Positions 1 to 64,000 of a DNA stretch of 64,000 nt are shown here, piece by piece; position 1 is the first letter of the stretch; each line of letters starts with the position of its first letter. The notes under the pieces were generated by a model. That model worked only from the letters and a program-made list of their open reading frames with translations, was not told the DNA's origin and ran no database searches. Source of the DNA: Cetorhinus maximus (Eukaryota); assembly GCF_964194155.1 (NCBI RefSeq), contig NC_135907.1:3038001-3102000 (forward strand). Direction: 5' to 3'. A program made the position numbers and the translations under genes.

Positions 1-116
1 ACAGCAACTCAGACTCCCTGAGTGAACTGTGATTCCACCCTACCCGGCCACTATGTAAACTCTGTTTTTTAAAAATATTTTTCAGTTATAAGGACTAGGA
101 TCTATAGTGGAAGATA

Positions 117-660
117 TTTAGCAAAAATTTGCATTTATATAGCATCATTCATGACCTAAGGACATTCTACAGTGTGATACAGCCAATTGGGTACCATCAC
201 AAAGCAGGAAACACACCAGCCAATTTGCTCTTAAACCAAAACAAAAACAGAATTACCTGGAAAAACTCTGTTCTGTTGAAGGACTCGAAAGGTCAACTCT
301 TTCCTTCTCCGCCGATGCTGCCAGACCTGCTGAGTTTTTCCAGGTAATTCTGTTTTTGTTTTGGATTTCCAGCATCCGCAGTAGTTTTTTGTTTTTGCAC
401 TTAAACCAGCCCCACAAACAGCAAGGTGATAAATTAGATTGTTTTACTGATGTTGGTGGTGGGATATAAAATGGCCAGGCAAGGACATGGAAAAGAACAA
501 ATTCTGCTCTTTTAAATAGTGCCATGGGCTCTTTTACATCCAGCTCAGAGTGTGTATCACTCCCTCAGTACTACACTAAAGAATCAGCCTGGAGCGGGAA
601 TTGAACCTGCAATTTTCTTGCCTTAGAGTTGAGAGTGTTACCCAATGGGCCATAACTGCT
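117..660 (-). mobile_element. tRNA-headed Deu-domain-type SINE, interrupted by a Penelope-like insert at 238-393
   Basis: Shares body with copies at ~30520-30958 and ~34740-35100 (gccatgggatcttt..catcca, ccctcagtact.cact). Confidence 0.6.
238..393 (+). mobile_element. Short Penelope-like fold-back insertion with a degenerate hammerhead motif
   Basis: Perfect 33-bp inverted arms 236-268/332-364; flanking direct repeat tttgc[t/a]cttaaacc at 224-237 and 394-407. Confidence 0.7.
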
Positions 661-739
661 ATACCAAGAATTGGACGGCGACAATAGAGGGTGAAAACTG
701 GTCGTGAGAAAAGAATGGTTGTTAATAATCAGAATCTCA

Positions 740-1560
740 TAGCACAGGAAGAAGCACTTGGCCCATTACACCTATACCAGTGCTTTGAAATAGCAGTCCA
801 ATTTAGTCCCAAACTTCAGGATTTCCCCATAACTCCACAAATTAGTCAAGTACTTGTGTTGAATGCCTTTTACAAGTTCCTGATTAACTCAGTGTGGTTA
901 AATGTGAAGAAATGTATCCTCCAATTCTTTTGGCAATTATTTTAAATCTATGACCTTATGCCTATGATGCACTTACCAGGTAGAAAGTTTCTTCCTGCTT
1001 ACTCTAAGAAAACCCCTCGGAATTTTAAATACCTTTATTAGGTTTCCACTTAACCTTCTCTGCTGCAAGGAGAAAAACCCCAGCTTCTCAATCTCTTCAC
1101 ATAACTGAACTCCCTCATCCCTGGCATGATCCTGGGGGACCTCCTCTGTAGCTTCTCCAGCGCCGTGACCTTCTCCCTAGTGTGTTGTCCAGAATTGAAC
1201 ACAATAATGAGACCTAACCAGGGGTTTTGCAATGGTTTAACAGGGTGTTTTTGTATTCAACACCTCCACTTAAAATCATCAAATACACTTAACGTTCTTT
1301 CTCAAATTGCCGTCACTTTCAAACACTTGTGAATATGCACCCTCCACCCCCACAACCCATAATACTTCCATTTAGATTAAACAGCCTCTCCTTGTCGTTT
1401 CTGCCAAAGTGCATTACCTCAGAGCTATCCACATTAAACTGTATCTGCCATGTGTCTGCCTATTTTTGCCAGTCTGTTCCCCTCATTTCTGCTACTATCC
1501 TCCCCACTATTTACTGCATTGCCAGGTTTTGTAGTGCCTGCAAGTTTCAGTGACCTTTTG
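740..1560 (-). mobile_element. Decayed CR1 LINE 3' fragment
   Basis: Minus-strand remnants such as EKLQRRSPRIMPGMREFSYVKRL match the CR1 RT C-terminal region of better copies in the window. Confidence 0.7.
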
Positions 1561-3559
1561 TTTTGCTTTGAATGCAGTCATGAAATACAGGAGAGGAGAG
1601 CCATTTGGCAACATTATTTGATAAATCTTACAGAAGTCTTACAGCTACACAGTTCCAGTCAACTACAATCCCATTATAATGTCTTTTTGTCATTTTTCAA
1701 AAGAAAATTGCCTCAATAAATGTTTCACACCAGTGATACCCTCCCACCGGTGGAGGTGCTGCACTGCTACTGCCATTGGCTGGCGTTTGCACAGGTGATT
1801 CCAATTACATTTTACGTTTGCATGGAGGAAATTACTGTAATTTAAATAGAAGTCTGTACAGCTTTAAAAATACACATTAAACTCCACGCACCCACATCCA
1901 ATCAACTCTACTTCACTTGGTATTGGCTTCCTCTGTGCAAGAGCAGGAGCCCAATGAGCGTGCACTAATCCATGGAGTCTATTGAACTTTCTCTGCCATC
2001 TCCCCAGACCATGTGGGTTTTTCCATCTTCCCCAGATTTTCCATGCTTCCCTCCCACTGCGCCTATTTAAGAACATGGAGAGACAGTATAAAATGAAGGG
2101 TACAATTCTAAAAGGGGGTGCATGAGCCAGAGGGACCAGGACATGTCTTCCTCTCCACAGATGTTGTCAGACCTGCTGAGTTTTTCCAGCAATTTTTGTT
2201 TTTGCATTCAAAATCACGATGGGTCTGGGCAGAGTAGATAGGGAGAAAATGTTCCCGCTTGTGAAAGGATCGAGAACCAGAGGGCAGATTTAAAGTAATT
2301 AGTGAAAGAAGCAGAAGTGATACGAGGAAAAACCTTTTCACGCAATGGGCAGTTAGGGTCTGGAATGCGCTGCCTGAGATTGTGGTGGAGGCAGGATCAA
2401 TTGAATTCAAAAGGGAATTAGACCGTTATCTGAAAAGGAAGAATTTGCAGGGTTAGGGGGGAAGAACACGGGGCAATGGAACTAGGTGAGTTTCTCATTC
2501 GGAGAGCTGGTGCAGACAGGCTGGGCCAGATGGCCTCCTGCTGTGTTGTAACAATTCTGTGATGTACATCTCCTCCGGACCCATCTTTTGTCCTGCACCA
2601 TTATCGTTTTCCAGGTAGTCACTCCTGCCCTCCAGCATGATCACCAACGTGCTTTGTTCTTTCCTTCGCCCAGGCACTGTGTCTCCTCTCTCTAAACACA
2701 GATGCTGCCTAACCTGCGGAGAGTGTTATCCAGGAGTGCGTTTTTATTTCACATTTCCAGCATCCGAAGCATTTTGTGTTTAAGCCAGTGTCCATCATTT
2801 GGTTTAAAACATATCACATGGAACAAACCTGGATTGTTTGACACTCAGCTGTTACCACAACCCAAAACTGATGGCTGAAATCAATTTCCAACAGACAATT
2901 GGGTTTTAATTGACCCATCAGTCCCAACAGACACTTTTACTTCACCTGGATCGCAATACACAGGGAATTCGACATCTGAAACACTTTATTTCTCCAGTTG
3001 ACTAGTTATCTCTGAATGCCTATTTTTACCTGTGCCACATTAAGCACCTCTTCCCCATTGTTCTACCATCCTAGTGTCTGGCCTCCCACACACCACAAAT
3101 TCAGAATTCAGCTGCCCATATCCAGTTCTGCTGACCCAGGAACTGATAAGCAGCTCTCACCCACCCTCGTCTTCCCCACTACACTCATCACCACCCCACC
3201 CCATGACTCGGGTCTTTTGCAAGCTCCTGCCTTTACCTCATCGCCTCCGAGAGCCTTCAGCCACCAGGACCCTAATCCGAGGAAAATCCTCTCTAAACCC
3301 AAGATGAGGTTTCATAGAGAAGTGTTCAAAATCATGAAGCGGTTTGAATGAGAATAAGGAAGGAAAGATGGTTCTCAGTGGTGGAAGGGTAGGTAAATTC
3401 GAGGACACAGATTTACAGTGATTTGCTGAACAACCAGAGGTAACGTGAGGAAACTTTTGCTATATATATGTTAACTCAGTGTTGCTGTGATCTGCCATGC
3501 ACGGACTGAAGGGATGGGTGCAAGCAAATTCAATAGAAACATTCAAATGAGAATTATTT

Positions 3560-3900
3560 TTTATTCTTTGATGGGATGTGGGCAAGGCCAGCATTTGTTG
3601 CCCATCCCTAATTGCCAAGTGCATTTCAGAGGGCAGTTAGGAGTCAACCAGTTGCTGTGGGTCTGGAGTCACATGTAGATCAGACCAGGTAAGGATGGCA
3701 GATTTCCTTCCCTAAAGAGCATTAAGTGAACCAGATGTGTTTTTACGACAACTGATGATAGTTTAATGGCACCATTTTTGAGACGAGCTTTCAGTTCCAG
3801 AAATTATTAAAATTAAATTCCCCCAGCTGCCGTGGTGGGATTTAAACTCGTGCCCCCAGCGCATTAGCCTGGGCCTCTGGATTACTACGCCAACATCTCT
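3560..3900 (-). mobile_element. tRNA-derived SINE (second family; other copies ~30147-30470, ~56555-56745)
   Basis: Recurring body ggtctggagtcacat..ggtaagga.ggcagatttccttccctaaag..cattagtgaaccagatg; A/B-box-like head on the minus strand. Confidence 0.7.
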
Positions 3901-4799
3901 CCCTATTAAGCATAAGTCCTTGAAGGGAAAAGAATTGCAGAACTTTGGGAAAAGAGCAGGCAGTGGGATTAACTGGATTGCTCTTTCGAAGAGCCAGCAC
4001 ATAAAAGGTCATTCAGCCCATCATGTATGCTGTATCATTCCCTGATTCTAACTTCCCAGCTTCTCCGCTTTAACATTCTTCACATTTTTCTCTCCAGCCT
4101 TTCAATCATTCCCATCTTCATGTCTCCTAATCATTCCTTTCTTGCCTTGTTGTCTATCTCCACATGCAAGTTCCATGAAAGGAGTTTAAGAGCAATAGAA
4201 CTAGGAGCAGAAGTAGGCCATCTGGCCCATTGAATCTGCTCCATCATTCAAGAATATCATGGCTGGTCTGTTTTTACATTAAAGGCACTAGATAAATACA
4301 AAGCAGTTGTGGAATGTCTCCAGCAACCTGCAGCCATATGCCCATTACCAGGCATTACCACACAACTCCAAATTCATTCAAGAAACCAGATTTCATGTAC
4401 TGTTACCCTCCAATGGTTGCTCACTATGTGGGAGCACAGTGACAGTTGGCAGGTTACCAAGTCACAGAGGTCAATGCTCATGAATGAATGAAATCCTGTC
4501 TGCATCTGGTGTCTGAACAAAAACATGCCCGCACACCCAGCAGAAATCACTGAATGGGCTACATCAAGGCCAATCATAGATCCTTGACGGAGACTAACCA
4601 CAGATTCGCTATTGCCCCCAAGCCAGCTGAGCTCAGTGGGTGAAGCTATCTGAGTGATTCAGTCAAACACACCGGACATTTACCCACAGCCCTGGGAAGG
4701 GCAGAGTGCTGTTTGCACCTCAGCCACAGGTTAATCAGCTTCCTGTTCAGAGGAAGAAAATAATTGTATTTCTTTAAAATAGCCTGCTAAACTTAATTT

Positions 4800-4805
4800 T
4801 TTATT
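4800..4805 (-). terminator. Candidate RBX1 polyadenylation signal AATAAA
   Basis: tttatt on + strand, ~390 nt after the stop codon, followed on the minus strand by U-rich sequence. Confidence 0.55.
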
Positions 4806-5192
4806 AAATAAAATACATACTGGTAAAGAGTCAAAGAAAATCCTGAATTTTTCCTCTCTAGAGCTTGGGAAAAGGGATGGGAAAGCAAAAAAAAGGTTGC
4901 ACGCAAAGTACACTTTGACTCTTCACTATGATACAGTGAGTGTGAACAGGCTTCAGATGCTTTAACATAAGTTGAAATGTCTGCAACTGGAGAAAGTAAA
5001 AGGATATTTCTTTTATAAAAAGGGCTAGAGTTTTATGGTCAAGTCCTTGCTATTTGAATAAACACTCTTCAATTAAAGATCCTGTGAAGGGGGAGAGAGG
5101 AAGCAGGGGGGAGTGGAATGCTGATGACACAGGACAGTGCACCAGGAAGGTTGCTAACAGCAGCTGCTGCAGAATGGTGCTGCTGATTCCAT

Positions 5193-5205
5193 TTAATGGC
5201 CATAC
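5193..5205 (-). CDS. RBX1: RBX1 last coding exon (K-YGH-stop)
   Basis: Pyrimidine tract tctttgtttcctcag| then G TAT GGC CAT TAA, completing the conserved C-terminal KYGH. Confidence 0.93.
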
Positions 5206-5653
5206 CTGAGGAAACAAAGAAAATTATTTTTCAGTCACATTCGAACAGTCTCTCCAAATAATACCTTTTAGCAATTCTTCATAAGCACCATTAAAATAGC
5301 ACTTTGTGCATCATGCAAAATAAACAACCTCCATCCTTCAATCTGGGCTGGTTACAGCCATATTAGTGATGGGGATACCAATGATGGGCTAGTAAAGGGA
5401 ACCATGAAAAATGTGATATTCCCCGTGATCACTATCCAATGATCACCCCCGCTGCACCATCAGAAAGCATTTAGCTAAGGACGTGTAAATCCTGACTAAA
5501 ATGAAATGTATGCACAATACATTTAACATGTAGGATCACCACAGTTGTGTGTCCAATGGCCCTCTTTCCCCATATACCAGCTCATATGCTCATTTTGTTC
5601 ATTTAAATTCCTTAACCAACACCAACCCCCTAAAAAAAAAACACCCCCACTTA

Positions 5654-5746
<93 letters not shown>

Positions 5747-6109
5747 TCAGACACAGGAAAGAGGGGCAGGGGTTAAACAAGTACAACAAATGACCAGCCG
5801 GTGAGCACAATGCACACACTGTAACTTTCTTCACAAGCAAGGGTGGTTGTAGAGTCCCCCGCCTGCCCCGGTTTCCAGGTGCTGCCAATTGATTGGAATG
5901 GAGGGGCTGGGGCCAGTAACACGGGGTATATCACAGTCAGACACGTTACAATCACGTAAAAAAGGACAGCAGTACGGACAATATCAACAAAAGCAAAACA
6001 CTGTGGATGCTGGAAATCTGAAATAAAAACAAAAAAGGTGCATATGCTGACAGGCCTGAGTATTTTCTGCTTTTATAATTTTTTTATTAGTTATAAAATT
6101 TACAAATTT

Positions 6110-7345
6110 CCTAGAGTTCTTTGAGGATATAAAAGCAGAGTTGATAAAGGGGAACCAGTAGATGTAGTGTATTTGGATTTCCAGAAGGCATTCGGTAAGG
6201 TGCCACATAAAAGGTTTTCGCTCAAGATAGGAGCTCATGGTATTGGGGGTAATGTATTAGCATGGATTGAGGATTGTTTAACACACAGAAGACAGAGTCG
6301 GGATTAATGGGTCTTTTTCAGGTTGAAAAGACGTGACTAGTGGGGTGCCACAAGGATCAGTCCTAGGGCCTCAATTATTTCCTATCTATATTAATGACAG
6401 AGGAGGGGGCAGAGTGTAACGTATCCAAATTTGCCGACGATACAAAAATAGGTGGGAGGGCACGTTGTGATGAGGACATAAGAAATCTGCAAAGGGATAT
6501 AGACAGGTTGAGTGAGTGGGCAAAAACTTGGTAGATGGAGTTTAATGTAAGAAATGGTAGGAAAAATCAAAATGCAGACTATTATTTAAATGGAGAGAGA
6601 CTCCAAAAAAGTGCAACACAGAGGGATCTGGATGTTATTGTGCATGAAACACAAAAAGTTAGCATGCAGGTGCAGCGAGTAATTAAGTTGGCAAATGGAA
6701 TTTTGGCCTGTATTGCTAGGGGTTTGGAGTTTAAAAATAGGGAAGTCTTGTTACAACTGTACAGGGTGTTGGTGAGGCTGCACCTGGAGTACTATATACA
6801 GTTTTGGTCCCAGTACTTAAGAGACGATATACAGGCATTGGAGGCAGTTCAAAAGAGATTCACTAGGCTGATTCCTGGGATGAAGGGGTTGACTTATCAA
6901 GAACAGCTAAACACATTAGGCCTTCATTCATTCATTAGAGTTTAGAAGAATAAGGGGTGATCTTATTGAAACGTACAAGATTGAGGGGGCTTGACAGGGT
7001 AGATGTTGAGAAGATGTTTCCACTAGTGGGGGAATCTCAAACTAGGGGACATAGTTACAGAATAAGGGGGCACTCATTTAAAACTGAGATGTGAAAGAAT
7101 TTCTTCTCTTAGAGGGTAGTGAAAGTCTGGAATTCTCTACCCCAGAGAGCTATGGAGGCTAAATCACAGAGTATTTAAAGAGGAGATAGATAGATTTTTG
7201 AAATATCAGGGAGTTGAGGGTTCTGAGCCGCTGGCACGAAAGAGGAGTTGAGGCCTGGGTCAGATTGGCCATGATCTTATTGAATAGCGGGGCAGGCTTG
7301 AAGGGCTGAATGGCCTACCCCTGCTTCTATTTCTTATGTTCTTTA
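6110..7345 (+). mobile_element. CR1 LINE 3' fragment (RT region with stops and frameshifts)
   Basis: [10 protein letters not shown] and SKFADDTK-coding segments; ORF 6535..6945 (QRDLDV...LYRVLVRLHLEY); 3' tail ttcttatgttctt. Confidence 0.9.
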
Positions 7346-8060
7346 TTACCTTTATGTCATTCTACATGGACCAGATCCAGCTTAATAGCATGAAAGACAC
7401 ACATCCACAGTGTAGAGTAAAGCAGCTTCCACAACAGTTCAAGCAGTCAAAATTCATGTGTGTCCCGGTTTCATTCAACTTTGTAGTCAGAAAACTATCA
7501 CCTTGGATAAGGTAACAGACAACCATACAGGTCCATGGAGAAGGAAACTTCAAGAGAAAATACATTTTTGCAGGAGACAGAGAAGTTGAATAAATAGTTC
7601 AACAGGAGTTTGTTCCTTGCTCATTGACGAGGAGCGTCTCAGGGAGTAACAATTTCACCTCAGTCTTTAACCCATTGTATGACTGAGAAAACTGGCATTT
7701 CGATAGTTCCTTCAGAACTCAAGGACATCCCAAAGTGCTTCACAGCCAATTAAAATGCACTGTGGTCACTACTGTAAGACAGGGAAACGCGGCAGCCAAT
7801 TTGTGCACAGCAAGATCCCACGCACAGCACTGCCCAGATACTCGCTTTTTGGCAATGTTGCTTGTAGGAAAGAGTATTGGCTAGTGAATGGTGGTATGGG
7901 ACACTTTCCATCCACTTGGAAGGGCAGAAGGATCTTCAGTTTATCTGTTCATTCAACAAACAAAGCATCTCCAACAGAGCAGCATTCTCTCAGCACAGCA
8001 CCAACGTGCAGCCTAGATCCTTATATCCAAAAGTATTACAATCGCCTTCCTAAGGCCTTA

Positions 8061-8225
<165 letters not shown>

Positions 8226-8569
8226 TTAAATAAAGCTAGGACAAAAGCTTGTGCCGGCATTGCACAATGGAACCGCAATCTCTGACTACATAGAGCAAGT
8301 TCTGTCACCCACCCTGCAGAGTCTCTGCTCTCAGTCATGGATTCATGCAGATTTCAAGCACCATCTACAAAAGTGCAGTTGTCTCTTTACTAGGATTTCA
8401 GTGAGCTGTGAAACTCCTACACCATATTTGTTATAAAGATCCAGCATTATATATTATTCAATATCTAAATTTGGCTGGGATCTTCCCAAACGTAAAACAG
8501 ACCTTGGTGAAATATCATTGGGTACAGGTCTATCTCACAATGTAACACCAGGGTGAATTATTGGTGGCC

Positions 8570-9330
8570 ATACTGTTGGTGATATTAAAGAGCAATTTGA
8601 GGTGAAGAGTTGGAAAAGCCAACATTTGGTGCCAATCCTTAATTGCTTATGGGGTGGTGATGAGCCACCTTTTTGAACCACTGTAGTTCGTGTGGTGAAG
8701 ATCCTACCACAGTACTGTTAGGAAGAGTGTTCCAGGATTTTGATCCAGTGCTAATGAAGGAATGTCCAGACCTTGCTCAATGTGGGCACGGACTGCTTCG
8801 CACTGTGCAATCATCAGCAAGCATCTCCACTTCTGAGCTTATAGCAGAGGGAAGGCCATTGGGAAAGCAGCTGAAGATGGGTGGGTCTAGGACGCTGCCC
8901 TGAGGAACTCCTGCATGATGTCCTGGGGCTGACATGATTGACCTCCCAACACCCACAAGCATCTTCTTTTTTGCAGCCAAAGGAGAGTTGCCCCCTGATC
9001 CCCACTGGCTTAAATATTATCCTGGTTTATTGGAGCCACACCCAATCAAATGTGCCTTGATGCAAGGGCAGTCACTCTTAACTCACCTCTGGAGCTCAGC
9101 TATTTTGGACCAAGGCTGTGATGAAGTCTGGAGCCAAGTGGTCCTGACTAAACCCAAACAGAACATTGGCGAGCAAATTATTGGTCAGCAAGGTCAGTTC
9201 ACTAACACCGTCAGTGACACATTCCAACACTTTGCTGATGAGAGAGTAGATTGATTGGCTGGGTTAATTTTCCCCTAGTTTTTGTGGAAAGGACATGAGG
9301 GAGAATTTTCCACTTTGTCAGCTAGATGAC
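8570..9330 (-). mobile_element. Decayed non-LTR retrotransposon RT fragment, distinct from the main CR1 family
   Basis: ORF 8777..8980 gives [16 protein letters not shown]...EMLADDCTV (RT motifs 4-5). Confidence 0.75.
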
Positions 9331-10576
9331 AGGGTTTTAAAATGATATGTTTCATGTTCACCATTACTGACACTACCTTTTTATTCCAGATTCAATTAAA
9401 TGGATTCCAATTCACAAACCACCAGGGTGAGATTTGAACCTACATCTCCAGGTTATCGGTTGAGTAAAATAGTCCACTGCTACCATAACCATTTACGACC
9501 CACCTAAACTCTGTGGAGCAAAGGTCAGGACATGCACTCAGCTCATCATTTTCCACACTTGACGAGAAATCCTTCACTAGGTTGCTGTAGTGCAGTGGTT
9601 AGGTTATTGAACCAGTAATCCAAAAGGCCTGGATTCATAATCCAGCAATCCACATGGACTGCAGCGGTTCAAGAAGGCAGAGCACCATCACCTTCTCAAG
9701 GGCAGTTAGGGATGACCAATAAATGCTGCTAGTCAGCAAAGCCCACATCCCATGAATGAATAAAAAAAAACATGAGTTCAAACCACAGCATGGCAGTCTG
9801 AAAGGTTAGATTCAACAACTTATACTTATATAGCACCTTCAACATAATAAAATGTCCCCAAGGTGCTACAAAGGACCATTATAGAATAAAATAGGACAAG
9901 GAGCCACGTAAGGAGACAGTTTCAGTAAAAGTGCCCAAGAGTTGTCAGATTGCTGTTAAAACCAGGACTTGTGTTCTTCAGGGAAGAAAACCAGTCTTCT
10001 GGTCTATTCTATACCTCGGTGATTGACTTAAACACCATCTGAAATAATCAACATCAACTCAGTTGTATCAAACAGGAGACCCAGCACCACCTGCTCAGGG
10101 CAGCTAGGGACAGGCAATAAAACCACGCAGCACCCACAGAAAGGGGACAAAACCTACTTAACTTTACTTCTTGGAGTACCAAGGTGTTTAAAATGTTAAA
10201 AGAATTTGATGGGACAGATACAGAGATGGGGAAATCCACAACGAGGGGGCATAATCTTATATTTAGAGTGGGGTCACTTTTGAGTGAAATCAGGAAGCGC
10301 TTGTTTGTCTACACAGAGGGTAGAAGAAATCTGGGATCTCTCTCCCCTAAAAGATTTAGAATATGGGACAACTGGAACTCAAGATTGAGATCAACAGATA
10401 TTCGGAAATTAGTTTGAGTTCATTAGTTGATCTACAGCCTCATGATTCGCCTCCACTCCCCAATAAATAATTGGGGTAACTGGAAGCCCCTGCACAGAGC
10501 AACTTGTGAAATAGCAGGCAAAAACACGAAGCCAAGTCAGCATGGCACCACAACATATACTTGCAATTCTTTCTTA

Positions 10577-10801
<225 letters not shown>

Positions 10802-10897
10802 TCAAGATAATTAACAGATGAAGATGCTGATTTGGCCTCTTAGCTCTTCCATCCCAAAAATCCCCTTACTGCTCCAAACAGTTCACAATGGGGTTTC

Positions 10898-11038
10898 ACC
10901 TCCTCCACTGCAGAGGTGAAAGATGAGTTCTATGAGGAACTCGACACTACTATCAGCAGAATCCCTAAATCAGAACTGAAGGAGTTCAATGCAAGAGTGG
11001 GCGTGGACCACAAGGCACGGCCCTCCTGCCTTGGACAT
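10898..11038 (+). mobile_element. RTE-clade-like LINE endonuclease (APE) fragment
   Basis: Reads TSSTAEVKDEFYEELDTTISRIPKSELKEFNARVGVDHKARPSCLGH, resembling the KDxFYExL...GDFNARVG APE motifs. Confidence 0.65.
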
Positions 11039-13272
11039 TCCATCCTGAGGTAACAAACAGGGACCCCATTCTGTTGTCAGCCGCTTTCTTATCCATACCC
11101 AGCATTCAGCCTGAACCTTCACACATTTTTGCTTAAACCAATAGTCTCACACAAATCATTTCTGTGCAATCTTGTGCTCGATATCTGCAAAAGATTTTCC
11201 AATCTGGTAACTGAATAGCCATATGAACATTTCCCTCATTATTTAAAATCTCAGGGGATGTCTGGAGAAAACTTGAGGGAGGGATGGTGGCAGATGGAAA
11301 ATCAGATATAACAAGTAATTTGTACAGCAATAAGGCTCTTTTGCTCTTTAATCATCTTTCCCAGACAGGAATCATGCTTCCCTAATTCTGACTTCAGGCC
11401 CTGCTTTATGGCATGTTGTGGAGCTGAAGATTCAATGAAAGTATGATGTGACATTGAAGCCATCCTTCCACTGTTGTATTTGATCAAATTTCTAAATAAC
11501 ACCTATACCTTAAAACTTTCATAGAACTCAAAACTCTAACTCGAAGGAACTCTGGCCCTCAGTTCAACTTTCAAGCAGTTCCTAAAAGAGAAAGGAGATT
11601 TTTCCAGGACCTCCATATTGTGTGCAGCCACTGAACAGCACCGGGCCAATCAGAAAGAAGGTGTCACAGCCAAGTCTGGAAACAACACAAAAAATGGAAA
11701 CACTCCGTGGAAAAACAATTCTGATGTTTCAGGCCTCAAAACTGAATGTGATCTCAGCTTCATCCAATACCCACATGTGGACACTTACCAAGAGGGTTAC
11801 TGAATACAGGTCAGGTGGGAGAACCCAGGCGAATTTCCTTTCCTTCATCTAGGTGCAACGAGTCTAATTGTTCCATACCTATTGTTATTTTTTCCCCATT
11901 TGTTCCAGGGATGTGAACATCACTGGCAAGTTTGGCATTTGTTGCCCCTGGCTGAGATCAGTTACCTTAGCAGCTAATGGGAAATTGAATTTAACATATT
12001 CTGTTTCTGTTATTTCCATTCCTAAAAACCCCAGGTCACTGCATTCCTCCAATGCTGGCCCTTGCACATCCCTAATTTCATTATTCCAGCATCAGCGGCC
12101 ATGCAGTTACTGCCTAGGTCCTAAACTCTGGAATTCTATTCCTAAAATACTCGACCTCACATGCACCCTTTTAAGTTGCTCCTTGGAACCTGCCTCTTGG
12201 ACCAAGCTTTTGGTCACCTGCCCTAATATCTCTATGTGACACACTGTCTCCAGCGAAGGACCTTGGGATGTTTAACTGAATTAAAGACATTTTACAAATG
12301 TAACTTTTTAATGTTGTCAGCCATACATCGAGCAAAGAGAAATCTTAATTGAATTGTGTAATGTTAATAAGGTTCATAACAGAATCACAGAATTTTAATG
12401 ACACAGGAGGCCATTCAGCCCATCATATCTGCATCAGCTCTCCGAATGAGCATTTTGACTCAGTGCCACTCTCCTGTCTTTTCCCCTTACCCTTGCACAT
12501 TGTTTCTATTCAAATAATAATCTATTGCCCTCTTGAATGCTTTGATTGAACCTGCCTCTGCCACACTTCCAGGCAGTGTATTCCAGACCCGAACCACTCA
12601 TTGTATGAAAATGTTTTTTCTCATAACAGGAAACATTAACTCCAAACAACTTGCATCTGGTTCCGAGGCACAAAAGCATGGTTCAGTGTCAATAGAAATA
12701 TGCTGCCATGCACCACTTGCTATACCTCAGTTAAACTCGAGGGCTCTTTTCTTAGGTTGAGGAATGAATGAAAAGAAGCCTTTTAAATTATTAAGGGGTT
12801 TGGTTGGGTGAATGTAGAGATGATGTTTCCATTTGTGCAGCAGGCCAGAACGAGGGGACATAAACATAAGATACTCGCTAACAAATCCAATAAGGAATTC
12901 AGGAGAATCAGAGAGCGGTTAGAATGTGGAACTTACTTCTCCATGAAGTACTTGAGGAAAATAGCATAGATTACTGAAGGAGAAGCTGGATAAGTACATG
13001 AGGGAGAAAAGAACAGAAGGATATGCTGATAGGATGAGATGAAGTAAATCAAATGGGAGGCGGCTATTGTGATGCATAAACATCAGTCTGGGCCTGTTGG
13101 GCGGAATGGCCTGGTGCTGATATGTTGGATAAAGTCCCTGATTGTGCTAACTGCACATCCTTTTAAAGGGGTTAAATGGGTATTTTTGCAGGCTGCACGC
13201 TCAACAAAATGTCTACTCTCAGGTTCCACCTAATCTGAGAAATTTGAAGAAAGTCTCATAAAGACTTCAGGA

Positions 13273-14385
13273 CAGCATTTCCCAAACTGTGGGTCGTGAC
13301 CCCAATTGGGGTGCAGAAAGTGAATGGAGTTGCAGGCTCCCCCCCTGCCTGCTCAAAGACTGCACCCCATTCTAATGCCAAGGTCCAGACAGCATCCAGC
13401 CTTGCCCTTACCCTGCTTGTCTCTCAGACTCTCTCTCTCCAGGCCATGGGTTCATGCTCATATACGAGTCTTTCTTCACCAAGAAAGATGGAGAGCTTAG
13501 TCAAAACCTGTGGCCGGTAAGTGTTGCATGTTATGTTTTATGCCAGTTCAGAAACACTATGCTTTCTTCATAAAGCCTGGTCCTGACCATAGAAAAGTTA
13601 CAGCGCAGAAAGAGGCCATTCAGCTGTGCTGGCCAAAGAGAGAAAAAAGAAACTAGCTGCTCATTTTAATCCCACTTTCCAGTCCCTGGTCCGCAGCCTT
13701 GCAGATTACGCATTTCAGGTGCAGATCCAGGTGCCTTTTAAACGAGCTGAGCATTTCAGCCTCAACCACCAACTTAGGCAGTGAATTCCATACGCCCACT
13801 ACACTCTGTCCCCTCTAATCCTTCTACCAATCACCTTAAATCTATGCCCCCTGGTAACTGACCCCTCAGCTAGGGGGAACAAGCCTTTCCTGTCTACCCT
13901 ATCCAGGCCCCTCATAACTTTGTACACCTCAATTAGGTCACCCCTCAGCCTCCTCTGTTATAAGGAAAACAACTCTGGCCTATCAAATCGCTCTTCATTG
14001 CCGCAAGTTTCAAGCCTGGCAACATTCTGGAGCCCAGCAGCGATGCCTCCAATGCTGAGCCTCAGCTCGGTTGAGCCAATCCAGTCATTCTGGCACGGCT
14101 GGGGTCCAACGTCAACCACCTCAAGACCTCAACCTGTACTTCTGCCGTTACCTGGCCAAGGACGATGAGCTGGAGCAGCTCAGATTAAGTGATGGACTGG
14201 TGAGTACATAAAATAACATTTTTTTTTTACAAGGTACTTAAAAAGAGATTTTCATATTTATGATCTATAATACACAATTATTAACTCAATGTTATTGTGC
14301 TACTTTGTTTATGTTGGCGTCTGGGGTCGTGTTAATTTTCAAGTGTTAAAATGGGGTCATATTGGAAAGTAGCTTTAGGAGCTGA
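13273..14385. mobile_element. Possible decayed hAT/Charlie-like non-autonomous element with a nested CR1 piece
   Basis: Left end cagcatttcccaaactgtgggtcgtgacccc and right-hand ggggtcgtg..ggggtca subterminal motifs; TSD not seen. Confidence 0.35.
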
Positions 14386-14499
14386 TGGTGGCAAATCCGC
14401 ACATGATCCTCTGGTTAGCTGAGTCATTATGAGAACCAGCGTAACCAGCGGCCTAAACACCAACAGACGGGGATATGTATTTTACACCAGGCCCATTCC

Positions 14500-15060
14500 A
14501 AAGCACCAAATGCCCGGGGTCCATGACTGGCCCAATCCCGGGCTCTCTAGGCCTGTCAAGGCCCCGGATACAGAAGGCCCTTCATGTCCCTCCCCCCCCG
14601 CTCCTTTGATTGGCTCACAGCTGCGCCCTCTCCATTTTAATTGGTCAATTGCTTCTGTCACTCATCGTGCCGACATCCGGTGGCGTTTCCATCCACCTCA
14701 ATCGCCGCATTTTAGAAGGTTACAGGTTTAAATGCTCCGCATGCTCCCTTGGTAACGGGCCGGGTTCGGTGCCGGGGCGACCTGTACCTTTTTAACTTCA
14801 AAGCGCTTCTTGCCGCCGCTGTTGGTGGAACTCGGTGCGTCCACATCCATCGCCGTCGCCATTTTGTCTGATTGCGCCCGCCGGCCAATCAGCTATTAGC
14901 AGCTTGCGCATGGGCGTTTGTGGCGTGCGCGGGGGCGGGGCCGAGATTGAACACCGAGATTGCTCCCAACACCGTCACATGGCTCCGCCCCGCTGGTCTC
15001 AGAGCCCCGCCCTCAACCCCCCCCCCCCCCCCCCCCCCACACGACCCGACCCATCATAGC
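14500..15060 (-). promoter_or_regulatory. RBX1 CpG-island promoter/first exon region
   Basis: High CpG density; GC box ggggcgggg 14932-14940; CCAAT 14885-14889; YY1-type CGCCATTTTG 14857-14866 overlapping the start codon. Confidence 0.8.
14788..14862 (-). CDS. RBX1: RBX1 coding exon 1 (MATAMDVDAPSSTNSGGKKRFEVKK)
   Basis: ATG in AAAATGG context at 14862, donor AAG|gtacag; lies in a CpG island. Confidence 0.97.
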
Positions 15061-15289
15061 GCCATCTGCAGGTAGATTGCTGCCAGCTATTGGGATGCAA
15101 GGGAGGCCATTACATCATCTCCCTGCCTATAGGTTTTAGGCTCAGTCCAGGGAATCAATTTTTGTTTGTATTGTAAGGAATCCAAGCATTTTTACTTTGA
15201 GTTTGGGGGTCAGGTGTGATTATGACAGAGGTCAGGTGGATAATACAAGCGAGAACCAGACTGAATACAGAAGAAAAACAAATAAGAAA

Positions 15290-16830
15290 AGCAAAGAGAA
15301 AGTATGAAGCAAGACTGGCAGCCAATGCAAAAGGAAATCCAAGTTTTCTATGGGCATATAAATAGTAAAACCGCGCAAAAAGGATGAGTGGGGCCAGTTA
15401 GGAACCAAAGTGGGGATTTGCACATGGTTGAGGTGATGAATGATTTGCATCTGTCTTTACCAAGTAAGACGCTGCTGCCCATGGTCATGGTGAAAGAGGA
15501 GGTCGTTGAGGCACTTGGGAGGGTTTAAAGTTTATGAGGAGGTATCAGGTAGACTGTCTGTACTTAAAGTTGATAAGGCCCGAGATGCGTCCAAGGATAC
15601 TATAAGCGGAGTGAGAGGGGAAATTGCGGAGGCACTGGCCATAATTTTCCAATCTTAGACTTAAGAGAGGACTGGAGAATCCTAAATATTACTCCCTTGT
15701 TCAACAAAAGAAAAGCCCAGCAACTACAGGACAGTCAGTTTAACCTTGCTGGTGGGAAAGCTTCTGGAAACAATAAGACGAAAGCAAAATATTACGGATG
15801 TTGGAAACTTGAAAAGCAAAAAAAATGCTGGAAAAACTCGACTAGTTGGGCAGCATCTGTGGAGAGAGAAACAGAGTTAATGGGACAAAATCAACATCTC
15901 CTGGGAAAATGCAGGCTAATTAAGGAAAGTAGCATGAATTTCTTAAGGGAAAATCATGCTTAACTAACTTGAAGTTTTTTGCTAAGGTGACAGGAGGTTG
16001 ATGAGGGCAATGCTGTTGATGTGCTGTACATGGACTTCCAAAAGGCATTTGATAAAGTGCCACACAGCAGACTTCTGAGCAAAGTTATAGCTCATGGAAT
16101 AAAAGGGAAAGTAGCAACATGGATATGAAATTGGTTGAGTCATGATTAATGGTTGTTTTTCATACTGGAGGAAGACTTATAGTGGAGTTCCCCAGGAGTA
16201 GATTTTAGGACCCCCTGCTCTTGGGGGATATATATAAATGACCAAGACCTTAGTGTACAGGGCACAATTTCAAAAATTGTGGGCAATACAAAACTTGAAA
16301 GTATTGTCAACTATAAGGAGGACAGCTTAGAACTTCAAAAGGACATAGGTTGGTGGAATGGACAAGTGGCAGATGAAATTTAATGTAGTGTTAAGCGATT
16401 CATTTTGTTAGGAAGAATGCAGAGAGACAATATAAAAGAACAATTCTAAAGGGGGAGGGCAGGAGCAGAGGGACCTGGGCGTATACGTGCATAAATCATT
16501 GAAGGTGGCAGCTCAGGTTGAGAGAGCGGTTAATAAAGCATAGGCTTTATTAATAGGGGCATAGAGTACAAGAGCAAGGATGTTATGTTAAACCTGTGTA
16601 AAAAATGTTTCAGCCTCAACTGGAGTATTGCATCCAGTTCTGGGCACCACACTTTAGGAAAGTTGTGAAGGCACAAGAGAGAGTGTAGAAAAGAGTCACA
16701 CGAATGTTCCAAGGATGTGGAACTTCAGTTAGAATTCTAGAATTACACAATGTTTATGGCACAGAAAGAGGCTACTTGGCCCATTGTAGATGGAGGGCAC
16801 AGATTTAAAGTAATTAGCAAAAGAAGCCCT
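15290..16830 (+). mobile_element. Decayed CR1 LINE fragment with a nested Penelope-like short unit (~15778-15880)
   Basis: YMDFQKAFDKVPH-coding segment at ~16027-16065; LEYCIQFWAP-coding segment at ~16620. Confidence 0.85.
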
Positions 16831-18543
16831 TCATTGCCCTGTGTTCTTGATCCATTAAATATTCTTTATGTGTCACAATGATTACCTGAATTTGGAGAAG
16901 AGTTTGGTGTGTGAGAGTAAATAAGGTATATTTACCTCATAAAACAAATACAGCTGCTGAATACTATTCACTTTGCTCAACAACCCGGAAAGACAACTTT
17001 CAGTCTGTCCATTATGATATCCAACTCCAAATGACACTGAATTTTCAACTCCAGTGCCCTACTCTAACCCAACTGCCGATTGCCTGTTCTTCCTGATTTC
17101 CTGAATTAGTCCTGAAGACATTCTTCCTGATATATAACCTGGATTCGATTTTCACTAATTAAAATCGGTCCCCTTCGCTTTCTTTGCTGTTATCTGGGAA
17201 GTGGCTTAGGGTGCTGTTTTATATTTGTAAATGCAAGTGATTATTATTACTAATGAATTATTATAATAAAATAAGCCTTAGAAGTAGGGTTCTGCATTTA
17301 CCACCTTAATGTACAGCAAGGTGGCCCAAAGCTATTGCAAGGCAGAGAACTGGGTCATAGCGTCAAAACTCTATGCTTCACTGATATTCTGAAAGTGGTC
17401 AAAGAAGGGACCACTGCATTTGGAAGTATCTGGAACACCTCATGTGACACATGGAAGATCACCATGAGAACTTCAGTTTTCATACTGACAATTCTTCCTA
17501 GAATGTGTCATACGCTACTCAACAATAACTTCCATTTATATGGTGCCTTTAACCTAGTAAAAAACATCCCTCCACTCTTCAAAGGAGCATTGTCTGAGAG
17601 AAAATGCAAATAGTTATTAGGGAAGTTGTCCAAAAGCTTGGTCAAAGAGGTAGTTTTTAAGGAGTGACTTAATGAAGAGAGGAGAGAGGCAGAGAGGTTT
17701 AGGGAGGGAAATCCAGAGCTTAGGGCTTCAGTAGCTTTGAATAATACTTTGAACCAATTGGATAGCACTTTAAAAGAGATAGCACAATGGATCAAATGGC
17801 CTCCTTCTGACTTATAAAATGCGAATCAGGTTGACCAGGCCTCATCAATTAAAATCAAATTAACAAGGGGGTCCTCTTTTTAAAGGAACACAAACAACAG
17901 ACCCAATTCCCAGAGGAACCTTATCAAATTGAAGCACAATGTTGTTCCCAGTGTCCAAAATGGATGCCAGCCTCTTGTGCCCACCAACTGAGAAAGGGAT
18001 GATCTCCTCCTGCGCTGTAAGATTTTATTATTAACCTGAGACTGCGCAGTAACTAATACTAAAACAAAATCAGTTTCAAACATCGGGCAGCCTTACACAC
18101 TACGCTATGAAATGCAGCATATTCATGCTCACCCAGAACACCGTGCAACTTGCTGCAATTCTCAGGATGCTCAGGGTGCGGTAATGGTAACTACCCCACA
18201 CAGAACAGTTGGCCAACTATAGTGAGGGCATAGATAAAACAATAAACCGATTGCTGGAGGTATGAAATAAAACCAGATAATCCCTGTTAGAACTTAAAAG
18301 GGCTGTGATGAATCCTGAATCATTAAACACTTTTCTCTCTTACAGAGGCCGTAGAATTCCAACTTTTCTTCATGTTTATTTGTGAAGGAGAATAAATAGA
18401 ATTTCAGAATGACAAGCGAAAGATAAACTGAAGAACAAGGAGGAAGAGAAGGGATGATGTGTTGCTCCGATGAGCAGCTCCAAAGTGCGTGTTCAGTCGC
18501 ACAATTCCAAGTTCCAGGCTTCAAAAGCATTATTGCCGGGAGG

Positions 18544-19511
18544 GGTTATGGCAGCAGACTCTAGACACATCCCTGTGAGGAGGGAAGGGATATTAATGTG
18601 TATAATGTTATTGGAAATTATTTAAAATAGAATTCTATTGGGGGTCTGTGTCTAGATGTGTGTCTTAATTGGATTAAAGACAACTAGTCTGGGTGCTTTG
18701 ATGCGTAGTAGTTTTGAGATTAATTGGATGAACAGTAAGGTAAAGGGTTAATTTGCATTTGTTGAATAAACCATTCAAGACCGCGAGTAAAATCTTGCGC
18801 CTAGCTAGAAGAAGCCAAACAACGTTTATTTTTTTCAGCTTACTAATAAAATTGGTGTAATGAAAGGGGTTTTATTGTTAGAAGACCTGGTGATACAATG
18901 GAAAATTTACATTCAAAGGGAAAGCTAGGTATATCAAGAAAGGAGTTTGTGTAAGGTGGAGGCATTTAAGACCTAACCAGCCTGTATGCCCCAACCAACT
19001 TGCAAAGGAACCTCATTTGAAATTCATAAGGTTAAATGTGGAGGAGGTGTCAGCTGTGGCTCAGTCCATAGCACCCTCGCCTTTGAATCAGAGGGTTGTG
19101 GGTTCATGTCCCACTCCCGGAAACCAAGAACTGTGATTGTACTCGAAAGAGTTGCAATCTGTGACTGTTGATAACTCATAAGGTTAAATGTGCTTTGCCT
19201 GGTGACTATTTAAAGTCTATGGGTTACTGTTGCCTTAGTGGAGATTTACCTTGGGGTGATTAATTTGGGGATTTGTTAAAAAGTTATTTTAGTAGTAGTT
19301 TATCTTCATATGTATGTGTTTAATTTGTTGTTAAATTAATAAATGTTTAACTTAATTTTATATGAAAACCACGAGACTCGGTGGTCTTATTCCTACTGAA
19401 TTCAAAGCCTGCATCTTGAAGTTACAAATTGCAAAAATGGATTAACAGTTGTTTCAAGTTTCCCTCTGGGATTTGAACAACTCAGCCTTTACCATCGGCT
19501 ATGCCATAATA
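18544..19511 (+). mobile_element. Possible solo LTR
   Basis: Inverted termini (g)gttatggca...tgccataat(a) resemble decayed TGTTATGGCA...TGCCATAACA; internal AATAAA ~19338; TSD not evident. Confidence 0.4.
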
Positions 19512-19964
19512 GTGATCAAAAGAGTTACCTCAGGTCTGCTGTCCCACATGTCAGCAGCGCTGCTGAAGGTGCCAGTCACTCCTCCATCCCCCAAGTTAAA
19601 CATGGAGGGAAAACAAGAAGGGGGAGGGGACAAATTTACTTTAAGAAGTTGGACTTCACCTCCATTTAACAAAAGGAAAGCAATAAATGAAACATTAAAA
19701 AAAATCACTGGAATTTAATGTTTTGTGCCATTGTTTCGAACAAACTTTATCAATACAGCTTATAAAAGTACAATTCACAAGTAACGACTGAGGTCGGTAT
19801 GATTAGGGACATCACGGTACATTTCCTGTGCTTAAGAATCCCAATCTTGATTAACAATTTACTGAAATGAAAATTTGCATAAAAATTCAATTATTCAGTG
19901 AAAATTATATAACTGATCCACTGACGTCCGTGTGTTTCAGACATAAGCTGACATAGAGGCTGAC

Positions 19965-22900
19965 ACGCCGACGTCCGAGCGGGTCTGACTGATACGCTGA
20001 CGTACGGGTGTGTCAGACAGACACTGACGTACGGGTGTGTCAGACAGACACTGACGTACGGTGTGTCAGACCGATACACTGACGTACGGGTGTGTCAGAC
20101 AGACGCTGACGTACAGGTGTGTCAGACTGATACGCTGACGTACGGGTGTGTCAGACAGACACTGACGTACGGGTGTGTCAGTCCGATACGCTGACGTATG
20201 GGTGTGTCAGTCCGATACGCTGACGTACGGGTGTGTCAGACCGATACACTGACGTACGGGTGTGTCAGACAGACGCTGACGTACGGGTGTGTCAGACTGA
20301 TACGCTGACGTACGGGTGTGTCAGACCGATACGCTGACGTATGGGTGTGTCAGACCGATACGCTGACATACAGGTGTGTCAGACAGACGCTGACGTACGG
20401 GTGTGTCAGACTGATACGCTGACGTACGGGTGTGTCAGACACTGACGTACGGGTGTGTCAGACAGACGCTGACGTACGGGTGTGTCAGACTGATACGCTG
20501 ACATACGGGTGTGTCAGACAGACACTGACGTACGGGTGTGTCAGTCCGATACGCTGACGTATGGGTGTGTCAGACCGATACGCTGACATACAGGTGTGTC
20601 AGACAGACGCTGACGTACGGGTGTGTCAGACTGATACGCTGACGTACGGGTGTGTCAGACCGATACGCTGACGTATGGGTGTGTCAGACCGATACGCTGA
20701 CATACAGGTGTGTCAGACAGACGCTGACGTACGGGTGTGTCAGACTGATACGCTGACGTACGGGTGTGTCAGACAGATGCTGACGTACAGGTGTGTCAGA
20801 CAGACGCTGACGTATGGGTGTGTCAGACTGATACGCTGACATACGGGTGTGTCAGACAGACGCTGACGTACGGGTGTGTCAGACAGACGCTGACGTACGG
20901 GTGTGTCAGACAGACGCTGACGTACAGGTGTGTCAGACTGATACGCTGACATACGGGTGTGTCAGACCGATACGCTGACATACGGGTGTGTCAGACAGAC
21001 ACTGACGTACGGGTGCGTCAGACAGACACTGACGTACGGGTGTGTCAGACAGACACTGACGTACGGGTGTGTCAGTCCGATACCCTGACGTACGGGTGTG
21101 TCAGACAGACGCTGACGTACGGGTGTGTCAGTCCGATACCCTGACGTACGGGTGTGTCAGACCGATACGCTGACGTACGGGTGTGTCAGACAGACGCTGA
21201 CGTACGGGTGTGTCAGACAGACACTGACGTACAGGTGTGTCAGACAGACGCTGACGTACGGGTGTGTCAGACAGACGCTGACGTACGGGTGTGTCAGTCC
21301 GATACCCTGACGTACGGGTGTGTCAAACAGACGCTGACGTACGGGTGTGTCAGACAGACGCTGACGTACGGGTGTGTCAGTCCGATACCCTGACGTACGG
21401 GTGTGTCAAACAGACGCTGACGTACGGGTGTGTCAGTCCGATACCCTGACGTACGGTGTGTCAGACAGACACTGACGTACGGGTGTGTCAGACCGATACG
21501 CTGACGTATGGGTGTGTCAGACAGACGCTGACATACAGGTGTGTCAGACAGACACTGACATACGGGTGTGTCAGTCCGATACCCTGACGTACGGGTGTGT
21601 CAGTCCGATACCCTGACGTACGGGTGTGTCAGACAGACACTGACGTACGGGTGTGTCAGACAGACGCTGACGTACGGGTGTGTCAGACCGATACGCTGAC
21701 GTACGGGTGTGTCAGACAGACACTGACGTACGGGTGTGTCAGACAGACGCTGACGTACAGGTGTGTCAGACCGATACGCTGACGTATGGGTGTGTCAGAC
21801 AGACACTGACGTATGGGTGTGTCAGACCGATACGCTGACGTACGGGTGTGTCAGACCGATACCCTGACGTACGGGTGTGTCAGACAGACGCTGACGTACG
21901 GGTGTGTCAGACAGACGCTGACGTACGGGTGTGTCAGACAGACGCTGACGTACGGGTGTGTCAGACAGACGCTGATGTATGGGTGTGTCAGACCGATACG
22001 CTGACGTACGGGTGTGTCAGACAGACGCTGACGTACGGGTGTGTCAGACAGACACTGACGTACGGGTGTGTCAGACCGATACCCTGACGTACGGGTGTGT
22101 CAGACAGACGCTGACGTACGGGTGTGTCAGACAGACACTGAAGTACGGGTGTGTCAGACACTGACGTACGGTGTGTCAGACACTGACGTACGGGTGTGTC
22201 AGACCGATACGCTGACGTACGGGTGTGTCAGACAGACGCTGACGTACGGGTGTGTCAGACGCTGACGTACGGGTGTGTCAGACCGATGCACTGACGTACG
22301 GGTATGTCAGACAGATACGCTGACGTACGGGTGTGTCAGACAGACACTGACGTACGGGTGTGTCAGACACTGACGTACGGTGTGTCAGACACTGACGTAC
22401 GGGTGTGTCAGACAGACACTGACGTACGGGTGTGTCAGACACTGACGTACGGTGTGTCAGACACTGACGTACGGGTGTGTCAGACCGATACGCTGACGTA
22501 CGGGTGTGTCAGACAGACGCTGACGTAAGGGTGTGTCAGACCGATGCACTGACGTACGGGTGTGTCAGACCGATGCACTGACGTACGGGTGTGTCAGACC
22601 GATGCACTGACGTACGGGTGTGTCAGACCGATAGGCTGACGTACGGGTGTGTCAGACAGACGCTGACGTACGGGTGTGTCAGACCGATACGCTGACGTAC
22701 GGGTGTGTCAGACCGATACGCTGACGTACGGGTGTCAGACAGACGCTGACGTATGGGTGTGTCAGACAGACGCTGACGTACGGGTGTGTCAGACAGACGC
22801 TGACGTACGGGTGTGTCAGACCGATGCACTGACGTACAGGTGTGTCAGACAGATGATGACGTACGGGTGTGTCAGATAGACGCTGACGTACAGGTGTGTC

Positions 22901-23380
22901 AGACCGATGCACTGACGTACGGGTGTGTCAGACAGATGCTGACGTACGGGTGTGTCAGACAGACGCTGACGTACGGGTGTGTCAGACCGATGCACTGACG
23001 TACGGGTGTGTCAGACCGATGCACTGACGTACGGGTGTGTCAGACAGACGCTGACGTACGGGTGTGTCAGACTGATGCACTGACGTACAGGTGTGTCAGA
23101 CAGACGCTGACGTACGGGTGTGTCAGACAGACGCTGACGTACGGGTGTGTCAGACCGATGCACTGACGTACGGGTGTGTCAGACAGACGCTGATGTCTGG
23201 GTGTGTCAGACCGATACGCTGACGTATGGGTGTGTCAGACAGACGCTGATGTCTGGGTGCGTCAGACTGATGCAGTGATGCACGAGAGTGTCAGACTGAT
23301 ATTACAGGTATACGAGTGAGTCCGACTGATAGAGTGATGTAAGAGTGTCAGGCTGTTATTACAGGTAAAGGTTTGTCAGA
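19965..23380. repeat. CpG-rich minisatellite, ~120 units of 23/27/29 bp (ctgacgtacgggtgtgtcag + acagacg / accgatacg / aca)
   Basis: Directly visible tandem array with degenerate edges. Confidence 0.97.
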
Positions 23381-23647
23381 CCAAGGTTCAATTTAAACAT
23401 TTGAGACACTCAGATGTGTATGGGTACAGATTGCAATGGGCAATACCCCACATTGCTTCTAAAGCTGATTATAAAAACAGAACCTCCCTCTCCTCCTGAA
23501 AGCATGATTTACATCAATCCCCTGCTGGAGGCTACTCTTTGGCACCCAATCCGATTGGCCCTTCTGCACAACTGGAGAGTTGTACAGGGCTATTCATTTA
23601 GAAAGGCATCACAACTCTGCCTGATCCTGGTCTCAGCGACATACCAG

Positions 23648-23798
23648 CAACGTTCCCTGTGAGCTGCAGGGCCGCACAGGAATCTGCTGCGCAAGGAACA
23701 AACAGGCTGCAGGCAAACAACATTCCCCCTGAGGTTCACATCAATCTCAGTGCAACAAGCCGGCTGCACATGTCAAACAGAAGTTAGAGGGAACATTG
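23648..23798. mobile_element. ~150-bp MITE-like element
   Basis: Imperfect TIRs caacgttccctgtgag / ttagagggaacattg; no convincing TSD. Confidence 0.45.
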
Positions 23799-24250
23799 TT
23801 CATAAGGTGTTGATCCAGAGGGGAAATCCTAATTGACTTTTTCTTCTCCAGCCCAGTGGTGTTGCTGCCAAATCGAACGACCTTACAGTAGCTCTACGAT
23901 ATGATACAGCTAACTCTCTGAACTGACGCTTCCAGTTGGTACAGTTCAGCACCATACCCAATGTTTCATTAACACACAAAGCCACTGGAGGGGTTTAACA
24001 GGTGAGGTCAGACACTAGCTGTATAAATGCCAAAATAAGAAATGAGAATTCTTACTCAAATGAGAAACAAATGTTTGGAGTGAGTTACCGCCCTGTGCAG
24101 ATTCAAAACAAATGTTCCAAGGGGAAATGAATGAGTTCCTAACCACAGCTGATATCAGTGTAAATATAGGTGGGGTATTGCCACATAGTAACCATGGCCT
24201 CCCAGAAACCATATCAATCACCCTCAGAAGTCAGAGAGGAGTTTCCCATA

Positions 24251-24256
24251 TTTATT
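24251..24256 (-). terminator. Candidate XPNPEP3 polyadenylation signal AATAAA
   Basis: tttatt on + strand ~400 nt past the stop codon; usage not verifiable from sequence. Confidence 0.4.
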
Positions 24257-24657
24257 TCCCCTGAGTTCACTGTGGGATTTTTGTCACACGGTTAAGCTAA
24301 CTGTTATTAGGGATAAAAATGCTCAGTTATCCCGGATAACTGTGTCCAGGATGTGGGGGACAAGCTCGATGCATCAGCAGGTCCATCATTTTAATTTTAA
24401 TGAATGTCCTCAAGTGTTGTTCCTGTGTCTGGCGCTCCACTTCCTGCTATATAATCCTCAGTCCTGAAGGACGGATAAATACTACTATGGGTTTTACACA
24501 TCTTGACAGGCGGGTAAGCTGCAGCACGGTGGCATGGGTAGCTGCCATGCAGAGCTACCAGTCAATGAATGGAGATGCAGGATTCACTTGTGATCTCCTC
24601 TATCACTTGCAGCATCTCGTTATAAGTTTCTGAGGGATCCAGTACAAGGGCTGTTTG

Positions 24658-24821
24658 TTAATGGTGGGCCCAGATCTGTCCTAATTCAATCAATTCCTTG
24701 GGGCAGTCGGCTGAAAGAATGACCGGCCCCTCTTCTGTTATCAGAACATCATCCTCAATTCGAATTCCCATTCCACGGAATCTTTGCGGAGCTGATGTGT
24801 CATCTTCCGGGATGTATATTC
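24658..24821 (-). CDS. XPNPEP3: XPNPEP3 exon 10 ([53 protein letters not shown])
   Basis: ctgcag| acceptor; GIRIEDD motif; TAA at 24658-24660. Confidence 0.97.
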
Positions 24822-24898
24822 CTGCAGTGGAAAGAATGATCCCAAAAGCAAATTTACCAGAGGCACGGCGAAGGTCAAGGCTTGAAGTGAAATAGTCA

Positions 24899-27601
24899 TT
24901 GATGGTTGGTGGTGGGGTGCGGGAGGGTTGACGGTTGGTGGTGCGGTGTGGGTGGTGTTGACGGTTGATGGTTGGGGTGCGGGAAGGTTGACGGTTGGTG
25001 GTGGGGTGCGGGTGGGGTTGATGGTTGGTGGTGAGGTGCGGGAGGGTTGACGGTTGGTGGTGGGGTGCGGGTGGGGTTGATGGTTGGTGGTGGGGTGCGG
25101 GAGGGTTGACCGTTGGTGGTGGGGTGCAGGAAGGTTGACGGTTGGGTGCGGGAGGGTTGATGGTGGTGCGGTGCGGGAGGGTTGACGGTTGGTGGTGGGG
25201 TGCGGGTGGGGTTGATGGTTGGTGGTGGGGTGCGGGAGGGTTGACGGTTGGTGGTGGGGTGCAGGAGGGTTGACGGTTGGTGGTGGGGTGCGGGAGGGTT
25301 GACGGTTGGTGGTGGGGTGCGGGAGGGTTGACGGTTGGTGGTGGGGTGCGGTGGGGTTGACGGTTGGCGGTGGGGTGCAGTAGGGTTGATGGTTGGTGGT
25401 GGGGTGCGGGAGGGTTGGTGGTGCGGTGTGGTGGGGTTGAAGGTTGGCGGTGGGGTGCGGGAGGGTTGATGGTTGGTGGTGGGGTGGGGTGCGGTGGGGT
25501 TGACGGTTGGTGGTGGGGTGCGGGAGGGTTGACGGTTGGGTGCGGGAGGGTTGATGGTTGGTGGTGGGGTGCGGGAGGGTTGACGGTTGGTGGTGGGGTG
25601 CGGGAGGGTTGACGGTTGGTGGTGGGGTGCGGGTGGGGTTGACGGTTGGTGGTGGGGTGCGGGAGGGTTGACGGTTGGTGGTGGGGTGCGGGAGGGTTGA
25701 CGGTTGGTGGTGGGGTGCGGAAGGGTTGACGGTTGGTGGTGGGGTGCGGGAGGGTTGACGGTTGGTGGTGGGGTGCGGGTGGGGTTGACGGTTGGTGGTG
25801 GGGTGCGGGAGGGTTGACGGTTGGTGGTGGGGTGCGGGTGGGGTTGATGGTGGGGTGCGGGAGGGTTGACGGTTGGTGGTGGGGTGCGGGAGGGTTGACG
25901 GTTGGTGGCGGGGTGGGGGAGGGTTGACGGTTGGTGGTAGGGTTGACAGTTGGTGGTGGGGTATGGGAGGGTTGATGGTTGGTGGTGGGGTGCGGGAGGG
26001 TTGATGGTTGGTGGTGGGATGCGGGAGGGTTGTTGGTGGTTGGGTGCGGGAGGGTTGATGGTTGGTGGTGGGGTGCGGGAGGGTTGACGGTTGGTGGTGG
26101 GGTGCGGTGGGGTTGACGGTGGGGTGCAGTAGGGTTGATGGTTGGTGGTGGGGTGCGGGAGGGTTGGTGGTTGGCGGTGGGGTTGAAGGTTGGCGGTGGG
26201 GTGCGGGAGGGTTGATGGTTGGTGGTGGGGTGCGGTGGGGTTGACGGTTGGTGGTGGGGTGCGGGAGGGTTGGTGGTTGGGTGCGGGAGGGTTGATGGTT
26301 GGTGGTGGGGTGCGGGAGGGTTGACGGTTGGTGGTGGGGTGCGGGAGGGTTGACGGTTGGTGGTGGGGTGCGGGAGGGTTGACGGTTGGTGGTGGGGTGC
26401 AGGTGGGGTTGACGGTTGGTGGTGGGGTGTGGGAGGGTTGACGGTTGGTGGTGGGGTGCGGGTGGGGTTGACGGTTGGTGGTGGGGTGCGGGTGGGGTTG
26501 ACGGTTGGTGGTGGGGTGCGGGAGGGTTGACGGTTGGTGGTGGGGTGCGGGAGGGTTGACGGTTGGCGGTGGGGTGCGAGAGGGTTGACGGTTGGCGGTG
26601 GGGTGCGGGAGGGTTGACGGTTGGCGGTGGGGTGCGGGAGGGTTGACGGTTGGCGGTGGGGTGCGGGAGGGTTGACGGTTGGGTGTGGGAGGGTTGACGG
26701 TTGGCGGTGGGGTGCGGGAGGGGTTGACGGTTGGTGGTGGGGTGCGGGAGGGTTGACGGTTGGTGGTGGGGTGCGGGAGGGTTGACGGTTGGTGGTGGGG
26801 TGCGGGTAGGGTTGACGGTTGGCGGTGGGGTGCGGGAGGGTTGACGGTTGGTGGTGGGGTGCGGGAGGGTTGACGGTTGGTGGTGGGGTGCGGGTGGGGT
26901 TGACGGTTGGCGGTGGGGTGCGGGAGGGTTGACGGTTGGCGGTGGGGTGCGGGAGGGTTGACGGTTGGCGGTGGGGTGCGGGAGGGTTGACGGTTGGCGG
27001 TGGGGTGCGGGAGGGTTGATGGTTGGCGGTGGGGTGCGAGAGGGTTGATGGTTGGCGGTGGGGTGCGGGAGGGTTGATGGTTGGCGGTGGGGTGCGGGAG
27101 GGTTGACGGTTGGTGGTGGGGTGCGGGAGGGTTGACGGTTGGTGGTGGGGTGCAGGTGGGGTTGACGGTTGGCGGTGGGGTGCGGGAGGGTTGACGGTTG
27201 GCGGTGGGGTGCGGGAGGGTTGATGGTTGGCGGTGGGGTGCGGGAGGGTTGATGGTTGACGGTTGGCGGTGGGGTGCGGGAGGGTTGACGGTTGGCGGTG
27301 GGGTGCGGGAGGGTTGACGGTTGGCGGTGGGGTGCGGGAGGGTTGACGGTTGGCGGTGCGGGAGGGTTGATGGTTGGCGGTGGGGTGCGGGAGGGTTGAT
27401 GGTTGGCGGTGGGGTGCGGGAGGGTTGATGGTTGGCGGTGGGGTGCGAGAGGGTTGATTGGCGGTGGGGTGCGGGAGGGTTGATGGTTGGCGGTGGGGTG
27501 TGAGAGGGTTGATTGGCGGTGGGGTGCGGGAGGGTTGACGGTTGGCGGTGGGGTGCGGGAGAGTTGGCGGTTGGTGGTGGGGTGCGGGAGGGTTGGTTGG
27601 T
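24899..27601. repeat. G-rich minisatellite, 29-bp unit ggttggtggtggggtgcgggagggttgac (~90 copies), in XPNPEP3 intron 9
   Basis: Directly visible tandem array; source of the spurious 974-aa ORF. Confidence 0.97.
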
Positions 27602-28772
27602 GCCTATGCTGGTGTGCGTGGGAAGTTGTGGGTGAGCATCCTACAGAACGAATCCCCAATTTCATTGTGACTGCTCAAGAATCCAGACATTTTTCTGCAG
27701 GGAAGGTGGGGGGCGGGTGTAGGGTGGGGTTCGAGAGAATAGTGTGAGGGAGAGGGAAAATAAGAGAATAAAGGGAGAGTAACGAGTAAGAGAAAGGAAG
27801 AAAAAGTAAACACAAAGGAGACCAACTCTGGCACTTTTTTTGTTTGTTGCTTTAATTTGTAGATCAAGATATACCCACCATTGGGAGGCAGGGGCCTCAA
27901 GAAGAGAATGAGAGGGGAGGGGGGAGTGGTGCAAAGGGTCAGGGATGGCTATGAATGGAGTTTCAGAAAGGTGCCAAGAGTCACCTTGAAAAGACCTACT
28001 TAAGATACAATTTCTTTATGCAGAGGTGCCAAAGATGTGGAATGGTTTAAAGCAGGGAAGGCTGGGGGAGTGGAGGCCCTTATAAAGTTTAAGAGGGTGA
28101 TGGATTTATATCTGACAGACAGGGCTGCTGAAGAGTATGACAGGGAAGGCGGGGTGAGAGGTCTGTGATCTTCTGGACTGGTCCAATGGGTGTACAATCA
28201 TTTTCTATCCTGCGTAGTCCTTTATCCCTAAGGAGACGGGGACATATTGAGAAGGGTCGGGACGTTAGTATGAACAATGTCTTTAGATAGCCACCTTTCT
28301 TTTCCTGTACCATCTAATGTGGAACTGATCCCCTCAGGCTACATGAAGATGGCAATGGGGGGAGTGGTGCAGAATCTTAGTGACCTCATTATATCTCCAG
28401 CAAAATGTGACTAAAGTGCTCGTATTGGGAAACATTGCTGGAGCTTTGGTCATGGGTTCAGTTTGCTGTGGTTCATAGAGACTCTTTTTAAGTAGCCCCT
28501 GTAGACTGTTTGAGGTGGATTAACAGAGGGAAAATAGTGACAGACTGACAGATATTTTGACAAATACGTTTTATTGTTGTTAAACGCATCAAGATTGTTA
28601 GTTGAAGTGGGCCTGAAGGTCAGATCTCTATACTGTTGGTTATGATTGTCCGAACATTAGTTAGAATTTGGCTCGAGACAAAAACTAGGTATCAGGAGCT
28701 CATCCAGATCATCAACATTGCACTGGGCAGGGCTCAGCTTTTTAAACTTCCCACTGGTCCTGAGTTACTTAC

Positions 28773-28893
28773 CAGGTTCGATCGTCACCACCATCCCAGG
28801 CTGGAGGGCTATGGACCGTGAGATGTCCGGTGTGTCGTGGACGTCCATCCCCAGGTAATGTCCTACGTGGTGCGGGCAGTAATTCCCAACAGC
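28773..28893 (-). CDS. XPNPEP3: XPNPEP3 exon 9 ([41 protein letters not shown])
   Basis: ccttcag| acceptor, |gtaagt donor, 121 nt; M24 signature HxxGHxLGxxVHD. Confidence 0.97.
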
Positions 28894-28934
28894 CTGAAGG
28901 GGCATAGAACAGAACTCTGCTGGGTACATTGCAT

Positions 28935-29335
28935 AACTTTAGGCTTATATTCTCTGGCGTTTTAAAGAAGGAGAGGCAATCTCGTCGAAATGTACAAAAT
29001 TCTGAGGGGGTTTGATTGGGCAGACACAGAGAATGTTTCCGCTGGTCAGGGAATCTAAAACAGTCTCAGGATAAGGGGCCGATCATTTAGGACTGAGATG
29101 AGGAAAAATTACTTCACACTGTGAACCTTTGGAATTCTCTTCCCCAGAAGGTTGTGGATACTGTATCGTTGAATACATTTAAGGCTGGGATAGGCAGATT
29201 TTTGGTCTCTTAGGGAATTAAGAGATATGGGGAGTGGGCAGGAAAATAGAGTTGAAGCCCATGATCACATTGAGTGGTGAAGCAAGCTCGAAGGACATAT
29301 GGTCTACTCCTGCTCCTATCTCTTGTGTTCTTGCT
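28935..29335 (+). mobile_element. CR1 LINE 3' end
   Basis: Matches the 3' region of other CR1 copies; ends ctcctatctcttgtgttctt. Confidence 0.75.
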
Positions 29336-29806
29336 CAATGAAAATGGCAAAATCTCAATGTCCAAAATGTGTTTTTTTGTTTTTAGAAATATATATAAAA
29401 AGGTGATTCCCTTAGTGGCATAAGGACATTTACTTTTATTTATACAGTGCCTTGCACATCCTCAGAATGTTCCAAAGCACTTCAGAGATAATGAATTACT
29501 TTTAAACTGGCGTTATGAGGGGTTATAAATACAAGATAGTCCATAATAAATATACTAAATCCAATAAGAATTCAGGAAAAGTTTCATTATCCAGAGGGTG
29601 GTGAGAATGAGAAATCTGCTATCAGGGGGAGTAGTCAATGCACTGATGCATTTAAGGGGAAGCTAGATAAGTATATGAAGGAGAAAGGAATAGAAGGATA
29701 TGCTGATAGGGTGAGATGAGGAGGGGTGGGAGGAGGCTCATGTGGAGCATAAATATCCAAATTGGACCAACTGGACTGAATGACCCAAATCTGTGCTGTA
29801 AATCTG

Positions 29807-29887
29807 AACAGCGCCGTGGGTGTACCTACACCAAACAGCGCCGTGGGTGTACCTACACCAAACAGCGCCGTGGGTGTACCTACACCA
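29807..29887. repeat. Three tandem 27-bp units aacagcgccgtgggtgtacctacacca within a retroelement tail
   Basis: Exact triplication visible. Confidence 0.9.
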
Positions 29888-30519
29888 CATAGACTGCAGC
29901 AGTTCAAAAAAGCAGTTCACCACCACCTTCTCAATGGCAATTAGGGACGGGCAATAAAAATGTTGGCCTGGCCAGCAATGCCCACATCCCATGAAAGAAT
30001 AGAAAAACCTGCCCCATTTGTACACAGCAAGATTCCACATTGGCTAAAGAATAAATATGTCTACATGAACATGCAGACAGGACCTTGGGTGAATATCTTA
30101 TTTGATAGATGGCACTTTCGAAAGTGCAACTTTAAAAAAAAAAATTATTCATGGGATGTGGGCGTCGCTGGTTGGGCCAGCATTTATCGCCCATCCCTAA
30201 TTGCCCTTGTTCAGAGGGCATTTAAGGCCCAACCACATTGTTGTGGGGTCTGGAGTCACATACAGGTAAGGACGGCAGATTTCCTTCCCTAAAGGACATT
30301 AGTGAACCAGATGGGTTTTTACGACAATCGTCAATGGTTTCAAGGTCATCGTCAGACTTTTAATTCCAGGTTTTCAACATCTGCCGTGGTGGGATTTAAA
30401 CCTGGGTCCTCAGAGCATTACCCTGGGTCTCTGGCATCCTAGTCCAGTGACATTGGCACTCTGCCACCACCTCTCCTCTCTGTCAAGATTACATGCTCAA
30501 GTCCTGAAATGAAGGAATG

Positions 30520-30958
30520 GAAAGCAAAAGACTTGCAGAGCTTTTTACAACCACCGGACGTCTCAAAGTGTTTTACGGCCAATGAAGTATTTTTGAAGCA
30601 TAGTCATTGTCGTAATGTAGGAAATGCAGCAGCCAAGTTGCACTCAGCAAACTCCTACTAACAGCAAATGATAACGGCTAGATAATCTGTTTTTGTGATG
30701 TGGATTGATGGATTGACCAGGACAGCAGGGGTAATTCCCCTGATCTTCTTCGAAATATTGCCATGGGATCTTTAACATCCACCCGAGAGAGCAGATGGGA
30801 CCTTGGTTTAATGTCTCATCTGAAAGACAGCACCACTAACAGTGCAGCATTCCCTCAGTACTGCACTGGAGTATCAGCGCTGATTTTTGTGCTCAAGCCC
30901 AGGAATAAACCCTTGTGAATCAGAGGCGACAGTGCTACCAACTGAGCCACAGCTGACC
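30520..30958 (-). mobile_element. Near full-length tRNA-headed Deu-domain-type SINE (SacSINE1/AmnSINE1-like)
   Basis: Minus-strand head gtcagctgtggctcagttggtagcact (A box); central ttcagatgagacattaaaccaaggtcc..ggatgttaaagatcccatggca domain; family name from memory of Deu-SINE consensus. Confidence 0.7.
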
Positions 30959-31149
30959 CTCAAGGTGAGGTAAAGAACTGAGTAGAGGTCTCAGGTTGTA
31001 TCTCAGTCCTTGCTGAGATTTCTGAAAAAGTATCTGTTCGGGTTTCATGCGCCCAAACTGGATGCTGTGTTTACCTACAAAACATCGACTATGCTTCAAA
31101 AATAGTTTTTGATTTTTCTTTTCCCACCTATTTCCATTATTTTTAAACG

Positions 31150-31556
31150 TATTTCCATCCATTGTTTTATCTCTGCCTTTTAGCCTATTTCAATTCCTTC
31201 CCCCCACCCCACCAGAGCTATCTGTACCTTGCTCGTCCTGCTTTCTACCCTTAATTAGCACATTCCTTAGATATCACCACCTTCAACACCTCTTTGGCCT
31301 TTTGTCTGTGACATCTTTTGGTTATCTCCACCTATCACTGGCCCTCTATCCAGCTCTACCTGTCCCACCCCCCCTTTAAACCAGCTTATATTTCACCTCT
31401 CTTCTCTATTTACTAAGTTCTGTTGAAGAGTCATACGGACTCGTAATGTTAACTATGTTCCTCTCCGCAGATGCTGTCAGACCTGCTGAGTTTTTCCAGG
31501 TATTTTTTATTTTTGTTTTGGATTTCCAGCATCCGCAGTTTTTTTGCTTTTATCTT
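31150..31556 (+). mobile_element. Penelope-like terminal fragment with a degenerate hammerhead (31416-31454)
   Basis: Reverse-complement homologue of 59807-60160; AGTT CTGTTGA A GAGTC ATACG GACTC GTAAT GTT AACT. Confidence 0.7.
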
Positions 31557-32422
31557 CAAAAATTAATTCATTGGTTGTAAAACACATTAGCACATCTTAA
31601 GATGCAAGTTCTTTCTTTCCTCAGGATCCTACAGATTAGTGCCTTGTGGGTCTCATGCCACAGTTCCCCACACTCGGAGCTCTCAAACTCAGAGAGGTCA
31701 CTGATGGAATAGAGAAACTCAGAGGATACCTTAAGCTGGGCTGCTCACAGTTGGCGACGGACAGTCACAGAGAGGGTGAAATAAACAGGAGAAGGATCAT
31801 GCAGACATTAACTACAGCATGGACCAGTTTGGCCAAATGGCCTGTTCTGTAATTCTAATACATAAAAAGAAAACATATGAATGTCAAAGATCTGAAATAA
31901 AAAGACAAAATAGTGGAAATGTACAGAACGTTATCTGCAATGAAGTATCTCAGCCAAAACATCAATCTATTTTTAAAAAAAATTTTCAGGTGTTGACTGA
32001 CCGGCAACACTTTGTGTTTTTAATTACCAGGTACAAACTGGCAGTGACCACAGCCTGAGAGCAGGTCACCTGTCCTGTTTGCTGGAATGTCCTACTCTTT
32101 TCCCTAGGCAGATTAGCTGCAGTTCCCTCCTCCAGACCCCAATCCTGTGCTCGCTCTGATCATTGGGTGTGGACTGGATCCAATGATTGGCCACTTGGGT
32201 TGCAGTGTCCATGGAGATGCAGCCAACCCAAACCCCAACAAGGGGTCAGTCCCTTGTGATGAGGAGAACTGAATGGCAGAATCACAGGCATAGAACTGGT
32301 CTCCTATCATTTAGTGCTAACATGCAAACACCTTGCCTTCCAATTGTTTACTAATTCGACTGTAACTGACCACAGTGAACTTAACCTATAGGTTTATAAA
32401 TGTGTCAGGCCTTGTTGTTAAC

Positions 32423-32606
32423 CTTGTAGGCATTACGCTGGTTGGATTTCTCCTGCAGGACCCCCATGTCTTTCAGCTTCTGTCCGAGCGCGGTCAGCAT
32501 GAAAGCATAGATGTTTTCCAGACTGATCCCAGGAGTGCAGAGACATAGGCAGGACTTCTGAACATCGAGGACGGCCTGGTAGAGCTCAGACTGAGGCCCT
32601 GTGAAT
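32423..32606 (-). CDS. XPNPEP3: XPNPEP3 exon 8 (FTGPQSELYQAVLDVQKSC...NQRNAYK)
   Basis: gtatag| acceptor, |gttaac donor, 184 nt, in frame with both neighbours. Confidence 0.94.
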
Positions 32607-33742
32607 CTATACCAGAACAAATAAGTGTTAGTGTTTTCCAGCAGGACACCAGCAAGGTTTTACAAGCCACACAGCAGGCAGGTTCAAACTGTATACAATG
32701 TACTGCACAGAAACAGGGAGGAAGGAAGACAGGGAGAGATTGATAGGGCGAAATGAAGCAGGGTGGGAAGAGGCTCACCCAGAGTACAAACACTGACGTG
32801 GACCTGTTGGGTTGAACAGCCTTTTCTGTGCTGTAAATTCCACGTGAATTAAAAATAACTATGCTAATTAGCTGAAGTAAACAACCTTCCCACTCCTCCC
32901 CTGTAGGCACTGGTTAAGGCTGGGGTCTAGCCCCACAGACACCAGCAGCCACCTGTACCTCAGCATCATTCCTGTTTCCTCCCACACAGCAAACGTCTGC
33001 TATTCAACTGAATCGTGACAATAGTCTGATCCTATCCACACATACATTCCCTAGCTGGGGAAGTCACTGGTTAGGAAATGGGAATGGGAATCCTGGCTGG
33101 ATTTCCCTCTCCATTACCGAGTTTCACTGCCGGGTATGAGTGGCTCCATTGTTGTCTTGGCCGAGACCTCGTACTGAAGCTTCTCATCTGGACCCACTGA
33201 GTTTCAAACACGGGACTGTAGTTGCCAAATGATTCATTACACAGCTGGCAATTACCTTCTAATATGCATCATTAGACACCACAGGGCCAACTTTCCTGGG
33301 GTACACAGAAGCTGGTGTCACATTTCTGAGCCCTGGTTTCCTCTATGGTGCAGGCAAGCACTAAGGACTCATATTAGGTGCAGTAATGAGGGTTGAGATA
33401 TGCCTGACTTTCAGGCAGAAATCTCTTCTCTGGAGAAGCTCTCCAGAAATACCCGTCAGCTGAGGGCTCCTGAGAAATGATTTTTTTTGTTTGGTCACAA
33501 AACAATTGTTTAAGTGGCAGTGTAAAGGAACAAGATTTAGCGACTGCAATAAATGTAGCGCCAAAGAATTGTTTATATCAGGGCACGTGTTTTGATGCAG
33601 AGGCCCTTGAGCAGCTGCTGCAGGGGGTAGAGCAGAGAAGGGAGGCCCTGTTTCCCAGCCAGGAAGGAAGGCTGTGAAGGCAGGGTAAGACAAGGTTGAG
33701 GCCTTTAATAGCACACAACCAAGGATATGGAAGCAAGGCCAG

Positions 33743-34500
33743 AGGCAGAATTCTATGTCCCCCCACCAGCAGAATTGCAGGGGGGGGGACACACCATAAA
33801 ATTCCTTGAATGGCCTTCCCTTCAGGCTCCTGCCCACCCCAACCTCTCCAAGATTTTACGGAGCAATGGATGAGGTCTAGGCCAGCCCACCTGTCCTTGC
33901 TCCAATTGAGATCCTTGAGTGACCAATTAATGACTAAGGGCTGTTTCTCACCCAGCCTCACTTTTCAGATTGGCGGGGGGGGGGTTTAGGGGCAGGGGGA
34001 AGCCCAAAAAGTGACCCTGCTCAGGCCTTGGGCGGGAAGGGGGTGAGGGGACACCCCTCTGTCAACAGCCTCCATTTAACATAGGGGGGCGCCCCCCCGC
34101 AACCCCACCCCACCCAAAGATCTGGGCCCCTGTGGATGCTCCCTTCCCTCCGGCCTCTCCACCAACACCCCGCCTCTCTCTCTGTCCAACCCTTCCTGGG
34201 CCTCACCGAGAGCCCCACACTTACCTGGTTCTGGACTCTGGCACTGCTTGTAGTCCCAGTCCTATCCACTGCAGTTTCTGGCACTGCTGGGGCTAGAGAG
34301 CTGTTGGCCAATCCGATTGGCCAGCAACGCCCTGAGGCGACACTCCCTCACAGCTGAGGGGAGGAAGTGACATCGCCATCAATTAACATTTGATGGAGTG
34401 TTAAATGGTTGCAGAGCTGCCAGTATCAACGGAGATGTGTTCATTGTCAACTCTTCTGATGCCAGGAAGGGAAACCCCACCATCATAAAAATCCTGGCCC
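33743..34500. mobile_element. GC-rich non-autonomous element with imperfect inverted termini
   Basis: Starts aggcagaattct, ends aaaatcctggccc; internal inverted motifs; family unassigned. Confidence 0.4.
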
Positions 34501-35214
34501 AGAAGTTTAAGAACCTCAACAGGAGGAATAAAGTACATATGAACATACGAATTAGGAGCAGGCCCCTTGAGCCTGCTCCACCATTCAATAAGATAATGGC
34601 TGATCTGATTGTAACCTCCACTCCACACTCCTGCCTACCCTCGATAACCAGTAAATAACTGTGAACCATTATACAAAGTTTAAATGGATCGTCAGCCATG
34701 TTGTAACTCAGTTAACCTGGCATCATGTAAATAAAGTCTTGCATTCATATAGCATCTTTCACAACCTCAAGATGTCCCGAGGCACTTTACAGCCAATGAA
34801 ATGCTTTTTGAAGTGGATTCACTGCTGAGATATGGCAACCAATTCATTCATAGCAAAGTTCCACAAATGGCAATGGTCATGATCAGATAATCTGCTTTAG
34901 TGGTGTTGGTGGAGGGATTCATATTGCCCAGAACCAGGGGAAACTCCCCCTGCTCTTATTCTGAATGGTACCATGGGATCATTACCATTCACCCGCGATA
35001 GCAAGTGGGACAACAGTTTAATGTCTCATACTAAGGATGGCAACTCCGACCAAGTAGTACTGAAGCATCAGTCTGGATTTTGTGCTAGAGTCTCTGTAGT
35101 AGACATTAAGGATGGTATGTACGACAAAGTGACATTGAACAGAAGATATGCTACACCTACATTTCAGAACGTCAATCCACATTTGAGGAAATTACATGCC
35201 AATAATCTAGTGGT

Positions 35215-35770
35215 TCTTCCAGTGTGAGGAGGTGTCCTCACCTGAGTGTTGCAGACTGGCACATGCCAAAGTGCAGGACTATGTGCTGCGGGACACACTG
35301 AAGCTTGGGGCAGCTGCTGCCAACAGGGTGACCAGCTCTTGGGGAATAAATTAGGGTTCCTGGGCCGACGCATGCACAAAAATAAACTGGCTGACACATG
35401 AGGAAAAGAATAGTGGGCAACACATGCGTAGACACAAAGACTGGCCAACGCAGCTGAATTCCAGGACAAAACGCAACCCGGGAAGACATGACCCGAGACA
35501 CAGGATAAAAGGCTTAATTATAGGACGGTCCCAGAAAATGCTGGGGGGGCTTGGTCACTCTGACCACAAAGGCACAATGGGGAAAGCCTACTGTCTAAGG
35601 CCCTTCCTGCATAGTACAGCAAGGGGCTGGAACCCTTGTAAAAGCTCTCAGGCTGTATGTAGGAGGAAAATGTTGTAACGTTATGTAATGTAGGTGCAAC
35701 TACTGCATTAAATGATCAGTTTGTACCACTTCTATTGTATTGTATATATCTTCAAACATTTAATGAATGC
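35215..35770 (+). mobile_element. LINE (L1/Tx1-like) ORF2 C-terminus and 3' UTR fragment, split by a hAT MITE
   Basis: Reads ECCRLAHAKVQDYVLRDTLKLGAAAA / KAQWGKPTV* across the insertion; clade assignment is from memory. Confidence 0.5.
35324..35562. mobile_element. hAT-type MITE (239 bp)
   Basis: TIRs cagggtgacca / tggtcactctg; 8-bp flanks gctgccaa and accacaaa fit a decayed TSD gccgcaaa. Confidence 0.65.
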
Positions 35771-36278
35771 AGTACAAATCTGAAATAAAAAGAGAGTTCT
35801 GGTGAGAGGACAGGAGAGCTGCCGGGCCATTACCAACCCCGGATTTGTTGTTCCCTTTCCAGCCTTCTATCCCAGCTCCGGGCAATGACTCCTCAAGTGC
35901 CCCTTTTACTGTGGGTGACCCTGTCACTGCAAGTACCAGGTTACTCCTGTTTTTTGGCACTCTGTGATTCCACACTGATGTCACTTTCAATACCTTTCTG
36001 CACAGATGGGAGCAATGATGGAACCCGTAGCCGCCCATTCATCTGCCTGTATGCTTGTCTAACCTTATGTCTTCACAGGAACACCAGGGGAATCAGCTGT
36101 CAAATCCTCCACAGAAGCTGTCATCGGGCACCCATCACAACTCAAAGACTTGGTCTGCAGCAGTCCAGTTACACCCGCTCACCTACTTCCACCTCCATTT
36201 CATCCTCTGACTCTACATCGTCTCAGCTCACTTTCTGCTTAAACCCCCATGCATGACTCTAGCTTAGACTATTCCAAT

Positions 36279-37417
36279 CAGGGCAGACGGTGCAAACACT
36301 GAGGCCCGGGGTCTGGGGGTGGGGCGACCCCCCAAGCCCGGGCTCGGTGTTTCAAACCGTTTTTTTTTGTCGTCCACGCTGAGCAGCCAGAGCTGCAAAC
36401 CTGAAAGTCCGGCTGAAAAATACACAGATCTGTCAGGCTGAGGGTTCCAATATTTTTGAAGCCACTCTGTCAGTGTCGGGTCGGGTCAATTTCACTAGCT
36501 GCTGCTGCTGCTGCTTCCGACCTTCGGGCAGCTTTGCAATTCCAATTTTTTCTTTTTTTAAAAGCCTGCCAGGAAATCACGAAGCTGCTCAAAGGTGAGA
36601 AGCAGCAGCAGCAGCTGAGAGTGTTTCTGCCTGAAAAATGGTCAGTCACATCCCTGTAATCTTAACAAACAATTAGATGTAGGTGGTGGGAGGTGGTGGG
36701 GGGGGCGGGGGGGAAGACAAATCCTACATTTATACATCACCTTTCACAATGTCTGAAATCGCTTTACAGCCAATTAAGTACTGTATTTTTGAGTTGTGGT
36801 CACTGGTATAATGTAGGCAATTTGATCGAATGGCAGAGCAAGCTCAAGGGGCCAAATGGCTTACCCCTGCTCATAATACCTATGTTCGTAAGTCATTCTG
36901 GATGGTTGAGATGAGCTGGGCTCGATGGCCTTTGTCATCCACAATTATCCTGTGAACAGAGGGTGGAACCATGGCCGGAGTTCTGTTTAATTTGTTGCTA
37001 ATGAAAGTTTACTGAGAGCAGGCTTTGTGGGCAGAGATTGCCAGGGCAGGAATGCATAATGGGTTCATAGTGAATCAGTCACCTGTTTTACACTGCACAT
37101 GATTCTCAAGAGTCTTTTCTATTGACTTCAATCTTGTCCTTTTGTCTACTTATCTATTATCCCACTCTATCTTGGTGCTTTTTATGAGTTTTTTGAAGTA
37201 TTGAAATATTGTGATAAAGTTGTGTTGCATAACAGATATTGAAAATATATTGTAGTGAGAAGCAGCGATCAGCAGAGTCTTCAGATCACAAAATAGATAC
37301 AATTGTGAACCAGTCAGTCTTTGTTCTCTGGCCTCTTAAAAGTTAGTTGCACAGAGACACACGAGGGCCTGGGAGCAGGAGAAGCACCGGGGCCCATGAT
37401 TTCTGCTCCTGGCCCTG
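36279..37417. mobile_element. hAT-type non-autonomous DNA transposon (~1.1 kb) inserted in an L2-like LINE fragment (~36060-37900)
   Basis: Termini cagggc...gccctg; TSD attccaat (36271-36278) / atttccaat (37418-37426); host LINE text resumes on the far side. Confidence 0.65.
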
Positions 37418-38034
37418 ATTTCCAATGCTCGCTGGGGTGACCTCCCACCTTACACCCTCTGTAAACTTGAGCTCATCCAAAACTCTGCTGCCCTAATCCG
37501 AATGCAAGTTCTGTTCACCCATCATCCCTACATTGGCTGCCAATCCTGATGCACTGTGATTCTAAAATTCTCAAACCCCTCCATGGCCCTGCCCCTTCCT
37601 ATTTCTGTAATCTCCATCCGGCCCACAACCCTCCAACATTTTTGTGCTCCTTCGATTCTAGCCTCCTGCATCTGATTTTCATCACACCAAGACTGGCGAT
37701 CAGGTGTCCAGGCCCTAAGCTCTGCATTTCCCTTCTGAAACCTCTCTGCCTCTTTCCCCACCTTTAAGATGCTCCTTAAAACCTACCTCTTGTCCTAATA
37801 TCTCCTTATGTGGCTTGGTGTCAAATTTTGAAAGCTCTGAAACACTTTGGGACATTTTGCAATGTTCTAGGGGCTATACAGAAGCAAACTGATGTTCTGT
37901 AAAAATTATGAGGGAAGCACTGAAATGGAATCAGGGCTGGAACAGGAAAAACAAAAGAGGAGTAATAGGGCACTTGTAGTAACCGCAACACCCACAGCAA
38001 CGGGGATTTACATGGCCGGGGAGGGGAAGTACGC

Positions 38035-38279
38035 AGCAATGAGGAGATGTACAGCAATGAGGAGATGTACAGCAATGAGGAGATGTACAGCAATGAGGAG
38101 ACGTACAGCAATGAGGAGACGTACAGCAATGAGGAGACGTACAGCAATGAGGAGACGTACAGCAATGAGGAGACGTACAGCAATGAGGAGATGTACAGCA
38201 ATGAGGAGACGTACAGCAATGAGGAGACGTACAGCAATGTGGAGATGTACAGCAATGAGGAGACGTACAGCAATGAGGA
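38035..38279. repeat. 18-bp minisatellite agcaatgaggaga[c/t]gtac, ~13.5 copies
   Basis: Directly visible; produces repetitive ORFs in several frames. Confidence 0.95.
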
Positions 38280-38894
38280 AACACAGAGTGCCCGCAGTAA
38301 CAAAAAGTATTCGCAATCACCTGTCAGTTCTGTGTCACATCCCATAAAATGGTAATTACCTTCCCTTTGCCATATGCAGATCAGATGGGGAGACCGGGGT
38401 TTGCTCTCAAGTTGCTGCTGCTCTACAGGGTGTCTGTCAATAATTGGGTTTCCACAGTTGGCCCCAGTGTGTGGGGAAAGACCTCATTCCAGTAACATTC
38501 CTGGAACCTGGATGTGCACTGATGTTGGGTACGGTCAGGTTCAGGATTGGCCCATTTGCTTGAAGTGTCTGTTGCTGCTCAGTGTCCAGGGTAACTCGAG
38601 AAACTGCTAGCTGGCAGGTTAGTGGAGGATGGCTGGGGCTCACTGAAACATACCCTAACATGAGGGTATCCCTTTTAGAAGAGAGGGAAGAAAACAAGTG
38701 GGAGGTGACGGGCGTGCGGCCAGGTGGGGGTGGGGCTGTCAGATGTGCAGCTGGGGAGGGTGAGGGTGGCGGGTGTGCGGCTTGGGATGGTGGGGGTGGT
38801 GGCTGTACAGCTGGGTGGGGGTGGCGGGTGTGCGGCCGTGGAGGGTGGGGCCGGGGACATGGGGTGGGGGCTGAATCCAAACTCAGTGTCTCAC

Positions 38895-38980
38895 CTTCCA
38901 TTGACAGGCCAGACCCGAGTGACATCACTGGCATAGCCGGAATACTCACAGCCTCCATCCAATAAGACCATCTCCCCATC
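38895..38980 (-). CDS. XPNPEP3: XPNPEP3 exon 7 ([29 protein letters not shown])
   Basis: ttaccag| acceptor, |gtgaga donor, 86 nt; two metal-binding Asp residues. Confidence 0.97.
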
Positions 38981-39369
38981 CTGGTAAAAGAATGAAGTCA
39001 CTGAGTTAATACAGGAACAACAGGAGGCTAGTCAGCACCTCCAGCCCTTTTCGCTGTTCAACTATACTACGGCTGATCCATATCCTATCTACATTTACCC
39101 ACCTTGGTTCTATAACCCTAATACCCTTGCCTAACAAAAATCTTTCACTCACAGTTTTAAAATTGTCAATTGACCCACTGCCTCACGAGCTTTTTGGGGG
39201 AGAGATTTCCAGATTTCTGTGCCCCTCTGAATGAAGAAATGCTTCCTGACATCATTTCTGTATGGCCTGGTTCTAACTTTAAGATTAGGCCCCCTTAATG
39301 TAGACTCCTCCATCAGAGGAAATACTTCCTTTGTATCTCCTTTTTATCCGTATTTACAATTCCTCTCGA

Positions 39370-39660
39370 GGAAGTCCTGTGGTGCAGTGGGTAGCATTCC
39401 TGCCTCTGAGACAGAAGCTCTGGGTTCGAGTCCACCCCAGGGCTTGGTGGCCAATGAAGGTGTGTTCATAACGAATCGACCTGCAAATCCTTGCAACACA
39501 CGCCAATGGCAGACGGTTAAGAGCAGCGGAAATTCCAGGTCAGCCATGCGATAGAAAGAACATTGAAACCTCTACCATCACAATCCAAAGCTCCAGACTA
39601 CAACTTGCACGTAAAGTGCATGATGCTACAGCAACTCGGACTCCCTCAGTGAACTATAAC
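39370..39660 (+). mobile_element. tRNA-derived SINE (third family; its 3' end also appears at 1-33)
   Basis: A box tggtgcagtgg, B box ggttcgagtcc; tail acagcaactcggactccctcagtgaact matches positions 1-28. Confidence 0.7.
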
Positions 39661-40377
39661 ACACCGCCATAATTCCTTTAATCATGTTCGAATCTTCAAT
39701 CGATTAACCCTTAATCTTCTACACTGTACTCAAGGGAATACCAGTCTAGTTTATGCAACCTATTCGATTACCATAACAACAACTTTTATTTATATAGTAC
39801 CTTCGATGTAGAAACCCCAAGGGGTTTCACAGGAGCGTTATCAAACAAATTTTGACACTGAACTTCATGAGAAGATACTAGGACAGGTGACAAAAGTTTG
39901 ATCAAAGAGGTAGGTTTTAAGGAAAAGAGAAAAAAAGGAAAAAGAGTTGGGCTTGGGAGCAGCAGTCAAAATCTCTGTGCAAATGGACGCAGGGAAACTC
40001 AAGTTACATCAAAGGATAGAGTTGTGGAGTAAGGAAGGGAGCTGCCAGCCCAGGAGCCATCAAAACCTTTTCTTAAGGATATCACCAGAAATTCCTCAAT
40101 ATGTGACCACCTTCTTCCGCATGCACCTGTATATAACAAGGGATGACTCTGTTAACAGGATCTACGCCGGTTGGTTAAGTCAAAACTTCGCAGAGCCTTT
40201 CCTTGCTGAGAGCTTATTGACTTTGTTCAGTGTCAACACTCCTCACCCACACCCAGTGTCCCAGCTATCCCCTATTTATGTGTGTTCAAATACCCATCAC
40301 CTGTTTCCCTTAACAATGTAACTGACATTAACAAACCTTAATGTAATTGATAAGACATCGACAGGCAACAGTCTTAC

Positions 40378-40491
40378 CTTAATCATCTGGTTATTTTTCA
40401 CATAATGCAGAGTATTGGAGCGATTGCCTCCAGCTACTACTGGAGGGTAGGCCAGGAGGTCTGCCCCATGAGCTCGACACTCAAAGTCAAA
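40378..40491 (-). CDS. XPNPEP3: XPNPEP3 exon 6 ([38 protein letters not shown])
   Basis: ttgcag| acceptor, |gtaaga donor, 114 nt. Confidence 0.97.
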
Positions 40492-41193
40492 CTGCAATTG
40501 AAAAATATTATGGAGTCACAGGTTATGAAAGACCACTCACCAAACATATATCAGGATTTTAACTCTGTACTTAAGTACAACAAACAGACAGCAAACATTT
40601 ACCTTGAAGCAAAGAGAAAAAAATAAGTTAAATAGTGGATTTTAAGTTGGCACTTTATCAAATACTAATTCTGTGGATTAATGATAATGATAATGCTTAC
40701 ACAATGTTAGTGGATTAAAAGGCTGATGGAATGATTCAACAATGACTGACATAGGTGACCAAAACTCATGATAGAGCTCCTCTTGTTTGAATCAGAATAT
40801 CACTGAGCCATGGATAGGGTTAAAAACAAATTTTAAAATCTTGGCAGTCAAAATTCAATCATCCATTTGCAACCGACAATTATCAGTTAATCCTTTACCA
40901 CTTAAAAACTGTAGTAAATTAATTTAATGGCGGTGGAAGCAGATTCAATAGTGACTTTCAAAAGGGAATTGGATAAATATGTGAAGGGGAATCATTTTGC
41001 AGGGTTTATGGGGCAAGAGGAGGCGAGTGAGATTAATTGAATGGTTCTAACAAAGAGGACCAGACACGAAAGGCCTCTCTCTGTGCTGTATGAATATATG
41101 ATTCGGAAGATTTGATATGTCACCCTCACTTGTTCCGTGTACACCCGGCTGCTACCGCTCATAAAAACATCCACAAAAAACTTTGCTGCTTAC

Positions 41194-41256
41194 CTTCGCA
41201 TAAAGATAGGACTCATCAACTGGAGCCTTGGATGAAAGCATTGTGCTGATGAAAGC
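41194..41256 (-). CDS. XPNPEP3: XPNPEP3 exon 5 (AFISTMLSSKAPVDESYLYAK)
   Basis: ttttcag| acceptor, |gtaagc donor, 63 nt. Confidence 0.94.
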
Positions 41257-41699
41257 CTGAAAATAAACAGATAGCCTTGAATCGGCTCCTCAGTAACTTG
41301 GACATTTTGCAAAATACAGAGCAGCAGTAGCTGAACAACATAACCTCAGAACCAGAGGCACTGGGCTAAGCACACACAGATCTGAGACTCATCGGAGTAG
41401 AAATTAGTACGCAGTGTGCCCTTTTCTCGGGTGTAAAGTACAACCATTTAGCAGTGGAGTGTGTCCTGTCCAGAAGACAGGAAGGAAAAAATATATATTA
41501 ATACATCTCTCTCTCTCTCTCTACATCAACCTGGCTACTTTATAAAATTATTATTTTAAAAATGGGCAAGGCTTTACCCTGACTAGCCATTACTCATACC
41601 AGAGGAATTTCTAACCTTTACACAAATGGCAGAAACTCGTTGTATCTAAAAAGGTGTTAATGCACCCCTGGAACTGCACAAAGCCTCTTTACATTTCTA

Positions 41700-42484
41700 A
41701 AGAATTCTAGCCACCAGAGGCAGTATGTTTGCAAAAGACAAAAGGGACCCTGACTCCTCTATTAAACATCTCAAGATTCCAGGCCTGGGAAAATACATCC
41801 TTTATCCAAGACCCAGGAGAAGTGGTGGGAGGTATGTCACATGACACCCCCCCCCCCACCCCAAGCCACTAGAACTTGCAATATTACCGTGGGGAAATAT
41901 CGTCTAACAGGTAGCAGTAGAAAGTGCTCTGTCCAGGTGAAGTGCCTGGCTCTCATCTACACCGTGAACTACTGGAACATTGGAACTTCTGTATCTGTGC
42001 CTTTAAGACTAATTCATCTCTACGTGCCTTCTCCCATCGTGGAAGTCCTCGCTTCTGGAAAATGGAACCACCCTGCAACAGTTCCAGCCAGCTAACCTCT
42101 GAAGGAATACATCACTGGATTTTTCATTCGTGGACTCAATGTGAACATAACTCTTATTTTTATTGTGGTCTTGCCCTGTACCCCTTTCTTTCCCTTATCC
42201 CTCTTTTAAATGTATTAGTGCAAAAAGGGTTGGACGTTGTGAAACTCCTTTCTTGTGTTTTGTATGTGCGCGTGTGCGCAAAATAAACCGACCTCTTATT
42301 TTACCTTAAGTTTGCTGTGGGATTATTAATAGAGGATCGGATCACTCCAAACTGAAGGGTTGGGGAAAATACGCCAACACTTATAAAGGGGGAAATCAGA
42401 AATCAAAAACACCTTTCTGTTTATGGATGGATAGCGAAAGGAGAAATCAGGGCTGTTCAAATTAATCCCCTGCAGTCCGTAACG
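41700..42484 (+). mobile_element. Possible LTR remnant
   Basis: AATAAA ~42282 followed by a U5-like stretch ending ccgtaac; 5' end not defined. Confidence 0.3.
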
Positions 42485-43454
42485 AATGACAGTGGGCCAA
42501 TCTGTGCAGGCATCGGTTCCACTGCAAAATTTATGGGGTGCGTTTTTTAGGTGATCCAGACTGATGGCTAAGACATTTGTCATATGTTCATCCCCTTGCA
42601 TAATCTTAATGAGAAGCTAATTGCCTGGTTTAGGAAGCCCTGTCTGGTATTGGGCTGCCCTGAATGCAGCTGGGAACTCGGTCTACTATGCTCAGGATAC
42701 CCAGGTTTCCATTCAGCCTAACTGGCGATCCCGAAAGGGGCTGCTGGAGGTCGCCACCAAAAATGTAAGATTCTCATAAAAAATCCTTACTTCTCTAGGC
42801 TGCACTGCAGTCCAGAAGGTAACTGTGCTGCCCACGGCCCCCTCCTGGCTGTATTCCCCCCTCCTCCAGACATGCTTTTCACCAGTGAGCTGCCTGGGGA
42901 TGCCCAGTAGGCATCAGCTGTTCACCAGTCTAACTTCGATGAGGCCCAAGGTCCAGTTTCAATCAGGCCTCAGGGCTTCCTGTCCGGCGCTTAGATCGCT
43001 CTCTGCAAACAGCTCGTGCCTGTGATTCTGACCCCATCAGATCTCTTGCCACTTAGAAGTCTGCCGAAGAGATGAGTAGAACCCACTAACCTTTGGTGGC
43101 GTGGGTAGTCAACTGAGACTCAATGCAGACTTGGATCTCCCAGTGTACATTACAACCAACATGCTGGCAATTGCTGTAACTTAACGGCTTCACGTTAGGG
43201 TTGTTGAACAAAAGGATTATCTTTTGTAGGAATAAGCAGGCCTCTTCTTGATTAATTCACCATGCCCATTTTAAAGCTGAGTGGGGGACCGGGGAGATCC
43301 GAGTCTCAATTGCCAGACTATGAATTGTGATAGTCATGGGGCGGGGTGGGGGGCAATACAATTGGTGCCCCTCACTTACAGAAGGGAAAATTAGCTAGTG
43401 TTCCTGCTCCAGGTTGCTAATCACTAAGTCTTGCTAGAAAGGGCATCAGTTAAT

Positions 43455-45075
43455 AGGAACATAGGAAACAAGAGGCCATTTGGCCTCTCAAGCCTGCTCC
43501 ACCATTCAACTAGATCATGGCTGATCTTGTATCTCAACGTCATCTTCCTGCATTATCTCCGTATGCTTGATATCTTTAATATCTAGAAATCTATCGATCT
43601 CTGTCTGGAACATGCTCAATGAATGGGCTTCCACAGCCCTCTAGGGTAGAGATTTCCAAAGATTCACCACCCTCTGAGTGAAGAAATTCCTCCTCATCTC
43701 AGTCCTGAATGACCTGCCCCTTATTCTGAGACTGTGCGCCCTGGTTCTTGAGCCCCCAGCCAGGGGAAACATCCTTCCTGCATCTACTCTGTCGAGCTCT
43801 GTAAGAATTTTGTATGGTTCAGTGAGATCGCTTATCATTCTTCTAAATTCTAGAGAATACAGGCCCAGTCTCCTCAATCTCTCCTCATAGGACAATACCG
43901 CCAACCCAGGGATCAGTCTGGTGAATCTTCGTTGCACTTCCTCTATGGCAAATATATGTTTCCTTAGATAAGGAGACCAAAACTGTACACAATACTCCAG
44001 ATGTAGTCTCACTTAGGCTCTATACAATTGCACAAATGCTTCTTTACTCCTGTGCTCAAATCCTCTTGCAATAAAGGTCAACATACCATTTGCCTTCCTA
44101 ATTGCTTGCTGCATGCTGGCTCTCAGTGACTCATGAACAATGACACCCAGGTCCCTTTGGACATCAACGCTTCCCAATCTCTCACCAGTTAAGAAATACT
44201 CTGCATTTCTGTGGATAACTTCACATTTTTCCACGTTATATTCCATCTGCTCTGTTCTTGCTCACACACTTAGCCTGCAAAATCATCTTGAAGCCTCTTT
44301 GCATCCTCCTCACAACCCCATTCCCACCTAGTTTTGCGTTATCAGCAAACTTGGAGATATATTTGATCCCCGCATCTAAATCATTAAAATAGGTTGAATA
44401 GCTGGGGCCCAAGCACTGATCCTTGTGTTATCCTGCAAATCTGAGAATAACCCATTTATTCCTACTCTTGTTTTCTGTCTGTTGACTAATTCTGAACACA
44501 TGCCAGCATATTACTCCCAATCCCACCTGCTCTAATTTTGTTTACTAACCTCCTATGTGGGACCTTATCGAAAGCCTTCTTAAAATCCAAATACACCACA
44601 TTTACCGGTTCCCCCTTATCTATTCTGCTTCTCACATTCTCAAAAAACTCCAACATGATTTTCTTTTAGACATGATGGGCTGAATGGCCTCTTTCTGTGC
44701 CTAACTTTGCTGTGGTTCAATGTTTGTCAAACATGTTTTCCTTTTCACAAATTCATGTTGATTCTGCCCAATCGTCTCATTATTTTCTAAGTGTGCAGCT
44801 ATCACATCCTTTATTATAGATTCTAGCATTTTCCCCACTACTGATGTCAGGCTAACAGGTCTGTAGTTCCCTGTTTTCTCTCTCTCTCCCCTTTCTCAAA
44901 TAGCAGGGTTACATTTGCTACCTTCCAATCTGCAGGAACCATTCCAGAAACTATAGAAATTTGAAAGATGACCACCAACACATCCACTGTATCTACAGCC
45001 ACCTCTTTCAACACTCTGGGATACAGATCATCAACTCCAGGTGATTTATCAACTTTCAGTCCCATTAATTTCTCC
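43455..45075 (-). mobile_element. CR1 LINE fragment
   Basis: ORFs 43641..44012, 44013..44246 and 44847..45251 give CR1 ORF2 pieces (KSPGVDDLYPRVLKE, VPADWKVANVT, HLEYCVQFWSP). Confidence 0.92.
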
Positions 45076-45459
45076 ATGACTGGGTTGGGGTTCACTGTCC
45101 ACACGCACTGCCTGTCCTTGAACAGGATGATGCTCCCTTGGGTGAGGTAATGTGTGGGTGTTGCTGCCAAGAACTTTGGGGCTGTACTGGAGACCGGTGC
45201 CTTCAGAAGTGAAAGTGTGACGAAAATATTTGTAGCATACAAACAGGCCATTCGTCCAATCGATGCTGGTGTTCATGCTCCACATGAGCCTCCTCCCGCT
45301 CTACTTCATCTGTCCCCATGCCTTTCTCCCTCATGTTTATCCCCCTTAAGTGCATCTTTGCTATTTGCCCCAATTACTCCATGTGGTAGCGAGTTCCACA
45401 CACTCACCACTCTCTGAGCAAAGAGGCTGAATTCCCTACTGGATTAATTAGTGACTCTG

Positions 45460-47520
45460 GGCTGATCAGTTTAATCTTGGTGGTGGGAAAGATTTTAGGA
45501 ATGATCATTTGGAACAAAATTAACAGTCACATGGGCAAAAGCATTAGAGACAGTGCAGAAAAGCTTCAACAGGATGGCTCCAGGGATGAGGAAATTCAAT
45601 TACGTAGAAATATTGGAGAAGTTTGGACTGTTCTCCTTGGAGAAGATCGAGAGGAGATCTGATAGAGGTGTTCAAAATCATGAGGGGTCTGGCCAGAGCA
45701 GATAGGGAGAAACTGTTCCCATTGGTGCAAGGAGCGAGAACAAAAGGGCACAGATTTAAGGCAATTGACAAGAGAAGCAATGGAGACATGGGGATAAACT
45801 TCTACACGCAGCGAGTGGTCAAGATCTGGAATGCACTGCCTGAATGTGGGGGAAGCAGACTCAATCCAGGTTTCAAAAGGGAATTGGATTATTGTCCGAA
45901 AGAAAATAAAAATCAGGATTATGGGGAAATGGAAGGGGAATGGCACTCAGTGAACTGCCAGCACGAATAAGATGGACTGTCTATGCTGGAATCATGCTAT
46001 GATCCTAAATGTGGATTAATTAAGGAAAATCAGCAGGGATTTGTTAAGAGCAAATGGTGTTTAACTTGCTTGAATTTTCTGATGAAGTGAGAGAGGGTTT
46101 GTGAGAATAATGTGGTTGATGTGGTGTACATGGACTTTTAAAAAGCATTTGGTAAAGTGCCACATAACAGGCTTGTCAGCAAAGTTAGGGCTCATGGAAT
46201 AAAAGGGAGAGTAGTAGCATGGTTACGAAAATGGCTGAGTGACAGGAAACAGACAGTAGTGGTGACTGGTTGTTTTTCGACTGGAGGAAAGTATATAGTG
46301 GGATTCCCCAGGGGCCAGTGTTTGGATTCCCTGCCTTTCTTGATCTATATTAATGACTTAGACATGATTTCAAGTTCGTGAATAGCGCAAAACATGGAAG
46401 TGTTGTGAACTGTGAGGAAGATAGTGATAAACCTCAACATGACATAGACAGGCTGGTGGAATGGGTGGACAAGTGGCAGATGAAATTGAATGCAGAGATG
46501 TCTGAAGTGATTCATTTTGGTAGGAAGAATGAGGAAAGGCTAGATAAAATAAAGAGTATATTCCTAAAGCGAGTGCAGGAGGGAGGAACCTTGGGGTATA
46601 TGTGAACAAATCATTGAAGGCGGCAGGGCAGTTGAGTAAGTGGCTAATAAGGCACCTGGGATCCTATATATAGAAGCATAGAATACAAAAGCAAGGAAGC
46701 TATGTTAAACCTGTATAAAACACTGGTCTGGCCTCGACTAGAGTATTGTGTCCAGTTCTAAGCACCGCACTTTATGATGAATGTAATGGCGTTAGAACGC
46801 AGAAGAGATTCACAAGAATGGTTCCACAGTTCAGTTACATGCATAAATAGGAGAATATGGGGATTTTCTTCTTGGAGAGAGATGGTTAAGAGGAGATTTG
46901 TTAAAAGTGCTCTAAAATTGAGGGGTCTGGACAGAGTAGTTAGGGAGAATAAAAGCAAAAAACTGCGGATGCTGGAAATCCAAAACAAAAACAAAAACAC
47001 CTGGAAAAACTCAGTAGGTCTGGCAGCATCTGTGGAGAGGAACACAGTTAACGTTTCGAGTCCGCGTGACTCTTCAGCAGAACAGACTCTTCTGTTGAAG
47101 AGTCACGCGGACTCGAAACGTTAACTGTGTTCCTCTCCACAGATGCTGCCAGACCTGCTGAGTTTTTCCAGGTACTTTTGTTTTTGTTTTTGATAGGGAG
47201 AAACTGTTTCCATTGACAGAAGAAGATTTGAGAAACAGAGGATATCGATTTATGGTGATTGGCAAAAGAAGCAACGGTAGCATGAGGGAAAACTTTTTCA
47301 GGCAGTGAGTGATTAGGACTGGAATGCACTCCCTGAGTGTGGTGGAGGCAGATTCAATTGAAACCTCTGAAAGAGAATTGGATAACTATCTGAAGAGAAA
47401 ATATCTGCAGGACTATGGCGATAAGATGGGTGAGTGGGACTAGGTGAGTTGCTCTTGCAGGGAGCCAGCATGGACACAGCAGGCTGAATGGCTTTCTCTG
47501 TGCTTGTAACCTTTCTATGA
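45460..47520 (+). mobile_element. Nested, decayed CR1 LINE fragments
   Basis: VPHNRLVSKVRAHGI, WVDKWQMKLN and RGDLIEVFKIMRG segments. Confidence 0.88.
46950..47193. mobile_element. Penelope-like fold-back insertion with two head-to-head hammerhead-like motifs
   Basis: ~100-bp inverted arms 46981-47082/47090-47192 with a 7-bp spacer; TSD tagggagaa at 46941-46949 and 47194-47202 in the host CR1. Confidence 0.8.
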
Positions 47521-47649
47521 TCTTATATTTGTGGCATCTAGTTTTGGGGTCCTCTCCAAGTGGAAACTGGAAAAAATGAAGATTGATCCTCTCTTCAACA
47601 GAAACACCATTCCTATAAGCCCTGCTCCCCATACTCTGTTATAACCTAC

Positions 47650-47852
47650 CTCGGAGGTAATCTTTGCAGCCATCTTCATGAGTGCAATCTCCGTGTCCGA
47701 CTTAATGAGCCGTAGGTATTGAACAAGTCTCTGAACTGGCTGGACAGTGTTGCTGCTTTGAGTCTTAGTATCTATAAAGGGCTGCATGTATTCCTTGTAT
47801 AACCCTGGGTGAACAGCTGACCCATTGTCGTACCACACCGTGCAGCCTTCAT
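47650..47852 (-). CDS. XPNPEP3: XPNPEP3 exon 4 (DEGCTVWYD...LRLIKSDTEIALMKMAAKITSE)
   Basis: caaatag| acceptor after a pyrimidine tract, |gtaggt donor, 203 nt. Confidence 0.96.
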
Positions 47853-48299
47853 CTATTTGAGAAATGGAAAGGAGACAGAGGCAATTCTTTGGTCAGTACA
47901 GTGTAACAACTTTCATTCATATAGTGTCTTTGACATAGTGCTTGATAGAAGCGTTATTGAACAAAATTTGACACTGAGCTCATACGTTGATATTAGACCC
48001 AAAGCTTGTTCAAAGAGGTAGGTTTCAACTCAAAAGCAAACAAGAAGCATTATTGTAATCTGGAGCATACGGCTCTGCTCTGAGCTGCTGCCTAAAAGCC
48101 AGCTGGGTGCAGGTTTGTGGATTTCCCTGCAATCTTTCCAACTTGATCCTACCACACAGGAATCGCACTCCCCATTCAGTCATCAGCTGTTTGCCTCCTT
48201 TGCTGCAGGAGAGTTAGTCCCATTATCGACTGGCTGGGAGGGAAACAGCATGTCTGACTGCTCTCTCAGTAGTGCATGGGGACAGAGGTGGAACAGAAT

Positions 48300-50040
48300 C
48301 ATACAGCACTAAAATAGGACATTCAGCCCATCATGGTTGTCTTGGTTCGCTGAAAGAGCGATGCAATGAGTCCTGCCCCCCTGCTCTTTCCCCATAATCC
48401 TGCAAAATTTTCCCATCAAGTATTTATCCAATTCCCTTGTGAAAGTTACTACTGAGTCTGCTTCGAGCACCCTTTCAGCTAGTGCAGTCTAAAAGTATCT
48501 CGTCTTTCCCCATGGCTTTTTGGTCAATTATCTTAAATCTGTGTGCTCCAGTTATTGACCCCTTGCTAATAGAAACAGTTTCTCCCTATCTGCTCTATCA
48601 AAGCCCCACATAATTTTGGAGACCTCTATCAAATCTTCTCTTAACCTCTCTGCTCAAAGGAGGATAATCTCAGATTCTTCCATCTCTCCATATAATTAAA
48701 ATCCCTCATCCCTGGTACCATTCTGGTAAATATCCTCTGCAGCCTATACAAGACTTAACATCCTTAATAAAGCGGGGTGCCCAGAATTTGACCCAATCCC
48801 CCAACTGAGGTCTAACCAGTGATTTAGAAAGGTTTAGAATAACCCTCTTGCTTTTGTACTCGATGTCTCTGCTTTTAAAGCCAATGTTCCCCTCGCCTTT
48901 CTTAACAGATTGATAAACTTGTCCTGCCACCTTCAAAGATTTTTTACTAGTTTGAATTCTGCCTGGAGTATTCCAGATTAACCTTTTCCATGCCAAAAAC
49001 CATCTTCCGAGCCTCTGTAAAATCACAACTCAGGTACTTGCTTTCTAAGTTGAAATTCCAGGCCTCTCCAGTATCGATAGATACTGCCCTGTCCATATGG
49101 ACATGTTTTCAGTCATGTTTAGGTCTGCACAGACCCTTCTGTCACTCCTCAGGAAAGAGGGCAGCAAGGTGCTCAACGATTGCTAACTCTTTGCCTTCCT
49201 GCAGCACCACCCATAAGAAGGAAGAGGGCTTACAATGCTTTACATTAAGGAGGAAAAACATTGCATTATGGAGGGAAAAAAGGGCTACGACTAGGGTGGA
49301 CCTTTATTCCTTTCATCATCTTGACCTGCCACCTTCAAAGGGTGGGTATGTGAGCCCCAGGTCTTTCTGTTCCTGCAATCCACTGGAAAATCGCTGCATC
49401 TGGTTTATATTGCCACTCCTCATCTGCCTTCCAGAATGCATCACTTCACAATTCCATTACATTTCATCTGCCATTTCACCAGAGTTACATCTCCCTGAAG
49501 TCTGCTACTTTCCTCCTCACTATGTTCTACATTTCCAACTATGTATCATCTGCAAACTTTGAAGTTATCCCTTGGTACCCAAGTCCAGGCCAGTAATATA
49601 TATCAAAAAGAGCAGTGGTCCGAATACTGACCCCCTGGGAGACAATATTATACGCTCCCTCCAGTTTGGAAAACAGCTCTTCACTATTACTCTCTTTTTT
49701 CAGTCTTGTGGACAATTTTGTGTCCACACTGCCACTGCCCCTTTAATTTCATGGGCTTCAATTTTGTTAACAAATCTATCATGTGGTACTTTATCAAACA
49801 CCTTTTGAAAGTCCACATCCACATTGACTGCACTACCTTTATCAATCCTGTCCATTGTTTCATGGAAGAATTCAATCAAGTTAGTCCGAGACTACTGGCC
49901 TTTAACAAATTCATGTCAGCTGTCATTTATTAACCTGTTCTTCCAAATGACAACGAATTTTGTCTCAGATTATTGTCTCTAGAAAATTCACATCACAGAC
50001 ATTAGGCTAACTGGCCGGTACCTTATCTCGCCCCTTTTTT
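48300..50040 (-). mobile_element. Decayed CR1 LINE fragment
   Basis: ORF 48706..49026 (LVRPQLGDWVKFWAP) and ORF 49539..49727 (SKFADDT). Confidence 0.85.
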
Positions 50041-51719
50041 GAACACAAGAAAAATCAAGAAAAAATCAGGAAAAAATAAGTGACTGAAAAAAAATCAAGG
50101 TTGGCAGAAATTACTTCCATTGTGACATTCGAGTATTCTGAGGTTGGCTGGTTAATCATCAACATTCCCCCACAGCACTGCAGACTTGCTGACCTCCAAT
50201 ATCAGATCACAAACTTTACCGCACACGATTGACTCAGTTCTAGTCTCCACATTTCTTCTTTTAGGGTCAACATAGTCCAAAGAGGCTCTGATTACTTCCA
50301 CCAACCTCCCTCGGTGGGGGGCGGGGGCGGTGGTTAATACCTGGTCACTGGAAACTGACATGTTTGAACTCTTGCTAGGTTGAGAAGAACAATTGACCAG
50401 CAAATATAAACCCAGACTGGACATTTACATCAAGCCATTTGAACAGTCTTTCCACCATTTGTAGGTGCAGTACTTCAGCAGCAACTTTAGATCTCTCTGA
50501 ATTTCAACTGAACCCCTGGAAATGCACATGCAGAATCATACAGCCCATTTGTCATTCAGCCCATCTGAAGAGCCCTCCAATTATTCCGACTCCCTTGATT
50601 TTTGCTAGTGACTCTGAAAATGTTTCCTTTCAACAATGACTTATATATAATATATATCTATATAGCATTAAATAACACAATAAAACTTCCAAAGGTGATT
50701 TACAGGAACATTACAAAACAAAGTCTGACCTCGAGTCACATAGGGAGATATTAGGCTAGATGACCAAAAGCTTGGTCAAAGTGGGAGGTTTTAAAGTGTG
50801 TGAGAAAAGGGGAAGGCGAGGTACAGAGGAGGAGAGGTATTGGGGGGGTATTCCAGAGCTCAGGGCCCAAGCAACTGAAGGTGCCGCCGCTAATGGTGGA
50901 GCGAATATGACTGGAGATGCGCAAGAGGCTAGAGTTAAAGGATCGCAGATCTCTGGGGGTTGTGAGGCTGGAGCAGATTACAGAGTCTTTTTATTCTTTC
51001 ATGGGATGTGGGGATTAGCCTGGGCGTCTGGATTACTAATCCAGTGACATTATCACCACGTCACCATCTCACTGATAGGGAGGAGTGAGAGCATGAAGGG
51101 ATTATGTAGAGGTCCAGTTCCTTTTTGAAATGTAATATTGAATCTGCTTCCAACACACTTTCAGCCAGTGCATTCTGGATCACAGTAAAACCATTTCTCT
51201 TAATCTTCACCCCCACCTGATTCTTAGACCAATTATTTGAAATGTGCTCTCTTATTATTAACCCTCCTGCTGGTGGAATAAATTTCTCCCCATTTGTCCT
51301 ATCAAAACTGATTGAATTTTGAACACATTTTATTAAATCTCTTTTTAAACTCCTCTGCTCTTAAGGAGAACCTCTCTAATCTCTCCAGATAACTGAAATC
51401 CCTCATCTCTGGTACTATTCTAGTAAATCTCCTCCACACCCTTTCCAAGGCTTGAAGGTCCTGTTTTATTGCGTACATGATTGCATAGCTGGAGCCCAGC
51501 AGCAGTCAGCCTAACTTTCTGAATGGCCCCACTGGTTACCTAACAAACATCTGGCCTCCGCTGGTGCTTTGGACATTCAGGACTGCTCATCACCAAATGC
51601 TTAACCCTGGTCCTCGAATAAGGAGCTTTAACAAGGAGATTGAATCTGGGACTTTTCTGGTCTGTGTAGCTCATGCCACTAGGCATTGTGTTTACCAACA
51701 AATGCACTAGGAAAGCCCA

Positions 51720-53052
51720 AGAACACAAGAACTAGGGGCAGGAGTAGGCAATTCAGCCCCTCGAGCCTGCCCCGCCATTCATTACGATCATGGCTGATCT
51801 CATTTCGGCCTCAACTCCAATTTCCCTCCCTCTCCCCATAGCCTTTCAACCCATTACTAATTAAAAATCTGTCTATCTCCTCCTTAAATTTATTCAGCGT
51901 CCCGGCATCCACTGCACTCTGAGGTAGTGAATTCCACAGATTCACGACCCTTTGCGAAAAGTAATTCCTCCTCATCTCTGATTTAAATCTACCACCCCTT
52001 AGCCTAAAACTATGGCCTCTCGTTCTAGAATGTCCCACAAGGGGAAACATCTGCTCCACGTCTACTTTGTCTATCCCCTTTAGCTTCTTATATTCCTCAA
52101 TTAGATCTCCTCTCATCCTTCTAAACTCTAGCGAGTATAGGCCTAAACTACTCAATCTCTCCTCATAAGACAAGCCCCGCATCTCTGGAATCAATCTAGT
52201 GAACCTCCTCTGAACTGCCTCCAGTGCAACTACATCCTTCCTCAAGTAAGGGGACCAAAACTGTGCACAGTACTCCAGGTGCTGTCTCACCAATGCCTTG
52301 TACAGTTGCAACAACACTTCCTTATTTTTATACTCTATTCCTTTAGCAATAAATGCCAAAATTCCATTTGTCTTCCTTCTTACCTGCTGTACCTGCATAC
52401 TAGCTTTCAGTGATTCATGCACAAGGACACCCAGGTCCCTCTGCACTGATGCATTCTGAAGTTTCTCTCCATTTAAATAATAAGTGGCCTTTTTATTCTT
52501 CCGACCAAAATGGATAACCTCACACTTATCCACGTTAAACTCTATCTGCCAAATTCTGGCCCATTCACTGAACCTGTCCATATCCATTTGTAAATTTCTT
52601 ATTTCTTCATTGCAACTTACTTTCCCACCTATTTTGGTGTCTTCTGCAAATTTAGCTATGCAAAAGAAGATGCAAATCACTTCTGTTCATTTAATCATCC
52701 ATGTAAAACATTTACGGGTGGGGTGTGGGATCTGGATTGCTCCAGGCACCTTGCCCAGAGCGCTCCCAGGTCAGCAACAGTGCAGAGCTGACGTAGAGCT
52801 CCCTCTACTCTGCCCCTGCAGTGGATGCTAACCTCCAGCCTTCTATCCCTGAATCCAAGTCATTAATATAGATTGTAAATAGTTGGGGCCCAAGGACCGA
52901 ACCCTGTGGCACCCCACTAGTTACAGTTTGCCATCCAGAAAAAGACCCATTTATCTCGACTCTGCTTTCTGTTGGTTAGCCAATCCTCTATCCAAGCTAA
53001 TATATTACCCCTAACTCCGTGTGATCTTAACTTGTGTATTAATCTTTTGTGC
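51720..53052 (-). mobile_element. Relatively young CR1 LINE 3' fragment with an open RT C-terminal region (ORF 51811..52680)
   Basis: 289-aa ORF: KFAEDTK, FNVDKCEVIHFG, HLEYCAQFWSP, RGDLIE, FSQRVVNLWNSLP; 5'-truncated. Confidence 0.93.
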
Positions 53053-53581
53053 ACGGCATGGAATGCATTCTCAGGTCCTCATAGGTAAAATCACCCGCAG
53101 CGCCACACAAACTGATCTTAGTTATGAGCAGTTGTTGAGTAGCGGCAGATTACATTAATGTTTTAAAATTTGTCACAGAAAGATCAGGAAATTTACTGTT
53201 AAATTAAAATCCTAGCATGAACGTACGTCAAAAAGTAGCCTCGCGTCATTAGAAACATTGATGGGAATGAATCAACGGGAATGGCTACCAGCAAATGCAA
53301 ATCGCTTCTGTTCATTTAATCATCCGTGTAAAACATTTACGGGTGGGGTGTGGGATCTGGATTGCTCCAGGCGCCTTGCCCAGAGCACTCCCAGGTCAGT
53401 AACACTGCAGATCCGGCGTAGAGTTCCCTCTACTCAGCCCCTGCAGTGGAGGCTAACCTCCAGCCTCTAAATGGTGATCCTGGTCTGACATTTCCATTCC
53501 CCATAGAAACAATTCCTGTGGCCGTGCTGAATGAGGCTGTCACTCCAGATCCCACATGCACGAAAAGCAGACGTTACTGAC

Positions 53582-53989
53582 CTTTAAACCTCTGCACATA
53601 CTGTCCAAACTCCTCAGTAGCGTAGGCCTCGTCCACCCCTGTGAGGGAAACTGCACCATCTACCCCAGAGCGTGGGCCGTCCCATAGCTCTCGGTTCTGG
53701 TTCCTCCTTGGCACAAATAAGACAGTCTTGTGGGAAGGCAGGCTCTTTCCGGGAATACTGTGGAGCAGCAGAATGCTGTCCGGCTCCTGAAAGCCGCAGA
53801 GGTAAAGGAAGTTTGTGTTCTGGTGGAAGGGGAAAGGGATGTCGTTCGTCATGTAATAAGTGGGGTGGGACAGCAGAATGACGGCATGGTCAGAAGTCCC
53901 CAAGGTCTCGGCTTCTTTGTGGATCAGGCTCAGCAGTTTGTGTCGACGCAGGGCATATTCCACCTGCGACAACCCGGGTGTCACCTCGC
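53582..53989 (-). CDS. XPNPEP3: XPNPEP3 exon 3 ([16 protein letters not shown]...WDGPRSG...QRFK), aminopeptidase P N-terminal domain
   Basis: cttacag| acceptor, |gtcagt donor, 408 nt; overlaps ORF 53574..53984. Confidence 0.97.
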
Positions 53990-55697
53990 CTGTAAGTGAT
54001 GCAGAAATACAGTCACACTCTCTGAAATACCACAGCTTCTTGATGTGCTCATCACAGCATCAGAAAATGGTAGGATTCCAAAGCAGGTGAGAGAGGGAAG
54101 GAGGTTCGACCACTCTTCTCTCCCAGATGCTGACCAAGTGGGTTTCCAGTGTTATTTCACATTCCTGGAATTAACATTGTTGCTTATCATTGAGCACTTT
54201 TTCTGACTAATCCAAACCCTATATAAATCAGCTGCAACAGAGATGAATAGCATTGATGGATTTAACAACATATTTATATAGCATCTTTAATGTAATAAAA
54301 CGTCCCAAGGTGCTTCACAGGAGCATTAAAAGCAAAGTCAGACACCGAGCCACATAAGGAGATATTTGATCAGATGACCAAAAGCTTGGTCAAAGAGATA
54401 GGTTTTAAGGGGTGCCTTTAAGGTGAAAAGTGAGGTAGAGAGGCATAGGGAGGGAATTCCAGAGCTTGGGGCCCAGGCATCTGATGGCATGGCCACCAAC
54501 GGTACAGCAATTAGAATTGAGGATGTACAAGAGACCAGAGTTAGAGCAGCTCAGCTACCTCAGAGGGTTGTGGGTTTGGAGGAAATTACAGAGGTCGGGA
54601 GGGGTAAAAGCTGAAGATAGATATGCACATAAGGAAGAAAGGAACCAAAGGTTATGCTGAAGACGGGTGGGAGGAGGCCTGTGTGGAGCATAAACACAGA
54701 CATGGAACCTGTTGGGCCGAGTGGCCTTTTCTGTGCTGTACATTCAAGAAAAACTTTCATTTATATAGCGCCTTTAAAACAATACCTTATTCCATTTGTT
54801 TTTTGTTAACCGCTTCTATCTCTGTGCTCGAGATTTTCTTTCTTTTTTGTTGGGACGAACCACTTTTAAAAGCATAATTTTGTCTCTCAAGTTTTCCCTC
54901 AGCGTTGGGGACAGACAGACAATCTTGTTCTCTGCTGCAGTGGCATAGCACTGAGGAGGTCAGTGCCAACAGCTCCCTGGTGCCTGGATTTATTCTTACA
55001 GCATTGTGTGATGGAATCATTTAATACAGGGCTATAGAAGCATTGCATTTGTAGATGACATTGGTGAACATAATGGACCCTCAAAGGCTTGCAGTGGCTA
55101 GAGTCTTCAGCTTTGATCTCACAAAGTTTTATCGATTCCCTCCGCTGGGTGGGAAATCAGGGTCTAGTGCACCAGAAGCAGAAACCCAGCAATGCCTTAA
55201 ATCCATGTTGCCATTATTAGCATATATTCAAAGGGAACTGGCAAAAAAACTGGAGACAAGGCGAGGTTTATTTGTTTAAACACAATGAGTTGTTGTGATC
55301 TGGAATGCGCTGCCTGAAAGGGTGTGGAAGCAGATTCAATAGGAACTTTCAAAAGAGAATGCTCGAAGGGGCTTATGGGAAAAGGGCAGGGAAGTGGGAC
55401 TAACTGGACAGCTCCTTCAAAGAACCAACAAAGACATGCTGGGCTGAATGACCTCCTTCTGTGCTGTCTCATCCCATGAGCTTGATGCCAACAGATTGCA
55501 CTGTCCTTAATTTCTGCCAGAAAGGCCACAGCACTAAGACAGGCCTTTCCAAATCTCCAAACCCACAACACTGAATCCAGCAAGGAAGAAATATAAACAC
55601 GAGAACCAAATGCGGACTGGTTTGCTTAGGTTTGGAAGCTGCTTATTGGACAAATACGCATTCATCAAATCACTCACTTTTTCATTTAACTCCGTAC

Positions 55698-55814
55698 CTG
55701 TTTTAAGGAGGTGGGGGTGTGTGAAAGGGCTTGGCTGCCCGAGGTAGCGAGGGGGCAGGTTCTTCTGTCCAGAAGGTATTACGGAAAATTTCTTCCGGAA
55801 GCAGATATCACATC
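55698..55814 (-). CDS. XPNPEP3: XPNPEP3 exon 2 (GCDICFRKKFSVIPSGQKNLPPRYLGQPSPFTHPHLLKTG)
   Basis: ttcttcag| acceptor, |gtacgg donor, 117 nt; RYLGQPSPFTHPHLL motif. Confidence 0.95.
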
Positions 55815-57459
55815 CTGAAGAATGGAAAGTGCAGAGGACCATTAAATCAGCCTCTTCCAGAGGAAACGGAACGCAGAATTAAAATGATGAAGGGTTCAGC
55901 GATTCTACAGTCACACCTTGCCTGAACAAATTCATTGCTAAAGCTGTTTCTAATCCAAAACCTTTTTGGTCCAACAACAAAATTCAGCAATAGCCCAGAA
56001 GTTACTCTCAAAATCCATCCTGGTTATAGGGGTGAGGGGACTGGCAAATGATCTATTATCTAACTCTAATACAAGCAGAGGTGGACCTGTTTGTCCCAGA
56101 AGGGCACAGGAATGTGCCAAAAATACAGCGCCACTGATCTAGTCCAAGTATCTAATTCCAAAGAAGAGTCATAGGGACTCGAAATGTTAACTCTGTTTTT
56201 CTCTCTCCACAGACGCTGCCAGGCCTACTGAGTTTTTCCAGCACTTTGTTTTTATACCACAGATCTCTTCACAGGGCACTTGGAAAATCTCCCGATTTCC
56301 CTGTGGCTGGTCCACCCCTGTAAAGAAGCTCCTGGTTCAGCAAATTAAGTCTGCACTTCCATCACCTCCAAGTTCCCCTCCAAATCACACATATAGAATG
56401 ACACCATCCTGGCTTGGATACACAGCACCATTATCATTGGGACAAAATCCTGAAAATCTCTCCCTAAAAGTATTGTGGGACCGCAGTTCGTCTTCTCCAC
56501 CAGAGTCAGCGGTGCCATTTTTTTGAACAAGAGCTCCCAACAGCTCCACCACCCCGATGCCCTTTAGGGAGGGAAATCTGCCATCCTTACCTGGTCTGGC
56601 CAACACATGACTCCAGACCCACAACAATGCGGTTGACTCTTAACTACCCTCTGAAATGGTCAAGCCAGCCTCTCAGTTCAACGGGAATTAGGGATGGGAA
56701 ACAAATGTTGGCCTCGTCAGCGATGCCCATATCCCATGAAAGAGTAAAAAACACACAATTGATCGGTGATACATTTTTTCATAGGAATGCAAAGGATCCT
56801 GCAGTTGGAAATGAATAATAAAGAAAGGCTCTAGTGATACTTTAATAGGGAAATCAAGTTGGTGAGGCCAGAAAGAAAATCTGCAGGCCATATGCACACA
56901 CCTTCCAGTGGAAACCATGGGGCAAATTGTCTCGTTCCGACAAAGGGTCGTGAACCTGAAACATTAACTGTTTCTCTCTCTCTCTCTCCACAGAGGCTGG
57001 TTATTTCCAGCATTTTCTGTTCTTGTACAAAATTCTCTTCTTCAGTTGCATGGCAAAGGGGTTTCAAGAGAGAGAGAGAGAATAAGGTCAAAAAAATGGT
57101 CATTTGGATGCTTAAAAAAATCTCCTGTGCACCTTTCCGAAGGAGAGTTGTACTGGGCTCGGAACATTAACTCTCTTTCTCTCCCCACAGATGCTGCCAG
57201 GCCTGAGACTTTTCAGCACTTTGTTTTTGATTCCTGCACACCTTGTCCTTCCCTCCTCACACATTTACAGGGTTGGGTGCAAACTTTCATATTCATTCCC
57301 CCCTCCCCCCCCCCAAGTAAGTCTACCTTTAGTTCAAAAGTCCTTAATTCAGTAGCTGGACACTTGAGCCACCGACATGACATTGCAAGTGTCTTTGTGA
57401 GAGTGACCAGCTCATAAATAAATAAATATGCTCCCTCCCCACAATCTGGATTCTCTAAC

Positions 57460-57517
57460 CTTGAATCCTGAGTTTCTTTAAAGCTGAGCTGGTGATTCTT
57501 AATGTTTTAGCAAACAT
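57460..57517 (-). CDS. XPNPEP3: XPNPEP3 probable coding exon 1 (MFAKTLRITSSALKKLRIQG), mitochondrial-presequence-like
   Basis: ATG-initiated segment near the promoter ending in the phase-1 donor (CAAG|gttaga) that exon 2 requires; basic, Ser/Thr-rich, no acidic residues; inferred from phase and composition, not homology. Confidence 0.7.
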
Positions 57518-57599
57518 AATTAACTGTCAGTCAGCATTATTATTATTATTATTATTATTTACAAACGTTATGGACACAGCCCACGTTTAGCTCTGATTC

Positions 57600-58076
57600 C
57601 CACATTAGTGGCCAAATAGTGACTTCCCTCAAGGGCCGTTCTCAGCCTCGTCGCATCATGATGACGTCACGGAGCGCTTCCCGCCCGCCCATTGGTCAGG
57701 AATTATGCCATCCTCGAACACTATTGGTTGCTCGGAAGGCCCCCCCCCGGGGGGGTCAGCTGCCGTTGCCGAGCCTGTGGGTCGTCCCGGGCGATGCCTG
57801 TCATTAAAAACTCCCCCGGGCAGCTCTGTTTGCGGAAAAGCCTCAAATCGCCCGTTTGTTGGCACCAAATAAAAAAAAAAACAAAGGCGCGATACCCAGA
57901 GGCGTCTTCGAGAGTTTCAGACGGGATCGCCTCCATATTCAAAACCAGGCAACGGACGGGGCGACAATTTCCAGAAAGTTCCAGAAGGCACCGCCAGCGG
58001 GGTGAACGGTGCGCATGCGTGTGGAGTGGGGGGAGGAGAGGAGAGGAGAGTGGTAGCGCGCAGTAACTCAGTCAGC
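57600..58076. promoter_or_regulatory. Bidirectional CpG-rich promoter shared by XPNPEP3 and ST13
   Basis: Start codons ~560 bp apart and divergent; CRE TGACGTCA 57662-57669; GC boxes ~57680-57690; CCAAT (minus strand) 57691-57695 and 57723-57727; NRF1-like TGCGCATGCG 58010-58019. Confidence 0.85.
57968..57987. promoter_or_regulatory. Heat-shock element with four alternating nGAAn units
   Basis: tTTCcaGAAagTTCcaGAAg is a perfect HSF consensus, ~90 bp upstream of the ATG of the Hsp70 co-chaperone ST13. Confidence 0.85.
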
Positions 58077-58186
58077 ATGGACCCACAGAAACTTCGGGAC
58101 CTCAGCGCCTTTGTGCAGCTTTGCAAAGGGAACCCGGCCATACTGCACATGCCCGAGCTGCGCTTCTTCAGAGAATGGCTGGAAAG
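58077..58186 (+). CDS. ST13: ST13 (Hsc70-interacting protein, Hip) coding exon 1 (MDPQKLRDLSAFVQLCKGNPAILHMPELRFFREWLE); gene continues beyond the window
   Basis: Hip N-terminal dimerisation-domain sequence; 110 nt ending AG|gtaaag; head-to-head with XPNPEP3 as in human. Confidence 0.95.
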
Positions 58187-58232
58187 GTAAAGGTTTGGGG
58201 GAGGGGAGAACATTGGGAAGGGAATTAATAGA

Positions 58233-59175
58233 GGGGGGGGGGGGGAGGGGTCAGATGTGAGGCGGGGGGGGAGGGGGTCAGATGTGAGGCGGGGGGGAGA
58301 GGGGGTCAGATGTGAGGCGGGGGGGAGAGGGGGTCAGATGTGAGGCGGGGGGGGAGAGGGGGTCAGATGTGAGGCGGGGGGGAGAGGGGGTCAGATGTGA
58401 GGCGGGGGGGGAGAGGGGGTCAGATGTGAGGCGGGGGGGAGAGGGGGTCAGATGTGAGGCGGGGGGGAGAGGGGGTCAGATGTGAGGCGGGGGGGGAGAG
58501 GGGGTCAGATGTGAGGCGGGGGGGAGAGGGGGTCAGATGTGAGGCGGGGGGGGAGAGGGGGTCAGATGTGAGGCGGGGGTCAGATGTGAGGCGGGGGGGG
58601 AGAGGGGGTCAGATGTGAGGCTGGGGGGAGGGGGTCAGATGTGAGGCTGGGGGGGAGGGGGTCAGATGTGAGGCTGGGGGGGAGGGGGTCAGATGTGAGG
58701 CGGGGGGGGAGGGGGTCAGATGTGAGGCGGGGGGGGGAGGGGGTCAGATGTGAGGCGGGGGGGAGAGGGTCAGATGTGAGGCGGGGGGGAGGGGGGTCAG
58801 ATGTGAGGCGGGGGGGAGGGGGTCAGATGTGAGGCAGGGTTGGGGAGGGGGTCACATGTGAGGCAGGGGGGAGGGGTCAGGGGTGAGGGTAGTAAGGGGT
58901 GGGGGGGTCAGGGAGATGGGGAGGGGTGGGGGAGTCAGGGAGATGGGGGAGGGGTTGGGGGGTCAGGGAGATGGGGGAGGGGTTGGGGGGTCAGGGAGAT
59001 GGGGGAGGGGTGGGGGTGTCAGGGAGATGGGGAGGGGTGGGGGTGTCAGGGAGATGGGGAGGGGTGGGGGTGTCAGGGAGATGGGGAGGGGTGGGGGTGT
59101 CAGGGAGATGGGGAGGGGTGGGGGTGTCAGGGAGATGGGGGAGGGGTAGGGGTGTCAGGGAGATGGGGAGGGGTG
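58233..59175. repeat. Two adjacent G-rich minisatellites in ST13 intron 1 (~28-bp gggggtcagatgtgaggcgggggggaga; ~27-bp gggagatggggaggggtgggggtgtca)
   Basis: Directly visible tandem arrays starting ~45 bp after the exon 1 donor. Confidence 0.95.
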
Positions 59176-59806
59176 GTAAGGGGTGGGGGCTTGGGGAGGG
59201 GAGATGGTACGGGGTGGGAAAGAGGGGGGATGGGAGCTAGGGGGTTGTGAGGAGGGGGTTCAAGGGGAGGGGAGTGGGGTAGGGGGGTCGCGGGGTGGTG
59301 GTTCAAGGGGTGGGTTGCGTTGAGGGGAGGGGATCGGGGGTTAGAGAGTAAGGAAGAGTGGAGGGGCGTCGGGGAGGGTTTGGAGGGGAAGGTGGTGTGG
59401 GAAGTGGTGGGGTGGGGTGTGGTGTTTAATCTCATCAAATGTTTTCTGAAAGTGAAGGTACACTTTTTTTAGTTCATGGGATGTGGGCATCACTGGAAAG
59501 GTTGGCATTTGTTGCCCATCCCCAAGTGCCCTTGAGAAGGAGGTGGTGAGCTGCCACCTTGAACCACTGCAGTCCATTTGGTGTAGGTACACCCACTGTT
59601 GCTAGGAAGTCCCAGGATTTTGACCCAATGACAGTGAAGGAATGATAATATAGTTCCAAGCCAGGATGGTGTGTGGCTTGGAGGGGCACTTCCAGTTGGT
59701 GGTGTTCCCATGTGTCTGCTGCCCTTGTCCTTCTGGATGGTAGAGGTCGTGGGTTTGGAAGATGCTGTCAAAGGAGTTGCTGCAGTGCATCTGGTAGATG
59801 GTGCAC

Positions 59807-60160
59807 TAAGATAAAAGCAAAATACTACAGATGCTGGAAATCTGAAACAAAAACAAAAATTGCTGGAAAAACTCAGCAGGTCTGACAGCATCTGCGGAGA
59901 GGAAGAGAGAGTTAATGTTTCGAGTCCGTATGACTCTTCATCAGAACAAAAGAGAAATAGAAATGTGGTGATATATAAGCTGTATAAGGGGGGTGGGATA
60001 GGTGGAGCTGGATCGAGGGCCAGTAATAGGTGGAGGCAAAGGAGAGATTGCCAAAGATGTCATAAACAAAGGGTCAAAGGGGTGTTGACGGTGGTGATAT
60101 TAGCTAATGGGTGTGCTAATGGTGACATTAAGGGTAGAAAGCAGGATGAGCAAGTGACAT
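59807..60160 (-). mobile_element. Penelope-like terminal fragment nested in another retroelement
   Basis: Same unit family as 31150-31556 and 46950-47193; host element text (~59470-60265) resumes after it. Confidence 0.7.
59911..59947 (-). ncRNA. Minimal type I hammerhead ribozyme motif (best-preserved core in the window)
   Basis: Minus strand GUU-CUGAUGA-A-GAGUC-AUACG-GACUC-GAAAC-AUU-AAC: canonical CUGAUGA and GAAA boxes, 5-bp stem II, 3-bp stem I; the G before the UH site is replaced by A, so activity is uncertain. Confidence 0.65.
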
Positions 60161-60714
60161 ACTGCTGCCACTGTGCAATGGTGGTGGAGGAAGTGAATGT
60201 TGGAGGTGGTGGATGGGGTACCGATCAAGTGAGCTGCATTGTCCCTGATGGTGTCGAGCTTCAATAACATTATGGTTATTGAAGTTTTTTAATGGATTTG
60301 GAACATTTAAAAAAAAAAGTAATCAGAAGTTGAATTATAGATAATGAGACACTTCGAGGATTTTTGAGTCAGTAATGTAATGATGAAAGTCAGTTGTATA
60401 TTCTAATTCTGCATCTGAGATCGCCCACATTAAGCAGATTGTCAGTATTGGGTGTTGAGTGGAGAGTAAACATTCATTTTGAAATTTGGGAGTGTCCTGT
60501 TGGGCAGGGGCCTCTATCAGAGTCCCCTCTATTGGGGGACTTGAAGATTTTTCCCTGGGAATGGTGTGAAGTATAAAGGGGTTGGGGGAAGAATGCTTTG
60601 AAGCATGGCATTAGCATTTTGCGGAGAGATCAAGGGTTTTTAAAACAACTTAAATGGATTGCAAAATGAATTCAGCAACTTGAAGTTCATACAGTTCATT
60701 GAAATCGGGAGAAG

Positions 60715-62085
60715 GGTTGTAGAGATAAGCCAGGGAACTACAGGCCAGTGAGTCTCACGTCAGTGGTAGGGAAACTATTGGAGAAAATTCTGAAAGAGAG
60801 AATCTATCTCCACTTGGAGAGGCAAGGTTTGATCTGGGATAGTCAGCATGGCTTTGTCAGAGGGAGGTTATGCCTAACAAATTTGATTGAATTTTTTGAG
60901 GTGACCAGGTGTGTAGATGAGGGTAGTGCATTTGATGCAGTTTATATGGATTTCAGCCAAGCCTTTGACAAGGTCCCATACGGGAGACTTATAAAGAAGG
61001 CAAAGGCACATGGGATACAGGGTAATTTGAAAAGGTGGATTCGAAATTAGCTTAGTTGTAGGATGATGACAGAAGGATGCTTTAGTGACTGGAAGCCAGT
61101 GTCCAGTGGCGTACCACATGGATCTGTGCTGGGTCCCCTATTATTCGTCATTGATATAAATGACATAGATGACTATGTGGGGGGTAGGATTAGTAAGTTT
61201 GCAGATGACACAAAGATTGGCCGGGTGGTTAACAGTGAGGTTGAGTGTCTTCGGCTGCAGGAAGATATAGACGGGATGGTCAAATGGGCAGATAAATGGC
61301 AGATGGAATTTAACCCTGAAAAGTGTGAGGTGATACACTTTGGAAGGAGTAATTTGACAAGGAAGTATTCAATGAATGGCATGAAACTAGGAGGTTCTGA
61401 GGAACAAAGGGACCTTGGCATGTGTGTCCATAGATCTCTGAAGGCAGAGGGGCATGTTAGTGTGGTGGTGAAAAAGGCATATGGGACACTTGCCTTTATC
61501 AATCGAGGCATAGATTACAAAAGTTGGGAGGTCATGTTGGAGTTGTATAGAACCTTGGTGAGGCCACAGCTGTAGTACTGTGTGCATTTCTGGTCGCCAC
61601 ATTATAGGAAGGATGTCATTGCACTGGAGTGGGGTGCAGAGGAGATTCACCAGGATGTTGCCTGGGATGAAACATTTAAGTTATGAAGAGAGGTTGGATA
61701 GACTTGGGTTGTTTTCGATGGAGCAAAGAAGACTGAGGGGCGACCTGATCGAGGTGTACAAGATTATGAGGGGCATGGACAGGGTCAGTCACGAGGGGGC
61801 ATAAGTTCAAGGTGAGGGGCAGGAGGTTTAGGGGGGATGCAAGGAAAAACCTTTTTACCCAGAGGGTGGTGACGGTCTGGAATGCGCAGCCTGGGAGGGT
61901 GGTAGAGGCGGCTTGCCTCACATCCTTTTAAAAAGTACCTGGATGAGCACTTGGTATGTCATAACATTCAAGGCTATGGGCCAAGTGCTGGTAAATGGGA
62001 TTAGGTAGGTGCGTCAGGTATTTCTCACGTGTCGGTGCAGACTCAATGGGCCGAAGGGCCTCTTCTGCACTGTGATTCTGTGAGT
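60715..62085 (+). mobile_element. CR1 LINE 3' fragment in ST13 intron 1
   Basis: ORFs 60748..61050, 61063..61575 and 61580..61804: SLTSVVGKLLE, YMDFSQAFDKVP, GVPHGSVLGP, KFADDTK. Confidence 0.93.
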
Positions 62086-64000
62086 GACATTTCTAATCAT
62101 TCACATTTCGTTAGCTGAGGACTGATCACGTGGAACCATTTGAAACATGAATATTATGATGTGAGATTGAGTGAAAGGCATTTGCTTTGTCAGCTGGTCC
62201 TGTTGGCATGGTGCACAAATGATGAGTTGTGTGCCTGTTGTCCTAAAATGTGTTGGCCCGGATTGGTGTACTTGCTGTTCCGAGCAGAATACACTGGATC
62301 CTTGTCTGCTGATCTGACAGTGGAGTGCGTGTTTGATTTTCTTCCCGTTTTCTCAACATCTGAAGAGATCGAGCCCCAACTGAAGTGAATTCCATGGGCA
62401 GTGGTCATCTTCTTAGATTTTCCAAATGGGTATTTTACTGGCTGTTGATAAAATGCTTTCTACTGTGGGGGACACAATAGCCAAGGTTGGTCTGGTAGTT
62501 TCTCTCCAGACATCCGAGTATGTGGATTCTACTGGGGAATCACTGGCTAGCAATCAGCAGTGGAAATCCTGCCAGATGCTTCTCTTTCTAACCCATGGTG
62601 CAATGGTCAGTTCACATTCGGCTAACTCTTTACAGACCAGAGATTATTTGTGATCTTATCAATCTGTGTAGCTCCAAGACCGTATCATCTCAAATCCATT
62701 GGTGCAGTGCCTTGCTGCTTCTGTAATGCTCTCAAGAGAGCTGGCTGCTGCTAAAATGCTTTCCTACTAATAAACAGCACGCAGGAGGGTCTATTTAGTA
62801 ATGGAATATTTAGTAGCTTTTGATGTGTAATTTGGCTGTTCTGAATTTTAACAAGAGGGGGCTATTCAAACTGGGAAACTGAGAATGAAATTTATTGCAG
62901 TGGTCTGAAATTGGAGCACTCCGTTCTTGACCCACTGTTCATCAGTGCAGTATACCTTCATTGGAATGTGTCTCCTAATATGTTGGTTAGGTGCCCAAAA
63001 ATATCACAATGGCATTCAGCTGCTGCCTGTCTTTCTGACATCCACGGCAGTTGGCTTGCAACCTTGTGCTGAATGAATAGCGATGTTAAAAGCACTCCTA
63101 TTTTCTCAAAACTGTCGTGATGTAAGATTAAACGTAAGGGATTTATTGAACAGGAGAAACTTTTTTTTAAAGAGTTGGACTCTTTTTAAAAAGTGATGGA
63201 AGCAGAAACCATCTTCACATATATAAATGAGTTAGAGAGGAGTATAAAGGAAAGTGGAACGTGGCAGGGCACACTGTATTAGAGCAACTATTCATGTGGA
63301 GAAAAAGCAGACTAGTCGGCCCACTTCTCTGTTGTAATTTTACCACAGCGAGTCAAGGCAATGCAGTGTACATGCAATCAGGTTTTCCAGCAGGAATCAC
63401 CTGAGTAGGGACACTTGCAAATATTTTGGTTCTCTGCCCAGATGTCCTAAGGCCAAGGATAGTATCCCTGTAGTTGCCTCTGCTGAGACCAGTTGACTGT
63501 CAAGAGCGGGAATTGAACCTGGCTTCTTGCTGGTCTGTGGTTCAGTTGCATAGGACAGTGCTGCTGTATCAGCTCCAAGCAGAAAGAAAAGATTTCCTTC
63601 AGAGAGTAACTTGCCCAGTGAGTTGTAATCTCCTGTCATTGAGCAGCCTGAAATCAGCTTTCTCCTCCCTGGGGAGCGGAAACGAATTAAACATGTCACA
63701 CAGAATTGGTTTTGCAAAATTTGGAGACACTGCACCCAAAGCTACAACTTGGGTTTTGTTAATTAGAAATAGTTATGAATTTATTTAGTCAATCAGTTAC
63801 CCCTCCACATTTTACCAGTTATTTCTTTCTTCCCATTCCTCTTGGAAGGACATGCTTCTTGAGCTGTTTTGCTTGGCCTGTAGCTAAGCTCTCTACTTTG
63901 CCCTCTCTAACCAGCTGTGTTCTGCTTCAGTTGTGTTTCCCACAACCTCCCTACCATAACCAGATGAGGGATCAAAATGTAAAGTTAGTCGGAGCTCTTG

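Follow-up and report, generated by a model that had tools for sequence, protein, structure and literature searches.

The hammerhead motifs dispersed through a 64,000-nucleotide stretch of Cetorhinus maximus DNA (hereafter the window) are likely the pseudo-LTR (pLTR) ends of an autonomous, Neptune-type Penelope-like element, and the short units that carry them are likely dead by-products of reverse transcription that began inside the element RNA and ran off its end. An initial annotation had instead suggested a non-autonomous retrozyme- or SINE-like RNA mobilised by a Penelope reverse transcriptase (RT).

An autonomous parent element

The hammerhead motif and its downstream tail form both pLTRs of a 3.3-kb autonomous Penelope-like element in the C. 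maximus genome. At one locus (L118) the element is a tandem of pLTR, ORF and pLTR, with a hammerhead in each repeat, 3,316 nt apart. The Penelope origin proposed initially is borne out, since motif and tail flank an ORF for RT and a GIY-YIG-type endonuclease on both sides. The autonomous RT plus GIY-YIG element ending in the same unit, for which a search had been advised, is the one at L118, where the ORF lies between hammerhead-bearing pLTRs.

The translations show RT motifs, a linker of the form CX4CxxC and, for the endonuclease, a VY-YIG motif, and a copy of the C6 core class (L380) holds an unbroken 694-aa frame from the RT to the C-terminus that includes the endonuclease. Pfam RVT_1 matched two of three ORF pieces weakly, below the cut-off; the Pfam search of these pieces gave no GIY-YIG match, and a solved-structure search with the element ORF gave no match. 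The translations and the layout of the copies indicate that the element is an endonuclease-positive Penelope-like element, with a single ORF for RT and C-terminal GIY-YIG-type endonuclease, pLTR tandems, inverted truncated copies and an optional tail. It is putatively Neptune-type, an assignment made from one character, the linker motif (the criterion is CX2-5CxxC in the portion of PMC8557442 covered here). From the predicted cut site to the first ATG the distance is 20 nt; a spliceosomal acceptor before this ATG was considered and rejected, as its AG is lost in C6 lineages. Copies occur at a density of about 100 per Mb, or about 4 x 10^5 per genome by extrapolation. The element is also present in four presumed-RNA runs, in data that consist of contigs without visible starts, ends or strand.

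Copies in the window

No part of the element ORF lies within the 64-kb window. The copies and parts of copies found there are listed below; signed positions within a unit are counted relative to hammerhead base C3.

233..268, minus strand: inverted 36-nt arm of the insertion at 268..396
268..396, plus strand: short tailed unit, most of stem II deleted
2144..2204, plus strand: stub from about +36, without hammerhead
2676..2782, plus strand: old stub from about +32, tailed
5989..6035, minus strand: tail-only stub
15768..15881, minus strand: old stub from about +29, tailed
31095..31556, plus strand: 5′-truncated Penelope copy with 3′ UTR, promoter-like box, hammerhead and full tail (-341 to about +134), matching the 3′ end of full-length L118 at 86-90%
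31387..31393, plus strand: TATA-like box of putative function, 29 nt before the putative RNA start at 31416; of 116 long U6 copies, 90 have it at the equivalent place
31416..31454, plus strand: minimal hammerhead of the U6 lineage, broken at A13 and 15.2
46949..47083, minus strand: arm with tail (-3 to +131) in a short head-to-head insertion
47047..47083, minus strand: hammerhead of this tailed arm, C6, otherwise intact
47089..47194, plus strand: arm without tail (about -2 to +102) in that head-to-head insertion
47089..47125, plus strand: hammerhead of the tail-less arm, U6-lineage core, stem II paired
56153..56255, plus strand: old short unit of A6A7 type, core decayed at U4 and G5
56933..57028, plus strand: old short unit similar to a short-loop family of older date, with U4 and G8 of the core decayed
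57134..57233, plus strand: old short unit whose core has decayed at three positions (U4, A9, A13)
59804..60154, minus strand: 5′-truncated copy (about -200 to +135) of the A6U7 lineage
59909..59947, minus strand: hammerhead of this copy, all catalytic bases present, only 16.2 changed, which breaks its palindrome

The seven motifs of the initial annotation and its remnant near 273 were correctly placed and oriented, with the shared tail downstream of each; the stubs from 2144 to 15881 had been missed. Target duplications were found at 31095..31556 (CTTCAAA, 7 nt), at 57134..57233 (CACCTT, 6 nt), on either side of the 47-kb head-to-head pair (TAGGGAGAA, 9 nt) and at the 233..396 insertion, which is the remnant near 273 (CTTAAACCA, 9 nt). 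Both motifs of the 47-kb pair are real but they are not separate copies, as they belong to one head-to-head insertion with a 9-nt duplication. The description of copies as short units starting just 5′ of the core does not fit those at 31416 and 59911, which extend 341 and about 200 nt upstream and run into the 3′ UTR of the 3.3-kb element (200-340 nt). Nor did the proposed unit size of 130-170 nt stand, since short units measured 97-114 nt (19/36) or 130-153 nt (17/36). Pfam matches at 53577-54059, 40300-40515 and 32408-32659 mark an aminopeptidase P-type gene on the minus strand, and the 47-kb pair lies between its exons; intronic placement, claimed for all seven motifs, is plausible for the others.

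With a profile of the unit the window gave 12 matches, a random-placement sample of 999,400 bases gave 104 and the reversal of that sample gave none, and exact 34-letter patterns had thousands of genome matches, compared with none for reversed controls. The absence of matches in the reversed controls shows that the motif family is not a product of chance.

Hammerhead fold and core lineages

The fold proposed initially, a minimal type I hammerhead with an AACGUU palindrome, holds: stems I and II, an extra base after A9, GAAA, the 15.2-16.2 pair and a UH cut site are all recognizable, and by sequence the seven window motifs are real hammerheads of this type. In 38 random-sample copies 93.4% of cells were paired, versus 2-50% for slid controls, and column counts over 345 copies bear the hammerhead features out. 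An alternative core register (U3 U4 G5 A6) was rejected on sequence inspection, as stem II would not close at GAAA. An Rfam scan of the window returned no hammerhead family match; its MIR5048 match is merely the fold-back at 47 kb. Stem II forms in folded monomers of two window copies, and cofolding gave no clean hammerhead dimer; the ribozyme is predicted to need either dimerization or a helping protein in order to cut. Stem covariation, on which the initial annotation would have its hypothesis judged, did not rise above shuffles (42-59 of 500 as high on three measures, 357 of 500 on two). One stem pair was altered on both sides, from U-A to C-G via U-G, and pairing was kept or improved in all lineage-level stem changes.

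Every copy in the window had been thought to carry a change at a conserved position, with only the ancestral consensus predicted to be active. That only such a consensus has an intact core is not supported: at 59911 all catalytic core bases are present and only 16.2 differs, and the canonical A6 patterns are matched exactly by 6,150 genome copies. Exact copies by core number 2,835 for CUGAAGA, 3,315 for CUGAUGA, 9,964 for CUGUUGA and 14,630 for CUGC(U/C)GA. Three of the seven window motifs lack A6, and to read this as decay is mistaken: U6 and C6 are lineage states borne by ORF-linked copies, and at 47089-47125 the one departure from the canonical core, U6, is what its lineage normally has. 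A ladder-like tree built without the hammerhead gave the order A6A7, A6U7, U6U7 and C6, with the root placed from branch lengths, and within-bin divergence drops from 0.083 to 0.036, bar one mixed bin at 0.096.

Throughout, the master lineages kept the stems and the remaining core bases while position 6 changed. Because successful younger lineages swapped A6 for U and then C with the fold kept, strong cleavage is probably not needed for copying of the element. A bolder reading, tentative and in our view rather unlikely, is that the element has been selected to keep the hammerhead fold but detune catalysis (A6 to U6 to C6), with the RNA starting at the first base of the hammerhead and the insertions recording the whole RNA cycle. 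Detuning would then be favoured because a cut 35 nt from the cap would destroy the element's own message, and the younger ribozymes would be protein- or metal-gated switches or binding structures, not free cutters.

Insertion ends and the origin of the short units

A non-random start just 5′ of the core, noticed initially, was confirmed as a sharp peak 3-4 nt before C3. Among 239 copies, 31 5′ ends fell at -4/-3 and 41 at -5 to -1, versus 36 across the 69 positions from -79 to -11; in a 120-copy set, 27 fell at the peak versus 0.8 expected. An initiator-like site coincides with the peak, and a TATA-like box stands some 30 nt before it. The distance is 29-31 nt in each of the five core classes, the oldest having TATAAAT or a close variant at -31 and the later ones TATATTT at -29/-30. 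The box of the young lineages is imperfect, and the internal promoter of Drosophila Penelope lacks a TATA (PMC2377424), which counts against a TATA-based start here. The 3′ ends of the 120 copies form two clusters about 35 nt apart, with 54 at +88 to +106, 55 at +122 to +142 and 11 elsewhere, a pair that resembles the two RT starts and tail of the Anolis element PAc (PMC11167929). Copies with the old-type tail were richer in short copies (41/98) than those with the young type (19/141).

We propose that the RT would start at an internal point of the RNA, 95-135 nt past the hammerhead, and continue until it runs off the RNA 5′ end. The 5′-end peak would mark the transcription start, with the hammerhead beginning at the first RNA base. 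Priming in the upstream pLTR would yield copies of about 100 or 135 nt and priming in the downstream pLTR long, variably truncated ones, while copying onto both target strands would give head-to-head pairs with one arm tailed. Short copies would be mostly silent, because the TATA-like box is left behind. Since 52 of the 239 copies start within +1 to +42, run-off from the start site needs additional trimming or stalling.

A weaker form of the non-autonomous reading, possible though doubtful, keeps the same start but draws on a second source: box-bearing truncated copies such as 31095-31556 and 59804-60154 would yield short RNAs that the element protein copies in trans, giving one-step non-autonomous copies from many sources and not a self-renewing family. 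The TATA-like box is indeed retained in 91 of 239 copies, which reach -80 or beyond; Penelope protein in vitro needed just a short RNA and no hammerhead cleavage (PMC11167929), and rotifer pLTRs work in trans in the portion of PMC3846280 covered here. Short copies nevertheless form no source-sharing groups (in a small sample and a region of 91 nt only), and copying in trans predicts the same ends as run-off while adding a step without direct support.

It is unlikely that the peak reflects a structural boundary and no RNA end, with the polymerase copying from the downstream pLTR and stalling, folding back or joining by microhomology at the hammerhead edge. Inverted partners are common (present for 27 of the 65 copies whose start is at -10 or later), self-priming has been proposed for such palindromic junctions (PMC3846280, same portion), and ends are also enriched over +1 to +42. 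Coming from the 3′ side of the RNA, however, a polymerase should be held up on reaching the stems, at their 3′ foot (+23 or +35), and not once past them; among copies starting at -4/-3 many lack an inverted arm and are flanked by clean target duplications, and the spacing of the TATA-like box is constant in all classes.

A SINE or non-LTR retrozyme, 130-170 nt long, that propagates itself and is cut to linear or circular RNA by its hammerhead is largely refuted and now highly improbable, despite the defined ends on the 5′ and 3′ sides, the presence of target duplications, the large number of copies and the proposal that animal retrozymes derive from pLTRs (bioRxiv 10.64898/2026.07.22.740005). 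The short copies make up no separate lineage: no core class is without short units, and these have the consensus of long copies in the same class, as in U6. Short copies did cluster in U6 and C6 (9 and 2 of 300) in a first test on all copies, including query-selected and overlapping loci, but in sets unbiased on the upstream side none of four classes showed clustering (the value was equalled in 72, 469, 120 and 500 of 500 shuffles). The unit does not include the TATA-like box, and no head-to-tail hammerhead units were found in the window and fetched loci, where copies stand singly or in head-to-head pairs; a single short direct duplication, of the hammerhead at L409, was seen. Moreover, units start ahead of the hammerhead and not at the cut site, with no 5′-end peak at +29 to +31 in 239 copies (5/52 versus 3.7 expected, P 0.32). 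An apparent self-cleavage fossil at +31 in 120 copies (5 of 29 internal ends versus 2.2, P 0.07) was dropped on this larger count, and a pattern meant to enrich copies starting at +31 returned mostly spacing variants, with no clear peak by eye.

Significance and comparison with known systems

This is mostly known biology, dispersed minimal hammerheads on truncated Penelope copies having been known since 2014 (PMC4209133, portion covered here), with two twists: the shared 5′ start and the changed position 6. Our literature search found no account of this family, of a U6 hammerhead lineage or of Penelope 5′ ends piling at the hammerhead edge; most subscription papers and Repbase lay outside its scope, and supplement file 1 of PMC4209133 may list such variants. 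Hammerheads in Penelope-like elements cut weakly in vitro and were dispensable for insertion in the one reconstituted system (PMC11167929), and the shark family makes their role directly testable. Its natural cores (A6A7, A6U7, U6U7, C6U7, C6C7) form a dated series within a single background, each with a proven capacity to spread, and the positions of the RNA start and of the two priming sites are predicted to the base.

The closest counterparts are the metazoan Penelope pLTR hammerheads (Cervera and De la Pena 2014, PMC4209133). In the portion of that report covered here they are likewise type I, with no stem III past the palindromic 15.2-16.2 pair, an extra base between A9 and 10.1, G10.1-C11.1 and a 4-bp stem I; they too lie in both pLTRs, mostly as dispersed single truncated-element copies with some close opposite-strand pairs. 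The shark family differs in its 5-bp stem II, in U6 or C6 in the dominant young lineages, where the same portion names just a U3-A8 core variant, and in the fixed start at the hammerhead edge, which that portion does not describe.

Neptune-clade elements, in the portions of PMC8557442 and PMC3846280 covered here, share the single RT plus C-terminal endonuclease ORF, the CX2-5CxxC linker, partial tandems, inverted 5′-truncated copies and an optional 30-40 nt tail, and the rotifer Pen2a pLTR has TATA- and Inr-like motifs. The shark element, placed in this clade by its linker motif only, stands apart in its very high extrapolated copy number. PAc (Frangieh et al. 2024, PMC11167929) also has two internal RT start sites bounding a tail and extension of both strands, and no RNA ends were found at its cut site, where the genomic ends here show no peak; it inserts in vitro without need for hammerhead cleavage. 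PAc is a Poseidon-clade element whose ORF starts inside the hammerhead, whereas the first ATG here follows the cut site.

Animal non-LTR retrozymes (PMC7229834; bioRxiv 10.64898/2026.07.22.740005) are similarly non-coding and Penelope-linked with type I hammerheads, but they form head-to-tail repeats of 150-450 bp with typically canonical hammerheads and circles, unlike the single or head-to-head units here, which are identical to the element's own end. C6 itself has a natural precedent in the A6C hammerhead of phage Bcep176, which is reported to be slow in magnesium and better in manganese (PMC3088659, PMC7151607); that is one phage ribozyme, whereas here C6 and U6 are fixed in transposon lineages with >24,000 exact copies.

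Parent element and genomic setting of the hammerhead units

All seven hammerhead motifs reported in the initial annotation, together with the remnant near 273, were present where it had placed them, and no Rfam model recovered these motifs in a scan of the window. A profile search for the unit of hammerhead plus tail gave 12 matches in the window. In 999,400 genome bases, taken as 100 stretches at round coordinates across the genome, the same search gave 104 matches and none when those bases were reversed. Scaled up to the 4.0-Gb assembly, this density corresponds to roughly 4 × 10^5 copies.

Of 30 matches retrieved from the genome with the 47-kb copy, several had more than 1.5 kb upstream in common, and extending seven of those matches recovered RT and endonuclease frames. 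Of 20 loci matched by the 5′ part of the ORF, about half had the same hammerhead and tail directly 5′ of the coding frame. Partial tandems were present among 12 extended loci, each repeat carrying a hammerhead; in the element locus L118 the hammerheads lie 3,316 nt apart. The proposed Penelope origin of the motifs is therefore upheld, as hammerhead and tail flank an RT-endonuclease ORF in partial tandems. Ten element copies were 96-97.5% identical to their consensus, and the endonuclease stop codon lies 366 nt before C3 of the hammerhead (position 0 in our numbering, which puts the 5′ end generated by the predicted cut at +31). The ORF carries a C-X4-C-XX-C linker; a linker of this type is the mark of Neptune as defined in PMC8557442, and under that definition the element would be of Neptune type. 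No ORF part of the element was found anywhere in the window, where 31095-31556 and 59804-60154 are ordinary 5′-truncated copies extending into its 3′ UTR.

At the junctions between pseudo-LTR (pLTR) and ORF, a 30-codon frame begins 20 nt beyond the predicted cut and shares the reading frame of the main ORF. TAA separates the two in 8 of 9 junctions, with a frameshift in the ninth; the arrangement may mean read-through, renewed initiation at the following ATG, or a regulatory upstream frame.

pLTR-ORF junctions with the 30-codon frame (element loci elsewhere in the genome)
L039, L042, L044, L045, L048-L050, L054, L055; first part of the frame at window 47141-47194

A Pfam scan of 282 of the 283 window frames of at least 62 residues outside simple repeats identified minus-strand exons of an aminopeptidase P-type gene. 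Because these exons lie in the host region, the 47-kb hammerhead pair is intronic, and the other window motifs are probably intronic too.

Aminopeptidase P-type exons (Pfam AMP_N, Peptidase_M24)
32408-32659, minus strand, exon
40300-40515, minus strand, exon
53577-54059, minus strand, exon

The window also contains long arrays of G-rich minisatellites whose units measure 18-30 nt (about 19900-23300, 24900-27400, 37980-38340 and 58200-59300) and pieces of reverse transcriptase from other retroelements, which by tblastn bear no relation to the hammerhead family (44704-44895, 49703-49891 and 60703-61572). At 36509-36607, 99 nt form a hairpin whose long arms are complementary; it has a weak Rfam microRNA match far below cut-off and is probably another small fold-back repeat.

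Position 6 of the hammerhead core

The changed core positions had been read as decay, which fails at position 6, where U6 and C6 occur in ORF-bearing copies: U6 in tandem copies, and C6 in a copy with an unbroken 694-residue frame. Among 345 motif-covering copies, a pool enriched for pattern-selected copies, position 6 was U in 168, A in 140, C in 20, G in 7 and a gap in 10, and the other catalytic bases were mostly 93-98% constant except at CpG sites. The random sample of 71 copies divided by positions 6/7 into AA (29), UU (14), AU (10), CC (8), CU (3) and others (7). A midpoint-rooted tree built with the hammerhead excised (71 of 86 rows, with the 70 U6 rows reduced to 32 and 15 rows of unlocated motif dropped) gave a ladder of A6A7, A6U7, U6U7, C6U7 and C6C7, with tips shortening towards C6. 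Divergences in bins set by flanking bases were 0.083, 0.081, 0.050, 0.046, 0.096 and 0.036, of which 0.096 comes from a mixed bin; 33 copies fell in no bin. Exact genome counts were 2,835 for A6A7, 3,315 for A6U7, 9,964 for U6U7 and 14,630 for C6, although the C6 pattern does not equal the others in looseness, and exact matching favours younger lineages. Judged from these sequences, the change at position 6 is not random decay.

Along the ladder, stem I changes from C.A to U-A and stem II from A-U to G.U and from U-A via U.G to C-G, so that pairing is kept or improved, while the stem II loop varies freely and the cut-site base alternates between U and C. Covariation was weak: in 38 unselected copies 93.4% of positions were paired and one pair was altered on both sides, not above shuffles. 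In an older relative (window 56933-57028; L182, L060, L170, L071, L180, L190) the loop measures 3-4 nt and stem II reads AGGTC/GACCT; here the usually fixed G10.1-C11.1 pair is A-U and the next pair G-C. Our literature searches turned up no natural U6 hammerhead lineage. For A6C, one phage ribozyme is on record, reported as slow and manganese-favoured (PMC3088659, PMC7151607).

Copy ends and the probable RNA start

Four exact tail patterns together gave 35,036 genome matches; ends were mapped in the first 30 on contig 1 for each pattern, leaving the upstream side unselected. The 3′ ends of these 120 copies were bimodal, with 54 at +88..106, 55 at +122..142 and 11 elsewhere, which is the optional tail of Penelope-like elements; Frangieh et al. 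(PMC11167929) attribute it to RT starting at two internal sites. Their 5′ ends lay at -80 or beyond in 44 copies, in -79..-11 in 11, in -10..0 in 36 (18 of them at -4/-3) and inside +1..+40 in 29. A second set comprised 239 of 506 distinct copies, omitting those found with hammerhead or ORF in the query, those not spanning the tail anchor and tails below 80% identity; here 31 copies began at -4/-3, 41 at -5..-1 and 36 over -79..-11. Both old and young types showed the -4/-3 peak, as did C6 copies, and clean target duplications adjoin several such starts.

The A of TTAGTT or TCAGTT, a fit to the initiator consensus, occupies position -4, and every one of the five core classes has a TATA-like box 29-31 nt upstream of that base. 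We infer from this arrangement that the 5′ peak would reflect run-off at the 5′ end of the RNA. Ends at the cut site showed no excess in the 239-copy set (5/52, 3.7 expected). In tail-selected and random loci, starts at the hammerhead edge made up 41/98 of the old tail type and 19/141 of the young; canonical A6 and a better TATA box are further features of the old-tail lineage.

Short units and known systems

The short units, which start near the hammerhead edge, had been proposed as a distinct retrozyme/SINE-like family. A nearest-neighbour test on all copies, a set including query-selected and overlapping loci, pointed to clustering of short copies in U6 (9 of 300 shuffles) and C6 (2 of 300). 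Short copies were however unclustered in random, tail-selected and core-pattern-selected loci (72, 469, 120 and 500 of 500 shuffles), the U6 consensus was identical between short and long copies, and the TATA-like box lies outside the short units. Retrozymes, as PMC7229834 and bioRxiv 10.64898/2026.07.22.740005 describe them, are head-to-tail arrays, whereas units here are single or head-to-head, with an inverted partner in 27/65 copies. These observations argue against a separate family. We conclude that the motifs belong to an ordinary Penelope-like element present in very many copies, and that its short units are most likely by-products of the element's internal priming. One young C6 insertion, L409 (G000:C1:8366650-8367070), has three hammerheads, a head-to-head pair and a direct duplication 69 nt apart that brings two same-strand ribozymes near enough to dimerise.

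Dispersed single minimal hammerheads were already described as probably truncated Penelope copies by Cervera and De la Pena (PMC4209133). The present analysis adds a measured 5′ peak, the link of this peak to a conserved TATA-like spacing, a cut-site test with negative outcome and an A-U-C order of states at position 6. TATA- and Inr-like motifs are also noted for a rotifer pLTR (PMC3846280), while Drosophila Penelope is TATA-less (PMC2377424).
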